From Candidatus Parcubacteria bacterium (GTDB taxonomy: Bacteria > Patescibacteriota > Minisyncoccia > JACPXH01), in assembly GCA_016196625.1 (NCBI GenBank), contig JACPXH010000024.1, forward strand, positions 1,206 to 65,205: 64,000 nt of DNA. Reading direction: 5' to 3'. A model generated the notes under the pieces. The model saw only the letters and a list, made by a program, of their open reading frames with translations. It was not told where the DNA came from and searched no databases. Shown here one piece after another: positions 1-64,000 of the stretch (position 1 is its first letter; every line of letters starts with the position of its first letter). Position numbers and translations under genes: made by a program.

Positions 1-69
1 CACTAGCGCTGGGTTCGCTCTTCACAAACATCCGAGAGAATCACTCCGTGCTCCCAACCGCCTGTATGC

Positions 70-95
70 GCTACCTCCGCCGCGGCGGAGGTAGC
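70..95. other. Perfect 12-bp-stem hairpin GCTACCTCCGCC-GCG-GCGGAGGTAGC. It may be a terminator of an upstream, off-window gene or a regulatory hairpin.
   Basis: Inverted repeat read directly from the sequence; no clear U-run follows. Confidence 0.3.
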
Positions 96-115
96 ATTCG
101 AAATTTCCTACGGGG

Positions 116-121
116 TATAAT
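116..121 (+). promoter_or_regulatory. TATAAT -10-like hexamer 8 nt upstream of the ATG at 130, suggesting a leaderless or near-leaderless start.
   Basis: Exact TATAAT present; no convincing -35 element. Confidence 0.25.
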
Positions 122-129
122 TAAGGCTA

Positions 130-1056
130 ATGCACCGAGCTGTTTTGCAGTTTTTTGTGCTTACCCTTGCGCTGGTAACTTTGGCATTTGCGGCCAAATA
201 CCAGACGGGAGCCGACGCCACTTGGACGGCGCAAAAAAACAATCGGTTTTTGCCAATTGCGGGCGAACGAGTGCCGGGCCAACCCCCAACGTCAAAAGAA
301 AACACCTCCCCGCTTGCGCCTGAACTTGAGTCAGCCCCGGCTCTGGTTAAGCTACCCGCGCCCGCGCAGCCCCAAAGCGCACTGCGCTTACTCGACGAGG
401 TACCAACCTTAGAACAGAGCCGCGCCCCAATGCCTGCTCCGGCCAAACCAGAGACAGTTACCAATGCCGATATTAGAGCCCGGATAGACCACCCTTCGTG
501 CAAGCTACCGCCCTACACCAAGGAGGTCGCCGAGGCTAACCTTGCCGCTGCAGGAAGTCTGGACTCGGCTGAGGCAAGTCGCGTCTGGGACACGTTTGAC
601 AAATTCTGTAAGCACGATTTTTCGCTCTTCTACGAACTCGAACAGTCTGACGACCGCGCCCGCGCGAACCCCGCGGCGACCACAACGCTGCCCACCGAAA
701 ACGAACTTGCAAACCTTACGCTTTCGCCAGAAGCGTTCCGGCGCGTAGAAGAACTCGTCCAGCGCATCTGGAACGAACAGGGGTATAACTCAAACTTCTT
801 GGGCGAGGGCATAACGCAGCCAAGCACGGATGCCCTGGGGGTTACCATCCCCACAGCCACGGCTCCACTCGGCATCCAGTGCGGCGACCGCACCATCTCG
901 CCTGAAGGACTCGGGCCGACTTGGTGGACCTGCAAATGCACCGGCTGTTGCATCCCGTGCAAACTCGGGTGCTGCCTGCCCAGTTGCGAACTTGGCTGCC
1001 GGCCGCGCGCGTACCTGTGGGATTCCATTACCGGCATCTGCGGGTGCGGCATATAG
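130..1056 (+). CDS. Secreted or membrane-anchored Pro-rich protein with an extremely Cys-rich C-terminal tail (about 14 Cys in the last 60 aa, e.g. CKCTGCCIPCKLGCCLPSCELGC). It is the first gene of the T4SS-like operon.
   Basis: ORF track; N-terminal hydrophobic segment; composition. Confidence 0.45.
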   Translation: MHRAVLQFFVLTLALVTLAFAAKYQTGADATWTAQKNNRFLPIAGERVPGQPPTSKENTSPLAPELESAPALVKLPAPAQPQSALRLLDEVPTLEQSRAPMPAPAKPETVTNADIRARIDHPSCKLPPYTKEVAEANLAAAGSLDSAEASRVWDTFDKFCKHDFSLFYELEQSDDRARANPAATTTLPTENELANLTLSPEAFRRVEELVQRIWNEQGYNSNFLGEGITQPSTDALGVTIPTATAPLGIQCGDRTISPEGLGPTWWTCKCTGCCIPCKLGCCLPSCELGCRPRAYLWDSITGICGCGI

Positions 1057-1066
1057 CCCCTAAGCT

Positions 1067-1957
1067 ATGCTCAGGAAACTCCTAACTCTCAATATTTTCA
1101 GCAAAATAGTAGCTGTTGCGGTCGCCGCGGCAGCGCTCTTTTGGCTTGTCCGCACTTTGCAACTTGTCCCAGCCAGGCCGTTTGGTGAACCCACCGCCCA
1201 GAATCCTACTCGGGCGGGGCCGCAAACCGCCCAGCTGTCAGCCGCAACCACACCCCTCGAAGTAACTTATAGTTTCGAGATAGATAGCGACGGAGATGGC
1301 CTCACAAATGCCAAGGAGTTTGTCTACGCGACCGACCCGCTCCGGGCAGATACGGACGGCGACGGCTACCCAGATGGCAACGAGGTAAATAACGGGTACG
1401 ACCCCACCCTGGCCGGTTCGGCCCGTTTGCCGGACGAGCCCGCCAACCTCACCCAGCGTTTTCTCAAGTGGGCGGGTAACCCGCCCTCGCTCGAACCCAG
1501 TCGCATCATCGCCTTCCTCGACAGCCAACTCGACCTCGGGTTTCGACTTCCGGACATTGCCACAAGCTCCGTCCGTATCGCACGACCAAGTAACGCCGCA
1601 GGGCTAAGGCAATATTTGGCGGCGGCGCGTGATCTGGCCTTGCCGGAAGAAACAGCTCCGTATAACGAGCTGGCGCACGAAGCGCTCTTGGGGCGCCTTG
1701 ACGGGGCCGAGGCGACGCTTCGGAAGCTCGAAGCCCTGTCCCAAGTCTGGCAGCAGCGCGAGGTGCCGCCGTCAGCCCAAGAGCTTCACCAAAATATCCT
1801 CGGCCTGCTGGCCCTCGGCCGCGAGCTCTTTGCTGACTTGCGACTCAGCCGTTCAGACCCGGTGCGCATCATCTGGAACATGGACCGCGGCAAGGCGCTC
1901 GCGGCCGTGGCTAAAAACATAGAAGTGCAGATTACTGGTTTAGAGAAACAACCGTGA
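1067..1957 (+). CDS. TM-anchored protein with thrombospondin type-3-like Ca-binding repeats (DSDGDGLTN...DTDGDGYPDGNE).
   Basis: ORF track; N-terminal TM helix; DxDGDG repeats. Confidence 0.45.
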   Translation: MLRKLLTLNIFSKIVAVAVAAAALFWLVRTLQLVPARPFGEPTAQNPTRAGPQTAQLSAATTPLEVTYSFEIDSDGDGLTNAKEFVYATDPLRADTDGDGYPDGNEVNNGYDPTLAGSARLPDEPANLTQRFLKWAGNPPSLEPSRIIAFLDSQLDLGFRLPDIATSSVRIARPSNAAGLRQYLAAARDLALPEETAPYNELAHEALLGRLDGAEATLRKLEALSQVWQQREVPPSAQELHQNILGLLALGRELFADLRLSRSDPVRIIWNMDRGKALAAVAKNIEVQITGLEKQP

Positions 1958-2637
1958 GACGGATGCTGCCACTGGTACTACTTGTCGTTCTGGCCGGCTT
2001 CTTCCTGGTACAGGGATACAGATCCAGCAAGTCGGTTGCCCCTGACCAAAACTCTCCGGCGTCAGAATCACCGCTGCGAAGCGATCTGGTGGCGACCGGA
2101 CAGGCGACGGACACGCCGGCTGCGTCAACTCCGGCTGATCAAACAGAAAACGCCGCCTTTACTGCTTGGCTTCAACAATTTAGCCAGAAACAAGAGGCTC
2201 AACGTGCAACCGAAACGCTCACTGCGGAAGAAAAACAGCGGCTCGTGGACTACCTCGTCGCTTCAGCCCGCATCGCCTGGCCTCAAGATCCGGTCGGGCT
2301 GCGTGAAGCGCTACTCGAGAATAAAGACGGTAAACCAGCAAAACTCGACGCGGTGATTCGGGGCTTTGAAGCCGGCACTACGGAACTCAAAAAACTCACG
2401 CCGCCCGAGCGTTTGGTCGCGGTGCATGCAGCCACGCTAAATCAACTCGCTGACTTAATCGGCGTCTATAAGGACCTGCGGGGCGGTGCCGGCAAGTCAA
2501 TTGCCGAAACCTGGCAAGGCCCCACCATGGCCGGGCTGCGAGAGCGTTCCGCTCAAACCCTGCAACAGATCCATGAGCTCGTCTCCCAGTACCAGCTGCA
2601 ACTCCCTGACGACGTCTTGCCCCCTTATGCGCTCTAG
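1954..2637 (+). CDS. Hypothetical secreted/TM-anchored protein. The GTG start overlaps the previous stop (GTGA).
   Basis: ORF track; N-terminal signal/TM segment. Confidence 0.4.
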   Translation: MRRMLPLVLLVVLAGFFLVQGYRSSKSVAPDQNSPASESPLRSDLVATGQATDTPAASTPADQTENAAFTAWLQQFSQKQEAQRATETLTAEEKQRLVDYLVASARIAWPQDPVGLREALLENKDGKPAKLDAVIRGFEAGTTELKKLTPPERLVAVHAATLNQLADLIGVYKDLRGGAGKSIAETWQGPTMAGLRERSAQTLQQIHELVSQYQLQLPDDVLPPYAL

Positions 2638-5116
2638 GAACACATTGAACCGCGGCGCGGCCGTGATACTAGTGGCGCTGATCATCGCCGTCATCGGCAC
2701 GCTGGGCGCTGCCGGCAGGGCTGAAGCCGCAGTGCCCACGGCGATTACCCACTTTGTGGCGAACACCAACTTCGAGCAGAGTCTCGAATCGTTCCTCACC
2801 TCATTCATCTCCACCTTTTTTGGCGCCCTGCAGCTGCGCAATGAGGACTTCCAGAAGACCCTTGAACTCGGCAAGATCGAAGCTGCGCGCGAAGACGTGA
2901 ATAAGCTCGTGTTCGACACTCTCCGTGAGCTCAAGGAAGGGGCCTTGGGCGGAGTGGTAATCGACGATCCGGCGCAGGCCCGATCGGTGCTCAAGGGGCT
3001 CGGCATCCAGGTTCCGCCCGACATACACTCCGCCAGCCTAACTTGTCCGGCCGGCGCGTTCATCGGCGGACAATGCGTCATGGTCAAACGCGAGGGACGC
3101 ATCATCACGAACGTTGACCATTACCTCTACGAAGAACCCCTGCAGAAAGCGCGCGACTACGTCAACTGCTACTACAACCTGCTCGAGTGGCGCCAAGCGA
3201 CAAACCAATTCGCCACCTACACGAAAATCCGGCTTGACCCCCAAAACCCAGCCCCGGCTGTTCGAGACAGTATTATCCACCTTGACCTCCAGAAGGCCAA
3301 TTTTCTCGCCTCGCTCCAGCGCTCGGAACGCGGCCTTATCAATGCGCCGCCGGTCTCGTGGTACCGCGGCGGAAAGGTCTCGGAAATCAACTGGGGGAGC
3401 ATCACGAACCACGCGGAATACGACAAACTCTACGCCGCACCCAAGTGCGATCTCATTTTGCGCAACATATCCTGCGCCGATGCGGCAGGCGGGTGCTTTC
3501 CGGTCTCGTATCTCTCCGACATTGTGCCCATAAACCCGTCTGAAGCGGCCAGCGACTACTACGATCCGGGCGCAGTCAATGAACTCGTCAACCCTGATTT
3601 CCCGGATGCGCGCACGAACCCGGCCGCGAGCGCCGAGTGGAGCTGGGATCTTGTGGAAAAATCTCGCAACCCGGTCAACACCTTGGGCGGACTCGAGCAA
3701 AAAGTGGCGGCCGCGGCAAAGCGCATCATTGCCGAAGCTGCGGAAGCGAATAAAGCGCAACTGGTCTCTGGCCAAGGCGTGCGCTCCCAGACGTATCTGG
3801 TCGGCTGGCCGGACCAATGGGCCGAGGCGGACAACCTGCGGGGCAAATATTATTTCGTGGACACCGGCAGCATCATCTCGCCGGCTTTCATCCTGCTCGA
3901 CAAAGTCAAGGCCGCGATCCAAGCCGAGTTTGATCTCGCTCAAAAAGCGTACAAGTACCCGCCGGAAGCAAACGTCCAAAGCACCCAATACCGGTTCATC
4001 GGCCAACAAGGGAGCGAGCGCAAAGACGACCTCACCATATCTTCGCTGAAGCCAGAGATCGACAAACTCCCCGCACCCTTCGAAGACTTCAGCAATTACC
4101 TGGCGCTCCCAGCTGATCTCTACGAACGACCCGGAACCTATGCCCAGGGGCCAAACCGACCGGATACGAAAACCAAAACTGCCAACACCAACTACCTCAA
4201 CAAACTTTTCAAAGACGTGCTGCAGCTGCACGAACGGTCTTGGAGCGACGTAATCGCAAGCTGGTTTGGCAGCGAGGCCGATTTCTTTGCCAGCCGATCC
4301 CGATCCGGAGCGCGGTTTTTCCGAAATCTCGGCGCGGTCCGTACAGCGCTTGATGCCAGTATCGGGCAGCTAGAGCCGGCGGTGGCAGAACTGGAGGGGA
4401 CTGCAAATACTCCGGATCGCATCCGACTCGCCCAAGCGGCTCGGGACTCTTTAAGCCGGCTTCAAGAAGCGCGGGACGGCCTCGAACACAACGACATGCC
4501 CGCCGCCACGATCTACGGCAAAATAGCCCAAGCAGATTTGAACCTTGGACTCGTCGCAGCCGGACTTGGCAGCAGCGCCAGCCAGGCTTCTGCTATCAAC
4601 CAGGCGCGTCAAACTATCGGCGCGGACTCGGCTGCCATCCAGCAAGCTCGTAACGCCGCCACCCGCGAACAAATCGACTACTCCCTTGCCACCATCAACC
4701 AGACCGCCGTGGTGGTCGGGCAGCTGCCGGGCGGCGGAGAAGCCGGCCGCGATCTCTCCCGAGCCGCAGCCACGCTCCGCGACGCTGACCGCCTAATCCA
4801 GCAGGGCGCCAATGTCGGCGATGCCCAAAACAACCTGCGCCAGCAAATTTCAACCAGCTTGAGCCTGCTTAGCAACAGCGCTGCAGTACTCAACCAAACA
4901 GGCGTGCAGACTCCCGGCGCTTACCAAGCAATCGGCCGGGTGCAAAGCACTATCTCGGCTGTCGATCGAGCCAACAGTTACCTCACCGATGCGACGCGCA
5001 TCCAAACGCTCATCGCGAGCGGCGATCCGCTTACGCTACTCACCGGCATAAGCCAAGGGCTCAACCTGTTTAATTCAGCTTCCAGCTTCTTCCAAAGTTT
5101 CTTCGGGGCTCCTTAA
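2627..5116 (+). CDS. Large (about 830 aa) secreted protein with signal peptide MRSRNTLNRGAAVILVALIIAV...AEAAVP. Start reassigned to the ATG at 2627, which overlaps the previous stop by 11 nt; the track ORF from 2486 is an upstream read-through. Possibly a T4SS-associated surface protein or adhesin.
   Basis: ORF track; signal peptide; no catalytic motif recognised. Confidence 0.5.
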   Translation: MRSRNTLNRGAAVILVALIIAVIGTLGAAGRAEAAVPTAITHFVANTNFEQSLESFLTSFISTFFGALQLRNEDFQKTLELGKIEAAREDVNKLVFDTLRELKEGALGGVVIDDPAQARSVLKGLGIQVPPDIHSASLTCPAGAFIGGQCVMVKREGRIITNVDHYLYEEPLQKARDYVNCYYNLLEWRQATNQFATYTKIRLDPQNPAPAVRDSIIHLDLQKANFLASLQRSERGLINAPPVSWYRGGKVSEINWGSITNHAEYDKLYAAPKCDLILRNISCADAAGGCFPVSYLSDIVPINPSEAASDYYDPGAVNELVNPDFPDARTNPAASAEWSWDLVEKSRNPVNTLGGLEQKVAAAAKRIIAEAAEANKAQLVSGQGVRSQTYLVGWPDQWAEADNLRGKYYFVDTGSIISPAFILLDKVKAAIQAEFDLAQKAYKYPPEANVQSTQYRFIGQQGSERKDDLTISSLKPEIDKLPAPFEDFSNYLALPADLYERPGTYAQGPNRPDTKTKTANTNYLNKLFKDVLQLHERSWSDVIASWFGSEADFFASRSRSGARFFRNLGAVRTALDASIGQLEPAVAELEGTANTPDRIRLAQAARDSLSRLQEARDGLEHNDMPAATIYGKIAQADLNLGLVAAGLGSSASQASAINQARQTIGADSAAIQQARNAATREQIDYSLATINQTAVVVGQLPGGGEAGRDLSRAAATLRDADRLIQQGANVGDAQNNLRQQISTSLSLLSNSAAVLNQTGVQTPGAYQAIGRVQSTISAVDRANSYLTDATRIQTLIASGDPLTLLTGISQGLNLFNSASSFFQSFFGAP

Positions 5117-5119
5117 GGC

Positions 5120-6688
5120 ATGAAGCGCCTGTCCAACCAAACAAAATACACAGTCCTCGTCGGCGCTCTGACCGCCGCAACGCTCCTGTGGCCGGCGAGC
5201 GCTTTTGCCCAAAGCTGGTGGGAGAACCTTTTGGATTTCGGCGCTGGAGCACTGACCGCGGTCCCAAGCGCTATACTCTTGGGAACGCTTGACATCATCT
5301 CGGGCATCCTCCATGTCATCTTGCGGGTGGCAGCGGCCCTGCTCAATTACGTCGCCAGCGGCGCCTTCCTCGCCCACCCGGTCACGCAATACCCCATTGT
5401 GCAGATTGGCTGGCGCATCACGCGAGACTTGGCCAATATGGCCTTCGTTCTTATTCTGCTGTGGCTCGCCATCACCACCATTTTGCGCCTTGAACAGTAC
5501 GGTAAAAAAGAGCTTATCATCCGGCTCGTCGTAATAGCGCTCATCATCAACTTCAGTCTGGTTATCGGCGGGGTACTCATTGACGTCTCAAACCGAGTGA
5601 TGCTGCTTTTCCTCGATCCGCTCACCAAAGGCGGCAAAGACGGAGCTGCGGTTATTCTAACCGGCAGCAACCTAATCAAGTCCTTCGGCGACAACCCGAT
5701 CAGCTTCTTTCGAACGAGCCAGCAGCTCGCGACCATTGTGCAAGCGGTCTTTGAACTCTTCTTTACAGTCGTCATGACCGGAGCCCTCCTTGTGATTGGG
5801 GCGCTTATGGTCGTAAGGGTTGTGTACTTCTGGTACCTGCTTATTTTGGCGCCGATCGCGTGGTTGTCGTGGGCGTTTCCGACGATCGGAGAAGTGGGGG
5901 GCGAGGCAGGCTACAAACGATGGTGGGACACGTTCGTGCAGTGGCTGTGGTGGGGGCCGACGGCTGCGTTCTGGCTACTCATTGCGGCCATCGCCGCGCA
6001 AACCCTTCACAAGCTGCCCAATCAATACGCCGCCTTCACCGCGGCCAGCCAAAGCAACGCGCTCGCTAAAATCCCGAGTGCCATGCTCACCACCTTGGCC
6101 CCGCTCCTGCAATACACCATTGTGGTGTTTTTCCTGTTCCGGGCCATCGCCGCGATGAAAAAGGGTGCGGGCGAGCATGTCAGCGGATATGTGGGCAAGG
6201 CCATGACGAAGATGACCGGCGATTATCTGCGCAAGCCAGCGCTTGCCGCCTGGCGCGCCACCGGCGTCCCGGGCGGAGTCAAACAAAGGTGGGAACAAAT
6301 AAAGAAGGGTGGTCTTAGAGTGGGCGGAGTCCAACTCTACGGGGGCGCCCAGGCCAGAGAGTTACGTGAGGCTCGTGTTGCCCAGTTCTTCGGTAAGAGA
6401 GGGGCGGCCACACGCCTTGAAGCTTCCCGCCGCGCCCAAGACATCAAGGATCTCCAAGAGGGCCGCATGGCTGCCCTCACCAGCCCCGAACTCTCGGCCC
6501 TACTACCCCCGATCCCGCCCGCAGGCGGCGCACTCCCCACCGTAACCGAAGACATGGCCGCAGCCGCAAAAGAGCTGCTCACGCGCCGGGAACACTTTGA
6601 ACGCATCCGCTCAACGCTCGGCCAAGCTCAAGAACACGCCGAATACGAGCACCTACGCAACGTTGTTCGCCGCTACGTGAACCCGTAA
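5120..6688 (+). CDS. Polytopic membrane protein with signal peptide, more than 6 TM helices and a charged cytoplasmic tail. VirB6/TrbL-like T4SS channel component (inferred).
   Basis: Hydrophobicity pattern and position immediately upstream of the VirB3/VirB4-like genes. Confidence 0.4.
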   Translation: MKRLSNQTKYTVLVGALTAATLLWPASAFAQSWWENLLDFGAGALTAVPSAILLGTLDIISGILHVILRVAAALLNYVASGAFLAHPVTQYPIVQIGWRITRDLANMAFVLILLWLAITTILRLEQYGKKELIIRLVVIALIINFSLVIGGVLIDVSNRVMLLFLDPLTKGGKDGAAVILTGSNLIKSFGDNPISFFRTSQQLATIVQAVFELFFTVVMTGALLVIGALMVVRVVYFWYLLILAPIAWLSWAFPTIGEVGGEAGYKRWWDTFVQWLWWGPTAAFWLLIAAIAAQTLHKLPNQYAAFTAASQSNALAKIPSAMLTTLAPLLQYTIVVFFLFRAIAAMKKGAGEHVSGYVGKAMTKMTGDYLRKPALAAWRATGVPGGVKQRWEQIKKGGLRVGGVQLYGGAQARELREARVAQFFGKRGAATRLEASRRAQDIKDLQEGRMAALTSPELSALLPPIPPAGGALPTVTEDMAAAAKELLTRREHFERIRSTLGQAQEHAEYEHLRNVVRRYVNP

Positions 6689-6691
6689 CCC

Positions 6692-7102
6692 ATGCCACCC
6701 ACCGATCTGGCAGAACTCGATTACGTAAGTGAAATGATTCACCCACACCTCGCATTCCCGCACAGCACTCGGGCGGAAGAAGTGGCGCTCGCCAAACGCA
6801 TCCATCAAAAATCGCGGGGCGAGATTTTGCTGCTCTCACCAACGGCTTTTGACGTCCCCGCCGTGGTGGCGGGGCTCACCGCAGAGCACATTGAGACGGT
6901 GATGAGGCTGGGGGCGCTTAGCCAAAAAAGGTTCCTCGGCACGGCTTTTGATGTCCCGGAAAACGCAGCCCGTATTGAAGCCATCACCCAAGCTCTGGCC
7001 GAGGAACTCAAGGCGGGTCCCGGGGACGTAAGTCGTCAGCTCCAGCGCTTGCGCTGGTATATTAACGACCACCGCACACTGTTCAGCAAAGAAAGTGCGT
7101 AA
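6692..7102 (+). CDS. Hypothetical cytoplasmic protein (136 aa) within the T4SS-like operon.
   Basis: ORF track; 4-nt coupling with neighbouring genes. Confidence 0.35.
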   Translation: MPPTDLAELDYVSEMIHPHLAFPHSTRAEEVALAKRIHQKSRGEILLLSPTAFDVPAVVAGLTAEHIETVMRLGALSQKRFLGTAFDVPENAARIEAITQALAEELKAGPGDVSRQLQRLRWYINDHRTLFSKESA

Positions 7103-7553
7103 GCAGACGACCATGCCGCCTCCAACTATAACTTCCGAGGACATCGCCCAGCTCAAAGCGCAACTCCAGCAAGACTGGCAGCGGTGGATGGCTGGCCAGC
7201 AGCGCTTCCCGGAACGCCTCCAGCGTCTGGCGCTCCTGCTGCTCAATCAACTCTTGAGCTTCCAGACCACCGATGAACTCACCAACATCGCCCGGGACCT
7301 CAATCTCTCGGCTGAAGTCCGCGGCCGGTTGGGAGAACTCATGTGGCAGTACGCCATCTACCGAGACAACACCGAGGCAAATCTGCCGACCGTGGCCCAA
7401 AAACTGGGCACAGATGGCCCGGTCGCCCGGCGCGTACTCGAAGAAATCAAACGCCGCATTTTTCGAGAATTCTCCCCACAACCCCAGCTCAGCGGTAACG
7501 TGGTGAACCTCAAGGGTTCGCCACAGACCCCGCCCAGCGATTACAATAGATAG
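7095..7553 (+). CDS. Hypothetical cytoplasmic protein (152 aa) within the T4SS-like operon.
   Basis: ORF track; overlaps the previous gene by 8 nt. Confidence 0.35.
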   Translation: MRKQTTMPPPTITSEDIAQLKAQLQQDWQRWMAGQQRFPERLQRLALLLLNQLLSFQTTDELTNIARDLNLSAEVRGRLGELMWQYAIYRDNTEANLPTVAQKLGTDGPVARRVLEEIKRRIFREFSPQPQLSGNVVNLKGSPQTPPSDYNR

Positions 7554-7564
7554 TAGACAGTAGC

Positions 7565-7951
7565 ATGCAATTCCAGGTTCCTCAATTCATTGACGTGGAA
7601 GATCGGGTGGTGGGTCCCCTCACCTGGCGGCAGTTTGTGTACGTGGCGGGTGCCGGCGGGATTCTCTTCCTGCTCTGGCTTATTTTGGAGGTCGCCGTCT
7701 GGGTCATCGCCGCCGTGCTCATTGGCGGGTTTGCTCTGGTTGCGGCCTTCCTCAAGGTCAATGGTCGGCCGTTCCTGTTGTTCCTAGCTTCAGTGTTCGG
7801 ATTTGCGGCGAAACCCCGACGCTACATCTGGCGGCCGCATGCGCCCAACGCCAGCCCGGCCGACGCATCAGCGCCGCGGGGATCGGCCCCGCTTTCGAAA
7901 ATCCGGGAACTGGCTTGGTCGCTCACGGCGAAAAAGGACCAGCCACGATGA
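7565..7951 (+). CDS. Small two-TM membrane protein, PrgI/VirB3-like (inferred).
   Basis: 128 aa; two hydrophobic helices (GILFLLWLILEVAVWVIAAVLIGGF, LLFLASVFGFAA); sits directly upstream of the VirB4-like gene, as in Gram-positive T4SS operons. Confidence 0.35.
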   Translation: MQFQVPQFIDVEDRVVGPLTWRQFVYVAGAGGILFLLWLILEVAVWVIAAVLIGGFALVAAFLKVNGRPFLLFLASVFGFAAKPRRYIWRPHAPNASPADASAPRGSAPLSKIRELAWSLTAKKDQPR

Positions 7952-8062
7952 AAGTCCAAATGACAAATCCAAGGCTCAAGGCTCAAGGCTCAACGTTCAA
8001 AACGATTTGGCCTTTGGATTTTGAACTTGATTTGAAATTTGAGCTTTGAGTTTTGAGCTTCG
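7952..8062. repeat. Heptamer-array palindromic repeat, copy A. Left half is tandem NNCAAAN units (GTCCAAA TGACAAA TCCAAGG CTCAAGG ...TTCAAAA); right half is the inverted complement (TTTTGAA CTTGATT TGAAATT TGAGCTT).
   Basis: Read directly; related copies at 37953-38075, 40535-40607 and 55098-55170. Confidence 0.6.
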
Positions 8063-8071
8063 TCCTATCCT

Positions 8072-8731
8072 ATGCCCGCATCCAACCTCCCCGCCACCCA
8101 ATCCTTCCTCGCCTTTGAGTCCATCCACGACGACGTGGTGGCGATGAAAGACGGGTCGCTTAGAGCCATCCTCATGGCTTCCTCCATGAACTTCGAGCTC
8201 AAGTCCACCGAAGAACAAGACGCCATCGTCTATGCTTACCAAGACTTCCTTAACTCGCTCGATTTCCCCATCCAGTTCGTCGTCCACTCTCGTCGGCTCG
8301 ACATCGAGGAGTACTTGGAGGGCATCCGGGCCCTCGAGAAAGACCAGCCCAACGAACTCTTGCGCCTGCAGACAAGCGAATACGTCAACTTCGTCAAAGG
8401 TTTTGTGGAGCTCGCGAACATCATGTCAAAGACCTTCTACGTCGTGCTGCCGTTCGTGCCGGTCGAGCGCACCAAGGCCTCGTGGAGCGACCGGATGCTG
8501 GCGGCGTTTAGACCGCGGGCGGCTCTCAAAGCGGCTGGCCGCTTTGAAGAATACCGCAATCAGCTCTGGCAGCGGGTGGAACACGTTGCGTCCGGGCTAA
8601 GTCGCTTTGGGGTACGCGCAGTCGCGCTCACCACCGAAGAACTCGAGGAGTTGTTCTACGCGCTCTACCGGCCCGGCGAAGCAGCAAAAGCCGGGCTGGA
8701 GGCACTAAAGCAGCTTGAGTTCAAAACATAA
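8072..8731 (+). CDS. VirB4 N-terminal (CagE/TrbE/VirB-like) domain fragment, 219 aa. It is probably the N-terminal part of a split or frameshifted VirB4.
   Basis: Motif ...VVAMKDGSLRAILMASSMNFELKSTEEQDAIVYAYQDFLNSL... resembles VirB4/TrbE N-termini. The downstream ORF is open in another frame from 8709, so a single frameshift within 8709-8731 would fuse the two. Confidence 0.45.
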   Translation: MPASNLPATQSFLAFESIHDDVVAMKDGSLRAILMASSMNFELKSTEEQDAIVYAYQDFLNSLDFPIQFVVHSRRLDIEEYLEGIRALEKDQPNELLRLQTSEYVNFVKGFVELANIMSKTFYVVLPFVPVERTKASWSDRMLAAFRPRAALKAAGRFEEYRNQLWQRVEHVASGLSRFGVRAVALTTEELEELFYALYRPGEAAKAGLEALKQLEFKT

Positions 8732-8738
8732 ATCAGCC

Positions 8739-10517
8739 ATGGCTTTGCGCTTCTTCCAATCAAGCCAAAACACAAAACCGCCGGCGAGTCCGACCGGACT
8801 AGCCGACCTGATCGCGCCCAGCGCCGTTGAAATCTCCGCTGATCACGTCAAGATCGGCGATCGGCTCGCGCGCACCATCTTTGCTTTTACCTACCCTCGC
8901 TACCTCGGCACCAACTGGTTCAGCCCCGTCATCAATCTTGACCGGATCTTCGACATCTCGGTCTCAATCAGTCCGGTGGACACGGGCACCATCCTAAAGC
9001 GGTTGCGCAAAAAAGTAGCCGAGGTGGAATCAACCATCTCCATGCGCCAGGAAAAGGGCTTGGTGCGAGATCCGTTGCTTGAAACCGCCTACCAGGACCT
9101 GGAGGATCTGCGCGACAAACTCCAGCAGGCCCGCGAACGGCTGTTCGCCGTGGGGCTGTACATTACTATCTACGGTCCGGACGAAAAAACGCTCGACGAC
9201 GCCGAGGCGCAGATCCGGGGACTATTGGAAACTCGGCTCGTCTACGCGCGCCCAGCCACTTTCCAGCAAGAGTTGGGGTTCAGCACCACGCTGCCGCTCA
9301 ACAACGATACGCTGCGGGTTGCCACCAACCTCAACTCTTCACCCCTCTCTACTATCTTCCCGTTCGTGTCCTCGGAGCTGACCTCGGATCGCGGCATCAT
9401 GTACGGCATCAACCGGCACAACAACTCCCTCATCCTCTTTGATCGTTTTTCCTTGGAGAATGCGAATTCGGTAGTCTTTGCCAAATCCGGCGGCGGCAAA
9501 AGCTACCTCGCCAAGCTCGAAATCCTGCGCTCCATGATGCTGGGGACCGATGTTATCGTGCTGGACCCTGAAAACGAATACCACTACCTGGCCGAAGCCG
9601 TAGGCGGAAGTTTCGTTAAAATTTCTCTGGCTTCCCGAAACCACATCAACCCCTTTGACCTGCCCCTGCCGGCAGAGGGGGAATCGCCCGAAGAGGTGTT
9701 CCGGGCGCACGTGGTCGAACTCGTGGGGCTCATCCGCATCATGCTGGGCGGGCTCACCCCGGAGGAAGACGCCATCATGGACCGCGCTATAGCGCAAACC
9801 TATGCGTCGCGCGACATCACGCCCGGCTCGAATTCTTCGAAGGCCGCCCCGCCCACGCTGAGCGACCTGCAGACGATTCTTGAAAACACCGCCGGCGCCC
9901 AGCAACTCGCAACGCGACTTTCTAAATACACCTCGGGCAGCTACGCGGGCTTCCTAAACCAGCCCACCAACATTGCCATCACCAGTCAGCTCGTCGTCTT
10001 CAACGTCCGCGACATGGAGGAGGAACTCCGCCCGATTGCGATGTACGTCGTGCTCCACCACATTTGGAACGTCATCCGACGCGAACTCAAAAAGCGCATC
10101 CTCATCGTGGATGAAGCGTGGTGGCTCATGAAAACCGCAGACGGCGCCTCGTTCCTGTTCTCAATTGCCAAGCGCGCGCGCAAGTACTACTTGGGGCTCA
10201 CCACCATCACGCAAGACGTCGCCGACTTTATGAAATCAACTTACGGCGAACCCATCGTTACCAACTCCTCTTTGCAAATCCTTTTGAAGCAGTCGCCAGC
10301 GACCATTGAAACCGTGGCTAGAACTTTCAGCCTGACGGACGAAGAAAAATTCCTGCTCTTAGAAGCCAACGTGGGGGAGGGCATCTTCTTTGCGGGCTTG
10401 AAACGCGCGGCGATCAAGATAGTCGCTTCCTACTCTGAAGATCAAATCATCACCTCTGATCCGGAACAATTGATTGCGATCGAGCAGGCCAAAAAAGAAC
10501 TCTCCGCTACTGCTTAA
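8739..10517 (+). CDS. VirB4/TraC-family T4SS ATPase (C-terminal part or a complete Gram-positive-type VirB4).
   Basis: Walker A VVFAKSGGGKSYLAK; Walker B ILIVDEAWWLM; N-terminal IAPSAVEISADHVKIGDRLARTIFAFTYPRYL typical of the VirB4 family. The track ORF starts at TTG 8715; the ATG at 8739 is preferred. Confidence 0.65.
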   Translation: MALRFFQSSQNTKPPASPTGLADLIAPSAVEISADHVKIGDRLARTIFAFTYPRYLGTNWFSPVINLDRIFDISVSISPVDTGTILKRLRKKVAEVESTISMRQEKGLVRDPLLETAYQDLEDLRDKLQQARERLFAVGLYITIYGPDEKTLDDAEAQIRGLLETRLVYARPATFQQELGFSTTLPLNNDTLRVATNLNSSPLSTIFPFVSSELTSDRGIMYGINRHNNSLILFDRFSLENANSVVFAKSGGGKSYLAKLEILRSMMLGTDVIVLDPENEYHYLAEAVGGSFVKISLASRNHINPFDLPLPAEGESPEEVFRAHVVELVGLIRIMLGGLTPEEDAIMDRAIAQTYASRDITPGSNSSKAAPPTLSDLQTILENTAGAQQLATRLSKYTSGSYAGFLNQPTNIAITSQLVVFNVRDMEEELRPIAMYVVLHHIWNVIRRELKKRILIVDEAWWLMKTADGASFLFSIAKRARKYYLGLTTITQDVADFMKSTYGEPIVTNSSLQILLKQSPATIETVARTFSLTDEEKFLLLEANVGEGIFFAGLKRAAIKIVASYSEDQIITSDPEQLIAIEQAKKELSATA

Positions 10518-10520
10518 CTC

Positions 10521-10982
10521 ATGCCCGCCGTTGCCGCGCCAGTTCAAAATGAAGCCCCGGCCGCACCCGAACGCTCCCGGGCCGAGGCCTTCTTGGCCCG
10601 CAAGCGCGCCGCGCTGCCTGCGGCCTCCGCTCCACGCAAGCCAGAGCCTTCGATCGGCTTGGGCGAATTCATGTTGATGCTTTTTTTCGCTGCTTTTTTC
10701 GATCTGGTCTCCCTGGTGCCGTGGCTGAACCTAGTCACGGTCTTTCTGGGCAACGTAACTTTTGGCGCCTGGTTTTGGTTTAAGGGGCTCTCGTTTAAAA
10801 AACTGCGTCTCGCCTTCGCGCTCGAAAGCATCATTGAACTCGTCCCATTTTTGAGCATATTGCCGGGCTTCCTCGGCCTCGTTATTACGGCTTACGTTGT
10901 CCAGCGCGCCGGCCGCTTAATCGGCCAGCTGCCCGGAGGGCAGCTGGCTGCTCGGGCCCTTGAAGGACGGAGGACAATTTAA
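10521..10982 (+). CDS. Small membrane protein (3 predicted TM helices) within the T4SS-like operon.
   Basis: ORF track; hydrophobic helices. Confidence 0.35.
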   Translation: MPAVAAPVQNEAPAAPERSRAEAFLARKRAALPAASAPRKPEPSIGLGEFMLMLFFAAFFDLVSLVPWLNLVTVFLGNVTFGAWFWFKGLSFKKLRLAFALESIIELVPFLSILPGFLGLVITAYVVQRAGRLIGQLPGGQLAARALEGRRTI

Positions 10983-11833
10983 TGCCCCGACCCTTCGCCG
11001 TCGCCATCGTTTCGCTTGCGCTCGCGTTTGTGGTGTCGCTGGCGCTGGGCGGGCCGCGACTCCTCGCCCAAGACCTGCGCGAGAACGAGCCCCTCTCCCA
11101 GCTGCCTGTGCCAGAGCCCGGCGGTGGCGTAGTCACGCCCGGCATTGGCATCGCGAACTTCGTGCGCTACGTGTATCTCTTCGGCATCAGCTTCGTGGCC
11201 GTGGCCGCAGCGGTGTCCATAATGTACGGCGGGGCAAGGTATATGTTTTCGGCAATCCCCGGCGTCAAAGAGGATGCCAAAGACCGCATAACCAACGCCG
11301 GAATCGGGCTTGCCTTGGCGCTGGGCGCTTTCATTATCTTACGCACCATAAACCCGGATCTTGTATCCTTCAAACCCATCGAGGGAGACTTTCTGCATCT
11401 TGAAGAACCGGCCCAGCCCGGCAGCGGCCGGATCGTGATCCAGCCGGGGGATGCGTGCAGCCTCGCGGGTCCAAACCTGTGCGCTGCCGGTTCAACCTGC
11501 AGACCAGACTTCCTACCGGGCTCCGCCACCGTCCGACCAGACTCCACCACCGGCGCCACCTGTCAAACAGACAGCACGCCGCAGGTTCTCGGCAACGGCC
11601 AAGACTGCTCGCGCAACCCCAATGCCTGCGGGCCAAACCTGCAATGCACGAACGTCTCGGGTCATCTGGTGTGCACTCCGATACCGCCAGCGGCCGGCGT
11701 GCCTGAAAACGACGTCTGCGAAACCGATGTCTTCCGAGGTCAAGGCAACTGCGGCATTGGCTCCAACGGCCGGCCGCTCACGTGCGTAACCCAAAACGCC
11801 GCTACGCGCCGCGGCACCTGCCGGGCCTTCTAG
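10982..11833 (+). CDS. VirB2/TrbC-like pilin-fold protein (signal peptide plus two-helix hairpin GISFVAVAAAVSIMYGGARYMFS...GIGLALALGAFIILRTI) with a 170-aa Cys-rich, Thr/Pro-rich C-terminal extension (about 16 Cys).
   Basis: Hydrophobic hairpin resembling conjugative pilins; the ATG shares an A with the previous TAA; the stop shares a CTAG with the convergent gene. Confidence 0.4.
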   Translation: MPRPFAVAIVSLALAFVVSLALGGPRLLAQDLRENEPLSQLPVPEPGGGVVTPGIGIANFVRYVYLFGISFVAVAAAVSIMYGGARYMFSAIPGVKEDAKDRITNAGIGLALALGAFIILRTINPDLVSFKPIEGDFLHLEEPAQPGSGRIVIQPGDACSLAGPNLCAAGSTCRPDFLPGSATVRPDSTTGATCQTDSTPQVLGNGQDCSRNPNACGPNLQCTNVSGHLVCTPIPPAAGVPENDVCETDVFRGQGNCGIGSNGRPLTCVTQNAATRRGTCRAF

Positions 11834-13041
11834 GGCGCTGCGACGAGCAACGCCACAAGCACCCACCAGACCGTAGCGAGGTCTGCCCGCCACAAAGTGG
11901 TGTCCACCAAGCCGTGGAGGAGTGGGACCATGAGGGTAAGGGCCACTGCACCGGCAAAGGGTGACTTTTTGGTTTGGCGAAAACGCCGCCACAGCACAAC
12001 AAAGAGCCACACAAGTCCGGCTAACCCCATAAGCCCGGCACTCAACCACGCGGTGAAGAACAGGCTGTGAGGATGCGGCACTGCCCACTCGGGATACGGT
12101 GGATGTTTAGGCTGGTTTTGCAAGTACGCGGTCTCAAACGTCCCGGGCCCGATTCCTAAAAACGCGTGGCTAAACCCAATCTCAAGGGCAACCTGCCAGA
12201 TGACGCGCCGGGAGGCGAATGGCGGCTGGAAAACGGCGTATAAGAAGGCCCCCAAGACGAGCGCGGCCAAAACAACTGCGAGTACGCGCTTTCTTATTGT
12301 GGCTTTGCGGCCAAACCAGAGGACACCCGCACCAACCGCAAGACTTGCTCCCATGGCACCCAGAGATCGGGTGAGTAGCAAGGGCAAAACCATGATCGCC
12401 CCGGCCCAGCGGCTAACCGTCTGCCACTCGTGGGCAATGGCGGCGCGACTAATTGCAAAAGCGAGCACTGTAAGCGGGGCCAAGTACATGGCCAAAAAAT
12501 TAGGCGAGCCGTACCACGCGGTCAAGCGATTGTCGTAAGCAAGGTCGCCGGAAACAATGTACCCAATCGCCCCCACCGCCGCGAACACTCCGCCGCCGAT
12601 AAGACCGGCGAGGACGTGAGCTTTCTTTGCGGTGCCTCGCTCCATGGCAAGCCAAAGCACGAAACCCAAGAGCAACGGAACCAAAAACCAACTCTTGAGA
12701 ATGCCGAGTCCGGTGCGGTAAGCGCCTGAACGCAAAATCCCAAGCGCAAGCCCGGTGATAAGCAGTGCTATGGGCCACGCCAAAAATCGCAACTTCTGCC
12801 AAGCCAGGGTCCACGTCGAACGCTGGGCGAAGAGTGGCAGCGCCCGCGCGAACAAAATGAGGCTCATGAGTTCGGGCACACTCACCGGCACGGGACCGAC
12901 TGGAAAACGGATGTGCCAAAGCGGGATAAGAGTGAGCGCTACGCCGACGGCGGCGGCAAACCGCCACCACGCCAAAACCGCAAACCCGACGCCAACGAGT
13001 GCGAGGAGCAAAAAACCAGAAATGGTCTCTACCAAAATCAT
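11830..13041 (-). CDS. O-antigen ligase/Wzy-like polytopic membrane protein.
   Basis: Multi-TM protein; GIGPGTFE and HPHSLFF motifs typical of the Wzy_C family. Start set at MILVETISG (13041), overlapping the upstream gene by 4 nt. Confidence 0.5.
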   Translation of the reverse strand: MILVETISGFLLLALVGVGFAVLAWWRFAAAVGVALTLIPLWHIRFPVGPVPVSVPELMSLILFARALPLFAQRSTWTLAWQKLRFLAWPIALLITGLALGILRSGAYRTGLGILKSWFLVPLLLGFVLWLAMERGTAKKAHVLAGLIGGGVFAAVGAIGYIVSGDLAYDNRLTAWYGSPNFLAMYLAPLTVLAFAISRAAIAHEWQTVSRWAGAIMVLPLLLTRSLGAMGASLAVGAGVLWFGRKATIRKRVLAVVLAALVLGAFLYAVFQPPFASRRVIWQVALEIGFSHAFLGIGPGTFETAYLQNQPKHPPYPEWAVPHPHSLFFTAWLSAGLMGLAGLVWLFVVLWRRFRQTKKSPFAGAVALTLMVPLLHGLVDTTLWRADLATVWWVLVALLVAAP

Positions 13042-14384
13042 GTTTGTTGTTTGCGGGCGGCTGCCGCGGCATAGCCGAGCACCGCAGCCACAAGGGGCAC
13101 GACCACGGGCGAAAACATCATAATATCGAAGAAGCTCAAGACTGCAAATCCGATTAAACTCGCAAGCCCGGCCATGGCGCTGGGCGCGGGGCTCGCTCGA
13201 CCCAACGCGAAAAACGCTCCCCCCAGCAGCGCCAGCCAAAGCCCAAGCCCCACCACCCCTGTTTCCGCTGCCAATTCAAGATAGGTGTTATGCGTAGATA
13301 CCGGTGTCCGATAGGTGAAATCGCCCTCGGACCGAACCAGGAGCGGATAGTTCCCCAGCCCCACGCCCAGGGGATGCGTGACCGCCGTTGCAAAACCTGT
13401 GCGCCACGCCACCAGACGTTCCGCGTTGGAGCCTTCGCCCAAGTCTACTGCCACCAGAGTCCGCTCGCCCACGAACGGCACGGCGAACGTAAGGGCGGCT
13501 GTCGCGGAAAAAATCAGCACGAACTTGCGCCCAAGACGGCAGGCAGCCACAAACCCGGCAGCAGCCAAACCGGCGTAAGCTGAACGACTAAAAGTGAGGG
13601 CAATGATTCCCACTGCCAGCACCATCGACGCAAACCAAGCGGCTTTCTGGCGGGGCCGGACCGCACTCTGCCAGACTACGGCCATGAACGGCAGGGCTAC
13701 CACCAGGACAGCGCCCAAGGTGTGGGGGTCGGGCAGCGTGCCTACGGCGCGAAGCACATCTCTGCCGCCAACGTGCACAAACCAGCTTGAAAATGACTGC
13801 ACAGTTTCGGCCACGGTTGCGCCAGCGAACAGTGGGGTTACGCGGGCGAGCCAAAAGGCCGCACTACCCAGCCAACCTATGAGTGCTGCGCCAGCGGCAA
13901 GTACTCCTGCGCCGGCAATCGCTCGCACGAACGCGCGCTCGGCGCCCTCGCCCTCGCGCAACCACCAATATACCGCAAACGCAAGTGGCCAAAGCGTAGC
14001 CCACACGAACGCCTTGCGCACCGCCCAAACAGCTGATCCTCCGGCCCAGAGCGCGGAGAGCGCTCCCCACACCACGGCGAGTCCAAGCCAAAAAAGAAGC
14101 TGGTTCGGGCGACTTTTCCGCGGCCACAAAAGCACCGTCGCCGGAATCCAAAGGCGGCTTACGGCCACGTCAAAACCGGGCCACGGGTTGAGGGCTGGGG
14201 TAATCGGCAACAACAAGATCCCCGCCGCCAACACCCATCCGGCTCGAGTCCGCATGCCCAGAACCGTCGCGGTGAGTCCGGCTGCAACGACTGCAGCCAC
14301 CGGCGCCAGGGCCGCGCCCACGCCCACGGCCAGAGCTGCGGGCAAAGCGAACAGATACCTCACGCCAAGAAGTGTTTCGGTCAT
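13038..14384 (-). CDS. O-antigen ligase family (Wzy_C) membrane protein.
   Basis: FSRSAYAGL, GVGLGNY and HNTYLELAAETGVVG motifs. Confidence 0.55.
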   Translation of the reverse strand: MTETLLGVRYLFALPAALAVGVGAALAPVAAVVAAGLTATVLGMRTRAGWVLAAGILLLPITPALNPWPGFDVAVSRLWIPATVLLWPRKSRPNQLLFWLGLAVVWGALSALWAGGSAVWAVRKAFVWATLWPLAFAVYWWLREGEGAERAFVRAIAGAGVLAAGAALIGWLGSAAFWLARVTPLFAGATVAETVQSFSSWFVHVGGRDVLRAVGTLPDPHTLGAVLVVALPFMAVVWQSAVRPRQKAAWFASMVLAVGIIALTFSRSAYAGLAAAGFVAACRLGRKFVLIFSATAALTFAVPFVGERTLVAVDLGEGSNAERLVAWRTGFATAVTHPLGVGLGNYPLLVRSEGDFTYRTPVSTHNTYLELAAETGVVGLGLWLALLGGAFFALGRASPAPSAMAGLASLIGFAVLSFFDIMMFSPVVVPLVAAVLGYAAAAARKQQT

Positions 14385-15853
14385 GGCGAGACGGGCGGCG
14401 CTGGCACACCAGCCGGCACCGCGGACGACCTACGGCCCAACCGGAAAAGCTCCAGCTCGGCCGGCCCAATGGCACCGGAGGCCCAGGTTGAGAGCAGATA
14501 GCTTGTTGTACCCAGCGCCACGAGCGCGGCGAGCCCGAGCGGGCGCGCGGCCGCGAGCACCAAGGCCAACACCGCCACGGCAGGCAGGCTTCTAGCAAAT
14601 CGCTTAAGCGAAAGCCGCACCTTGGCGCCCTGAAACACGATGCGGGCCAGGAAGACCGTCACCACAATCTCGGTCGCCACCGTGCCCCAGGCGGTGCCGA
14701 AGTACGAATAGCGGGGAATGAGCGCTAAATCCACTACAAGCATAGTGACGAGCCCCGCGAGATACGCCGAGAGCGCGCTCTTTTGACGCCCCAGCACCAC
14801 GACTGCGCTCCCAAAAAGATTACCGAAGAAAATGAGGGCGACCGCCACTCCCAGCACCGCCATGACCCCACCCGAGGCTCTAAAGTCCGGCCCGCCGAGT
14901 AACAAAGCAATTTTGTCGGCCACGAAAACAAGCCCCACCACAATGGGCACACCCGCAACGAAAAACAAATCAAAGATTTGTTGGAGCAGGGCCCGGAAAG
15001 CCCCTCGACTTTCACTTAAACGTTGCGCCAGGCGGGGCAGCATCAGGCCCATAAACATAGCCGGGAAGAAAATAAAATGCTCAAGCACGCTGTAGGCAAG
15101 TCCGTAGATGGCGACGTCGTAAGATGGCTTAAAAAATCCAAGCAGGAGCGCGTCGCCCTTAAAGTAGACCAGGGTGAGACCAATGGAGATTGCCATGGGC
15201 CAAGATTCGACCAGAGAACGCTTGAGCCACCCGGCAGACGTGCGTCCGGTCGGAACAACGAAGAGCCGCACCGCGAAGCGCAGAATAAAAAACTGCACTA
15301 GCCCCGAGAGCGCGAGCCCGGCGAGGACGCCCGCGAGTCCGGAGCGACGCGCGGCCAGAAGAATAACGCCCAAGAAACACAGCTTCCCCGCAACTTCTGC
15401 CACCCCCACCCAAAACATCGCCAGGTACTTCTGGAACACGGCCGACAGAATCTGCGAGAGCGAGTTGAACGCGAAAAAGAAGCTCGCGATGACGAGCCCC
15501 GAACGGACCGCGCTTGAAAACGGGAGTACCAAACTCGCGGCCACCCCAAGCCCAAACACGCCCCCGAGCGCTGCGGCCCGCAGCCAGAAGTAGGCTCGCA
15601 CCAGCGCTGCCTCGTCGGCTCCGGGTCGCGCGATATCTCGAGCGAGCAAAGAATATAAGCCCCAGTCGGCGCAGGCGTGCAAGATCGTCCCGTACGCAAT
15701 CACCAAACTCCACTCTCCAAACGTATTTGCCCCGAGCACGCGCGTGAGCACCCCGATAATCAAAACAGAGAGGGCGGCGCTCACAACGCGGCTTAAGACC
15801 AGAAACGCAGCGTTGAGCCCCACGGTCTGGGCGAGTTGCCGCACTGCAACCAT
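14381..15853 (-). CDS. Wzx-type polysaccharide/oligosaccharide flippase (polysaccharide biosynthesis protein family).
   Basis: 490 aa, about 14 TM helices; N-terminal pattern typical of Wzx/MOP flippases. Confidence 0.55.
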   Translation of the reverse strand: MVAVRQLAQTVGLNAAFLVLSRVVSAALSVLIIGVLTRVLGANTFGEWSLVIAYGTILHACADWGLYSLLARDIARPGADEAALVRAYFWLRAAALGGVFGLGVAASLVLPFSSAVRSGLVIASFFFAFNSLSQILSAVFQKYLAMFWVGVAEVAGKLCFLGVILLAARRSGLAGVLAGLALSGLVQFFILRFAVRLFVVPTGRTSAGWLKRSLVESWPMAISIGLTLVYFKGDALLLGFFKPSYDVAIYGLAYSVLEHFIFFPAMFMGLMLPRLAQRLSESRGAFRALLQQIFDLFFVAGVPIVVGLVFVADKIALLLGGPDFRASGGVMAVLGVAVALIFFGNLFGSAVVVLGRQKSALSAYLAGLVTMLVVDLALIPRYSYFGTAWGTVATEIVVTVFLARIVFQGAKVRLSLKRFARSLPAVAVLALVLAAARPLGLAALVALGTTSYLLSTWASGAIGPAELELFRLGRRSSAVPAGVPAPPVSP

Positions 15854-15854
15854 G

Positions 15855-16361
15855 TCAGGAGTGCAGGCCCTTAAGGGCCACCTTTGAGTTAGAGGCGGGT
15901 ATGGCCGCGTCGCGCACGATGATCCGTCCTAACTCAACCTTCACCACAGCTGCCCGCTCGACCACGCATTCCCGCGGCCAGCAGGGACCGAATGGCGCCG
16001 CAACGACAGTAAGTTCAACTACCTCACCGGTATCCGAACTGAACGCAAAATCCCGCACCCGGCCAAGTCTTGCCCCGCTCACTGTTTCTACTGCCTTACC
16101 CTTGATCGCCGTCGCTCCGTCCGGGACTCTGCCGGCAGCGGACCCGACATTTGGGAAGAGCCAAACCGCCTCGGCCGTCAAATACGAAATCGCGGCGGGG
16201 GCGAACCACTTGGGTTTCTGCCACCAACGTCTCCGAATCGAAAACGCCACCACCCGGAAGGATGCTGGCAGTATTACTGCATTTTTGGCAAACCAGATTG
16301 AGCCGGATCCACCACCCAAAAACACCGGCCCGCGCCTCAAAAGCCCGAACCGAACAATCAT
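15855..16361 (-). CDS. PRC-barrel-like domain protein (hypothetical).
   Basis: IKGKAVETVSGARLGRVRDFAFSSDTGEVVELTVV resembles the PRC-barrel core. Confidence 0.3.
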   Translation of the reverse strand: MIVRFGLLRRGPVFLGGGSGSIWFAKNAVILPASFRVVAFSIRRRWWQKPKWFAPAAISYLTAEAVWLFPNVGSAAGRVPDGATAIKGKAVETVSGARLGRVRDFAFSSDTGEVVELTVVAAPFGPCWPRECVVERAAVVKVELGRIIVRDAAIPASNSKVALKGLHS

Positions 16362-16825
16362 ACCGTATAAGGGCGCACCACAACCCGGCGCGCATCGCCC
16401 TCACCTTGAGATTCGGTCATGATGTCCGGACGCGTTGCCAACTCCACATGAATGACCCGGCGCTCGAAAGCGCTCATGGGTCTAAGTTGGATGGGGCGCT
16501 GCTCCAGCTTGACTTGCTGCGCCACTTGGCGCGCGAAAGACCGGAGATACTCGGCCCGCTCGCGCCGATAATTATTAATATCACAGACGACGAGCGGCGC
16601 TTCGGCGCCAAGCTGACGGCTTACGAGCACCCGCAGCAAGTGCTCGAAGGCCTTCAAATTGTCTCCGCCCTTGCCGATGAGAAAGCGCCCCTCGCGCATC
16701 GCAATCAGCACCTGCCACGGTTCAGGGGTTGCCGCGGGCTCGATCCGGACGTCAAAGTCGCCCAGCCCCATGCCGCTAAGCAGACCGCGCACAATACCGT
16801 CAACGTGTTCGACTTGATTAAGCAT
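16358..16825 (-). CDS. jag: Jag/SpoIIIJ-associated RNA-binding protein (KH + R3H domains).
   Basis: KH-like GKGGDNLKAFEHLLRVL and R3H-like ERRVIHVELA; conserved position after yidC. Confidence 0.7.
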   Translation of the reverse strand: MLNQVEHVDGIVRGLLSGMGLGDFDVRIEPAATPEPWQVLIAMREGRFLIGKGGDNLKAFEHLLRVLVSRQLGAEAPLVVCDINNYRRERAEYLRSFARQVAQQVKLEQRPIQLRPMSAFERRVIHVELATRPDIMTESQGEGDARRVVVRPYTV

Positions 16826-17609
16826 GGGACTTCCGTTTCGCCCACAAGCGCTGTGCGATCTGCAGGGCCGTCGACGTGACCCAATAAAGAGAAAGTCCGG
16901 CCGGAAAACTTAGCGCCGCAAACGCAATAAGCACCGGAAATACATACGTCGTCTGGGCGGACATGATGCGGGTGAAGTCTTGGGCGCGCGCATCCGGCGA
17001 CGATGGCAGGATCGTGAGCTTTGATTGTACGAACTGTGTAAGTCCAGTCAAGACGGCCAGCACCGCGTTTGGCCGCGCCAAATCCACCAGGCCAAATAGT
17101 GTGGCGTGCACCACTGTTGGTTTCGCGACAAACCCGTAGAGCAAGGACAGACTCTCCGGGTTGGTTGCCATCCTGAACACCTGAAATAGCGCAAAGAAAA
17201 TTGGGAGCTGCACGAGAATAACGATGCAGCCGGTGAATGGATTGACACCGTGTTCCCGGTAGAGCGCCATCGTGGCCTTGGCTTGCGCCCCGCGATCATC
17301 CTTGTGGGCCTCTTGAAGGCGTTTTAGCTCTGGCTGGAGCTTCGTCATCGCTTCCTGGGAGGCAAAGATCTTGCGCGAGAGGGGATACAGCAAAACACCC
17401 CAGACGAGCACCGTAAAAAGGATCGTGGCGAGCCCCAAATCCGACACCGGCAGCACATTGTAGATGCCAATGAGCAGGTTGAGGAGGGGACGTACGAGAA
17501 TCGTTTGGAACATAAGCGCGTCAGTGGAGCGGATCAAGGCCGCCCCGCGCCCAAGGGTGGCAACGACTGACCCGCCGCACACCCAACCAGATCCCTCGCC
17601 AAGCCCCAT
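16818..17609 (-). CDS. yidC: YidC/Oxa1-family membrane protein insertase (short form).
   Basis: 263 aa multi-TM protein in the conserved rnpA-yidD-yidC-jag context. Confidence 0.75.
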
Positions 17610-17829
17610 AACGCAAAATGGCCTCTCCGGTATAGGCAGAACAGGTTGGGTAGTACCGACAACCGTTGAAGCCTCGACTTAAGTACGGCGAAAGGAACCG
17701 CTGATAGAACGCGAGCGTTCCGAGCGCCAGCCGAGCTGTGAAACCCGCACCACAGCCTTCTGGTTCGACAAACTCACCATCCCGAACGAAGTCGAGGGAC
17801 AGCTGTGCCCTTGGGGGCGCCTCGCACAT
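17521..17829 (-). CDS. yidD: Membrane protein insertion efficiency factor YidD. The start is uncertain; the track ORF extends to 18036.
   Basis: C-terminal [51 protein letters not shown] matches the YidD signature. Confidence 0.65.
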
Positions 17830-17917
17830 TCCTCCGGGGCCTGCCGGCCATGCCTGCACGCCGAAGTACATCATGGCATGCGGGCGTGACCTCACGTGGT
17901 GTGGGGTGAATCCGACT

Positions 17918-18199
17918 TTAGAAACCAATTTTGGCAAATTGTTCGGCCAGGAGATCATAGCGGGACTGTCGCGAAAGCGAGAGCGCTTCCTTAGAGATGC
18001 GAATGGTGAGCCTTGCCGGCGCGCCCCCTGGCCCAAGCCTCCGCCTGACCCATTCTCGGACTTGCCGTCGGAGCATGTTTCGACGCACTGCTCGCTTATG
18101 GACGCTCTTGGGGACTACAATTCGAAGCCACTGTCCGTCCGGCTCGCCGGATCGCGCCTCAATAAAAAAACCGCGGCGTTGAGTGGTGCGCCTCGCCAT
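17918..18199 (-). CDS. rnpA: RNase P protein component.
   Basis: 93 aa basic protein; conserved rpmH-rnpA gene order. Confidence 0.75.
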
Positions 18200-18200
18200 G

Positions 18201-18332
18201 CTAGACGCCTAGACGTCTTCGCCCCTTGGCTCGTCGACGCTTCAAGACACGCTTACCTCCGGCTGAGCGGCTGCGCTGTCTAAATCCGTGCTTGCTTCGC
18301 CGCTTGCGGCGCTTGATGCTAGTCAGGCGCAT
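18201..18332 (-). CDS. rpmH: 50S ribosomal protein L34. It is below the 60-aa cutoff of the ORF track.
   Basis: Manual translation of the reverse complement gives MRLTSIKRRKRRSKHGFRQRSRSAGGKRVLKRRRAKGRRRLGV*, matching the L34 consensus; 1-nt gap to rnpA. Confidence 0.8.
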   Translation of the reverse strand: MRLTSIKRRKRRSKHGFRQRSRSAGGKRVLKRRRAKGRRRLGV

Positions 18333-18494
18333 ATTCCCCTTAGTTTAGCGTTAAATTTTCTCTGCGGTCAACCACCGCGCTATTGTGCCGTTAGGGTAAG
18401 GCTTTTATAGTGCGAGGGACTCGCTGAAGAGCGGAAAACGAACATTTTTTATCAAACGTCAATATCTCGCATCAAACCCGCCACTATGCAGATA

Positions 18495-18514
18495 TTGTCC
18501 ACAGCTTGTCCACG
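18495..18514 (+). promoter_or_regulatory. Two tandem DnaA-box-like 9-mers, TTGTCCACA and TTGTCCACG, in the rpmH-dnaA intergenic region (candidate oriC / dnaA promoter region 18333-18589).
   Basis: One mismatch each to TTATCCACA; the classical origin-proximal gene order flanks them. Confidence 0.4.
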
Positions 18515-18589
18515 AAAAAGACGTATTGGTGCTCTTTTTTATTTTTTGTATACTGACTTTCACCAACGCAGATAAGCGGCTTCGCTTCT

Positions 18590-19960
18590 ATGACCCTCGA
18601 ACAACTCTGGCAGGCTGCACTCGGCGAAATCGAACTAACCCTCTCGAAGGCCCATTTTCATACGTGGCTCAAAAATACCACTATTGTCGCCCAAGAGAAC
18701 GGGGTGGTCTTAGTGAGTTGCCCAAACGGATTTACGAAGGAGTGGCTGGAGAACAAGTACAACAAACTAATCCTGCACGCGTTGCGCAACGTTTCAGAAG
18801 ATACCCGCGAAGTTCGCTACGTTATTGGCAAGGAGGCGGTACTCACCCCAAGCCCGGCCGCAAGGCGCCGGCGTGAACTGCTGGTGTCTCCACCCATGGA
18901 AGAACAGCTTGATTTTAAAGAACTGGCTGTTGATCCGAATACCAACCTAAACCCTAAATACACTTTTGAATCTTTTGTGGTGGGCTCGTTTAACGAGCTT
19001 GCTCACGCGGCTGCCCAGGCTGTTCTTAAAAACCCCGGCACAACTTACAATCCACTCTTTGTCTACGGTGGGGTTGGATTGGGGAAAACACATCTTTTGC
19101 AGGCCACCGGCAACGCGGTCGTTTCGCAGCACAAAAGTCTCGCCATCAAATATGTAACCGCTGACCGTCTGGCCAATGAAATCGTTTCATCGATCCTTGG
19201 TGGTTCCATCGACCAACTAAAGAACGACTATCGAAGAATCGATCTTCTAATTGTTGACGACGCGCAGTTCCTGTCGGGGAAAGAAAAGGTACAAGAAGAA
19301 GTGTTCCACACCTTCAATGTACTCTACCAGAAAAACAAGCAAATTATTTTCTCTTCGGATCGACCGCCAAAGGCCATCCCCACGCTGACTGAACGGCTCC
19401 GGTCTCGCTTTGAGGGCGGAATGGTGGCTGACATAAGCTATCCTGATTTTGAGACTCGTCTGGCGATCGTCAAAGCGAAGGCCCGAGAAAAAGAGCTCGC
19501 CCTTGACGCTGAGGCTGCCGCATATATCGCGACCCATTTCCAGAAAAACATTCGAGAACTGGAGGGGGCGCTAAACCGGGTGGCGTCGCAGGTTCGGGTG
19601 AGCCGCCAAAGTCCAACGGCTGCCTACGTCCAAAAATATCTGGCATCGATCATCAATGAACCCCGAAAAAACACCTCGCCCAAACAAGTAATTAAGGCGG
19701 TGGCCGAATTCTACGATCTTTCCGAGCGGGATCTTATCGAGCGTGGCCGCAAAAAAGAAATAGTACATCCGCGGCAGATCGCGATGTTTCTCCTGCGAGA
19801 AGAATTAAAAAACTCTTACCCGTTTATTGGTATGAAACTCGGCGGTCGCGACCACACTACAGTCATGCATGCGTACGACAAAATCAGCAAGGAGTTTGAG
19901 GAGAATGAAAACCTGCGCCGGGAAATACATCTCATTAAAGAACGCATCTATAACGTGTAG
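18590..19960 (+). CDS. dnaA: Chromosomal replication initiator DnaA.
   Basis: GVGLGKTHLL Walker A, box VII and a C-terminal HTH; 456 aa. Confidence 0.95.
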   Translation: MTLEQLWQAALGEIELTLSKAHFHTWLKNTTIVAQENGVVLVSCPNGFTKEWLENKYNKLILHALRNVSEDTREVRYVIGKEAVLTPSPAARRRRELLVSPPMEEQLDFKELAVDPNTNLNPKYTFESFVVGSFNELAHAAAQAVLKNPGTTYNPLFVYGGVGLGKTHLLQATGNAVVSQHKSLAIKYVTADRLANEIVSSILGGSIDQLKNDYRRIDLLIVDDAQFLSGKEKVQEEVFHTFNVLYQKNKQIIFSSDRPPKAIPTLTERLRSRFEGGMVADISYPDFETRLAIVKAKAREKELALDAEAAAYIATHFQKNIRELEGALNRVASQVRVSRQSPTAAYVQKYLASIINEPRKNTSPKQVIKAVAEFYDLSERDLIERGRKKEIVHPRQIAMFLLREELKNSYPFIGMKLGGRDHTTVMHAYDKISKEFEENENLRREIHLIKERIYNV

Positions 19961-20150
19961 ATGGGGTGGGGGATAACGCCTGTAAAAACTCCTGACAAAA
20001 CAGTATTTTTTGGGGTCGCCATATTTCTCCACCGAGCACACAGCGGGTTACCAGAACTTACCCACCACCATATCCACTGCTATATATAAGTAAGCGCGCC
20101 GCGTAATTTTCAGATGTTTAGTAATAATATTTAGTTAGTACTATACGGAT
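19961..20150. promoter_or_regulatory. AT-rich dnaA-dnaN intergenic region (TATATATAAGTAAG...TTTAGTAATAATATTTAGTTAGTACTATA) with degenerate DnaA-box-like words. Candidate DNA unwinding element / oriC.
   Basis: Marked AT-richness against a GC-rich background; typical oriC location. Confidence 0.35.
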
Positions 20151-21266
20151 ATGAGATTTACTTGCTTGCAGGAAAACCTACAAAACGCGTTGAGTGTTGT
20201 AGAGCGCATTGCGGGACGCAATGCCGCACTACCGATTTTGAGCGCCGTGCTCATAAGTACGCACCAGAATCGTCTACAGTTTGTGGCTACCGACCTGGAG
20301 CTTGGTGCAACAACCTGGTGCGCTGGAAAATTAGAAGGCGAAGGGCGACTCGCCCTGCCCATGCGTCTTATTACCCAGTTTGTCTCTAATTTCATTCCCC
20401 AAACGAAACTGCAGCTTGACTTTAATCCACCCCACCTAACCGTTACCACCGAAAATTCTAAGGCCACGTTCCGGGGCCTGGACACCAAGGACTTTCCCAT
20501 TATTCCGGCATTCACACCACTCCACGCCGTAACCGTCCCAGTCAAAACACTTCTGCACGGTCTGGGGCAAGTTCTGCCCGCAGTAGCCACCCACGAAGCA
20601 CGACCGGAAATCAACGGCGTGCTGTTCGCTATATCCAAAAACGAACTCAAGCTTGCGGCGACTGACACATTTCGGCTGGCTGAAAAAATAATTACCACCC
20701 AGGCGCCTGACGACAACGTAAGCCGGGCGGCCCGCGTCATCGTCCCACACCGAACTCTCCACGAAGTCGTGCGCATTTTTAGCGCCGGCACCGAAGACAT
20801 CCACATTGACGTCGGCGAACATCAACTGTGCTTTCATACTCCGACAGCCCAGCTTATTTCACGGCTCATCGCGGGCGAGTACCCAAACTACGCCGCGATT
20901 ATACCAACCAAGTTTCAAAACAATACCGTGGTGGCCTCAAAAGCTTTTGCGGGTTTGGTCCGGGGCGCAGCGATCTTCGCCACCAAGCTAAATGATATTC
21001 ATGTCGGGATTGAAACATCGAAACGCGCGGTGCGTGTTTCGGCCGTCGACCCAGATAAAGGCGACCACACCGCCACTGCGCCGGCCGAAATATCCGGTGA
21101 GCCGCTGGAGGCCAGCTTCAATTACCGGTACTTACTAGACGGCATTGAGGCCATCCCCACCGACAACCTTGAGTTCGCAGCCACTTCCGCTTCCACCCCA
21201 GCGGTGATCAAGCCGCGCGGCGACCCAAGTTTTATTTATGTCATCATGCCGATTCGGCGCAGTTAA
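20151..21266 (+). CDS. dnaN: DNA polymerase III beta sliding clamp.
   Basis: 371 aa; N-terminus MRFTCLQENLQNAL...; follows dnaA. Confidence 0.9.
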   Translation: MRFTCLQENLQNALSVVERIAGRNAALPILSAVLISTHQNRLQFVATDLELGATTWCAGKLEGEGRLALPMRLITQFVSNFIPQTKLQLDFNPPHLTVTTENSKATFRGLDTKDFPIIPAFTPLHAVTVPVKTLLHGLGQVLPAVATHEARPEINGVLFAISKNELKLAATDTFRLAEKIITTQAPDDNVSRAARVIVPHRTLHEVVRIFSAGTEDIHIDVGEHQLCFHTPTAQLISRLIAGEYPNYAAIIPTKFQNNTVVASKAFAGLVRGAAIFATKLNDIHVGIETSKRAVRVSAVDPDKGDHTATAPAEISGEPLEASFNYRYLLDGIEAIPTDNLEFAATSASTPAVIKPRGDPSFIYVIMPIRRS

Positions 21267-21745
21267 GATATATTGGCGTCAGTGTTTACTCCACTTCAAT
21301 CCGATCTGGAAGAACGCATGCGCCGCCTCGGAGCACGGCGTCAAACCGCCGAGCGCGACATCACGCGCGAAACGCGCAGAGCCGCGGCGACGCTTGAAGT
21401 TTCCGCACACGTTATTCAGGCCACGCTCCAAGGGGCAGCCGCCACGGTCAGGTGCAGATCCGCCGCGGCCGCGAGCTTTCTCTACCTTCACCGGGTTGAA
21501 TTCCAACAACGCCTTTCCGAACAGCTTTTCATCGCTGTTCGGAATGTGCGACTTAGGACTTAAATTCCTCGTTTAGAGGCAGACGGGTTCGTTCTTAAGC
21601 CACCTCGCCCCCAACTTCGCCTAGTCCCGACCGGGCTTCGCGAAACCAGAACAGTTCAAGGGGTATCCTGACCCCGTGTACTTTCCCCGTCACGCCCGGG
21701 GCGCTTCCCGCCGTCGCAGAGGCCACTGGCTCTGCCCGTGGGACT

Positions 21746-24217
21746 TTACTGCACCGAAAAGACAAGGTTCTGCTCGGTTTTGTTTCCAACCGTGTCCGCG
21801 GCCTTAATAATCGCTTCGTGTTCGCCTGCTCCCAGCGTGTCTTTCCGCCAGCCGAAGCGGTAGGGCGGGGCGTCTTTTTCACCGGCAAATTCTCCGTCGA
21901 GGTAGATCTGGACCGCTGTGATCGGGTAGCGAGCCTGAATTTCCACCTGGATAATAACCGGATCTGTTGTTACGACGCTCCCGCTAGGCGCAAGCACGGT
22001 CAGTCTCGGGGTCGTCTCCGGCGTGTGGACATCGTCGAATTCAGTGGGCGGCGCGGCGGAGGGAATTAACTCCGGATGGGTCTGCGCCCACCCCTGAAGC
22101 GCGCTTTCCCAGTTGTTGTACTGCGGGTCACTGGCTGGATCTGACGGTGGCGGGCCGCTGGGGTCGTCTGGATTTACCGCCGCAAGAATCGTGTGCAGCC
22201 CTGGAAAGCGGCGGCGCTCGATTAGTTCCGGCGGCGTATACTGGGTCGCGATTTTTCCGGAAATGCGGTCAATGGCCACTACGGTCTCGACGTACGGTTC
22301 GCCCTTAAGGACAGATTTTTCGGCCGGCACCGGGTCTGGTTTCGTAAATGTCTCGGGCGGCGTTCCCGCGAGCGCCTCCTCCATAAATTTATGCCAAATC
22401 GGCCCGGCCGCTTGCACGCCGGCTCCGCCCTTCGTCATGGGCTGGCCATCGTTGTTGCCGGTCCAAACTCCGGCGGCCAGGCTCGGCGTATACCCCACGA
22501 TCCAGGCATCGCGGTAGCGTTCAGTGGTTCCGGTTTTTGCCGCGACCTGACGGTCAGGAAAGAAGAGCGGCGAGCGTGCTCCGAAAACCGGGGCGCGGGC
22601 GGCATTATCCGAAAGGATGTCGGTAACGAGACGGGCGACCTGCGGTTCCAGCACGCGCCGCGCGCCATCCCGCCACGCTTCGAGCGTTTCGTCGTTGGGC
22701 CCCCCCACGCGTAAGATGCCAACTGGCGGGTGGCGCACCCCTTCTTGGCTGAAGACGCCGTACGCAGAGACGAGCTCCATCAATTTCACCTCGCCCGCGC
22801 CGAGCACGAGCGCGAGCCCGAAACGCGAGCGGTCGGCGAGCGTGGTGATGCCCAAGGCTTCGGCGGTGGCGATGGTTTTGTCAATGCCGGCGAGGTAGAG
22901 CACTTTGACCGAAGGGATGTTAAGCGACTGCGCCAAGGCCTGGCGCATGGTAACCGGACCGCGGAATTTATCGTCGTAGTTGCCCGGCGCGTAGGGTTCC
23001 GCGGGGTTGATTGAGAAGTTGGTGGGCACGTCAAAAATAACGGTTTCGGGCGGGAAGCCTTTTTGGAAGGCGGTCGCGTACGCAAGAGGCTTGAAAGCCG
23101 AGCCGGGTTGGCGGGGGCGGAGTGCTACGTTGACATTGCCGTCGTGCTCTTGGTCAAAATAGTCCCGAGACCCCACCATAACCAACACCTGGCCGGTTTT
23201 GGGGTCGATGGCCGCGAGGGCCGCGTTGGAGGCTTGGTAGAGTTTTTCATTGCGGGTCGCACCCTCGCGCACCGCGCGCTCGGCGATGTCTTGGAGCCTC
23301 GCATCGAGAGTGGTGACGACAGTCAGACCCCCGCGCTCGATTGCTTCCGGTCCGTATCGCTCTTCCAGTTGACTGCGGATCCAAAAGACGAAATGAGGCG
23401 CCCGGATGTTCTCGCGGCGCGGCCGGAATGCCAGCACCTCGGTTTTGGCGCCGTCCCGATCGGCCTCGGCAATGTACCCTTGTTCGGCCATCTTCGCGAG
23501 AATGAAGTTTTTGCGGGCCATGAGTTCTTCGGGTTGGTTGCCGTACGGAGAATAGTATGACGGTGCCTTGGGAAGAGCGGCGAGCGTTGCCGCTTGCGCC
23601 AGCGTCAAATCCTTGGCGGACTTGCCGAAATAAGTTTGACTTGCCGCTTCAATGCCATAAGCGCTGGCCCCATAGGGGATCTGGTTTAAGTACATCGAAA
23701 GGATGTCGTCCTTGCCATAGAACCACTCGAGTTCAACCGCCAGCACGACCTCTTTGATCTTGCGGGCGAAGGAACGCTTGGAGGTCAAAAGCGAGTTCTT
23801 GATGAACTGTTGGGTGATGGTGGAGCCGCCTTGGCTGATGCGTCGGCCGCGGAGGTTCGAGAGTGCCGCCCGGAGGATGCCGCGCATGTCTATGCCGTGG
23901 TGGCGGTAGAAGTTGGCATCCTCAATGGCCACGGTGGCGTCTTTGACCGCTTGGGGGATGTCAGAGGCTGGAATGAGCGTGCGTTTTTCTTCGCCGTGGA
24001 CTTCATAGAGCAATGTTTGGCCGGTGCGGTCGTAGATTTTGGTTGATTGCGTGAAACGTACTTGCCCGAGCGCTTTGGGGTTCGGGAGGTCTTTGGCGAC
24101 ATATAGAAATACGGCCGCGACCAACAGCGCCCCCAGGCCCAGCAGAAGGAAAAAGGCCCTCACGAGTTTTCGTAAGGGGTGTCGCCGGGGTTTGGGATGG
24201 CCGGATGCTGGCGGCAT
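21746..24217 (-). CDS. Class A penicillin-binding protein (PBP1A-type bifunctional transglycosylase/transpeptidase).
   Basis: N-terminal TM helix, GT51 motifs (EDANFYRHHGID, RKIKEVVLAVELE), TPase SAFKP. Confidence 0.9.
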   Translation of the reverse strand: MPPASGHPKPRRHPLRKLVRAFFLLLGLGALLVAAVFLYVAKDLPNPKALGQVRFTQSTKIYDRTGQTLLYEVHGEEKRTLIPASDIPQAVKDATVAIEDANFYRHHGIDMRGILRAALSNLRGRRISQGGSTITQQFIKNSLLTSKRSFARKIKEVVLAVELEWFYGKDDILSMYLNQIPYGASAYGIEAASQTYFGKSAKDLTLAQAATLAALPKAPSYYSPYGNQPEELMARKNFILAKMAEQGYIAEADRDGAKTEVLAFRPRRENIRAPHFVFWIRSQLEERYGPEAIERGGLTVVTTLDARLQDIAERAVREGATRNEKLYQASNAALAAIDPKTGQVLVMVGSRDYFDQEHDGNVNVALRPRQPGSAFKPLAYATAFQKGFPPETVIFDVPTNFSINPAEPYAPGNYDDKFRGPVTMRQALAQSLNIPSVKVLYLAGIDKTIATAEALGITTLADRSRFGLALVLGAGEVKLMELVSAYGVFSQEGVRHPPVGILRVGGPNDETLEAWRDGARRVLEPQVARLVTDILSDNAARAPVFGARSPLFFPDRQVAAKTGTTERYRDAWIVGYTPSLAAGVWTGNNDGQPMTKGGAGVQAAGPIWHKFMEEALAGTPPETFTKPDPVPAEKSVLKGEPYVETVVAIDRISGKIATQYTPPELIERRRFPGLHTILAAVNPDDPSGPPPSDPASDPQYNNWESALQGWAQTHPELIPSAAPPTEFDDVHTPETTPRLTVLAPSGSVVTTDPVIIQVEIQARYPITAVQIYLDGEFAGEKDAPPYRFGWRKDTLGAGEHEAIIKAADTVGNKTEQNLVFSVQ

Positions 24218-24270
24218 ATCGTTACAAAGACGCTACCACATTTTCGAGCAAGGATCAATAAAAATCGAGA

Positions 24271-24292
24271 GGGCGCAGCCGCGGCTGCGCCC
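24271..24292 (-). terminator. Rho-independent terminator for gene 24299-24997 (hairpin GGGCGCAGCC-GC-GGCTGCGCCC, followed on the minus strand by TCTCGATTTTTATTG).
   Basis: Perfect 10-bp stem plus a U-run on the minus strand. Confidence 0.5.
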
Positions 24293-24298
24293 CAAGGG

Positions 24299-24997
24299 TT
24301 ACGCTCCTCGGAGCGGAAGACGAGGAGGTTCGAGTTCGCGCATCGCGCATCGGTAGCTCTCCCAGATGGCCTTCGGGACATCCTCTCCAAGGTGCGGAAC
24401 CGAGAACGGTTGGGGCTCGATGAGGGCGCGATCCTCGAGGAGGTGCAGACGGTTCTCCGACCGCACTCGCACGCGCTCGTCCGCAACCAAGCAGATGCCG
24501 TGGGGGAACAGGAAGTAGAAGTAGTCGCGGTTGATGGGTGCGGCAAGCAGCGTCCATTCGTGCGGGTTCCGTTGCGAGAACCCCGGCGCGACCTGACCGA
24601 CGTGCTGGACGACCGTTTGCGATAGGTCCCGGATGCGCTCGACGGCGAGGACGTGCCACTCGGCTGGGTGCAGGTACTTCCACAAATCCCACCCGGGCGG
24701 GATGAGCGGGAACCACAGCTGTCGGTAGGTTGGTCCGGCATGGGTCTGGCCGAACCACTGCACCGTGCGCGTTAGCTGCTTTCTGCCGCCGACCCGAAAC
24801 AGCACGTCGAGCATCCGCGGCCGCGGGATCGTTGGCCAGCGTTCTTCGTTTGGCGTCTCGTTAATGAACTGCAGGAACCCGAGCGACGTCGGCTCTGCGT
24901 ACGGGTCGAACCGATACATACCACCCATGATAAGCCCCCTTATTCGACAGGTTTCTGTGCGGTTTATGATACACGACTCTGCCAACTCGTCAACCAA
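24299..24997 (-). CDS. Conserved hypothetical protein. The true start is probably the internal MGGMYRFDPY, around 24928.
   Basis: ORF track; followed by a terminator. Confidence 0.4.
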   Translation of the reverse strand: MVDELAESCIINRTETCRIRGLIMGGMYRFDPYAEPTSLGFLQFINETPNEERWPTIPRPRMLDVLFRVGGRKQLTRTVQWFGQTHAGPTYRQLWFPLIPPGWDLWKYLHPAEWHVLAVERIRDLSQTVVQHVGQVAPGFSQRNPHEWTLLAAPINRDYFYFLFPHGICLVADERVRVRSENRLHLLEDRALIEPQPFSVPHLGEDVPKAIWESYRCAMRELEPPRLPLRGA

Positions 24998-25041
24998 GCG
25001 CGCGTTGTTTTCTGCGGTGCGGACGGGTACAATGGCGCCAT

Positions 25042-26235
25042 ATGGGCGACGCCATTCAACAACTTCTTACCCACAGCGTTGAGACGGTGATCGAGCGTGA
25101 GCACCTCGAGAAACGCTTGCGAGCAGGCACACCATTGCGCGTCAAGCACGGGATTGACCCGACCGGGCCGAAGATTCACCTGGGGCGGGCGGTGGTATTG
25201 TGGAAACTTCGCGAATTTCAGGACTTGGGCCATCACGTCGTCCTTATTGTGGGGGATTACACCGCGCAGATCGGCGATGCCTCTGATAAAACGCAGCGGC
25301 GCGCGCCGCTCACCACAAAGCAGGTTCAAGAAAATCTCAAGGGGTACCTGGACCAGATTGCGAAAATCATTGACGTTGCGAAAGCTGAGGTGCGCTACAA
25401 CAGCGAGTGGCTCGCAAAACTTGACGGGCAAGACCTCGTTGCGCTGGCGCGCGAATTCACCGTGTACCAAATGCTCGCGCGGCGGAACTTCAAGGATCGG
25501 TTCGACGGCGGCCGCGAGATTGGGCTCGACGAATTTTTGTACCCCTTGTTTCAGGGATACGATTCGGTTGCGGTCAAGGCCGACGTGGAGATCGGCGGTT
25601 CAGACCAATTATTTAATCTCACCGCCGGCCGAAAAATCCAGGAGCATTTTGGCCAGCCGCCCCAGGACATTTTGACGACCAAGATGTTGATCGGCCTCGA
25701 CGGTCGTAAAATGTCCACGTCCTGGGGCAACGTGGTGAATATCACGGATTCGCCGACAGATCAGTTTGGCAAACTCATGAGCCTGCGTGACGATTTGACG
25801 CCCGAATACCTCGAACTGGCTTCGGGGTTGCCAGCATCCAAGGTCGCCGAACTCACTGCCGCGCTCAAGGCAGGCACAAGCCCCCGCGATATCAAGGCGC
25901 AGATGGCCGAGGCGGTGGTGGCGCGGTATCACGGCGAGAGCGCTGCCCGGCGCGCAGCAGCCGAGTTCAGTGCGGTGTTTGGCGCCGGCGGCTTCCCGGA
26001 AGACGCGCCGCCGGTTGCGGTGTCAGCCAGGGAACAAACCGCGCTGGAGCTGGTGATGGCTTCGGGACTTGCGCCGTCAAAGTCTGAAGCCCGGCGGCTC
26101 ATTGCGCAGGGCGCGGTGGAGCTCGACAAGAGCATACTGAGAGACGCAAACGAGCGAGTTATTGTCCGGTCAGGTAGCCAGTTGCGCGTGGGCAAACACC
26201 GGTTTGCAAAAATTGTGCTCGCGGACAATGATTAA
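25042..26235 (+). CDS. tyrS: Tyrosyl-tRNA synthetase.
   Basis: HIGH-region GIDPTGPKIHLGR, KMSKS motif KMSTSWGN, C-terminal S4-like domain. Confidence 0.85.
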   Translation: MGDAIQQLLTHSVETVIEREHLEKRLRAGTPLRVKHGIDPTGPKIHLGRAVVLWKLREFQDLGHHVVLIVGDYTAQIGDASDKTQRRAPLTTKQVQENLKGYLDQIAKIIDVAKAEVRYNSEWLAKLDGQDLVALAREFTVYQMLARRNFKDRFDGGREIGLDEFLYPLFQGYDSVAVKADVEIGGSDQLFNLTAGRKIQEHFGQPPQDILTTKMLIGLDGRKMSTSWGNVVNITDSPTDQFGKLMSLRDDLTPEYLELASGLPASKVAELTAALKAGTSPRDIKAQMAEAVVARYHGESAARRAAAEFSAVFGAGGFPEDAPPVAVSAREQTALELVMASGLAPSKSEARRLIAQGAVELDKSILRDANERVIVRSGSQLRVGKHRFAKIVLADND

Positions 26236-26361
26236 GCGCATTGGGCGGATGTACGTGGTATTGAGCGAAACGACCGGCCGGAACCTTGTTGACCGCGAAG
26301 AGAGTCAGCCCCCAAACAACCCACGCGTTCTTTTTACCTCAAACCAGAGAGGAGGGGAGGG

Positions 26362-27327
26362 ATGGCGAGTGTGCGAATCATCGGCATCGGGTCGTATCTT
26401 CCGGCGCAGCGGCTCTCGACAGGAGCGGCGGTTGAGCGGATTAAGCGGGCCGGCGGCGAAGCGGATACCAGCAGTGAGTGGATTCTCCGGCGCACGGGTA
26501 TTGCCGAGCGCCGCATGGCAGAGACGTTGCCCACCGTCAGCCTCGCTTTCCGAGCTTCGGTGCGGGCGCTTAAGCAGGCCGGACTGCGGCCAAAGGACCT
26601 CAACCTTATTTGCGTCCCGACTATCACCGCCGAGGAACGTCTGCCTATCACCGCCCCAGAGTTGCAGCGCAAACTCGGTGTTTCACGACTCGGCAGGCCG
26701 GCGTTTAACATATCCGCCGCGTGTTCAGGGTTTGTATATGGATTGGCGGTGTTGGTCCCCATGATGCGCGACAGCCCCCGATATCAACGCGCACTCCTTG
26801 TTTGCGCTGAGCGACTTTCTCGGCACATCAACTGGAGCGATCGGGGCACTGCCCCGCTGTTCGCCGACGGTGCCGGAGCGGTAGCGCTCGAGCGAACCGA
26901 TGAGGATGGCGTAGGGGTGTTGGCTGTCAATATTGGCGCCAACGGCGAGGCGGGGACGGCCTTTACGTTGCCAGTACAGGGATCCATTACTATGGATGGG
27001 GCGCGAGTGTTCGAACTGGCGGTTGAGGCCATGGTATGTGCGAGTCGAGAAGTGCTCGCTGAAGCCAAGCTCGCCACCACCGACCTTGCCGCTATCGTCC
27101 CGCACCAAGCCAATCTGCGGATCATGACCGCAGTGGCAAAACGTCTTGGCGCCGCGACCGACCAGCTTATCACGACCATTCGCGAGCACGGGAACACTTC
27201 GGCCGCTTCGATCCCCCTTGCGCTCGACTGGGCGGTCAAGCAAGGACGGATAAAACCAGGCGATTTGGTACTCACCCCAGCCTTTGGTGGGGGAGCTACG
27301 TGGGGCGCGGCGCTCATCAGATGGTAA
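26362..27327 (+). CDS. fabH: 3-oxoacyl-ACP synthase III (FabH/KAS III-like).
   Basis: Active-site AACSGF, HQANLRI, GNTSAAS; RBS GAGGAGGGGAGGG upstream. Confidence 0.75.
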   Translation: MASVRIIGIGSYLPAQRLSTGAAVERIKRAGGEADTSSEWILRRTGIAERRMAETLPTVSLAFRASVRALKQAGLRPKDLNLICVPTITAEERLPITAPELQRKLGVSRLGRPAFNISAACSGFVYGLAVLVPMMRDSPRYQRALLVCAERLSRHINWSDRGTAPLFADGAGAVALERTDEDGVGVLAVNIGANGEAGTAFTLPVQGSITMDGARVFELAVEAMVCASREVLAEAKLATTDLAAIVPHQANLRIMTAVAKRLGAATDQLITTIREHGNTSAASIPLALDWAVKQGRIKPGDLVLTPAFGGGATWGAALIRW

Positions 27328-27331
27328 TTCA

Positions 27332-27370
27332 GGGGGGCGATCCTCGAGGATCGCCCCCCCGCTTTGCCTT
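27332..27370 (+). terminator. Rho-independent terminator after fabH (GGGGGGCGATCC-TCGA-GGATCGCCCCCC followed by a T-rich tract).
   Basis: Perfect 12-bp stem read from the sequence. Confidence 0.5.
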
Positions 27371-27482
27371 GTTATTGACCCCGTACTACAACGGTGGAGC
27401 TAAGCTGCAAGGTCTGTGCGTCCATAACTGGTTTGAGCGTTGAGTCAAGAGCAAGTAGCTGTGTCGCGTTGTAGTACGGGGG

Positions 27483-27510
27483 TTGACAGGATTCCCGATG
27501 CCCCTATAAT
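27483..27510 (+). promoter_or_regulatory. Consensus sigma70-type promoter: TTGACA, 16-bp spacer, TATAAT.
   Basis: Exact consensus hexamers at 27483-27488 and 27505-27510. Confidence 0.45.
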
Positions 27511-27527
27511 AGCGGTACTTATTATTT

Positions 27528-27698
27528 ATGTTCGTGGTTATGTCCCATATGACGCACGATCTTCTTGGGCGCGAGACGCTTCTTGCCGATCAGCTGGAAG
27601 AAGGAGCGATTCCGGGGGTTAGTCCGGAAAGCGATCCTGAAATGGAAGGGGAAGGGGAGGAGGACGAGGAAGCTGAAGGCGAGGGCGAAGTCGTATAA
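27528..27698 (+). CDS. Candidate 56-aa highly acidic small protein (MFVVMSHMTHDLLGRETLLADQLEEGAIPGVSPESDPEMEGEGEEDEEAEGEGEVV) driven by the consensus promoter, with a near-leaderless transcript. Followed by a 15-bp-stem hairpin at 27716-27748.
   Basis: Manual ORF, below the track cutoff; no SD. Confidence 0.25.
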   Translation: MFVVMSHMTHDLLGRETLLADQLEEGAIPGVSPESDPEMEGEGEEDEEAEGEGEVV

Positions 27699-27762
27699 TC
27701 TGGACCCGAATACTCCCACAGACGCCGCACTTGGTGCGGCGTCTGTGGCGTCTGGGCGCTGG

Positions 27763-28257
27763 TCAGCGTTCGCGCCACGCGCAGGTAATGGCGCACGCCA
27801 GCGCGTCGGCCACGTCGTCAGGCCGGGGCGGCTTGGCAAGGCCCAAGATTAGCGCCACCATTTTACCCACCTGTTGCTTTGAGGCTCGGCCGAAGCTGGT
27901 CAGTGATTGTTTGATGGTGCCCGGAGATATGGCGTCGACCGGAATTTTGAGTCGCGCGGACGCGGCCAGCACCACGCCGCGCGCTTCGGCCACCGCCATC
28001 GCGGTTTTCACGTTTTTGGAAAAAAAGAGCTCTTCGACCGCCACGCGGTGAGGCCGGTGGCGCTTCAGGATCTGTTCGAGGGCTGTCTGCAGGCGAGCGA
28101 GGCGCTCGGACCGGTCAGCGCCGGCCGCCGTGGTGATGAGGCCGCAGGCGCGCAGTGCTAACTCGCGGCGCTTCACTACCACCACTCCGTAGCCGCACCG
28201 CGCGGTGCCGGGATCAATGCCCACAATGATCCGGCCGCGCGTCGTTTCAAGCGGCAT
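27763..28257 (-). CDS. ruvC: Holliday junction resolvase RuvC.
   Basis: N-terminus IVGIDPGTARCGYGVVV. Start set at MPLETTRG, overlapping the yebC end by 11 nt. Confidence 0.85.
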   Translation of the reverse strand: MPLETTRGRIIVGIDPGTARCGYGVVVVKRRELALRACGLITTAAGADRSERLARLQTALEQILKRHRPHRVAVEELFFSKNVKTAMAVAEARGVVLAASARLKIPVDAISPGTIKQSLTSFGRASKQQVGKMVALILGLAKPPRPDDVADALACAITCAWRER

Positions 28258-28966
28258 AGTAGACTTTAGCCACGTCGTCGCTTTCGTCCAACGCTTCGGA
28301 GAATTGCCGAAGCCGTGTCGACAGCGCGGGGTCAACGGTCTGCGGGGTTTTTGCCAGCCACTCAAGCTCAGACTCAGCGACCTCTATGTTTTTTGTCGCG
28401 ACCGCCTTTTTGACAGCCTCAAGCTTGTCTGCAGTAGTGACAACAACCAGCGCACCGTCGTCCTCGCGGAGGTCCTCTGCGCCCGCGTCAATGAGGGCGA
28501 GTTCGCACGCCTCATCGCACGCGGCCCCCGCTGCGAGCCGCACCACGCCCTTGAGGTCAAACATCCAGCGTACCGATCCGGATTCGCCGAGTTTGCCGCC
28601 GTGGTCGGCGAGAATATGTCGTATTTCAGCCAGGGCGCGGTTGCGATTGGCGGTCATGACCTTGACGAGCAGCGGCACGCCGCCCGGACCATAGGCCTCA
28701 AGAAGTATTTCTTCAATGTGGGCCGCGTTTTTATCTTCGCCCGTGCCGCGTTTTAGGGCGCGGTCAATATTGTCCGCAGGCATGTTAAGATCGTGCGCTT
28801 TTTCAACCGCAATCCGGAGCTTTGCGTTCGTAGCCGGATCGCCGGAGCCGCCCTCGCGGGCAGCCACCGAGATCATCTTGGCGAGTTTCGAGAAATTTTT
28901 CCCCTTGCGGGCGTCGGTGATGGCTTTTTGATGCTTCACCTTGGCCCATTTGGAATGGCCGGACAT
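28247..28966 (-). CDS. yebC: YebC/PmpR-family probable transcriptional regulator.
   Basis: Start set at MSGHSKWAKVKHQK, the family-typical N-terminus. Confidence 0.85.
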   Translation of the reverse strand: MSGHSKWAKVKHQKAITDARKGKNFSKLAKMISVAAREGGSGDPATNAKLRIAVEKAHDLNMPADNIDRALKRGTGEDKNAAHIEEILLEAYGPGGVPLLVKVMTANRNRALAEIRHILADHGGKLGESGSVRWMFDLKGVVRLAAGAACDEACELALIDAGAEDLREDDGALVVVTTADKLEAVKKAVATKNIEVAESELEWLAKTPQTVDPALSTRLRQFSEALDESDDVAKVYYAA

Positions 28967-29064
28967 AGCAAGATGAGTGTACCCGAAAGATCGGCGCACG
29001 GAAAGGCGCCGGCGTTAGGGCAGAACGCGCGCGTCCTTGACTTTTGTAGATAAAGTACTATCTT

Positions 29065-29709
29065 TTGTTTGAAAGACGTTCTTTTACAGCGCGGCGTAAA
29101 CGCGCAAGGAGGCGGGAAATGGACCGGTCTAGAGCCACACGGGTAGTCTATACACCTGCGTATCTCTCTTCATTGATCGCCATGCGGGAATCTGTTGGTT
29201 GGGGCTGTACAGTGCCTGGATGTGATGCCGGACGCAGCGAAGGAAGCCGGAACCCTTGGGGCGCCTGTTCCTTTCATAACCAGCTCATATCCATGGCGTT
29301 ATATCAGGCACGTCGGCGTCGCGTGGCAGTCGTTACCCGTTCTGGAATACCACTACCAGATTCGATGAAGCGAGACGCCAAGGGTAGACCCGTCGCTTCG
29401 TCAAGCCGTTTAATTAAGCACGGGGCCTACATCATGTGCCGTGAAGACCTTGAGTGGCTCCGGCATACAGCGCAGCGACTGAGTAAGGCCTGTCAGCGGC
29501 GGGTAAGCATGAGCGAACTTATCCGGCTCGCGCTGGGTCAACTCCGCGGCAGGACACCAGAGGAACTTCTTGATCTACGGGAGAAGGCATTCCCGCCTAT
29601 GCCCTGGCGAGATATTCGGGTGACCCCCTCGCTTCCCAAAAAGAAAGATCTGCGGAGAGGGGCGAGGAGGATGACTAACGCAGTTCATCGGGAGGAGGCT
29701 TCGAGATGA
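29065..29709 (+). CDS. Putative DNA-binding regulator with an N-terminal Cys/His Zn-finger-like segment (CTVPGCD...CSFH) and a C-terminal ribbon-helix-helix-like segment (GAYIMCREDLEWLRHTAQRLSKACQRRVSMSELIRLALGQL). The likely start is MDRSRAT at 29119.
   Basis: Motif reading; lower GC than the flanks (by eye). Confidence 0.4.
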   Translation: MFERRSFTARRKRARRREMDRSRATRVVYTPAYLSSLIAMRESVGWGCTVPGCDAGRSEGSRNPWGACSFHNQLISMALYQARRRRVAVVTRSGIPLPDSMKRDAKGRPVASSSRLIKHGAYIMCREDLEWLRHTAQRLSKACQRRVSMSELIRLALGQLRGRTPEELLDLREKAFPPMPWRDIRVTPSLPKKKDLRRGARRMTNAVHREEASR

Positions 29710-30545
29710 CGACGGTAGGACCAGAGGCAAGAGCGCAGTGGGATCGTCCGCCGGTTCCATTGGCGGATCCGGAAACAGGCAAGAAGATCAAGTTGCAGCT
29801 TCGGGTGATGAGCTTCCATGTGGAGCTCGACAAGCTGCCAGCGAGTATGCTCGAGGTTCACAAGATCTTCACCTCGAGCCGCACCAACAAAAACGCCGAA
29901 ACATACAAAATGGTTTCGGCCTGGCAGAAGCTGTCGAGGCATGAACGGTACTGGACCACCTTTCAGTTCCAGACCGAGGCCGAATACCTCGTCTACTACG
30001 ACTTGCCCGATGGGGCAACTCTTGGTAGGTGGTACGTACTCGTTAGTCTCTTCGACCGCGCAACCTTCGTGCTTCTGGGCCCGGATGTCCTTTACTTCAT
30101 GACCCAGGTTGTCATGGAGTATCAGTCCGACACCGATACGAGAAAGAATGACTACCAGGCCATCTTCGATCAGTATTGTCGCGTCCACGACAGCTTCGAC
30201 AAAGCCGCGTTTTACAAGGTGATGCGCGGCTATGTTGAGGAGAAGTATCCAAAGCGTCAGGCTGGCACCGCTGGGGAAGGTCGAGAGAATGGACGCGGTC
30301 GAGATGTGCTTCGCCCCGGTAGGCAGAAGGAACGGGTGGTCACCCATGCGCCCAAGGGCCAGAAGGTGGGGCCGACGATCGAGTTTGACTTCGCATGGAA
30401 GGAGCGGAGATGTCCTTCCTGCGCGGCAAAGATCACGGTCATCAAGGCCTTCCAGGAGCACGCGTTGCTCCTTGAGGGCATCATCCGGAAGAAGCTCGGG
30501 AGCAAGCACGTGCCCCAGCGGCCAGCGGTGCTCAAGGATCTTTAA
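29706..30545 (+). CDS. Hypothetical protein (279 aa) with a CPSC motif near the C-terminus, translationally coupled (ATGA) to the upstream regulator.
   Basis: ORF track. Confidence 0.4.
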   Translation: MTTVGPEARAQWDRPPVPLADPETGKKIKLQLRVMSFHVELDKLPASMLEVHKIFTSSRTNKNAETYKMVSAWQKLSRHERYWTTFQFQTEAEYLVYYDLPDGATLGRWYVLVSLFDRATFVLLGPDVLYFMTQVVMEYQSDTDTRKNDYQAIFDQYCRVHDSFDKAAFYKVMRGYVEEKYPKRQAGTAGEGRENGRGRDVLRPGRQKERVVTHAPKGQKVGPTIEFDFAWKERRCPSCAAKITVIKAFQEHALLLEGIIRKKLGSKHVPQRPAVLKDL

Positions 30546-30569
30546 GGAAGGAGGGACGAACAAAGGAGA

Positions 30570-30607
30570 GACCGACCCAGGCAGTATGCTGGGTCGGTTT
30601 TTGTTTG
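30570..30607. terminator. Bidirectional rho-independent terminator between convergent genes (GACCGACCCAG-GCAGTATG-CTGGGTCGGT followed by TTTTGTTTGTG).
   Basis: 10-bp stem plus T-run. Confidence 0.55.
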
Positions 30608-30630
30608 TGTTTATGTGCGGGTGTTCGCAA

Positions 30631-32037
30631 CTATCCCGCGCGTATAAGAAACCGCGAGACGAACCCGCCGACGATGGCGCCGCCAACGAGGATGCCGACG
30701 CCAAGCAGCCACGGCGGGATATTAGCTGGTTGACCCGGCAGGGTGGCGGCGAGGAGCTGCGAGGTGGTGGCTGAAGAGGTTGGATTGGGCGTTGTTTCGT
30801 CAGGGTTCGCCACAGCCGTTTGGCCGGCGCGTTCGGGCGAGGGTGAGGCCAACGTGGGCTGGGATTTTGCTATCGGCGGTGGCGGAAGCGACAGTGTGGC
30901 TGGTAAGAGCGTCTCGGTTCGGCCTTCATACTCGGATTCGGTATCCGGTGGTGGCTGGGGTGGGGGAGGAACTGCTGGCGGCGGCTGCGTCTTCGGGGCA
31001 ATTTGTTTTTCCGCAAACACATTCGTTGCGGCCGGGGTTGGTTGGTAGGTCCAATGCCACGATCCGCCGGCCTCTTTGGCATAAGCAGCGCCTTCAGGCG
31101 CTTTGCCGAAGGTTACGACTTCAATAAACTCGCCTGACGGCCACATCAGCTTCACTTCATCGCCCGTGTTGGTAAGTGCGATTTTTGAAACCGCGCGTGG
31201 CACGAGCATGTATCCAGACGGCGCTATCATAGTTTTATCCGGGAACGTATACACGCCGCCCGCGGTGCTGTCGTCGAGCATGAGCCCGCTTATATCCGCT
31301 TCCTGGTTTTCAAGGTTCATAATCTCAATCCACTCACCCTTAGCATCGTCGCCAACCGGGTCCGGCAAAAACTCCGAGAGTGCCACGCGCGGCAATGGCT
31401 TGGGCGGTGGTTGCGGATTCGAGCTATTCGGTGGAGGCGGCGTGGGCGATGCGGGTTCTGGCGGAGGAGGGGTGGGCGGTGGCGGCGCTACCGCGGCCAC
31501 GACGCCCGGCGTGCCGCCGTCTGTCGAACCCTCTTGCCACGGTGCGGTTGGGTTCGTGCAGGGGTCCGCGCGCTCGAGCGATCGACCGTTTCCCTTGGCT
31601 CCCATACCTGAATCGTAGGCGGTGGTCGCCACGACTGCGCCGCCGTCGATAAGCTGGAGGGTGGAACTCGTGTTTTTGAGATTCATCACCGTATCCATGA
31701 CCGTGCCGGGAACCCCCGGGTGTTCGGCAAGGAACGTCGGCGCATCCGCGGTAAGAATGAGGACATTGTTTTGATTGAGTGTGGTACTGCCCTGCACCGG
31801 ATCGTTCAGGATATGATTCGCGCCGTCGTTGAATCGCCAGCTGCCGCTGCCCGAGCCGGTGGCAATCGCGATCGCATCCGGTCCGCAATTCACAACCTCT
31901 ACCCATTCGCGGTCAGTATCGTTTCCCGGCAGGTCGTACATGATTTCCGAAAATACGAGCGCCGCCCCCGCCGACGCGGGGGCGGCGCTGAGAGCCGCCA
32001 CCGTAACGGCGATCAGTACGAGACTGCGCTTGTGCAT
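30631..32037 (-). CDS. Surface protein with two lamin-tail-domain (LTD)-like modules separated by Pro-rich linkers and a C-terminal TM anchor.
   Basis: Signal peptide MHKRSLVLIAVTVAALSAAPASAGA; repeats SEIMYDLPGNDTDREWVEVVN and LSEFLPDPVGDDAKGEWIEIMN; PPPPTPPPP linkers. Start set at the internal ATG 32037. Confidence 0.65.
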   Translation of the reverse strand: MHKRSLVLIAVTVAALSAAPASAGAALVFSEIMYDLPGNDTDREWVEVVNCGPDAIAIATGSGSGSWRFNDGANHILNDPVQGSTTLNQNNVLILTADAPTFLAEHPGVPGTVMDTVMNLKNTSSTLQLIDGGAVVATTAYDSGMGAKGNGRSLERADPCTNPTAPWQEGSTDGGTPGVVAAVAPPPPTPPPPEPASPTPPPPNSSNPQPPPKPLPRVALSEFLPDPVGDDAKGEWIEIMNLENQEADISGLMLDDSTAGGVYTFPDKTMIAPSGYMLVPRAVSKIALTNTGDEVKLMWPSGEFIEVVTFGKAPEGAAYAKEAGGSWHWTYQPTPAATNVFAEKQIAPKTQPPPAVPPPPQPPPDTESEYEGRTETLLPATLSLPPPPIAKSQPTLASPSPERAGQTAVANPDETTPNPTSSATTSQLLAATLPGQPANIPPWLLGVGILVGGAIVGGFVSRFLIRAG

Positions 32038-32072
32038 ACTAGATTCCGCGCTTCGCAAGGCGGCATGCCCGA

Positions 32073-32630
32073 TCACAGCCCGCCCACATTCTGCGGCAGC
32101 ATGGTTTCGTCGTGGTGCTGCCGGGCGCGTTGAACCGCGGCTTCGTAACACGCCAGGATTTGCTGTTTGGCATGGTTGGGGTTCGGCACCTGCTTGAAGC
32201 AGAATTTTTCTTCTTCGCCCGCAGTCTGCACTTGGAGTTCTCCGAAATCAAAGAGCGTGGGTACTAGCCCGTTGATGTGGGTGGAGACGTCCTGCACTTT
32301 TAAGATATTGAACTCAGCTATTTCACGCCGGAAGAGCCCCTTCTGTTCAATGGCAATTACGCGCTCTGACGTTACGATCCAGACGTCGAGATAGTAGTCA
32401 ACCACCACGGCGAAAAAGGCGAGCCAAAGCGCGAGGTAGTATAGGCTCGCGGCGAAAGCGATGAGTTGCACCCCGCCCCCTAAGAGCGCCGGCCAGAACT
32501 GTTGTAGCGCCGCCACCGCCGCGACCGGCCCCAACGCCAACAAAGTAGCGAGCGCAATGTAAGCTGCGGCAATCAGCCAATGCCGGCGCAGCACGAGGAG
32601 AGGTTCTTCATGGGGGCGGAGCTGAATCAT
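32073..32630 (-). CDS. Membrane protein with a bacterial PH-like (bPH_2/YdbT-like) domain.
   Basis: Two TM helices followed by the LDVWIVTSERVIAIE...ILKVQDV pattern. Confidence 0.45.
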   Translation of the reverse strand: MIQLRPHEEPLLVLRRHWLIAAAYIALATLLALGPVAAVAALQQFWPALLGGGVQLIAFAASLYYLALWLAFFAVVVDYYLDVWIVTSERVIAIEQKGLFRREIAEFNILKVQDVSTHINGLVPTLFDFGELQVQTAGEEEKFCFKQVPNPNHAKQQILACYEAAVQRARQHHDETMLPQNVGGL

Positions 32631-32857
32631 GGGGTAAGATGTGCGAATAGTTCCGCCAGGTTGTCCCACGGTACTGCCATGAACGAAGCGATGGCGCTAG
32701 CGATCAGCACGGCGGTGGCAACGAGGAACAGAGAAGCCAGCCACACGCCCAGGTCTCCCGGGATGCGGTAGGTGAGGAAATGCCAGGCAATGGCAGCCGC
32801 GGCTGCGAGCGCGGCGGCGAGGATGAAGAGAAAGATGATGGCGGCGATGAGAAACAT
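32627..32857 (-). CDS. Possible small (76 aa) two-TM membrane protein (MFLIAAIIFLFILAAALAAAAAIAWHF...).
   Basis: Internal start of the track ORF; strongly hydrophobic. Confidence 0.25.
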   Translation of the reverse strand: MFLIAAIIFLFILAAALAAAAAIAWHFLTYRIPGDLGVWLASLFLVATAVLIASAIASFMAVPWDNLAELFAHLTP

Positions 32858-32882
32858 ACGGGGGATGTTTTTTGAATTTCGG

Positions 32883-33908
32883 TCAGAGCAATCTCGCCAC
32901 AGCACCTTTACCAAGGTGCGCATACGCCTTGGCCGTTGCCGTCCTTCCCCGCGGCGTGCGCTCAATGAAGCCAAGCTGCAACAAGTAGGGTTCGTATACG
33001 TCTTCGATGGTGCCTTCGTCTTCAGCCGTGGCCGCAGCGAGGGTTTTAAGGCCCACGGGCCCGCCGCGGAACTGTTCAATGAGCGCGGTCAGCAATCTGC
33101 GGTCAGTGGGTTCAAGTCCTTCAGCGTCCACTTCCAGCATGCGGAGTGCCTCGCGGGCGGTGTCGGGGCTCACGACAGTTTCCCCGCGCGTCTGGGCGAG
33201 ATCGCGGACACGTTTTAAGAGGCGGTTGGCGGTGCGCGGGGTGGCCCGGCTTGAAACCGCGATGAGTCGGCGCGCCTCGGCGGCCAGCGTTATGTTGAGT
33301 AGCCGGCTCGACCGCTCAAGAATCTGTTCAATTTCCGGAGCTTCATAGAAATCGAGCCGCCAGGTGGTGCCAAAACGGCTGCGCAGCGGCGCCGAAAGCA
33401 TTGCTGGTCGAGTTGTGGCGGCAATGAGGGTAAAAGTTGGGAGCTGCAGCTCGAGCGTGCGGGCGCCCGGGCCCCGGCCCAAGATGATGTGGAGCGATCG
33501 GGCTTCCAGCGCCGGGTACAGGAGCTCTTCGACAGGCTTGGCAAGCCGGTGGATTTCGTCAATAAATAGGACGCTCTTTTCCGCAAGGTTAGTGAGGATT
33601 GCCGCCAAGTCTCCGGTTCGTTCAATCGCCGGGCCGGTTGTGGGCGTGAGAGCAGCTCCCATTTCAGCCGCAATGAGGTGAGCGAGACTGGTTTTCCCAA
33701 GCCCCGGGGGCCCATAGAAAAGTAGGTGGTCCAAGGGTTCACCTCGGCTCTTGGCCGCCTCAATGGCGACCCAAAGGTTGGCTTTGAGTTTTTTCTGGCC
33801 GATGAACTCTTGCCAGTTCCGCGGTCGGAGCGTGGCGTCAAGCACCGGGTCAGGGCTGCTTTTTTTGGCGTTTTGAGGTACCATACAGGGCTTGACAGGT
33901 GACTCCAT
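32883..33908 (-). CDS. ruvB: Holliday junction branch migration ATPase RuvB.
   Basis: Walker [16 protein letters not shown], Walker [10 protein letters not shown], sensor and arginine-finger regions. Confidence 0.9.
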
Positions 33909-34416
33909 TAGCGCTACAATGGGGTGTCCTTAGAAATTCGTTTGAGCCGCCTTGTTCTTTTGGAAAGGCGGAGTGTGGGTTTACCCAACGCACCAGAAGG
34001 CCATCGGCTCCTGCCGGTGGATGAATAGTTGGTGCGTAGGCCTTCGGTGCGGGGTTCCGCCCCGCCACCGAAATGAGAGGTGCCGCCGACTCCCATCGGC
34101 GGGGCTCCACGTTCAGTATACTCCTGTTTCTCACGGGCTCGATATTTCGGAATGTCGAGATGTCGCGTTTCGTGGGAGGCGCCAATCTGTAGGCAATTGG
34201 GGTACGGGTTTCACTCGAACCCTCTGGGGGCGAACTGCAGACGGATGTTCTGGTTTCGACTGGGGCATATCTCGGGTTCGCTCTTTACCTCCATCCCTCG
34301 GTGGTGGGGAAATTGCCTGCAGGTTGGCGTTGACGCAGACGTTCTTTCAATTTGCAGTAGATCGTTCGGGTTTCGACCCGGACCAGGATGCGTCCGAAGG
34401 GCGCGGGAGGTTAGAG

Positions 34417-34689
34417 ATGAGACAGCAGAGGCACCCCTTTGATTCCGGGTGTTCGCAGTGTCGGTTAGCTAAACGTAGGACATGGCTATTAATTTGGATA
34501 GCTTTCGGCGCGGCCCCGGCGACGTTCGGTGCAATGCTGGTTGGTTGGGAGGCCGGCGCGTTCGCTGGTGGTGTGGTTGGGGTGTGCAGCGCGCTGGGCG
34601 CACTTATCTCCGTGAGGGGCATGGGTAAGCACAACGCTCATGTGATCGGAGGAAGCCATGAAGGCAGCGGCGGGACAAGAGGGCGGTAG
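34417..34689 (+). CDS. Small (91 aa) membrane protein; SD GGGAGG 7 nt upstream.
   Basis: Internal ATG of track ORF 33952-34689; hydrophobic helices. Confidence 0.35.
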   Translation: MRQQRHPFDSGCSQCRLAKRRTWLLIWIAFGAAPATFGAMLVGWEAGAFAGGVVGVCSALGALISVRGMGKHNAHVIGGSHEGSGGTRGR

Positions 34690-34927
34690 CAAACACCACG
34701 ACCCGCAGTGTTGGAAGTGTAAATGGTTCGGACGTCTCAGCGCGATATCTGTTTGCTCGGCAGTCGGCACTATGGCGTTGTTTTGGGTCGGATTGTTCTT
34801 GGGCAACCCCTTTTTGATTTTTGGCCCCCTGATCGGATTCGTCGTCTTTGGCGTCTGTCTGATCGGGCTGGTCTTCATCTTCCGCCGCGGGGGTCATCGC
34901 ATTCATGCGGCACCGCAGCGGGGATAA
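34658..34927 (+). CDS. Small (89 aa) membrane protein; SD GGAGGA upstream.
   Basis: ORF track; two TM helices. Confidence 0.35.
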   Translation: MKAAAGQEGGSKHHDPQCWKCKWFGRLSAISVCSAVGTMALFWVGLFLGNPFLIFGPLIGFVVFGVCLIGLVFIFRRGGHRIHAAPQRG

Positions 34928-35109
34928 ACGAGTCAGGCTTGCCGCCTGCGCGCGAATGCGCGCAGGCGGCTTACTTTTTTGCAAAGAACGCAGGATGTTC
35001 GTTCGGAATAATGAATCCCCGGGGCGTTCCGGTCCCTCGACAAACTCGGGACATCGGAACGCCCGTTCGGCCGGGCCAACGACAAGCAGTTGTCGTTGGC
35101 CGCGCGGCC

Positions 35110-36771
35110 TCACCCCACCACCCGCTCCATTTCTTCAATCGTCGTAATTCCCTCAAGCACCCGCAAGAGTCCGTCGTCGCGCAATGTTACCATGCCCTGT
35201 TTTAACGCAGCGTGCTGGAGGCTGGTTTCGGTCGGTTGCGACAAAATAATTTTCTCAATTTCTTCGTCAAACCGGAACATTTCATAGACCGCAATCCGGC
35301 CTTTGTAGCCGGTGTTGTGACAGGCCGCGCAGCCCTTGGCGCGGTAGAGCGCAAGGGGCTTTTTCAGGTGTGGTTGCGCCACTGCTTCTGGTAACCCCTC
35401 AATCATTTCAAAAAGTTCGTGCTCGAATTTCTTGTCCGGCGGGTACGACTCTTTGCACTTTTCGCAGAGCCGTCGTACGAGCCGTTGCGCCATCGCAAGG
35501 TTGATGGCCGGGGCAATGATGGGCGGTTTGGCGCCCAGATCAATCAAACGCGGCACCGTGCCGGCCGCATCGTTCGTATGCAAGGTTGAAAACACGAGGT
35601 GCCCGGTGAGTGAGGCGTGCAGTGCCGCCTCGGCGGTTTCCAAATCGCGAATTTCTCCCACCAAAATTACGTCCGGATCTTGGCGCACCACGGCGCGCAA
35701 AGCATCGGCAAAGTCGTATTTGTTCGCCGGATCAATCTGCGTTTGTTCAAGCCCGGCGAGGTGGTATTCAATCGGGTCTTCGATCGTGATGACTTTGATT
35801 TCAGGCGAAGCGATGCGCTTCAAGCACGCGTAGAGCGTGGTGGTTTTGCCCGACCCAGTCGGGCCGGTGGTCAAAATCATGCCGTTCGGTTCTTTCAGTT
35901 CAGCCTCAAGGAGGTTCAGCAGGTCTGGTCTCAACCCGAGCGAGCTTAGTTCAAGCGCCACCCGGTTGGGGTTAAGTACGCGCAACACCACGTTTTCGCC
36001 ATACTCGCCCGGCAGCGTTGAGGTTCGGATTTCTATTTCTACTCCGGCGGCAGCAATGGAGAACCGACCGTCTTGGGGCGACTCGGTTATGTTGAGCTTG
36101 AGACCCGAGAGCAGTTTGATGCGCTCGGTGAGCTCTTTATTTTCTCCGGTTGGAATTTCGGTAATGTCTTCCAGTACACCGTCAAGGCGCAGGCGAATCT
36201 TGCCTGCTCCTGCGGCAGGTTCGATGTGCACGTCGGAAGCGTCAAGCGCAAGCGTGCCCGCCAAGAGCACCTCGAGGGCGTCCGTGGCCTCTGCGGGCAG
36301 CACGCGTTCAATCTCCCCGCGCAGGGCCGCAAAGGACGTAAGTGTTTTTTGCAGCGCTTCAATCCGCGTTTGCGAAATCGCAACGCGGCCGGTGATGGCT
36401 TTTGGTTTCGGTCGGACGTCTCGATAAATTTTCCACGCTTTCTCGAGGCTGGCCCGGGAAGCCACAAACAGGTGCGACTCAAACCCGTCTCCGGCAAGTT
36501 GGGCTAAGGTTTTTTTCGCTTCGCCGTCCTTGGGGTCCTCCAGCGCGATTCGCAAGGCAAATCCGGTTCTCTGGACGATGGCAAGTCGCCCTCGCCGCGC
36601 TTCGGGTTCGGGGACCATGACGATGGCTTCGGCGTCAATGGGCACGGTCTGCAGGTTCACGTACGGCAGCTGCAGGGACTGGGCGTGCCGCTCGGCCGCG
36701 CGCTCTTCTTCGCCGCGGCGTATAGCCTTGAGTTTTGCCTCCTGCTTTTCGGAAGGAAAGTGGAGTGGCAT
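35110..36771 (-). CDS. GspE/PilB-family type II secretion / type IV pilus assembly ATPase.
   Basis: Walker A GPTGSGKTTT, Asp box, Walker B ILVGEIRD, His box, tetracysteine motif CEKC...CAAC. Confidence 0.85.
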   Translation of the reverse strand: MPLHFPSEKQEAKLKAIRRGEEERAAERHAQSLQLPYVNLQTVPIDAEAIVMVPEPEARRGRLAIVQRTGFALRIALEDPKDGEAKKTLAQLAGDGFESHLFVASRASLEKAWKIYRDVRPKPKAITGRVAISQTRIEALQKTLTSFAALRGEIERVLPAEATDALEVLLAGTLALDASDVHIEPAAGAGKIRLRLDGVLEDITEIPTGENKELTERIKLLSGLKLNITESPQDGRFSIAAAGVEIEIRTSTLPGEYGENVVLRVLNPNRVALELSSLGLRPDLLNLLEAELKEPNGMILTTGPTGSGKTTTLYACLKRIASPEIKVITIEDPIEYHLAGLEQTQIDPANKYDFADALRAVVRQDPDVILVGEIRDLETAEAALHASLTGHLVFSTLHTNDAAGTVPRLIDLGAKPPIIAPAINLAMAQRLVRRLCEKCKESYPPDKKFEHELFEMIEGLPEAVAQPHLKKPLALYRAKGCAACHNTGYKGRIAVYEMFRFDEEIEKIILSQPTETSLQHAALKQGMVTLRDDGLLRVLEGITTIEEMERVVG

Positions 36772-36824
36772 CGGGTAGCGGTGTTGCGCTACCCACTATA
36801 GTACGTCAACCGTCCGCCGGGCGT

Positions 36825-37943
36825 CTACTCGCCGCGCCCCACTTTTCCAGAGATGCGCTCTTGTGCCTCCTCTGGGCCGATGCCCTCAAAACTGACGCGG
36901 CTCAGCGCGTCCTCGAGCCGCAGGGCGCCTTCTTCAGCCGCCAGCGTTTCGTGCTCGCGGCGGTCGGGGCTGCCGTAGAGCGCGTGCACGAGATTTCCGT
37001 CGGACCAGAGCACGAGGAGCTTCTGGAGCTGGCCGAAATGTTCCCGCAGTTCTTCCACGGCCTGCGGCAGGTCAGCCTCGGTCGTTCCGGTTTTGGAAAA
37101 ATCATAGGGCTGCAAGGTGGAAACGTAAAGACTGTTGCTTGCCGAAACCGCGGTGCGCGCTAGAATGCGGCCGGCCAACTGCAACTGGGGAATGGGCTTG
37201 GGGCCGTAGAGTTCGGCTGCGATCTTGGCGCGCTCGGCCCCGTGGTCCACGAGGCGCGCGGCGCGGTTCAAGGTTGCCGGCGTTGCTGCCGCCAACTGGA
37301 AGTTGCGAGTGGCAAGCATGAGGCTCGCAAGCAGGCACGTGGCGATCTCCGGCGTGATGGCCGAAGCGGTGATCAGCTGCATGACGATTTCAGCCACCGA
37401 GGCAACGCCCGGTTCGATCACATTGAGTTCGCCGAACTGCTCGTTTTCGGAACGCTGATCAATGTTGATGATCGGGTGCGAGAAAAACAGATCCGGATCG
37501 CGCTTGAAGGTTTCTCCCAGGCTGTCCAAATCCGGCACGCCCACGGTGATGACGAGATCGGCTGCCGGGTTGGTTTCGGGAAACGAGATATCAGTCGGCT
37601 CAAACCGCCCGTCTTTGGCGCGGAGGTAAATATCAAGGCTGTGGTCGGTTTTTTCATAGTGCAATTCGGCCACGTCTTTGGTCGAGGTGTTGAGCCGGAT
37701 GATAAATTCGTCGTCCATACCGGCCTCCACCTCCGTCATGACCTGCTTGGGTTGGGGCAAGAATGAAAGTTTTGCCGGGACGGTTACGATCACCGCCGCT
37801 TCCTTGCCTTGTCGGTCCAGGTAAAGTCCCAGCGCCAATCCCGCGGCAATTTCTTCGCCGCGGCTTGATGGCTTGGGGAAAATGAGAATGCGCTGGCTTC
37901 GCGCTATCAGCTCGGTGAATTGGGATTGGAGGTTGGGATCCAT
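36825..37943 (-). CDS. DHH/DHHA1-family phosphoesterase (NrnA-like nanoRNase / pAp phosphatase).
   Basis: DHH-type motifs and a C-terminal DHHA1-like GGH-type region; 372 aa. Confidence 0.6.
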   Translation of the reverse strand: MDPNLQSQFTELIARSQRILIFPKPSSRGEEIAAGLALGLYLDRQGKEAAVIVTVPAKLSFLPQPKQVMTEVEAGMDDEFIIRLNTSTKDVAELHYEKTDHSLDIYLRAKDGRFEPTDISFPETNPAADLVITVGVPDLDSLGETFKRDPDLFFSHPIINIDQRSENEQFGELNVIEPGVASVAEIVMQLITASAITPEIATCLLASLMLATRNFQLAAATPATLNRAARLVDHGAERAKIAAELYGPKPIPQLQLAGRILARTAVSASNSLYVSTLQPYDFSKTGTTEADLPQAVEELREHFGQLQKLLVLWSDGNLVHALYGSPDRREHETLAAEEGALRLEDALSRVSFEGIGPEEAQERISGKVGRGE

Positions 37944-37952
37944 GGGGCGGTA

Positions 37953-38075
37953 ATTTCAAATGCCAAAGCTCAAATGACAAATAAAATCCAAAGCCCAAAG
38001 TTCAAAACGGTCTTGTCATTGGGATTTTGAGCTTTGAGCTTGACTTGAAATTTGGATTTTGGCATTTTGATTTCG
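37953..38075. repeat. Heptamer-array palindromic repeat, copy B (TTCAAAT GCCAAAG CTCAAAT GACAAAT ... TCCAAAG CCCAAAG TTCAAAA, then the inverted complement).
   Basis: Read directly; coordinates within about 2 nt. Confidence 0.6.
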
Positions 38076-38112
38076 TTTAGGATGCTGCTCCATTTAGTTC
38101 TTTTTGGGCTCT

Positions 38113-38236
38113 GGGGTCAACCCCGTTAGAAGTTCAACCACGAATCTGTTTTCGAGGGAACCAAGAGGCGAAGCCGACTACGTCTTATAAACATGCCTCA
38201 TAAGTCGGTCTAACTGAAACTTCTAACGGGGTCAAG
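38113..38236. mobile_element. MITE-like element, variant copy 1, with terminal inverted repeats CCCCGTTAGAAGTT...AACTTCTAACGGGG.
   Basis: 14-bp perfect TIR related to the ACCCCGTTAGAAAAC family at 40431, 52320 and 55171. The internal sequence is different. Confidence 0.5.
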
Positions 38237-38247
38237 TATTGGGGGCA

Positions 38248-38277
38248 TTGACAATGTATAGATTTGTTTGCTATAAT
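38248..38277 (+). promoter_or_regulatory. Consensus promoter TTGACA, 18-bp spacer, TATAAT, upstream of gene 38420.
   Basis: Exact hexamers. Confidence 0.4.
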
Positions 38278-38419
38278 GTAAGAGGAAAATGAAGGCCTAG
38301 GAAATTGGCTCTACGGCTCAATGGTGGGCCAGACGAGCCGAAATCCGAGGCCAGTCCTTTGAGAGTTCGGTGCGGTTGGCTTTGCGGCGACCAGACGGTC
38401 TGCCGCGAAAGGAGGAGCC

Positions 38420-39076
38420 ATGAAGAAGATGAAGATGATGTTGGCGTGGGTGGTGTTGGCGGTCGCGATCGTCGCGGCCGCGCCCATCGGGGCGTGGGCC
38501 GCGGGGTACGAGACCCGGTCCGGGTCCACCTCGACCAGCACGACGGACACTGTGTCCGGCGTGCCGGTGCCCGGGGGCGGGACCCGGAACACGTCCACTT
38601 CGAACTCGTCCAGCGATTCGTTCTCCCGTTCCCGCCCGGTGTACGATGGCTGGGAGCGGGCGAACATGACGGCCTCGACGGCCGTCAACGTCGTGGGGGC
38701 CATGCAGAGTATCACAGGCCTCTTCGGCGGAATGGCGGCCGGGCCGGTCGTGGCCACCCCGACGGGCGTTTACGCGCCCAACGGGAACGGCGGCTACGGC
38801 GGCTATTACGGCGGCGGGTACTACGGCGGTGGGCAGCAAGTTCCGCCGCTCGTGTACCAGCGGACCGTCAGCACCGCGGGCCCGCCGGCTCCGATCTGTT
38901 ATACTTACGCCGGGGTCTGTGACGTATGGACCCCGCAGGGGTGGCAGAGGGTTCCGATGCCGGCAACGCAGCCGGCCCCGATGCCGACCGTTACGGCCCA
39001 AGTCGGTCCGCGCTGCGGCTACGAGCAGCGGACCGACGGCCACGGGTTCTACTGGCAGGAGTACGTTTGCCGGTAG
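38420..39076 (+). CDS. Secreted Ser/Thr/Gly/Tyr-rich protein with a YGGYYGGGYYGGG segment and 4 C-terminal Cys.
   Basis: Signal peptide MKKMKMMLAWVVLAVAIVAAAPIGAWA; strong SD AAAGGAGGAG. Confidence 0.5.
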   Translation: MKKMKMMLAWVVLAVAIVAAAPIGAWAAGYETRSGSTSTSTTDTVSGVPVPGGGTRNTSTSNSSSDSFSRSRPVYDGWERANMTASTAVNVVGAMQSITGLFGGMAAGPVVATPTGVYAPNGNGGYGGYYGGGYYGGGQQVPPLVYQRTVSTAGPPAPICYTYAGVCDVWTPQGWQRVPMPATQPAPMPTVTAQVGPRCGYEQRTDGHGFYWQEYVCR

Positions 39077-39114
39077 GGCCGCGGCCCACCGTTCCTTTCC
39101 GTAGTTCTCTCTCC

Positions 39115-39150
39115 GAGGCGCCTTGCGCAAGCAAGGCGCCTCTTTCTTTA
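39115..39150 (+). terminator. Rho-independent terminator (GAGGCGCCTTGC-GCAA-GCAAGGCGCCTC followed by TTTCTTTA).
   Basis: 12-bp perfect stem plus T-run. Confidence 0.55.
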
Positions 39151-39290
39151 CTCCTCGTTAAGCGACGGGGAGAGCTTCGCTCGAAGAATAACCGAGGCGG
39201 GACAGTTTCCAGATGGTCATAAGACAACTTGACGTCCTCGGCCACGGTCGGTTAGCATCAGTTATTAACAGTTGTTACCTGCCTTTCGCT

Positions 39291-39599
39291 ATGAGAACAC
39301 ACCGAACCATGACAGTTTCGCTCCCGCCTGAGATGGTGGCGGATATCGAGAAGGTCCGGCGAACAGAGCGGCGCACCCGTTCGGAACTGGTTCGCGAGGC
39401 GCTGCGCGTGTATTTCGATAGGATCCGCACGCTTCCGGTGTACACCCCCACTCGTCAGGAGCTCCGAGAGATAGAAAAAGGTCGGGCAGAAATGCGCCGA
39501 GGAAATTACTACACCCTCGATGAATTCAGTCGGTGGCTCTTGGGGCGTCCACATAAAAAAAGCCGCGCAAAAACGGTTGCGGCGCGCCCCGAGGCCTGA
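39291..39599 (+). CDS. Ribbon-helix-helix (CopG/Arc-type) antitoxin.
   Basis: MTVSLPPEMVADIEKVRRTERRTRSELVREALRVYF matches the RHH pattern; start MRTHRT (track ORF from 39213). Confidence 0.55.
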   Translation: MRTHRTMTVSLPPEMVADIEKVRRTERRTRSELVREALRVYFDRIRTLPVYTPTRQELREIEKGRAEMRRGNYYTLDEFSRWLLGRPHKKSRAKTVAARPEA

Positions 39600-39804
39600 G
39601 CGGGAACGGCTCGACGCGGCGCTCAGGCAGATGCAGCGAGACCCCTTTGGGGGCGACGTAGAACGTTTGGTTTATCAACCCACTGCCTTTCGGCGTCGCG
39701 TCGGTGATTGGCGGATTTTCTTTGACGTGGATTTCTCGCGCCGGCTTGTGGAAGTGCGCCTCATCGAACGTCGCGCCACGAGCACGTATCGGCGCCGCAA
39801 GTGA
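39520..39804 (+). CDS. RelE/ParE-family type II toxin.
   Basis: C-terminal VGDWRIFFDVDFSRRLVEVRLIERR matches the ParE/RelE core. Overlaps the antitoxin; an alternative TTG start lies at 39574. Confidence 0.5.
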   Translation: MNSVGGSWGVHIKKAAQKRLRRAPRPERERLDAALRQMQRDPFGGDVERLVYQPTAFRRRVGDWRIFFDVDFSRRLVEVRLIERRATSTYRRRK

Positions 39805-39912
39805 CCAAATGGACGTTGGGGAAATGAGATTATTTATCCCTGGGCGTTTATAATTTCCCCGTCCTTATGACGATGAGTCGGGGCCTTTTTTATTTCTGCC
39901 CCGCTTGCTAGA

Positions 39913-40425
39913 TTGTGGAGGATGCAGGCGTATGAAATTGAGCTTCGCGGCGAGCGTGCCACGCGCAAAGCCGGCCAGATCTTGGGCGAGCTCCTGCGCC
40001 AGCAGCCGACAGGCAAGCGGGACTTCGTGCTCGCGCTCGAAGGCGAGCTCGGCGCGGGCAAAACCACTTTTATCCGTGGTCTTGCCAAGGGCCTCGGCAT
40101 CCGCTCCAAAATCACCAGCCCTTCGTTTCTTGTCGCGAAGCGATACACCATTCCCTCGGCCCGTACGCGCCGGAGATCCTTCGGGCTTCGCCCTCAGGAT
40201 GACGGGAAGGGGAGAGTGTTTTGGCATTTTGATTTCTACCGTCTAGAACGCCCCACGCAGCGCGACCTTGAGCTCCTCAATTTCCATCAAATCCTGAGCG
40301 ATCTCCACACCATCGTCGCGATTGAGTGGGCGGAGCGGGCTATGCATTCTTTGCCCGAGAAACGACTTACCCTTCGCTTCACCACTTTGAATTCAAGGGC
40401 GCGAAAACTCATTGTTTCAGAATGA
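39913..40425 (+). CDS. tsaE: tRNA t6A37 threonylcarbamoyladenosine biosynthesis protein TsaE (YjeE-type P-loop ATPase).
   Basis: Walker A LEGELGAGKTTFIRGLAKGLG and the conserved SPSF motif. Confidence 0.65.
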   Translation: MWRMQAYEIELRGERATRKAGQILGELLRQQPTGKRDFVLALEGELGAGKTTFIRGLAKGLGIRSKITSPSFLVAKRYTIPSARTRRRSFGLRPQDDGKGRVFWHFDFYRLERPTQRDLELLNFHQILSDLHTIVAIEWAERAMHSLPEKRLTLRFTTLNSRARKLIVSE

Positions 40426-40430
40426 CAAAT

Positions 40431-40534
40431 GTCAACCCCGTTAGAAAACAAGATTTTGTTTCATCGAAAGCAAGAACTCTTTAGTAGACTGACGGGCCGG
40501 AGAAAGTACGACCAACGAGTTTTCTAACGGGGTC
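40431..40534. mobile_element. MITE-like TIR element, copy 2 (TIR ACCCCGTTAGAAAAC ... GTTTTCTAACGGGGT).
   Basis: Near-identical to copies at 52320-52422 and, in reverse orientation, at 55171-55273. Confidence 0.6.
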
Positions 40535-40607
40535 AAAGCTCAAATGGCAAATCAAAAGTTCAAATGTCAAAAAAGCGTTTTGGATTTTGTCGTTTGGATT
40601 TTTGGTG
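40535..40607. repeat. Heptamer-array repeat, copy C, abutting TIR copy 2 and ending 3 nt before the polA start codon.
   Basis: GTCAAAG CTCAAAT GGCAAAT ... TTCAAAT GTCAAAA, then the inverted half. Confidence 0.55.
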
Positions 40608-40610
40608 ATT

Positions 40611-43232
40611 ATGTCTATGCGCAAAGTGCCGACCAAGAAAAAAACCGTTGTCCTCATTGATGGCCACGCGCTCATCCACCGCGCCTACCACGCGCTCCCG
40701 CCGCTTACGGCAGCGGGCGGAGAAGTTGTGAACGCGGTGTACGGGTTCGTATCGTTGTTGTTCAAAATGTATGAGGACTTGAGGCCCGATTACGTGCTGG
40801 CCGCCTTTGATCTGCCCGGCCCCACGTTTAGGCACGAGGCCTTTGAAGCTTATAAAGCCCAGCGCGCCGAGACGCCTTCGGACTTGGACAGCCAGTTTCC
40901 CAAGGTTAAAGAGGTCCTTCACGCATTCAACGTGCCGGTGCTCGAAGCCGAAGGGTTTGAGGCCGATGACGTGATCGGAACGCTCGTCGAAAAACTTGAG
41001 GAGCGCGATGATGTTCGGCTTGTAATTCTCACGGGCGACCTCGACACGCTCCAGCTGGTCTCGAGTAAAACCTCGGTCTATACGTTGAAGCGCGGTATGT
41101 CCGAGACCGTTGAATACACACCCCAGGCAGTGCGGGAGCGCTACGAAGGTTTGAAGCCAAGCCAAGTCGCGGATTTGAAGGGACTCAAGGGTGATCCATC
41201 GGATAATATTCCGGGCGTGCCCGGGGTGGGGGAGAAAACCGCTATTCAGCTGTTGCAGAATTTTGGGACGATTGAAAAACTGTACGCGGTTCTCGAAAAC
41301 ACAAAGCCCAAAACACAAAGCCCAAACAAAGCCCAGAGTACAAAACTGTCGCCGAAACTGGTTGAAAAATTGTTAGCGAATAAAGATCAAGCGTTTTTTT
41401 CCAAAGAGCTCGCCACGATCCGGCGCGACGCGCCGATTCGATTCCGGTTGGAAGACGCGTCGGTCAAAGGCATTGATCGCGCTAAGATATCGGCGCTGTT
41501 TAAGCGCTTTGGGTTCTACACGCTCTTGAAGCGTCTGCCCGGCGAACTCAAGGCCGAGGCGCCGCAAATTGAAACGCGCGAGGCCGCAGCCACCACCATC
41601 GCGAAAACCGCAGGCACCTTAGCGCTGGCACTCACCGACTCTGGCACGCTCGACGTCGCGAGTTCCAAGCATGCAGCGACTACGGTGGGTTTTGGGGACA
41701 TTCCGCCCGAACTGCGCGCCACTCTTTCATCAGCGAACGTGGTGAAAATCTTCCACGACGCCAAGTCAATCTTGAAGCTGCTCCGCCGCGCCGGCGTCAA
41801 TGTACGGGGCGAGCCGCCAGCCGGCGGATTCGACACCATGGTTGCGGCCTACCTGCTTGCCCCGGGCAGCCGCGATTACTCCCTCGAGCGCCTTGCCTTC
41901 CGCGAATTTCGCCGCACGCCCGGCACGCTGACACATCCGGCCTGCCTCGCCTTCGAGCTGGCCGAACCGCTGAAAACTAAGCTCGAGAAAGCTGGCGCGT
42001 GGCCGCTTTTTCAAAAGATCGAAATGCCGCTCGTCCCCATCCTGGCCGAGATGGAAGAAGCGGGGATCACGGTTGATGCCACTGCGCTCCGGGAACTTTC
42101 GAAAACGCTCTCGGCCGAGCTCAAAAAACGCGCGGCTAAAATCTACAAGCTGGCGGGCGAAGAGTTTAACGTCAATTCCACCCAAGTCTTGCGCAAAATC
42201 CTCTTTGAAAAACTTCAGCTTTCAGTCAAAGGCTTGAAGAAAACCCCGACTGGCGAACTCTCCACGGCCGCGGGCGGCCTTGAGAAGCTCCGCGAGGTCC
42301 ACCCCATCGTGCCCCTTATTTTGGAGTACCGCGAAATTTTTAAAATCAAATCCACTTATGCGGATGCGCTCCCCGAGCTCTTGAGTCCCGAGACCGGGCG
42401 TGTGCACACGACCTTCAACCAGACCGTAGCCGCAACTGGCAGACTGTCTAGTTCAGATCCCAACCTCCAGAACATTCCCACCTTCGGCGAATACGGTCAG
42501 GCAATCCGGAATGCGTTCATGGCGGCCAGGGGCTATACGCTCCTTGCGTGCGACTACTCGCAGCTGCAGCTTAGAATTGCGGCCTCGCTCGCTAAAGACG
42601 AAAAGATGTTAGCTGCCTTCAGGGCAGGCCGCGATATTCATGCGCTTACCGCGGCTGAAATTTTCGAAGTACCCATTGGGAAAGTAACCCCAGAGCAGCG
42701 TCGGGAAGCGAAAGCGCTCAATTTCGGGGTTCTCTACGGCATGGGTGTGACCGGCTTTGCCGAGTCAGCCGGCATTGAACGGCAGCGCGCCAAAGAGTTC
42801 ATCGAGCGCTACAAACGTGAGTTTTTCGGCATCTCGGTATATATGGAAGCAGTGAAAATGCAGGCGCGTAACCTTGGCTACGTCGAAACCTTGCTTGGCC
42901 GCAGGCGGTATCTGCCCGAAATTCTGTCCCCCAATAATATGCTTGAGGCCGCGGCTGAACGCATGGCCATCAATCATCCGATTCAGGGGCTGGAGGCGGA
43001 TATCGTAAAACTGGCGATGATCGAGATTGGCAAACTGCTCCGCGGGCGCGAAGAAGATTGTCGTATGCTGCTGCAAGTGCACGACGAACTGGTGTTTGAA
43101 ATTAGGCCGGAATTTGTGGCGGAGCTGGCGCCAAAGATTCTTGCGGCCATGGAGGGCGTGTTTACCCTTGAAGCACCGCTGGTGGCCGAAGCAAAAGCCG
43201 GAAAGCGGTGGGGGAACATGGAGGAATTTTGA
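40611..43232 (+). CDS. polA: DNA polymerase I (5'-3' exonuclease, 3'-5' exonuclease-like and polymerase domains).
   Basis: Pol A motifs DYSQLQLR and QVHDELVFE; N-terminal 5' nuclease. Start set at the ATG at 40611; the track ORF has a TTG at 40587 inside the repeat. Confidence 0.9.
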   Translation: MSMRKVPTKKKTVVLIDGHALIHRAYHALPPLTAAGGEVVNAVYGFVSLLFKMYEDLRPDYVLAAFDLPGPTFRHEAFEAYKAQRAETPSDLDSQFPKVKEVLHAFNVPVLEAEGFEADDVIGTLVEKLEERDDVRLVILTGDLDTLQLVSSKTSVYTLKRGMSETVEYTPQAVRERYEGLKPSQVADLKGLKGDPSDNIPGVPGVGEKTAIQLLQNFGTIEKLYAVLENTKPKTQSPNKAQSTKLSPKLVEKLLANKDQAFFSKELATIRRDAPIRFRLEDASVKGIDRAKISALFKRFGFYTLLKRLPGELKAEAPQIETREAAATTIAKTAGTLALALTDSGTLDVASSKHAATTVGFGDIPPELRATLSSANVVKIFHDAKSILKLLRRAGVNVRGEPPAGGFDTMVAAYLLAPGSRDYSLERLAFREFRRTPGTLTHPACLAFELAEPLKTKLEKAGAWPLFQKIEMPLVPILAEMEEAGITVDATALRELSKTLSAELKKRAAKIYKLAGEEFNVNSTQVLRKILFEKLQLSVKGLKKTPTGELSTAAGGLEKLREVHPIVPLILEYREIFKIKSTYADALPELLSPETGRVHTTFNQTVAATGRLSSSDPNLQNIPTFGEYGQAIRNAFMAARGYTLLACDYSQLQLRIAASLAKDEKMLAAFRAGRDIHALTAAEIFEVPIGKVTPEQRREAKALNFGVLYGMGVTGFAESAGIERQRAKEFIERYKREFFGISVYMEAVKMQARNLGYVETLLGRRRYLPEILSPNNMLEAAAERMAINHPIQGLEADIVKLAMIEIGKLLRGREEDCRMLLQVHDELVFEIRPEFVAELAPKILAAMEGVFTLEAPLVAEAKAGKRWGNMEEF

Positions 43233-43262
43233 ACTTTGCATTTTTAACTTTTCATTTCTTTT

Positions 43263-44072
43263 GTGCCTGAATTGCCCGAAGTCGAAACCACCGTGCGCGC
43301 GCTCAACCGTGCCATTGCTGGTCGGCGGATTCGTTCGGCGTGGGTGGGTTGGCGTCGGCTCTTTGAGCGTTCGCCCGAGCGCCGCGCTCTGCCCGCCGCG
43401 CTTGTCGGCAGGCGGATTTATCGCGTTGACCGTACTGGCAAGTTCGTCTGTTTTCGGTTTGCGAGCGGGGCAACTTTGGCGCTCCACCAAAAAATGTCTG
43501 GTCGGATCACGATTGGCGCGCCGGATCAGTACGCGCGTTTTACGCTCACGCTTGATGACGGCCGGCAGGTGGTTTTTTCCGACAAGCGTAAATTCGGCCG
43601 GGGGTACTTTTACCGACGAGCAATCGGCGAGCCGCTCACTGGTCTCGGGCCTGACGCGGCGGCGCTGGCCGCGGACCCAGCAGCGTTCGGGCAGCGTCTA
43701 GCGGCGCGCCGCGGGCGCATCAAATCCGTGTTGCTGAATCAAGCCGTAGTCGCCGGGATTGGCAACATCTATGCGGATGAGATTTTGTGGCGCGCCAAGA
43801 TTCATCCCGTTCGTCTCGCCTCGGTCTTAACTACTGTTGATCACCGTCGCCTGGCCGCGGCCACGCGCGCCGTGCTTGGGCAGGCGATGCGGCGGGGCGG
43901 GACGAGCTTTCGCGATTACCTTGATCCAAATCTGCGCCGCGGTACGTATTGGACCGTGCGCGCTGTCTATCAGCGAGCCGGCGAGCCATGCCGGCGTTGC
44001 CGTACGTCTATCCAGAAGGCAACAGTTGGCGGTCGCGGTACGCACTACTGTCCAACCTGCCAACGGGTTTAA
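43263..44072 (+). CDS. mutM: Formamidopyrimidine-DNA glycosylase (Fpg/MutM).
   Basis: N-terminal (M)PELPEVET and a C-terminal zinc finger CRRCRTSIQK...CPTC; GTG start. Confidence 0.85.
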   Translation: MPELPEVETTVRALNRAIAGRRIRSAWVGWRRLFERSPERRALPAALVGRRIYRVDRTGKFVCFRFASGATLALHQKMSGRITIGAPDQYARFTLTLDDGRQVVFSDKRKFGRGYFYRRAIGEPLTGLGPDAAALAADPAAFGQRLAARRGRIKSVLLNQAVVAGIGNIYADEILWRAKIHPVRLASVLTTVDHRRLAAATRAVLGQAMRRGGTSFRDYLDPNLRRGTYWTVRAVYQRAGEPCRRCRTSIQKATVGGRGTHYCPTCQRV

Positions 44073-44084
44073 AATGGGAGCAGC

Positions 44085-45158
44085 ATGAAGTCTCGACGCC
44101 GCCAGATTTTCTTGGCCGTTTCGGTTCCGCTCATGGCGCTGGGGCTGTTAGCTGTTTTTCTGTATGCGCGCGGCCGGTTTGCCGTGGTTAACCGCGGCGC
44201 TGCCGGTGCGCCCGCGACCTCGTCCGTTGCGGCAACGCCCACAACCACAAGCCCCTTCACTGGTCTGCCGTGCCCAAACGCCAAGAGTCGGCCCTTGGCC
44301 GTGATGCTCTCGGAAGACGATGCCGCGCGGCCGCTTTCGGGCATTACCAAGGCTGATCTGGTGGTGGAGATGCCGGTGGTAACCGGGTTGGTCAATCGTT
44401 TGATGGTGGTCTACCAGTGCGAAAGTCCCGCTGAGATCGGCTCGGTGCGTTCGGCCCGGCACGACTTTATCCCGATTGCGGCAGCTTTAGATTCTATTTA
44501 TGCCCACTGGGGCGGATCGCATTTTGCGCTCGAGCAACTGAACCAGCATGTTATTGACAATATAGATGCCTTGCCCAACCCGGCCGACGCGTTCTTTCGA
44601 AAAAAGAACATCCGCGAGCCACATAATGGCTTCACGTCGAGCGAGCGTCTGCTGCGGGCGAGCCGCACGCTTGGCTATCGGACCGAGCTTCGCGACAATG
44701 TCGGCTACCCGCATGCTTCGGCGGGCTCGGCCCAAGCTGCGGGCACCACGACCGCCGAGGCAGTAGGGCAGCCGGGGGATCTCACGATAGGCTACCCCAA
44801 TTCGTTCGAGGTGCGGTTTCACTACGACCCGCAGTCCAAGCAATACCTGCGCTTTCGCGACGGCCGGGCCGAGCGCGACAAACTGGACGCCTCGCAAGTG
44901 GCGGTGGCCACTGTGGTGGTGATGCGAGCGGTTTCCTATCAGATTGAAGGCGAATACAACACAGTAAAAATTGAAGGGGAGGGTCAAGCCGCTTTTTACC
45001 TCAATGGCCAAGAGATCCGGGGTCGGTGGCAGAAAGATCGGGCCACGCGCGAAAGCCCGCTCAAGTTTTTCGACAGTCAAGGTCGGGAGGTGTTGTTTCA
45101 ACCGGGCAAGATTTGGATCGCGGTCATCGAACCGGACCGGCCGGTTACGTGGCGCTGA
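44085..45158 (+). CDS. Secreted/lipoprotein-like conserved hypothetical protein (DUF3048-like).
   Basis: N-terminal TM/signal; domain call from memory only. Confidence 0.35.
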   Translation: MKSRRRQIFLAVSVPLMALGLLAVFLYARGRFAVVNRGAAGAPATSSVAATPTTTSPFTGLPCPNAKSRPLAVMLSEDDAARPLSGITKADLVVEMPVVTGLVNRLMVVYQCESPAEIGSVRSARHDFIPIAAALDSIYAHWGGSHFALEQLNQHVIDNIDALPNPADAFFRKKNIREPHNGFTSSERLLRASRTLGYRTELRDNVGYPHASAGSAQAAGTTTAEAVGQPGDLTIGYPNSFEVRFHYDPQSKQYLRFRDGRAERDKLDASQVAVATVVVMRAVSYQIEGEYNTVKIEGEGQAAFYLNGQEIRGRWQKDRATRESPLKFFDSQGREVLFQPGKIWIAVIEPDRPVTWR

Positions 45159-45162
45159 ACCA

Positions 45163-46137
45163 ATGGTAATTTTTCTTTTTGGTCCAGACACCTTCCGGAG
45201 CCGCGAGAAACTGCGGCGTGTCGTGGTACAGTACCAAGATAAAGTTCCAGAAGCCTGGGGGCTGGCGCGGTTCGCCGGGGGTGAGCTAACCGGGGTAGAC
45301 ATTGGCGTAGCACTGCGGGGCAACTCGCTCTTCCAGAGAAAACGTCTGGTCGTTTTTGAGCGTCCGGACGAAAGCCCAGCTGAAATTCAAGCGCAGCTGA
45401 TGGCTCTGTTGGGATCGCGTGAGCTTATCGAGTCAACGGATACTGTGGCCGTGGTGTGGTTTTCTGGTTCTCTCCAAAAGGGGTCGGATTTCGCGCGGCT
45501 GGCCGCGCGCAAAGGTATCCGGGTTGAATCGTTTGAACTCCTTGGGGGCGCTCCCCTCAAGCGTTGGATTGGGGCGTACGCTCGCGAGCTCGGCGCGACC
45601 ATCGAGGCCGGAGCGGTGGCTGCGCTCGTGGCAGCGTGCGGCGCTGACACCTGGCGGCTCGCCCTGGAACTGGAAAAGCTGGTTTCGTACGCGGCGGGTA
45701 AGGCAGTCAGCACAGCTCATGTGGCCGCGCTTGTGGTGCAGCCGGCCAGCCCGCACGCGTTTGCTTTGGCCGATGCAGTGGCCAAACGAGATCGGTCCAG
45801 GGCCCTCGAGCTTTTACACGAGCATCTGGAGGCTGGCGACTCTCCGCAGGCGCTCGTGGGGATGATGGCCTACGCGCTGCGCACGCTTGTTCTCGTGCGC
45901 GCGGCCTCGGTTGAACCAGCGGTGCACAAGTCAGGACCGCCAACAGCCATGCTTGTCAAAACCCTCGACTTACACCCTTTTGTTGTTGCCAAAGCCCTCC
46001 GGCACATTGAGCAATTTACGCAACCAGAACTCCGCCGGGCAATCCAGTTTCTCGCCGACACGGATTGGCGCATGAAAACCGGCCGGCTCGACCCCGCGTT
46101 AGCACTTGAGCGATTCGTGGTGGCGGTAACCAAGTAA
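45163..46137 (+). CDS. holA: DNA polymerase III delta subunit.
   Basis: N-terminus MVIFLFGPDTF...; about 325 aa; start set at the internal ATG 45163. Confidence 0.65.
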   Translation: MVIFLFGPDTFRSREKLRRVVVQYQDKVPEAWGLARFAGGELTGVDIGVALRGNSLFQRKRLVVFERPDESPAEIQAQLMALLGSRELIESTDTVAVVWFSGSLQKGSDFARLAARKGIRVESFELLGGAPLKRWIGAYARELGATIEAGAVAALVAACGADTWRLALELEKLVSYAAGKAVSTAHVAALVVQPASPHAFALADAVAKRDRSRALELLHEHLEAGDSPQALVGMMAYALRTLVLVRAASVEPAVHKSGPPTAMLVKTLDLHPFVVAKALRHIEQFTQPELRRAIQFLADTDWRMKTGRLDPALALERFVVAVTK

Positions 46138-46190
46138 CAAGTTTAGGCGATCGCCTGAAAATGTTTTGAGTGGCGGGAGGCAAAAAGTAG

Positions 46191-46220
46191 GACGTCCGCG
46201 CACCTTTGGTGCGCGGACGT
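46191..46220. terminator. Bidirectional terminator between convergent holA and rpsT (GACGTCCGCGCACC-TTT-GGTGCGCGGACGT).
   Basis: 14-bp stem; T/A runs on both sides. Confidence 0.55.
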
Positions 46221-46285
46221 TGAGTTGTTGGATCGATTCGTTGATTCAGTTGGTCGGCCAATCAAGCGGCGACTCACTTCGAACT

Positions 46286-46552
46286 TCAATGTTTCGTGCC
46301 TGCAGTCGCTTGCGTAATGCGCGATTTGAGACGGCTCGCTTTGTTCGGTTTGATGACGTTGCGCTGGGCGGCCTTGTCAAGGGCCTTGTAGAGTTGCGGC
46401 AAGAGCGTTCGGGCCTCATCAAGCTTGCCGGCAGCAACAGCCTTCCGGACGGCTTTGACGGCACTGCGCAATGCTTCTTTGCGTTTGATGTTGCGTGCCC
46501 GGCGGCGGACATTCTGCCGGAGGGCTTTTTTTGCAGATGCAGTGATTGGCAT
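46286..46552 (-). CDS. rpsT: 30S ribosomal protein S20.
   Basis: MPITASAKKALRQNVRRRARNIKRKEALRSAVKAV... matches the S20 family. Confidence 0.9.
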   Translation of the reverse strand: MPITASAKKALRQNVRRRARNIKRKEALRSAVKAVRKAVAAGKLDEARTLLPQLYKALDKAAQRNVIKPNKASRLKSRITQATAGTKH

Positions 46553-46642
46553 AATCGGCGTGAATAGAATATCAGGGGTTTAGAGACTTTGCAATGTTTG
46601 CGGCCCGCCCATGTGGGCGGGCCGCTTCAGGAATCGTTTCGG

Positions 46643-47152
46643 TTACTTCCGTCGTCGCCGCGTAGCCGCGGCGGGGTTGCCTCTGGCTCGATACCGTTCG
46701 TCCTCCCGCGCATAGTCTATCGTGTGTTGTTCGGCACGTGCGCGCGCGAGCTGCTTGAGCACGCGATTCAAGATGCCGTCTGCAAACGTGGCCGGGTAGC
46801 CAACTACGTTGATGGCGTACTGATACGCCTTGTCGATTAGTTCGGCAAGGCAGTCAGTTTCAGCGCCGTGGATCTCACCGCGCGCGATGAGCGACTCGAG
46901 CGCAGCATTCAGCGCGCGAAGCGCGTACTCGACCGGCAGCTGCAGATCTGGGGGTACGCTCGCGAGCCGTTCAGCGATGATGGTCGTCAACTCGCGATCC
47001 ACGCTTGCGAGGCGGCTTGTCAGTTCGCGGCGGCGCTCGATCAGATGGGCGATAGATCCGTTCGGGTCAACGGCTCTGCGGTTATGCAGCGCGAGCCCAT
47101 GGTACCAGAGCATGATACGATCAGCGGCGTTTTTCACATCATCGTTCATCAC
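46643..47152 (-). CDS. Hypothetical protein (169 aa).
   Basis: ORF track; ATGA-coupled to the upstream gene. Confidence 0.4.
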   Translation of the reverse strand: MMNDDVKNAADRIMLWYHGLALHNRRAVDPNGSIAHLIERRRELTSRLASVDRELTTIIAERLASVPPDLQLPVEYALRALNAALESLIARGEIHGAETDCLAELIDKAYQYAINVVGYPATFADGILNRVLKQLARARAEQHTIDYAREDERYRARGNPAAATRRRRK

Positions 47153-47631
47153 GCTCCTCCGTGCGGCTGGTCAGCCGCGGCGCGCTTGCTTTGTGTGAAC
47201 ACCTGCTCGAACCGCTCGAGCCCGAAAAGCGTACCGATCATCTCTGGTTCGTAGCCGTGCTCAAGCGCAAAGGTGCGAGCCGCCTTCAGAGCCGTGTAGA
47301 GCCCCACGGCCTCATCGCTCTGGCCTCGGCCGAGCTCCGTGAGTCGCCTGAGCCGTCGATCCATGTTCCCGATGAGATTGCCGAGCTTGCCGTCGTGACA
47401 GAGTTCCTCGAGCATGGCCGGAGAAAGCGAAGCGAGGATGCGATTTTCGATCCGCCAAGCGCGCGTCAGCAGATCGCGGCGGCTAGCGAGGTGCGTCGCA
47501 ACCTTACTGTCCGGATCCAACTCACGGTTCTGCTCCCCTAGGAACTCTATGATGAGCGCGATCGGCTCAACTACCTGGAAATCGTCCGCATGGTACTCCG
47601 GCGCCTCCTGTTCCACTTCGTTTTCAGCCAT
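47149..47631 (-). CDS. Hypothetical protein (160 aa, acidic N-terminus); SD GGAGGG upstream.
   Basis: ORF track. Confidence 0.4.
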   Translation of the reverse strand: MAENEVEQEAPEYHADDFQVVEPIALIIEFLGEQNRELDPDSKVATHLASRRDLLTRAWRIENRILASLSPAMLEELCHDGKLGNLIGNMDRRLRRLTELGRGQSDEAVGLYTALKAARTFALEHGYEPEMIGTLFGLERFEQVFTQSKRAAADQPHGGA

Positions 47632-47921
47632 GGCTTCCCTCCGTGGCTATGGGGTTATGGGAAAGGACTTTCCGCTTCGTTTGGCGTACCCCGGTGCGAC
47701 AACTTCGATTGTGCCCAGCGGGCACCCCGATTTCCCTTACTTAGGCTAAGCTAAAGCATTTTTACGGCAATACCAGTGTTTTTAATCCCAGCAATCGGCG
47801 TCTCCATCGAGAGAGTTGTAGCACCGGGTACGGTAACAGGATTTCGGATAGCGCGCAAGCCCACTGTTTCGTCAAGGCTTCGCAGTGCAAGTACATCGAA
47901 ATACAGCAGCCATGCAGCCGG

Positions 47922-50900
47922 TTATCGCCTTCGCGTCCGTACAGTCCGAATCGGCGCTGCTTCGAGATCAAGAATCGCATCGCGCAGTTTTGCCGCTTCT
48001 TCAAACCGCCAGTGCCGGACTGTCTCGGCGAGTGCTTGCTTGAGTTGTTTCACCGCAGCTTCACGGTTCTTCGCGTGTTCGGGGTGGCTGCGGATGAGGC
48101 TAACCGTACGTTCAATCACGCGCTCGGCTGCGGTTTCTTTTTCTTCTTCGCGCTTGCGCTGGACGATCAACTCGCGGATTTCTTTATCGATGGATTTGGG
48201 TGTGATGCCGTGTTTTTGGTTATACGCTTCCTGAACCGCGCGTCGGCGCTCGGTCTCCTCAATTGCGGCTTTCATGGACTTGGTAATGCGATCCGCGTAC
48301 AAAATTGTAGTTCCTTCGACGTGCCGCGCCGCCCGGCCCATGGTTTGGATGAGCGTGGTCGTATTACGCAAAAATCCTTCTTTGTCCGCATCTAAAATTG
48401 CCACGAGCGACACCTCGGGAAGGTCCAATCCCTCGCGGAGTAAATTGATGCCGACCAGCACGTCGTATGCGCCAAGCCGAAGGTCGCGCAGGATTTCGGG
48501 CCGGACCAGCGTGTGCAGGTCAGAGTGGAGATACTGCGCTTTGACGCCCTGCTCGGCGAGGTAGTCAGATAATTCCTCCGCCAAGCGTTTGGTCAGCGTG
48601 GTTACGAGCACGCGCTGTTTGTTTGCCACTCGTTTTTTAATCTCGGAAATTACGTCCGCTACCTGATTTTTTGCGGGCCGCACGTCAACAATCGGGTCAA
48701 GCAGGCCCGTGGGTCGCACGAGCTGTTCGGCAACACGATCTGCCGATTGGTTGAGTTCGTAGGCAGCCGGCGTTGCTGACACGTAGACGGTTTGGCTTAC
48801 CTTCGCACGAAATTCGTCAAACATGAGCGGTCGGTTGTCCACCGCAGAGGGGAGTCGAAATCCGTGTTCTACGAGCACGGTCTTTCGAGATTTGTCGCCC
48901 GCATACATGCCGCGGATTTGCGGGATCGCGAGGTGGGATTCGTCAATGAATACCAAAAATCCATGCGGCGTTCTACCAGTTGCGGCGCGAAAATAGTCGA
49001 GAAGTGTTGAAGGCGGCGAGCCGGCAGGCCGAAAATCAAGGTGGCGCGAATAGTTTTCAACGCCAGAACAGTAGCCCGTCTGCTCCAACATTTCGAGATC
49101 ATACGTGGTGCGTTGTTCGAGGCGCTCCGCTTCAAGGAGCTTACCAGAAGCGTTGAGCGCGTGGAGCCGTTCGCGTAGTTCTGCGCGGATATTGGCAATG
49201 GCGAGGGTGAGTTTGTCCTGCGGGGTTACGAAATGTTTGGCCGGGAATACTTTGACCTCGTTCAGTTTCGTGCCGGCCGCATTTGCTTTGGCGATTCCGG
49301 CGTCAAAACGGCGGATGGTTTCAAGTGCGTCCCCAAACCACTCCAGTTTCAAAAACCATCCTCCTTGCGGCGGATAGATTTCGAGCGTGTCTCCGGCCAC
49401 GCGGTACTGTCCCGGCAGGGGATCGAGGTCGTTTCTCTCGTATTGCAGGAGTGCCAGATGTTTTAACACCTGCCGCAGTTTCGTAGGCTGGCCGGTTGAA
49501 AGCGTCAAGCTAATTTTTTCGTATTCTTCCGGATTGCCGATGCCGTAGATGCAGGAAACCGAAGCCACCACGATCACGTCTGGCCGCGAGAGCACGTCAG
49601 CGGTTGCCGCGTGCCGCAAGCGGTCAATTTCTTCGTTGATTTTGGCGTCCTTTTGGATGTACGTGTCGGTCTGCGGGATGTACGCTTCGGGCTGGTAGTA
49701 GTCGTAGTAGGAGACGAAGTAATGGATCGCGTTTTCCGGAAAGAACTCACGGAACTCTTGGTACAATTGCGCGGCGAGGGTTTTGTTCGGGGCGATCACG
49801 AGCGCTGGCCGATTTGCGCGCGCAATCACGTTCGCCATGGTGAAGGTATTGTGGACAAAGATGCCGCCCGTTCCCGCAAAAAATGTTTCGTTGTCTTGCA
49901 CCGCTAAGTCGTACACGTACTCTGCGGCATTGGTTTTCTCGATCGTTTGTATTGGCGTCCAGAAGAGCTGGAGGAGGCTAGCGCAGACCTCAACTTCTTG
50001 TACCATATTAGCTCGACGACGTGTTGCCGCGTATTCTCGTAGGTTCCCGAGAAGTCTCTCAAACACTTCTCGTGAGGGCAGACGATGGCCATGTTCGATA
50101 AGCGAGATGAGCGACCGTGAGACACCGGCGGCGTGCGCGATATCGCGTTGTCGCAACGCAAGCTCCGTTCGAATCTTTTTTAGCCACGCACCATCGATCG
50201 GGACCACGTCAACATTGGTGTTGTACGGTTTGCGAACAAGTAGGTCGAGCCCCCGTTGCTTTTTAGCTATCACAAAACCTATACGTTCTTTGAATGCTCG
50301 CAAGAACTTTTGCCCGGAGATGCGAACTGTCCGGTATTCGCGTCGTTCATTGCTAGCTGGCAATTTCATGTACCGCGTGCGTACTCTCGTTACGATTCCG
50401 AACCGGAGCAGCGCATACGCGAGGTCAGAAGCGAGTTGAGCGCTTGCCGTCATGCATGTTACTTCGCTCCCATCCACGCCTCCATCAGTAGAGAAGTAGG
50501 CGCGGAGAATGTCTGCTAAACGAACATTGGAGAGTTGCGGCCAGAATTTTGGGAGCCGTTTGGTCTGCGCATTACGGCCGCAGTTATGCGCAAGTAGCTC
50601 CCTCCAAAATGTTGAAGAGATTTGATAGTCGTAGGTGTGTGGTCGTCTGGTCCACCTTAGGCCTAGTTGGTGGAGGGTCTGGGTAAAATCGGTGATGATT
50701 TCTGGGTCAGCTGACGAAATGACGAAGTATTTGTCTGCCGCGTGTCCTTCCGCGATGTAGTAGCCAATAAAACGGCAGAAGTCATCGGTGAGCGGTTGGC
50801 GGAGAGGAGCTTGGTAATCTCGACCGTAGACTCCGACGGTAGCACCGTGGCGGAGATCTGGGATTACGGCAGCGAGTCGCTGGTATAGTTCAAAAGATGA

Positions 50901-51605
50901 TCGTTCGTCGTGCTGGAGAAGGTTATGAATTTTCGTCGGCGTGAGCAGAGGTCTAAGCAACGATTCTTGCGTTGTCCATACGTTAGCAAAGCGAGGCATT
51001 GCTACATAGAGTTTCCGCTGTTTAGGGAGACATTCGGTGAGTTCAAGAGCTGTGAGTGGTTCGGGGGGCTCATCGAGCCGCAGGGGGACAGGGACGTAAT
51101 CAGCTGTGGTAAGCGCCTCAGTTTTTCTTAGGCATAGGACGCCGCGGCGCAACACAAAAAAGTTGTGGTCGCCCGTAACCGTTATGTGCCGACCGCATCT
51201 TGTGCGTACGGTATACAGACGAGCAGGAGATCGATGTCGGATGAACTGCACAATTGGTTTCCATCCTGCGCGTTTCGTGACCGGATCAAAACTATACGCT
51301 TCGTACCGATGGCCTTTATCGAGGTCGCGGGCGTCAATGATTTCGGTGTCCCCCGTATGTCGCTTTTTCTCGGGGAAACTGTCGAATAGTTGATCAATAA
51401 GTTCGCCAATGCCTTCGAGTGTTACGTCGCCGCCGCGCTTTATGAGGACAGGGGTTTCTTTCGTTAGGCTTTTGCCCGATCCGGTTACGCCCACGAGCGT
51501 TTGATCGCGCACGCCCGCAACAACGCCTCTTGTCAGGGCGTCTATTGCTTGTGGCTGATCTCCGGTGGGGGAGAATTTGCTCGAGAGCTTGAATGCTTGA
51601 CTCAT
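47922..51605 (-). CDS. uvrB: Excinuclease ABC subunit B, interrupted by a 541-aa intein; 1227-aa precursor.
   Basis: Exteins: N-terminal ...LVGVTGSGK | intein | TFTMANVIARANRPALVIAPNKTLAAQLYQEF..., then helicase motifs, UVR domain and a C-terminal coiled coil. Confidence 0.9.
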   Translation of the reverse strand: MSQAFKLSSKFSPTGDQPQAIDALTRGVVAGVRDQTLVGVTGSGKSLTKETPVLIKRGGDVTLEGIGELIDQLFDSFPEKKRHTGDTEIIDARDLDKGHRYEAYSFDPVTKRAGWKPIVQFIRHRSPARLYTVRTRCGRHITVTGDHNFFVLRRGVLCLRKTEALTTADYVPVPLRLDEPPEPLTALELTECLPKQRKLYVAMPRFANVWTTQESLLRPLLTPTKIHNLLQHDERSSFELYQRLAAVIPDLRHGATVGVYGRDYQAPLRQPLTDDFCRFIGYYIAEGHAADKYFVISSADPEIITDFTQTLHQLGLRWTRRPHTYDYQISSTFWRELLAHNCGRNAQTKRLPKFWPQLSNVRLADILRAYFSTDGGVDGSEVTCMTASAQLASDLAYALLRFGIVTRVRTRYMKLPASNERREYRTVRISGQKFLRAFKERIGFVIAKKQRGLDLLVRKPYNTNVDVVPIDGAWLKKIRTELALRQRDIAHAAGVSRSLISLIEHGHRLPSREVFERLLGNLREYAATRRRANMVQEVEVCASLLQLFWTPIQTIEKTNAAEYVYDLAVQDNETFFAGTGGIFVHNTFTMANVIARANRPALVIAPNKTLAAQLYQEFREFFPENAIHYFVSYYDYYQPEAYIPQTDTYIQKDAKINEEIDRLRHAATADVLSRPDVIVVASVSCIYGIGNPEEYEKISLTLSTGQPTKLRQVLKHLALLQYERNDLDPLPGQYRVAGDTLEIYPPQGGWFLKLEWFGDALETIRRFDAGIAKANAAGTKLNEVKVFPAKHFVTPQDKLTLAIANIRAELRERLHALNASGKLLEAERLEQRTTYDLEMLEQTGYCSGVENYSRHLDFRPAGSPPSTLLDYFRAATGRTPHGFLVFIDESHLAIPQIRGMYAGDKSRKTVLVEHGFRLPSAVDNRPLMFDEFRAKVSQTVYVSATPAAYELNQSADRVAEQLVRPTGLLDPIVDVRPAKNQVADVISEIKKRVANKQRVLVTTLTKRLAEELSDYLAEQGVKAQYLHSDLHTLVRPEILRDLRLGAYDVLVGINLLREGLDLPEVSLVAILDADKEGFLRNTTTLIQTMGRAARHVEGTTILYADRITKSMKAAIEETERRRAVQEAYNQKHGITPKSIDKEIRELIVQRKREEEKETAAERVIERTVSLIRSHPEHAKNREAAVKQLKQALAETVRHWRFEEAAKLRDAILDLEAAPIRTVRTRRR
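49848..51470 (-). mobile_element. Intein (541 aa) inserted in the UvrB Walker A motif (GSGK/TFT). It begins with Ser and ends ...FVHN before +1 Thr. It contains LAGLIDADG-type homing-endonuclease blocks (FIGYYIAEGHA, YFSTDGGVDG) and an Xre-type HTH (LRQRDIAHAAGVSRSLISLIEHGH).
   Basis: Boundaries computed from extein alignment logic and ORF coordinates. Confidence 0.75.
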
Positions 51606-51689
51606 AACCTACTTTGTGATACAGATTCTACCCGCTGATTGCCGCTGTCACAAACCGCTTCCAGACTTAATTTGGGAGCAAAGAGGAGG

Positions 51690-51944
51690 ATGTGTACCTT
51701 GAAAATCCGGATGGGGCGATACAGGGATAAGCCGGACGTTGACTGGTCTCGATACGCCAAGAAGTCTGGCACTGGCGAGGACTCCGATGGGCTCTCTCCG
51801 AGCAGAGCAGCCAACAGTACCGAGGGTCGATGGCATTACCATGCATGGGTAGAAGAAGGAACTGCCGAGGAGGAGGAATGCTACCATCTAATTCCGGCTA
51901 ATTCCGGGGGGCGAATACACGCAAGGAACGGTGTGTCATCCTGA
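51690..51944 (+). CDS. Candidate small protein (about 81-84 aa; ...RWHYHAWVEEGTAEEEECYHLIPANSGG...). AGAGGAGG abuts the ATG, so an in-frame TTG at 51699 may be the real start.
   Basis: ORF track (51639 TTG start); low-GC region, by eye. Confidence 0.25.
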   Translation: MCTLKIRMGRYRDKPDVDWSRYAKKSGTGEDSDGLSPSRAANSTEGRWHYHAWVEEGTAEEEECYHLIPANSGGRIHARNGVSS

Positions 51945-52245
51945 CGTGCACGACGTCGAGATCGCCTCGGAGGCAGTCGAAGTTCCTGAGGCCATCGTGA
52001 AAATGGTCGAAGCCCTGGAGTCATTCTATGACGAGTTGGTCCCGGAGCACGAGAACGATCCCCGCGACGTTTTCGTTGACGGTCTGAAGCGGGCATTGCT
52101 CCAGGCCTACGCCATGGGCGCTCAAGACAGTGCGCCGATGTACTTCAAGCCTCGTTTCGAACACGTGGAGCAAGACGAAGGTTATGGGTTTTTTTCGAGA
52201 GAGCACAGACTCGCTCCGCTCTTCGCCAAAAAGACGGCGCGCTAG
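51931..52245 (+). CDS. Candidate small acidic protein (104 aa from a GTG; alternative ATG at 52003).
   Basis: ORF track; followed by a clear terminator. Confidence 0.3.
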   Translation: MCHPDVHDVEIASEAVEVPEAIVKMVEALESFYDELVPEHENDPRDVFVDGLKRALLQAYAMGAQDSAPMYFKPRFEHVEQDEGYGFFSREHRLAPLFAKKTAR

Positions 52246-52282
52246 TCCCGAATGGTACGGCGGGGCCCACCACCGCTCGCAA

Positions 52283-52320
52283 CCGCCGGAGTCGCAACTC
52301 CGGCGGTTTCTCTTTTCTTG
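52283..52320 (+). terminator. Rho-independent terminator (CCGCCGGAG-TCGCAA-CTCCGGCGG followed by TTTCTCTTTTCTTG).
   Basis: 9-bp stem plus a long T-run. Confidence 0.6.
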
Positions 52321-52422
52321 ACCCCGTTAGAAAACAAGACTTTGTTTTATCGGGAATGGGAACTCTCTTCAGTAGACTGACGGATCGAAGAAAGCACGGC
52401 CAACGAGTTTTCTAACGGGGTT
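52320..52422. mobile_element. MITE-like TIR element, copy 3.
   Basis: GACCCCGTTAGAAAACAAGACTTTGTTTTATCG...CAACGAGTTTTCTAACGGGGTTG; about 85-90% identical to copy 2. Confidence 0.6.
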
Positions 52423-52455
52423 GAAAAAAGAGCCAGTTCGCGCCATGATGAGGCG

Positions 52456-53037
52456 ATGATCGGTTTTGTTGAAGGCACGGTGGCCGGCCGCGAGGATTCG
52501 GCTCTACTGCTTCAAGTGGGCGGCATTGGTCTGCGGCTCCTTGTGGGGCCGGAGAGCTTGGCGAAGATACCACAAAATGGTACCAGAATAAAGGTTTGGA
52601 CGCACCTTGCGGTGAGCCAGTTTTCGTGGACGCTCTACGGGTTTTTGACCGTTGAATCATACGAACTTTTTCAACTGTTTCTTGAAGTGCCCGGATTCGG
52701 ACCGCGCCGGGTGCTTGGCATGGTGGATGGCGCGGATCCGGCCAAAGCGCGCGCAGCCATTGAAGCAGAAGACAACGAAGAATTGGCACGGATTTGCGGC
52801 ATCTCGGTTACTACGGCAGAAAAGCTTGTGGTGGGACTTCGTCGGGTTCGGAAACCCGCTGGCAAAAAATCTCCAAAAACTGCGAACGCCGCGGTTAATT
52901 CTGATCAGCGTATGGTTGAGGAAGCGCTCGTTTCTTTGGGCTACGGCAAAACCGAAGCGCGCGAAGCTGCGGCAGCTTCGTCTGGCGTGAGCGTGGAAGC
53001 GTGGGTGCGGGCGGCGCTAAGGCGAGCAAAGAAATAA
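52456..53037 (+). CDS. ruvA: Holliday junction DNA helicase subunit RuvA.
   Basis: N-terminus MIGFVEGTVAG..., HhH motifs, C-terminal domain III. Confidence 0.85.
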   Translation: MIGFVEGTVAGREDSALLLQVGGIGLRLLVGPESLAKIPQNGTRIKVWTHLAVSQFSWTLYGFLTVESYELFQLFLEVPGFGPRRVLGMVDGADPAKARAAIEAEDNEELARICGISVTTAEKLVVGLRRVRKPAGKKSPKTANAAVNSDQRMVEEALVSLGYGKTEAREAAAASSGVSVEAWVRAALRRAKK

Positions 53038-53145
53038 AACTCTTGAAGCAGCATGTCGAAGTTGCGGAAAACAAGCCGGCCGCCGCACTCCCTCAGCGAT
53101 CATTCGCTCGTCCAGCGACTCGCTCACTCTGTCCTCGCTAGCCGA

Positions 53146-53285
53146 GCCGCCGCAGTCGCGTCGCGCGGCGTCGCGCAGGCCGAGCGGGCAGGGTCTCCGC
53201 CAGCAGGCGGAGGAGCGAGGCCGAGCGAGAGTGCGGCCTGCTCGCTGGGCGGGCCGACACGTCCGTGCGACGCGACTGCGGCGGC
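53146..53285. repeat. GC-rich nested-hairpin element downstream of ruvA. A 19-bp perfect inverted repeat (GCCGCCGCAGTCGCGTCGC at 53146-53164 and its complement at 53267-53285) encloses inner hairpins CTCCGCC-AGCA-GGCGGAG (53195-53212) and AGGCCG...CGGCCT (53218-53239). Contains the AGGCCGAGCGGGCA core.
   Basis: Read directly. Related to the element at 62585-62722. Confidence 0.5.
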
Positions 53286-53377
53286 TACCATGCCGGCTAG
53301 CTGCGGATGTCGCTTCGGGAGTGTGGCGGCCGGCCATACTTCCTGACGAGGATTACGCGTGAAGCGGAAGTCTAAGT

Positions 53378-53998
53378 ATGGCTACCTTACTCCTTATTAT
53401 CTCGCGGCTCGGCCTTGCCTCCCTTATTGGCTTTGAGGGTTTGAACTGGATCGGCGTGCTTGATTTCACGCTCGATTTCAGCTGGCTTGGGCTCATCGTG
53501 ACGGCGGTGGCCGTGGTTGCGTTTTTGGAGGGCGCTGCGTTTTTACTCAAGCGCACAACCGGCCGCGGCCTGCATCCGGTGGCCTACTTTGCCGGAGCGG
53601 CAGGGCTGGCGTTTGACGCCATCGGCGACATAGCCCACCTTTACGGTCGTTTCGCCTGGTACGATCAAGTCGCGCATTTCCTCGGCGGGGCGGTGGTGGG
53701 GATTGTGGCGTTTAACGTGCTTTGGCAGCTTGAGCAGGCTGGGCGAATGCGGCTCGGTGCGGGGTGGCGGAGTCTATTCGTCGTTTCGATCGGAGCGTTC
53801 TTCGGCAGTTTGTATGAGATAGAGGAGTACCTTGAAGACCTTTGGAAGTGGCACCGGCAGGTGCGCTTGGGCGATGGGCCGGATACGGCAAACGACCTCT
53901 TGTTTAATATCGTCGGGGCCATCGCGGTGGTGGCGGCCGTCGTTCTCTGGCAGCGGCTACGGGCGCGGAGTTCGGCACGAGAATATGTCCCTGATTGA
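53378..53998 (+). CDS. Hypothetical polytopic membrane protein (206 aa).
   Basis: ORF track; about 5 TM helices. Confidence 0.45.
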   Translation: MATLLLIISRLGLASLIGFEGLNWIGVLDFTLDFSWLGLIVTAVAVVAFLEGAAFLLKRTTGRGLHPVAYFAGAAGLAFDAIGDIAHLYGRFAWYDQVAHFLGGAVVGIVAFNVLWQLEQAGRMRLGAGWRSLFVVSIGAFFGSLYEIEEYLEDLWKWHRQVRLGDGPDTANDLLFNIVGAIAVVAAVVLWQRLRARSSAREYVPD

Positions 53999-55097
53999 TC
54001 CCACAGCGTGGAACGGAGCGATCCTCGGGCACCCGGATGGTTCTTTCTTGCAGTCGTACGAGTGGGGTGAGTTTCAGCAAGCGTACGGCCGTCCGGTCTT
54101 TCGTTTTGCCTTGGCCTCTGGCGCGCGCGTACAGGCCGTGTGCATGCCGCTCCCGTTCGGGTTTTCGTATGCGGGCGTGAGCCGTGGGCCGGTGGGGGAG
54201 GTGAGACCGGTTGAGTTGAGGCTCGGCCTTGCCCAACTGACTGCCTTGCCGTCCTTGGTCTTTGTGCGCTTCGAGCCGTCTTGGTCCTCAGAGCGGAGAC
54301 ACGAATTTGCCGCCGCCGGTTTCTTGAGAACAGTGCCGACGCAGCCGGAGATGACGTGGGTAGTTGATCTGGGTGTATCCGAGCACGATGTGCTTAGCGG
54401 CATGCATCCAAAAACTCGTTACAACATTCGCTTGGCACAGCGGCACGGCGTAGAGATTATTGAGACGGGTGCGGCCGGATTTAAAGTGTTTCGTGATCTG
54501 CTCCGGCAAACAGGAGAGCGCGAAGGTTTTCGCACGCACGATCCGCGCTACTACGAACTTATGGCCGAACACCTTCTTGTCGAAGCTCCCAGGCCGCCCT
54601 TTGTCAAGCCGCAGGCGCGAATCTTTTGCGCGCAGTATCGCGGCGACGTGCTGGCCGTTGCGTTTATCCTCTTTTTTGGGCAGGAAGCAGTGTACCTGCA
54701 TGGCGGCTCGGCTGCGCAGTACCGCGACGTGATGGCGCCACATCTGCTGCATTGGGAAATCATTCGGCGCGCCAAAGCGCTTGGGTGCACCAGGTATAAT
54801 CTGTGGGGCATCGCCCCGCGAAGCGGGGCGATGGCTAGTCCGCATGACCAAGCCCGAAGGGCTTCAAGCGGGGCGATGGCTAGCGCTTGGCGCCAAGCCC
54901 GAAGGGCTTCCAGCGACGCAATGTATCCATGGCAAAGCGAGCAGATGAAGCAGTGGGCCGGCTTTACCCGTTTCAAACAGAGTTTCGGCGGCCGACCGGT
55001 CGAGTACATGGGGGCGTGGGACTTGCCGGTGCGGTCTACGTGGTACCGTCTCTACCAGTTGGCGAGACGTATTCGAAGGCAGGCTGTCTTCTTTTAG
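53985..55097 (+). CDS. FemAB-family peptidoglycan peptide-bridge aminoacyltransferase (lipid II amino-acid transferase-like). It contains an in-frame 45-bp tandem duplication.
   Basis: N-terminus MSLIDPTAWNGAILGHPDGSFLQSYEWGEFQ typical of FemABX; start set at the internal ATG 53985. Confidence 0.55.
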   Translation: MSLIDPTAWNGAILGHPDGSFLQSYEWGEFQQAYGRPVFRFALASGARVQAVCMPLPFGFSYAGVSRGPVGEVRPVELRLGLAQLTALPSLVFVRFEPSWSSERRHEFAAAGFLRTVPTQPEMTWVVDLGVSEHDVLSGMHPKTRYNIRLAQRHGVEIIETGAAGFKVFRDLLRQTGEREGFRTHDPRYYELMAEHLLVEAPRPPFVKPQARIFCAQYRGDVLAVAFILFFGQEAVYLHGGSAAQYRDVMAPHLLHWEIIRRAKALGCTRYNLWGIAPRSGAMASPHDQARRASSGAMASAWRQARRASSDAMYPWQSEQMKQWAGFTRFKQSFGGRPVEYMGAWDLPVRSTWYRLYQLARRIRRQAVFF

Positions 55098-55170
55098 GCA
55101 GCAATCCAGATGGCAAAATCCAAAGCGTTTTGATATTGGAGTTTTAGATTTGTTTTGGCATTTGAGCTTC
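55098..55170. repeat. Heptamer-array repeat, copy D (the inverted counterpart of copy C), abutting TIR copy 4.
   Basis: ATCCAGA TGGCAAA ATCCAAA GCG, then TTTTGAT ATTGGAG TTTTAGA TTTGTTT TGGCATT TGAGCTT. Confidence 0.55.
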
Positions 55171-55273
55171 GACCCCGTTAGAAAACTCGTTGGCCGTACT
55201 TTCTCCGGCCCGTCAGTCTACTAAAGAGCTCTTGCTTTCGATGAGACAAAATCTTGTTTTCTAACGGGGTTGA
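55171..55273. mobile_element. MITE-like TIR element, copy 4, in reverse orientation relative to copy 2.
   Basis: Its reverse complement is nearly identical to 40431-40534. Confidence 0.6.
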
Positions 55274-55286
55274 CATTTGAAATTCT

Positions 55287-56690
55287 ATGCCCATGACTCG
55301 CCTTGATTCCATCCTTAAAACCGCGAAACACTTCATTCCTGCGCCACTGTTCCAGTGGCTCGCGCCTCCCTACCACCGCTTCCTCGCGTGGCTTGCGGCA
55401 GTTTGGTACCGTCAGCCCTCGCGTGAGCTCATCGTTATCGGCATTACCGGCACCAAGGGCAAATCTACGACGCTCTATCTGGCGGGCCGCATATTGGAAG
55501 TGGCTGGCCACAAGGTTGGTTGGTCGTCTTCGCTCTCGCTTAAAATAGGCGCGCGTGAGTGGTTGAACCCGTACCACATGACCATGCCGGGGCGTTTCAA
55601 ACTGCAGCGTCTTTTGCGCGAGATGGTGGATGCCGGCTGCGCATACGCGCTTATTGAGGTTACCTCAGAAGCAATCAGGCAGTTCCGGCATCGGCACATT
55701 TGGTTTGATGCGGCGGTCTTCACGAATCTTGCCCCAGAGCACCTCGAAGCGCACGGCAGCTACGAGGCTTACCGGCAGGCGAAGATGGAACTGTTTCGGG
55801 CGGTGGCACATAGGCCCGATAAGGTGCTCGCTCAAGGAGTGCGCGAGCCCACCTGGCTCGTGGTGAATTTCGATGACCCCGAAGCTCCGGCCTTCCTCAA
55901 TTACAATGTTGATATCAAATCGGCGTTTCGGATCATGGACGCAAAGTTTCGGCCGCCGGACGCGCCTAATATATTGCCCCTCAAGGTCTGTTTTCTTGAT
56001 GCCATTGACGTAACGGTCGGGCCGCAAGGCAGCGCGTTTCGGATTATGGAAAACGACGTCGAGGTGCGTACTCCGCTCGTTGGCGTTTTTAACGTCGCGA
56101 ACATCATGGCTGCCATTGGCACCGTGCTGGGGCAGCCCGGCGTGTCGTGGGAGATCATCAAAAATGTCGTGGCCGAAACGAAAGTCATTCCCGGGCGCAT
56201 GGAGGAAGTGGCTGCGGGCCAGCTCTTCCGGGTCATCGTGGATCTTGCCCATACCCCCGGTTCTTTTCGCGCAGTTTTTGAAGCAGTGCGGGCGACCGTA
56301 CGGGCCGGAGAGCGAATTATCGCCGTCTTCGGTTCGGCCGGCGGGGGACGCGACAAGTGGAAGCGGCCGGAGTTGGGCAAGATCGCCGCCCAGTACGTTG
56401 ACGAAATAATTCTCACCAACGAAGATCCGTACGACGAGGATCCGCAGCAGATTTTGGCTGCGATCGCAGAGGGCGCTTTGGCCGTTAAACCCGACGCGAA
56501 CCCTGAGGTAATTGAAGATCGGCGCGAGGCGATCCGGGCAGCGTTCAAGCGCGCGCGTGCGTACGACACCGTACTGCTGCTTGGTAAGGGCACGGAGCAG
56601 ACGATGGTTTTAAGAGGCGGCTCGATTCCGTGGGACGATCGCACCGTTTCCCGTGAAGAGCTGGAAAAGTTGGGGTACCGCGCGCCATGA
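55287..56690 (+). CDS. Mur ligase family protein (MurE-like; lacks the canonical N-terminal UDP-binding domain).
   Basis: P-loop IGITGTKGKSTT, central and C-terminal Mur ligase domains (LLLGKGTEQ...DDR). Confidence 0.65.
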   Translation: MPMTRLDSILKTAKHFIPAPLFQWLAPPYHRFLAWLAAVWYRQPSRELIVIGITGTKGKSTTLYLAGRILEVAGHKVGWSSSLSLKIGAREWLNPYHMTMPGRFKLQRLLREMVDAGCAYALIEVTSEAIRQFRHRHIWFDAAVFTNLAPEHLEAHGSYEAYRQAKMELFRAVAHRPDKVLAQGVREPTWLVVNFDDPEAPAFLNYNVDIKSAFRIMDAKFRPPDAPNILPLKVCFLDAIDVTVGPQGSAFRIMENDVEVRTPLVGVFNVANIMAAIGTVLGQPGVSWEIIKNVVAETKVIPGRMEEVAAGQLFRVIVDLAHTPGSFRAVFEAVRATVRAGERIIAVFGSAGGGRDKWKRPELGKIAAQYVDEIILTNEDPYDEDPQQILAAIAEGALAVKPDANPEVIEDRREAIRAAFKRARAYDTVLLLGKGTEQTMVLRGGSIPWDDRTVSREELEKLGYRAP

Positions 56691-57109
56691 GTCGGCGTCA
56701 GAAAAAGTTTGAACTCTTGCCTCATACCGCCGACCTTCGCATGAGGGTTCATGGCCGCACGCTGGAAGATCTTTTTCAGAATGCCCTCGTTGGTTTTGCG
56801 GCAATCGTGGGGAAAGGGATCGAGCGCGGTACAGCGGCCGTACCCCAAGAGGCGCGCCTCGAAGCTGACTCGACCGCAAATCTTCTCGTCGAGTTCCTCA
56901 ATGAGGCACTCTACTTCATGAACGTCAACAAAGCCGTGTACGATCGCGCGGTGTTCACGGAGTTTTCAGAGACGGCGCTGCATGGCATACTGCGTGGCCA
57001 GACGGTTGACGGTTTTGCCGAAGACGTGAAAGCGGTTACCTACCACGGCGCCGAGATTCTGGGGGATGCAACGGGCAATTTTATAGTTGAGTTGGTGTTC
57101 GATGTTTGA
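56687..57109 (+). CDS. Archease (RtcB activator).
   Basis: N-terminal FELLPHTADLRMRVHG and C-terminal VKAVTYHGAEI signatures; ATGA coupling to the Mur ligase gene. Confidence 0.7.
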   Translation: MSRRQKKFELLPHTADLRMRVHGRTLEDLFQNALVGFAAIVGKGIERGTAAVPQEARLEADSTANLLVEFLNEALYFMNVNKAVYDRAVFTEFSETALHGILRGQTVDGFAEDVKAVTYHGAEILGDATGNFIVELVFDV

Positions 57110-57130
57110 TCTTTCAGAAAGGAGGGTGAG

Positions 57131-57463
57131 ATGCCGCGGCGGACAAGAGACCGGCGGAGCAAGGGCATGTGGAGCGAATGGTTCCCGTGCACTGACGGCA
57201 ACCGTGTACGGTTCATGAAGCGGGGAGACGGAATATTCCTCGAACGCGGGGACGGCGAGCGAGCGACCATGCGGGACCGCGACTACGCTGTCCTCATGGC
57301 TGCGATTGGCATCTCCTGCGGTGCGTGCAGCCAGGGTACCGCCGGCGCTATCAGCTTTGCGAACCTCAGCGAGCCCGTCGTCATCTGCGCTAGGTGTTCG
57401 GCGCGGTACGGCGTGCGCGCTGGCAAATTCGAGCGGCGGTTTGCGCCAGGCGAGTCTCATTGA
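57131..57463 (+). CDS. Small Cys-rich, Zn-ribbon-like protein (CTDGNRVRF...CGACSQG...CARCSARYG) between the archease and rtcB genes.
   Basis: ORF track; SD AGGAGGG upstream. Confidence 0.35.
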   Translation: MPRRTRDRRSKGMWSEWFPCTDGNRVRFMKRGDGIFLERGDGERATMRDRDYAVLMAAIGISCGACSQGTAGAISFANLSEPVVICARCSARYGVRAGKFERRFAPGESH

Positions 57464-57528
57464 TACGGGGGCGGTATCCCGCCCCCGTCCTCTTTCATTA
57501 ACGAGAGATTTTCTGCCATAATTCGGGC

Positions 57529-58959
57529 ATGCAGCGATCCGACCTCGAGCGTATTGCCGACTATCTTTGGGAAATTCCCCAGACCTTCCGGCGAGACATG
57601 CGCGTGCCGGCGAGGGTGTATGCGTCTGAAAAAATGCTTGACGACATCCTTACGGACAAGGCCCTCGAGCAGGCGGTGAATGTGACGACTTTGCCCGGCA
57701 TACAAAAGTATTCGTTAGCCATGCCCGACATTCACTGGGGCTACGGGTTTCCGGTAGGAGGTATTGCTGCGACCGAATATCCGGACGGCGTGATTTCGCC
57801 CGGCGGTATAGGTTTTGACATCAACTGCGGAGTGCGGTTGCTCGCGTCGGGAAAAACATTCGGCGAGATGCAGGCCTATCTAGAAGATCTCGCGAGCGCA
57901 ATTTACAGCGAGGTGCCCTCGGGCGTGGGCCGGTCTGGCCGGCTTACGCTCAAAGACCCAGAGCTCGATCGCGTGCTGGCCGAGGGTGCGCGGCGCATGG
58001 TTGAGCTTGGCTACGGCGAGCCAGAGGATTTGCAGTTTCAAGAGGCAGGTGGCCGTCTCGAACACGCTGATCCCGAGCAAGTCTCGCCACACGCCAAAAA
58101 CCGCGGCCGCGATCAGCTCGGCACCATGGGCGCCGGCAATCATTTCGTGGAGGTCGAGAGGGTTGACCGGATTTACGATGAGGCAAGCGCGCAGGCCCTC
58201 GGTCTTTGGCCGGGTCAGGTTACGACTTTGATTCATACCGGCTCGCGCGGCTTGGGCCATCAGATTGCCACTGACTTCATCAAAACCATGCTGCGCAAGA
58301 TGCGCGAGTATGGCATTGAGCTTCCCGATCCGCAGTTGGCGGCGGTGCCGTTGTCCAAACCAGAAGGCGGGCGATATTTTGCCGCCATGGCCGCGGCAGC
58401 AAATTTCGCTTGGGCCAACCGTCAGTTGATTACGTGGCAGGTGCGCAAGGCTTGGCAAAATGTTTTAGGGGTAGGCGGCGGCCGGCTGCGCGTGGTCTAT
58501 GACGTGGCTCACAACATTGCTAAACGCGAGACCTACGACGGCAAAGACGTGCTTGTGCACCGGAAGGGTGCCACGCGCGCGTTCGGTCCCGGCCACCCCG
58601 AAGTTCCCGATGCCTATCGCACGGTTGGCCAGCCCGTGTTGATTCCCGGTTCGATGGGCACAGCTTCCTACGTGCTCGTGGGCACAACCAGAACCATGAT
58701 CGAGACTTTCGGGAGCACGTGCCATGGTGCGGGCCGGCGCATGTCTCGGACTGCGGCGAAAAGACAGGTGCGTGGCCCGGAATTGAGGGATGCGCTTGCC
58801 AAGCAGGGAATTGCGGTGCGCGCCGGTTCGCTCTCCGGCCTGGCGGAAGAGGCCCCGATCGCCTACAAGGACGTTGATGCGGTGGTGGAGGTGGTTGATG
58901 CAGCCGGGATTGCCAAGCGCGTCGCACGGCTCGTGCCCGTCGCCGTGATAAAAGGATGA
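57529..58959 (+). CDS. rtcB: RNA-splicing ligase RtcB (3'-phosphate/5'-hydroxyl RNA ligase).
   Basis: Conserved metal and GTP-binding motifs: DINCGVRL, GAGNHF, HTGSRGLGHQ, the HNIA-type His and the C-terminal CHGAGR. Confidence 0.9.
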   Translation: MQRSDLERIADYLWEIPQTFRRDMRVPARVYASEKMLDDILTDKALEQAVNVTTLPGIQKYSLAMPDIHWGYGFPVGGIAATEYPDGVISPGGIGFDINCGVRLLASGKTFGEMQAYLEDLASAIYSEVPSGVGRSGRLTLKDPELDRVLAEGARRMVELGYGEPEDLQFQEAGGRLEHADPEQVSPHAKNRGRDQLGTMGAGNHFVEVERVDRIYDEASAQALGLWPGQVTTLIHTGSRGLGHQIATDFIKTMLRKMREYGIELPDPQLAAVPLSKPEGGRYFAAMAAAANFAWANRQLITWQVRKAWQNVLGVGGGRLRVVYDVAHNIAKRETYDGKDVLVHRKGATRAFGPGHPEVPDAYRTVGQPVLIPGSMGTASYVLVGTTRTMIETFGSTCHGAGRRMSRTAAKRQVRGPELRDALAKQGIAVRAGSLSGLAEEAPIAYKDVDAVVEVVDAAGIAKRVARLVPVAVIKG

Positions 58960-59144
58960 GCCGTCGCGCCCGCCGTTCTATGGTTGCGGGGCGTCGTCGG
59001 AAACGTCCCCCGCGGAGCCTCGCAAAATTCTTCCGGCGCGAGAAAGCCCGTCTGCGGCGCATGCATTCCAATTTCGCCGACGCTGAAGAAAAAATTCACG
59101 TTTTGGTGCAGCAGCGTTGGCCAGCGCAACAGGATCGTCCATGA
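58956..59144 (+). CDS. Candidate 62-aa Arg-rich basic protein, translationally coupled at both ends (ATGA).
   Basis: ORF track; composition only. Confidence 0.25.
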   Translation: MSRRARRSMVAGRRRKRPPRSLAKFFRREKARLRRMHSNFADAEEKIHVLVQQRWPAQQDRP

Positions 59145-60505
59145 CACTTACTTTCTGCGGCGGAGCACGAGCGGTAACCGGTGCTAACTATCTAATCGCG
59201 GTCGACGGCGAGCAGATACTCGTTGACTGCGGACTTACGCAGGGGACGAGCTTTGCCGAAGCCAAAAACTTCGAACCCTTCGGCTATGATCCCGCCTCGA
59301 TTCGGGCGTTACTTCTCACCCATGCCCATGCGGATCACGTGGGGCGTGTGCCTAAGCTCGTGCGGGAGGGGTTTCGTGGAAAAGTTTTTGCCACCCCGCC
59401 CACCATTGAGCTTGCCCGGCTCATCTTGGAAGATTCCCAGCAGGTGATGGCCAAGGAAGCAGAACTGACTGGTGGCCCGGTTCTCTACCAGCTGGCAGAC
59501 GTTAAGGCCGTCGAGCCATTGTGGCGCGCCGTTGACTATCACGAGCGCATAGAAGTGGCGCCGGGGGTGGCAGCAATGTTTCGAGATGCCGGGCACATGC
59601 TGGGGGCAGCTTCGATTGCGCTCTACGTTGCCGAAGGGCGCGGCACGACCACGCTTGTATTTTCCGGGGATCTCGGCAATGCGCCAACGCCGATCCTGCG
59701 CGCGCCCGAGCGCATCTCCAGCGCCGATTGGTTGGTGGTTGAGTCCGTCTACGGCGATCGGCGCCACGAAGATCGGGAGAACCGCCGCGCTAAACTTCTC
59801 AAGATTGTTCGAAGTACCATCGAGCGACGCGGCGTGCTCATGATCCCGGTCTTTGCCGTTGAGCGCACGCAAGAACTCCTGTTCGAACTCAACGATTTCG
59901 TCGAAGGTGGGCACATTCAGCGTGTGCCCATGTTTCTGGATTCTCCCCTGGCCATCCGCGCCACTGAGGTGTACCGAAAGTACCCCCAGTATTTCAACCG
60001 CTCGGCCGGAGCGCTCGTGGCCTCGGGCGACGACCTCTTTCGGTTTCCGGGTCTCGTGTTCACTGAAACCAAAGAGGCATCGATCAGGATTAACGATGTG
60101 CCTGCGCCCAAGATCATCTTGGCCGGCTCTGGCATGACCCAAGGTGGCCGGATTCACCACCACTTGATTCGCTATCTGCCTGATCCCAAAAGTACGTTTC
60201 TCTCCGTCGGCTACCACGTGGCCGGATCCATCGGCCGCCGGCTCTTGGAGGGCGAAACCGAGCTTGAACTGCGCGGTGAGCGCATTCCGGTGGCGGCACG
60301 CGTTGAGGCTATAGGCGGCTACTCGGGGCACGCGGATCGGGCTGCGCTTTGTGATTGGGTTCGGCCCATGGCAGCCACAGTGCGCCAGATCTTTGTCGTG
60401 CAGGGCGAAGTGCACGCGAGCGAAGCACTCGCGCAGTCTTTGCAGACAGAACTTCGGGTTGCTGCTGTTGTGCCGGCGTCGGGCGAGACCGTGGAGCTTG
60501 GGTAG
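59141..60505 (+). CDS. MBL-fold beta-CASP family RNA-metabolising hydrolase (CPSF-like).
   Basis: HxHxDH motif LLLTHAHADHVGR and beta-CASP motifs; start set at the ATG 59141. Confidence 0.65.
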   Translation: MTLTFCGGARAVTGANYLIAVDGEQILVDCGLTQGTSFAEAKNFEPFGYDPASIRALLLTHAHADHVGRVPKLVREGFRGKVFATPPTIELARLILEDSQQVMAKEAELTGGPVLYQLADVKAVEPLWRAVDYHERIEVAPGVAAMFRDAGHMLGAASIALYVAEGRGTTTLVFSGDLGNAPTPILRAPERISSADWLVVESVYGDRRHEDRENRRAKLLKIVRSTIERRGVLMIPVFAVERTQELLFELNDFVEGGHIQRVPMFLDSPLAIRATEVYRKYPQYFNRSAGALVASGDDLFRFPGLVFTETKEASIRINDVPAPKIILAGSGMTQGGRIHHHLIRYLPDPKSTFLSVGYHVAGSIGRRLLEGETELELRGERIPVAARVEAIGGYSGHADRAALCDWVRPMAATVRQIFVVQGEVHASEALAQSLQTELRVAAVVPASGETVELG

Positions 60506-60535
60506 CCGGACTTCATATGGTAGACTGAGGCCGTT

Positions 60536-61150
60536 ATGGCGCATCTTGCACCGCACCGTGATCCCGCCGAGTCGCTTGCCGAGCGCCAGCCATACATGCG
60601 TTATAAGATTTGCGTCTCCGGAGCAGCGGAAACTGAGCTCTGTTCGAAAAATGCGCTTGAGCTTGCGCGTGAGGTGGGGCGCGAGATTGTCCGACAAAAA
60701 GGCGTGCTAATCACTGGCGCCACCACCGGCATTCCCTACTGGGCTGCCATCGGAGCCAAGGAGGAGGGCGGCCTTTCCATCGGGCTTTCACCGGCTGCCA
60801 CCGAGCTTGCGCACGTGCGTACGTACCGGCTGCCCACGAACTATTTTGACGTAATAATCTATACCGGTTTTGACTATTCGGGTCGCAACCTGTTGCTCAC
60901 CCGTTCGTCCGATGCCATCATTTCGATCTGTGGTCGGATGGGCAGCCTAAACGAATTTACGATCGCGTTCGAAGATAAAAAGCCGATTGGCGTTCTCGTG
61001 GGCTCCGGCGGCATGGCCGATATGCTCAAAGAGATTGTGGCGAAAGCCCACCGCGGGCCCGGCAAAATCGTCTACGACCCGTCTCCCAAGGAACTCGTCG
61101 CCAAGGTGATCCGGCTCATTGATGCGGAGCGCACGGGGATTGACGGGTGA
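60536..61150 (+). CDS. Rossmann-fold nucleotide-binding protein, LOG/DprA-like (SLOG/TIGR00725-like).
   Basis: GGxxGxM-type pattern VLITGATTGIPYWAAIGA...GRMGSLNEF. Confidence 0.4.
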   Translation: MAHLAPHRDPAESLAERQPYMRYKICVSGAAETELCSKNALELAREVGREIVRQKGVLITGATTGIPYWAAIGAKEEGGLSIGLSPAATELAHVRTYRLPTNYFDVIIYTGFDYSGRNLLLTRSSDAIISICGRMGSLNEFTIAFEDKKPIGVLVGSGGMADMLKEIVAKAHRGPGKIVYDPSPKELVAKVIRLIDAERTGIDG

Positions 61151-61189
61151 GTTCGCCCTCTTTGACGCCGTTATCATTAACCATCACCT

Positions 61190-61444
61190 ATGGACGAAAA
61201 GCCCATCGGTAAGGTCACGCATTTTTATTCGAAGCTCGGCGTGGCGATCATCAAACTTGCCGCCCCGCTGGCTGTGGGCGAGACCATTCACGCCCAGGGG
61301 GCCACGACGGATTTTACCCAGACGGTGGAATCCATGCAGATTGAGCATGAGTCCGTCCAGAAAGCGGGCAAGGGCGACGTCGTCGGGATCAAGGTCGCAG
61401 ACAAGGTCCGCGAGCACGATCTCGTGACCAAAGTTGAGGGGTAG
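61190..61444 (+). CDS. Small beta-barrel protein resembling an EF-Tu domain-2-like fold (84 aa).
   Basis: ORF track; weak similarity pattern only. Confidence 0.3.
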   Translation: MDEKPIGKVTHFYSKLGVAIIKLAAPLAVGETIHAQGATTDFTQTVESMQIEHESVQKAGKGDVVGIKVADKVREHDLVTKVEG

Positions 61445-62564
61445 GCAGGCACGTCCGGTTGCCGCGCTGGCAGCGATCATCGGCACCATCATCGGTGTTG
61501 GGATGTTCGGCATTCCGTATGCCGTAGCCCGGGTCGGATTTTGGCCAGGACTCCTGATGCTGGGCGTGACGACGGCAGTTACGCTTTATTTGCATGTGGC
61601 TTTCGGAGAGGTCGTGGCGGCTGCGCCCTCGACCGAGAGACTGGGTGGGTATACGCGCCGATTCCTCGGTCAGTGGGCTGAACGCCTCGCTAACTTCGTG
61701 GCCATAGCCGGAAGGGTGGGGGCGCTCCTGGCGTATCTTGTCGTTGGCTCCGCTTTTACCGCCACGCTCCTTGCGCCTTGGATTGAGACGGCGCGCGGGG
61801 CCGGGTTCCCGGTATTTTTCATCATCGGAGCGCTCGGCGTGTGGCTCGGGATTCGGCTCGTGGGCGGTCTTGAGGTGCCGCTCGTGTTTTTATTGGTCGC
61901 CGGGGTCGCAGCACTGGGGTGGCTCGCGCACCCCTACGTGCGTCTCGAGCACCTTGCGGGTGCGCGGCTCGGCGAACTGCCGATTCTCTACGGCGTTCTT
62001 CTGTTTGCGCTGGGCGGAATTCCGGCGATCCCGGAAGTGCAGAGCCTCGTCGCAGATCGGGCGACGTACCGGCGGATCCTCGCGTGGGGTACGATCGTGC
62101 CGGCGGTCGTCTACGCCTTTTTTGCCTTTGTGGTCGTCGGCGTGAACGGGTCGGCCACGAGCCTCGAGGCTGTTAGTGGGCTCGCGAGCGCCCTCGGCCC
62201 GGTTGCGGCATTCATTGGCGCGGGCGTGGGGTTCCTTGCGGTACTCACGTCGTTTTTCGTGATCGGCCTTAACCTCGCGCACATCCTTGAGTACGATTGG
62301 GGTTGGTCGAGATCGGTAAGCCGTCTTGCGACACTGGGAACGCCGGTGGTACTGTTCGGCTTGGGGCTCAATGATTTTATTCGGATTATAGGCGTGCTGG
62401 GCGCCGTGCTGGGAGCGGCCGAGGGCATCCTTGTACTTATGCTCTTCGAGCGCTGGCGCGGGCGCCGGAGTGTTGCACTGCTCGGCGTGCGCACGCGGTG
62501 GACGAGTTTTGCGGTTGCCTTTATGCTTGTAGCCGGCGCGGTCTGGTACGTCGTCGGGGTGTAG
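61434..62564 (+). CDS. Polytopic membrane transporter (amino-acid permease-like, about 11 TM helices).
   Basis: TTG start; N-terminal IGTIIGVGMFGIPYAV, typical of APC/aromatic amino-acid permease-like families. Confidence 0.45.
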   Translation: MRGRQARPVAALAAIIGTIIGVGMFGIPYAVARVGFWPGLLMLGVTTAVTLYLHVAFGEVVAAAPSTERLGGYTRRFLGQWAERLANFVAIAGRVGALLAYLVVGSAFTATLLAPWIETARGAGFPVFFIIGALGVWLGIRLVGGLEVPLVFLLVAGVAALGWLAHPYVRLEHLAGARLGELPILYGVLLFALGGIPAIPEVQSLVADRATYRRILAWGTIVPAVVYAFFAFVVVGVNGSATSLEAVSGLASALGPVAAFIGAGVGFLAVLTSFFVIGLNLAHILEYDWGWSRSVSRLATLGTPVVLFGLGLNDFIRIIGVLGAVLGAAEGILVLMLFERWRGRRSVALLGVRTRWTSFAVAFMLVAGAVWYVVGV

Positions 62565-62584
62565 GAATTTAACGCGTTGTTTAC

Positions 62585-62722
62585 ATCAAGCGGGGCAGGC
62601 TCGAGGGGCTTCTGAGGCCGAGCGGGCATGGTGGTCCGACCGCGGTCGGACCGAGCGAGGCCAAGGAGCAGCGAAAATCCTCGCTGGGGATTTTCGCGTA
62701 GCGAGAGCCTGTCCCGCTTGAT
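62585..62722. repeat. GC-rich nested-hairpin element. An outer 18-bp inverted repeat with 1 mismatch (ATCAAGCGGGGCAGGCTC...GAGCCTGTCCCGCTTGAT) encloses GGTCCGACC-GC-GGTCGGACC (62633-62652) and GCGAAAATCC-TCGCTGG-GGATTTTCGC (62671-62697). Contains the AGGCCGAGCGGGCA core.
   Basis: Read directly; shares the core and GAGCGAGGCC with the element at 53146-53285. Confidence 0.5.
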
Positions 62723-62806
62723 TTCAGATCGTGTCATGTCTGTTTTATGTCAACAACGCGATGATTTCTTACACGTCTGGGTCTTTGCCCCGTAGCAAGG
62801 CGAGAC

Positions 62807-64000
62807 ATGGAGAAAGATACCGTCAGGGGGTGGGGCGTTCTCTTCAGCGCCCTCCTCTTATTTCTCATTCCGCTTGGCACGCGCCGGGTTATTGCGGACC
62901 TTGGCAGCGCAGGCGATTTTTCGCGCCTTATTGTTTCGGCGATTGAGGTCCTCGGGCTCGCATTCGTGGCGTGGTGGTTATGGGCGCGTCAGCGTCTTGC
63001 GCCCGCGAACTTTCCAATTGGCTGGGCCGTGGTCTTTTTGGCAATGGCGTTGGCCTCGGCGCTGGCGGGTGTTTCGCGCGCGCTCGCGCTCGCGTCGTGG
63101 GTTGAGCTTGCGATTGCAGTTGGCGTTGCAGCAGCATTGACGCAGATCGGTGCAAGCTCCCGCAGGTGGCTTACCGTCGTTGCCTGGACGTTCGTGCTCG
63201 GTGGCGTGCTCCAGGCCGCGGTTGCACTCGGTCAGTTTACGCTTCAGCACGACCTCGGGCTGCAGATTCTTGGCGAGAGCCGCATTGCGCCGGATATTGC
63301 TGGCGTGGCGAAGCTTGATACCGCGGCCGGAAAGATCGTGCGCGCCTACGGCACGTTTCCGCATCCGAATCTTCTGGCAGCCTACCTCGGCGTGGCAATC
63401 CTTGCGTGGTGGTGGCTGTGGGTTCGGCGTTCTGAGTCTCCGGCGGGTTTGCGCGACGCAGCACTTCTTGGCGTTGGTGCACTATTGCTCGCTGGGTTTG
63501 CAGTTACTTTTTCCCGGCTTAGTTTAGTCGCTCTAGTGACGGGACTTGCCATGGTATCATGGCGGGTTTGGGTTGTGCCGGGGTTGCGCCGGCGCTTCGG
63601 CCGGCAGGCTCGGCTTGGCGCGCTTTTCGTTATCGGTTGCGGTCTGGGACTTTTGTTTTTCCTGCCGCAATGGTCGTCGCGTATCGCTATTGATGGCGGA
63701 GAGCAAGCAGTGGCGCTTCGGCTTGAGTATGTTCGCAGCGCTTGGCATATAATTGCTGACAGGCCGTTTTTTGGCGTGGGGCCCGGGGTATTTGTCCAAG
63801 CGCTCCCGCGCTACGCGCCGGAGCTGACCGAATCATGGCAGCGTCAGCCGGTGCACAATCTGTGGCTCCTTATGCTCGTAGAACTGGGCGTGGTCGGATT
63901 CGTTGCGTTCATCGTGTTCATATGGCGGCTGCTCCGGCCACTGTCCATACGGGCAGAAAGCGGGGAGCACGCGCTCGCGAAAGCGCTCGCGGTCGGCTGG
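62807..64000 (+). CDS. O-antigen ligase/Wzy-like polytopic membrane protein. Partial: it continues beyond the window.
   Basis: Manual ORF with no stop in window; FGVGPGVF-type Wzy_C motif; multi-TM. Confidence 0.5.
   Translation, partial: MEKDTVRGWGVLFSALLLFLIPLGTRRVIADLGSAGDFSRLIVSAIEVLGLAFVAWWLWARQRLAPANFPIGWAVVFLAMALASALAGVSRALALASWVELAIAVGVAAALTQIGASSRRWLTVVAWTFVLGGVLQAAVALGQFTLQHDLGLQILGESRIAPDIAGVAKLDTAAGKIVRAYGTFPHPNLLAAYLGVAILAWWWLWVRRSESPAGLRDAALLGVGALLLAGFAVTFSRLSLVALVTGLAMVSWRVWVVPGLRRRFGRQARLGALFVIGCGLGLLFFLPQWSSRIAIDGGEQAVALRLEYVRSAWHIIADRPFFGVGPGVFVQALPRYAPELTESWQRQPVHNLWLLMLVELGVVGFVAFIVFIWRLLRPLSIRAESGEHALAKALAVGW

Follow-up and report, generated by a model that had tools for sequence, protein, structure and literature searches.

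The closest known system to the elements reported here is that of the Ssn nucleases and their NTS repeats (Chenal et al., Nat Commun 2025, PMC11893778). These are ~94-aa single-domain GIY-YIG enzymes, for which assignment to the CDD family cd10448 or clustering with N. meningitidis SsnA serves as a criterion. They are described in that paper as binding hairpin repeats around their own genes and as cutting single-stranded DNA only, with the cut falling several bases upstream of a compact hairpin; the NTS-ssnA-NTS unit is likened by its authors to an insertion sequence (PMC11893778).

The locus considered here is a 64-kb window (the whole stretch of DNA analyzed) from a Candidatus Parcubacteria (CPR) genome, which contains four MITEs. 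These belong to a cross-phylum superfamily whose members end in the terminal inverted repeat (C/T)CCCGTTAGA and duplicate 4 bp of target sequence, preferentially T-N-N-A. Because the ends and the duplication pattern are common to both, we link these MITEs to an element of ~280 bases with an 86-residue GIY-YIG nuclease as its only gene, which is the likely driver of the window copies. Our main reading, to which we assign a probability of roughly 0.6, is that the coding-free copies of the superfamily are mobilized in trans by this nuclease.

Inverted-repeat elements of the window

The sequence ACCCCGTTAGAAAAC occurs at six sites in the window, all arranged as inverted pairs (40435-40449/40519-40533, 52321-52335/52407-52421 and 55172-55186/55256-55270), where 0.12 matches are expected from shuffles and none of 100 shuffles reaches six. 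The shorter CCCCGTTAGAA has eight sites against 0.76 expected: it adds the pair 38121-38131/38221-38231 and no other site, even when one mismatch is allowed. With ends so far above the shuffle expectation, the four repeats recognized in the initial annotation are real, and their coordinates (Table 1) differ from those given there by only a few bases. The terminal inverted repeats are perfect over 14-15 nt, and the elements themselves are 97-111 nt in length, with no ORF fitting within any of them. The superfamily end is also given as CCCCGTTAGA.

Copies 2 and 4 are 94% complementary across 138 nt, including ~15 nt of flank on each side, and copy 3 shows 83-89% identity to copy 2. The close likeness of three of the copies had been noticed before and holds, with cores 83-94% identical and a perfect 15-nt end, as does the reversal of copy 4, which runs opposite to copies 2 and 3 on the same replichore. 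Copy 1 had been described as a variant with the same terminal repeat but a different core. Its core is indeed different, and forms a singleton in the core clustering; the repeat, however, has only CCCCGTTAGAAG in common with the others rather than the full 15-mer, and is otherwise its own (CCCCGTTAGAAGTT). Its terminal stem is present in both the DNA and the RNA fold. As previously stated, all four copies occupy intergenic spots beside housekeeping genes: between divergent genes (copy 1), between tsaE and polA, upstream of ruvA, and between FemAB and the Mur ligase.

Table 1. Positions of the MITE copies, their ends and flanks, and the empty target site in the window
Feature	Position	Strand	Remarks
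Empty target site, single TTTG	13050-13053	.	between two Wzy_C-type genes
MITE copy 1 (variant core)	38117-38235 including target duplication; element 38121-38231	.	111 nt
Copy 1 inverted ends, CCCCGTTAGAAGTT	38121-38134 and 38218-38231		from the sequence, by site search
Copy 1 target duplication, TCAA	38117-38120 and 38232-38235		
MITE copy 2	40432-40536 including target duplication; element 40436-40532	+	97 nt
Copy 2 inverted ends, CCCCGTTAGAAAAC	40436-40449 and 40519-40532		
Copy 2 target duplication, TCAA	40432-40435 and 40533-40536		
Copy 2 location	tsaE stop 40425; polA start 40611		one gene on each side
MITE copy 3	52318-52424 including target duplication; element 52322-52420	+	99 nt
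Copy 3 inverted ends	52322-52335 and 52407-52420		
Copy 3 target duplication, TTGA	52318-52321 and 52421-52424		
Copy 3 location	ruvA start 52456		35 nt upstream of the start
MITE copy 4	55169-55273 including flanking 4-mers; element 55173-55269	-	97 nt; core reversed with respect to copies 2 and 3
Copy 4 inverted ends	55173-55186 and 55256-55269		
Copy 4 flanking 4-mers, TCGA/TTGA	55169-55172 / 55270-55273		3 of 4 positions match
Copy 4 location	FemAB stop 55097; Mur ligase start 55287		one gene on each side

Target-site duplications, empty sites and spread

Beyond the window, the same ends recur in many phyla, at no fewer than 120 loci. Among 124 such relatives the flanking 4-mers are identical in 75, where random re-pairing of the flanks gives 13.7 +/- 3.2 identical pairs, with a maximum of 26. 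In 90 pairs both flanks have the form T..A; the two inner bases of these agree directly in 68 pairs and in the inverted sense in 4. The target-site duplication is thus visible in the window and statistically overwhelming in the relatives; the initial view of these repeats as non-autonomous transposable elements is supported by the checks that it had proposed, the partner gene (below) being a candidate mobilizer.

Direct comparison of filled and empty sites points the same way. At the position in two related genomes (L332 and L333) that corresponds to the empty site of Table 1 there is a 72-nt MITE of the same family, with the flanks CTTG and TTTG. These genomes share ~84% nucleotide identity with the window (a divergence of ~16%; DnaA 92%). 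The alignment shows a clean gap of 76 nt, i.e., the 72 nt of the element plus 4 nt for one TTTG, with the BLAST segments abutting at window positions 13049-13054 and lying 72 nt apart in L332; the orthologous site is hence polymorphic for presence and absence of the element, which is a defining mark of a MITE. In L332 a 26-nt hairpin is seen at 10206-10231, but it is not counted as a second filled/empty pair, as the alignment of that intergenic stretch is poor. A paralogous empty site lies within the window itself: the flanks of copy 4, with one 4-mer removed, align without gaps to a MITE-free palindrome at 37951-38010.

Elsewhere, nested insertions are observed, such as that of a 100-bp MITE in L329 into a known end, which it interrupts (CCCCGT|TAGA|G) with duplication of TAGA; in L322, removal of the element and one TGAA restores the canonical ATGA stop/start overlap of two operon genes. 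In CPR genomes, elements are likewise found within housekeeping operons, in the rplC/rplD and etfB/etfA gaps and in glycosyltransferase operons, with the operons left unbroken. Clustering of the cores places 129 elements in 105 clusters, the cores being unrelated between genomes. The filled/empty difference, the nested insertions and the lineage-specific cores together point to continuing turnover. These elements are among the few mobile elements seen in very small CPR genomes.

Gene-bearing units coding for a GIY-YIG nuclease

The same ends also enclose units of 274-306 bp in which the sole ORF codes for an 86-aa stand-alone GIY-YIG nuclease. Among 84 metagenomic ORF copies related to one such protein (from L024), 53 lie between these ends and represent 44 distinct contexts; the 4-nt duplication is perfect in 19 of these 44, while two or fewer of its positions match in 20. 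The layout of the unit is fixed: the left end, ~20 nt with a ribosome-binding site, and the 86-codon ORF, the last codons of which (..S-L-T-G) constitute the right end. The ORF often finds its stop codon in the target duplication, as TGAA or TAAA, and a start codon for the host gene downstream can be rebuilt from the final base of the right end and the TG of the duplication. Some units have the ends CCCCGTTAGAAAT or TCCCGTTAGAAAAACC, which match that of the window, and in more distant relatives of the protein the ends co-vary with it (TCCCGTACGAAAT, CCCTGTTAAATA, CCCGTCCCAAGG).

The GIY-YIG domain (Pfam, E = 5e-14) is the only domain of the 86-aa protein, and the catalytic residues Y3, Y5, Y16, R26, H30, E50 and N76 are invariant across 30 homologues. 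Its AlphaFold model (pLDDT 91.8) adopts the GIY-YIG fold and matches the structures of UPF0213, Slx1 and I-TevI, the best solved relatives being the UPF0213 proteins 1zg2 and 1ywl. Proteins with 70-85% identity to it occur in Omnitrophota, Flavobacteriales and Patescibacteria. By the standards used for Ssn enzymes, the protein is a single-domain GIY-YIG nuclease of ~90 residues, and the gene is flanked on both sides in the 53 bracketed copies, albeit by single arms, which pair with each other over the intervening gene. The Ssn repeat motif HGTCWYN(0-2)YYVSBRHN(0-5)WNVSBRGN(0-2)RNCYNB, in a search that recovered the canonical NTS as a control, has no match in the window and five across the genome and GIY-YIG loci (~0.005 per kb). 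A tblastn search of plasmids with the nuclease gave two weak matches and no bridge to Ssn. One protein that recurs in identical form (P0170; 46 index blocks, 24 contigs read) was considered as a case of many contexts and rejected, as it represents one fixed insertion in one population.

No GIY-YIG gene is present in the window or in the dnaA regions of its relatives, and only 2 of the 120 loci have one within 8 kb of a MITE. In a Portnoybacteria MAG (L328), a nuclease-bearing unit and a 100-nt MITE whose ends are similar are separated by ~4 kb; the closest named DnaA matches of the window (~60% identity) come from this same group. Exact-sequence look-ups with the PolA, Mur ligase and DnaA proteins of the window matched no record. 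The search for a cognate transposase suggested in the initial annotation thus led to a gene-bearing partner with the same ends, a putative mobilizer that is a GIY-YIG nuclease rather than a classical transposase. The scale of the family and the nature of this partner gene go beyond what that annotation had in view.

Alternative explanations

The MITEs could instead be moved by an unseen conventional transposase, e.g., a DDE enzyme of the IS1380 or piggyBac type, with the GIY-YIG gene being cargo or a homing nuclease within one MITE lineage. The end of piggyBac is CCCTAGAAAG and its target TTAA. The T...A-symmetric 4-bp duplication and the ends starting with CC(C) do recall IS1380 and piggyBac (that of ISEcp1 is CCTAGATTCTACG, with the flank TCATA); such duplications are known for DDE enzymes and not for GIY-YIG enzymes, and metagenome-assembled genomes often lack insertion sequences. 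Nevertheless, in the 120 genome loci no long ORF lies between ends spaced 0.7-3.5 kb apart, and no DDE transposase (Pfam PF13701/PF01609) was found between end pairs in the loci, nor did tblastn with the ISEcp1 transposase (query from pC15-1a, for which a homologue search yielded only relatives at least 83% identical) match the loci or the window. What looked like candidates in L091 and L106 turned out to be ribosomal-protein genes and an unrelated 308-nt element. Of 120 matches to ACCCCGTTAGAAAT in viral contigs, all but one stand alone and are attributable to chance; L235 has the lone additional site, which falls within a coding region. In literature searches, nothing relevant emerged on MITEs in connection with IS1380 or Patescibacteria, and the end sequence itself was matched in full texts by unrelated primers only. 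Moreover, the nuclease ORF is fused to the ends, with its C-terminus in the right end and the ~20-nt leader fixed across the 44 contexts, and the end sequences change in step with the nuclease clade: neither this fusion, nor the constant layout, nor the co-variation would be expected of cargo. Related Ssn enzymes are, furthermore, documented to bind hairpins. Hence, we consider a conventional transposase unlikely, though it is the strongest of the alternatives.

More improbable still is that the copies are host-domesticated hairpin sites in the style of REP/BIME or the Neisseria NTS/dRS3, immobile and kept for control of recombination or transformation, mRNA stabilization or termination. The intergenic placement of all four copies beside housekeeping genes, the very stable stems of the RNA folds (-32 to -45 kcal/mol) and the proposal, in the Ssn paper, of domestication and a transformation role for NTS-ssnA-NTS (PMC11893778) fit such sites; the filled/empty difference between genomes ~16% diverged, the nested insertions and the lineage-specific cores do not. 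Domestication in any case overlaps with mobilization by the nuclease rather than replacing it, as side effects of the copies on transcripts are possible. The idea of a small structured non-coding RNA family, raised in the initial annotation, fares worst and retains hardly any probability. The folds are stabler than shuffled controls on both strands (z -3 to -6.8), but this stability stems from the terminal inverted repeat: compensatory change is seen in none of 35 predicted pairs, no internal helix covaries, and the internal helices break between copies. Rfam gave no match at gathering scores across the whole window, and a permissive scan of copy 2 only noise (E up to 10). Further, copy 4 is inverted within one replichore, the cores differ wholly across lineages while ends and flanking duplications are conserved, and duplicated flanks are a DNA-level signature.

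Proposed mechanism and implications

Under the main reading, mobilization in trans by the GIY-YIG nuclease, the enzyme would be made elsewhere in the genome and act on coding-free copies. By analogy to the Ssn nucleases, the two ends may pair into a stem once the DNA is single-stranded, for instance at a replication fork; the nuclease would recognize this structure and cleave it at the base. If the element were then inserted into a break staggered by 4 nt, gap repair and ligation by the host would leave the duplication. GIY-YIG enzymes are hydrolytic, and we know of neither strand transfer by them nor any role for this enzyme type in transposition. The model is concrete and testable: a protein of 86 aa would act on ends of 14 nt and a TNNA target.

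A bolder reading, which we hold tentatively and at somewhat less than even odds, is that the window MITEs are footprints of an unrecognized class of transposon: an autonomous element of ~280 bp, whose sole protein is the 86-residue nuclease, which spreads across phyla and inserts at gene junctions, taking a stop codon from the target that it duplicates and restoring the start codon of its neighbor. To our knowledge, ~280 bp is below the size of any known insertion sequence, and GIY-YIG enzymes fall outside the transposase classes recognized so far (DDE, HUH, serine, tyrosine and Cas1). If the GIY-YIG protein truly drives these elements, it would represent a new enzyme class in DNA transposition and the element a new lower size limit for autonomous mobile elements. 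The Ssn nucleases, whose role is at present understood only for transformation in Neisseria, would likewise acquire a primary biological role in driving a selfish element. Even on a conservative reading, this MITE family has one and the same 11-nt end in phyla from Patescibacteria to Planctomycetota and Desulfobacterota, an unusual indication that it has spread horizontally.

Comparison with known systems

Like the classical MITEs (Correia/NEMIS of Neisseria, RUP, ERIC and Nezha), these elements are multi-copy, non-coding and intergenic, with a length of 100-150 bp, terminal inverted repeats and a target-site duplication. Classical MITEs, however, each occur within a single genus or family and descend from insertion sequences of the DDE or IS200/IS605 type, whereas here the 11-nt end is identical across phyla and the sole gene-bearing partner found is a GIY-YIG nuclease. 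IS1380 and piggyBac share with them a duplication of 4-5 bp with T first and A last (TTAA for piggyBac) and ends that begin with CC(C) and contain TAGA, a short likeness that may be due to chance; these families encode DDE transposases of at least 400 residues, none of which was found here with these ends. The REP/BIME-RAYT (TnpA-REP) and IS200/IS605 systems resemble the present one in having a small nuclease gene flanked by palindromic repeats that it supposedly spreads, probably by acting on single-stranded DNA hairpins. RAYT and TnpA are, in contrast, HUH tyrosine enzymes with covalent intermediates, and their elements lack the terminal inverted repeats and target duplication that accompany the GIY-YIG enzyme here.

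In the Ssn/NTS system, a single-domain GIY-YIG gene of ~90 residues similarly lies inside inverted-repeat DNA that also exists as many coding-free genomic copies, and the stems begin with a comparable YCCCG (..TCATTCCCGCG.. in NTS; ..TCAACCCCGTT.. here). The end sequence nonetheless differs from the Ssn repeats, and the passages on Ssn depict complete hairpins of 20-50 nt on both sides of the gene, as opposed to single arms that make the whole unit one inverted-repeat element. The cut proposed here, at the base of a stem closing a loop of 70-280 nt, is also unlike the one those passages report. They describe neither target duplication nor empty sites (PMC11893778), both of which are observed in the present superfamily, whose hosts are mostly uncultivated CPR, Planctomycetota, Desulfobacterota and Omnitrophota.

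The inverted-repeat family in the window

The window contains four short elements bounded by inverted repeats, copies 1-4, all intergenic. The 15-mer ACCCCGTTAGAAAAC occurs in it at six sites forming three inverted pairs (0.12 expected from shuffles), and the 11-mer CCCCGTTAGAA, with at most one mismatch, adds only the pair 38121/38231, giving eight sites against 0.76 expected. Identity between copies 2 and 4 is 94% across 138 nt, some flank included, and between copies 2 and 3 it is 83-89%. Since these site counts, the alignments of the copies and their positions agree, the description in the initial annotation is correct: a four-copy inverted-repeat family with copy 4 reversed, each copy lying beside housekeeping genes. 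It had also assigned the variant at 38.1 kb a different core and the same terminal repeat; the core is indeed unrelated, but the only sequence common with the other copies is CCCCGTTAGAAG. The promoter next to this variant is a perfect match to the sigma-70 type (TTGACA, 18 nt, TATAAT, with an upstream TG) and lies outside the element, 13 nt past its right target duplication.

Positions of the elements and of other features in the window and in compared loci from other genomes and metagenomes (L-numbers)
Sequence	Feature	Position	Orientation	Context
Window	copy 1	38121-38231		divergent genes either side, just upstream of consensus promoter
Window	copy 2	40436-40532		tsaE/polA
Window	copy 3	52322-52420		upstream of ruvA
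Window	copy 4	55173-55269	inverted	FemAB/Mur ligase
Window	sigma-70-type promoter	38248-38277		
Window	CAAA/TTTG palindromes	7946-8062; 37948-38080; 40533-40608; ~55100-55170		intergenic
Window	element-free paralogous palindrome	37951-38010		
Window	empty site (TTTG)	13050-13053		between Wzy_C-type genes
Window	low-GC stretch	18400-20400		dnaA and dnaN start
Window	cumulative GC-skew minimum	near 21.6 kb		
Window	intein-split UvrB gene	47922-51605	minus	
L044	end pair around tRNA-like gene	5057-5166		Bdellovibrionales MAG
L024	nuclease-bearing unit	6919-7199		etfB stop/etfA start
L322	element	1532-1815		exact gene junction
L328	elements	9979-10262; ~14523-14627		exact gene junctions
L119	distant GIY-YIG ORF and hairpin	2680-2975		
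L329	intervening-sequence protein genes	1831-2235; 10398-11171; 15943-16335; 19639-20019		around nuclease-bearing element

A second intergenic repeat family consists of long imperfect palindromes of CAAA/TTTG-like units: long hairpins are predicted for three of the four (-39.9, -37.6 and -20.5 kcal/mol; z -3.1 to -4.6), and for 55098-55172 the fold is no more stable than that of shuffled controls (-14.3 kcal/mol, z 0.17). Copies 2 and 4 occupy an equal relative position within such palindromes and may therefore stem from one insertion, later copied together with the palindrome. As for the host, dnaA and dnaN (the latter ending at 21266) lie at the GC-skew minimum, with dnaA and the beginning of dnaN in a stretch of 47-52% GC versus ~60% elsewhere; hence, the replication origin probably falls within the window. 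An NCBI protein of ‘Candidatus Parcubacteria bacterium’ matches the window's DnaA at 100% identity, and the closest more specifically named matches are from Portnoybacteria (~60% identity). The UvrB gene, a 1227-aa ORF, is split by an intein with LAGLIDADG and helix-turn-helix domains.

Insertion with a 4-bp target duplication

Target-site duplications, which the initial annotation had proposed looking for, are present in the window and in its relatives. Scoring the four bases directly outside CCCCG...CGGGG, the flanks of copies 1-4 are TCAA/TCAA, TCAA/TCAA, TTGA/TTGA and TCGA/TTGA, and a perfect 4-nt direct repeat borders 75 of 124 elements, against 13.7 +/- 3.2 (maximum 26) in 2000 trials of random flank re-pairing. 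Positions 1 and 4 of these 4-mers are mostly T and A. Where both flanks have the T..A form, the middle two bases match as a direct repeat in 68 of 90 pairs and as an inverted repeat in 4 of 90; the flanks are thus duplicated sequence and not part of the inverted repeat.

Sites with and without an element can be compared directly. In two relatives, L332 and L333 (~84% identical to the window, DnaA 92%), a 72-nt member sits between a pair of Wzy_C-type genes; the window lacks it, the alignment showing one clean 76-nt gap, with CTTG-element-TTTG at the filled site and a single TTTG at the empty one. The flanks of copy 4, less one 4-mer, align without gaps to the element-free paralogous palindrome. 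In L329, a 100-bp member interrupts the end of another element (CCCCGT|TAGA|G), with TAGA on either side, and removal of the element and one TGAA from L322 restores ...AAAATGAAAATC..., the standard ATGA stop/start overlap of methyltransferase and glycosyltransferase genes. The elements are mobile DNA that inserts with a 4-bp duplication at T-N-N-A, and with duplicated flanks, empty sites and a nested insertion in hand, their initial reading as non-autonomous transposable elements was right.

A small structured RNA family had been offered as the alternative. Fold stability was traced to the terminal repeat; there are no Rfam matches, element orientation is mixed, and some copies in the three-copy alignment have disrupted internal helices. 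The suggested covariation analysis gave no support for an RNA structure, with compensatory changes at 0 of 35 predicted pairs, a weak test on only three similar copies. What decides against an RNA family, which we reject, is evidence at the DNA level: flank duplication and sites lacking an element.

Shared ends and unrelated cores across phyla

A scan for CCCCGTTAGAA-N60-90-TTCTAACGGGG in one genome per species recovered at least 120 loci with paired ends. Among the matches listed, 80 titles include: CPR/Patescibacteria, ~26; Desulfobacterota or ‘delta’, 15; Planctomycetota, 13; Omnitrophota and Nitrospirota, 4 each; and, in the remainder, Cloacimonadota, one Clostridia MAG and several unclassified bacteria. 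The cores of different genomes bear no relation to one another: clustering of 129 elements gave 105 groups, of which 96 have a single member. Sizes range from bare 29-nt hairpins up to ~110 nt, and some elements are nested or in tandem. The L044 pair of CCCCGTTAGAA ends surrounds an apparent complete tRNA gene (judged by eye); hence, the ends may sometimes capture or flank host genes.

Units encoding a GIY-YIG nuclease

Among the fetched loci, one end pair, in L024, encloses a complete small GIY-YIG ORF. A metagenome scan with its protein yielded 80 loci (58-80% identity), where 53 of 84 ORF copies, in 44 distinct contexts, are bracketed by family ends. These units span 274-306 bp, with a perfect inverted repeat mostly of 13-14 nt: the left end, (C/T)CCCGTTAGAGAT, lies ~20 nt upstream of the ATG, the right end, ATCTCTAACGGG(G/A), forms the final codons of the ORF, and the first base co-varies with the last (C/G 26, T/A 21, A/T 2). 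Units sharing the family ends carry a conserved nuclease gene fused to those ends. Two have CCCCGTTAGAAAT or TCCCGTTAGAAAAACC, matching the window's end; more distant protein relatives adjoin different yet analogous ends (TCCCGTACGAAAT, CCCTGTTAAATA, CCCGTCCCAAGG). L328, a MAG of Portnoybacteria, the group of the window's closest named DnaA matches, has a nuclease-bearing unit and, ~4 kb away, a coding-free element of 100 nt whose ends are similar. The window's 64 kb hold no GIY-YIG nuclease gene.

GIY-YIG is the sole domain of the protein (Pfam E = 5e-14); Y3, Y5, Y16, R26, H30, E50 and N76 are unchanged across 30 homologues, and the AlphaFold model (pLDDT 91.8) matches UPF0213 BH0048, Slx1 and I-TevI. 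The nuclease is apparently active. Relatives with 70-85% identity carry the labels Omnitrophota, Flavobacteriales, Patescibacteria and Portnoybacteria, and a profile search found 13,758 cluster representatives at E <= 1e-3, of which 3,051 pass E <= 1e-10.

Flanking 4-mers are identical in 19 of the 44 contexts (TGAA 9, TAAA 4, TTCA 2, others), and the right flank opens with a stop codon in 31 of 44, versus 44 of 125 coding-free elements. At the L322 and L328 junctions the left duplication copy retains the upstream stop codon, the duplication's TGA is the stop of the nuclease ORF, and the right end's last base with the duplication's TG supplies the start codon (ATG or GTG) of the host gene downstream. 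Insertion at gene junctions looks built to spare operons.

Two further loci bear mention. L119 has a small GIY-YIG ORF of more distant relationship (49% identity) and, after it, an imperfect hairpin, CCCCGTACTGAAC...GTTCTAGTATCGGGG, resembling the family ends, with a MITE 250 nt beyond. The L329 genes, on a Patescibacteria contig that also has type IV secretion-like genes, encode ‘23S rRNA intervening sequence protein’ domains (three proteins of 126-134 aa, one of 257 aa) and may be another multi-copy selfish gene.

Proposed mechanism and relationship to known systems

Two features go beyond an ordinary MITE: the identity of the ends across phyla and their tie to a ~280-bp nuclease-only unit, which could represent the smallest transposon that moves autonomously, using a transposase of a new kind. 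The GIY-YIG nuclease would act in trans on coding-free copies, recognizing the stem of the paired ends in single-stranded DNA by analogy with Ssn and its hairpins, and host repair would complete insertion. The main rival, which we consider unlikely, has an unseen DDE transposase move the elements and the nuclease ride along as cargo. IS1380 and piggyBac resemble the family in their 4-bp T...A duplication and CC(C)..TAGA ends, but no DDE gene of this kind with family ends was found in the loci searched.

REP/RAYT and IS200/IS605 also combine a small nuclease with hairpin repeats, but they are without inverted ends and duplication. The closest described system is Ssn: these single-domain GIY-YIG proteins (~94 aa, CDD cd10448) cleave single-stranded DNA only and bind hairpin repeats flanking their own genes, NTS/dRS3 in Neisseria and ‘Ssn-related motifs’ elsewhere, and the authors of the Ssn study likened NTS-ssnA-NTS to an insertion sequence and suggested domestication (PMC11893778). 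The motif published there has 0 matches in the window. The present family shows a target duplication, nested insertions and empty sites, and the Ssn account considered here reports none of them (PMC11893778). The end sequences also differ, and Ssn has whole hairpins on each side of its gene, whereas the present family has single arms.
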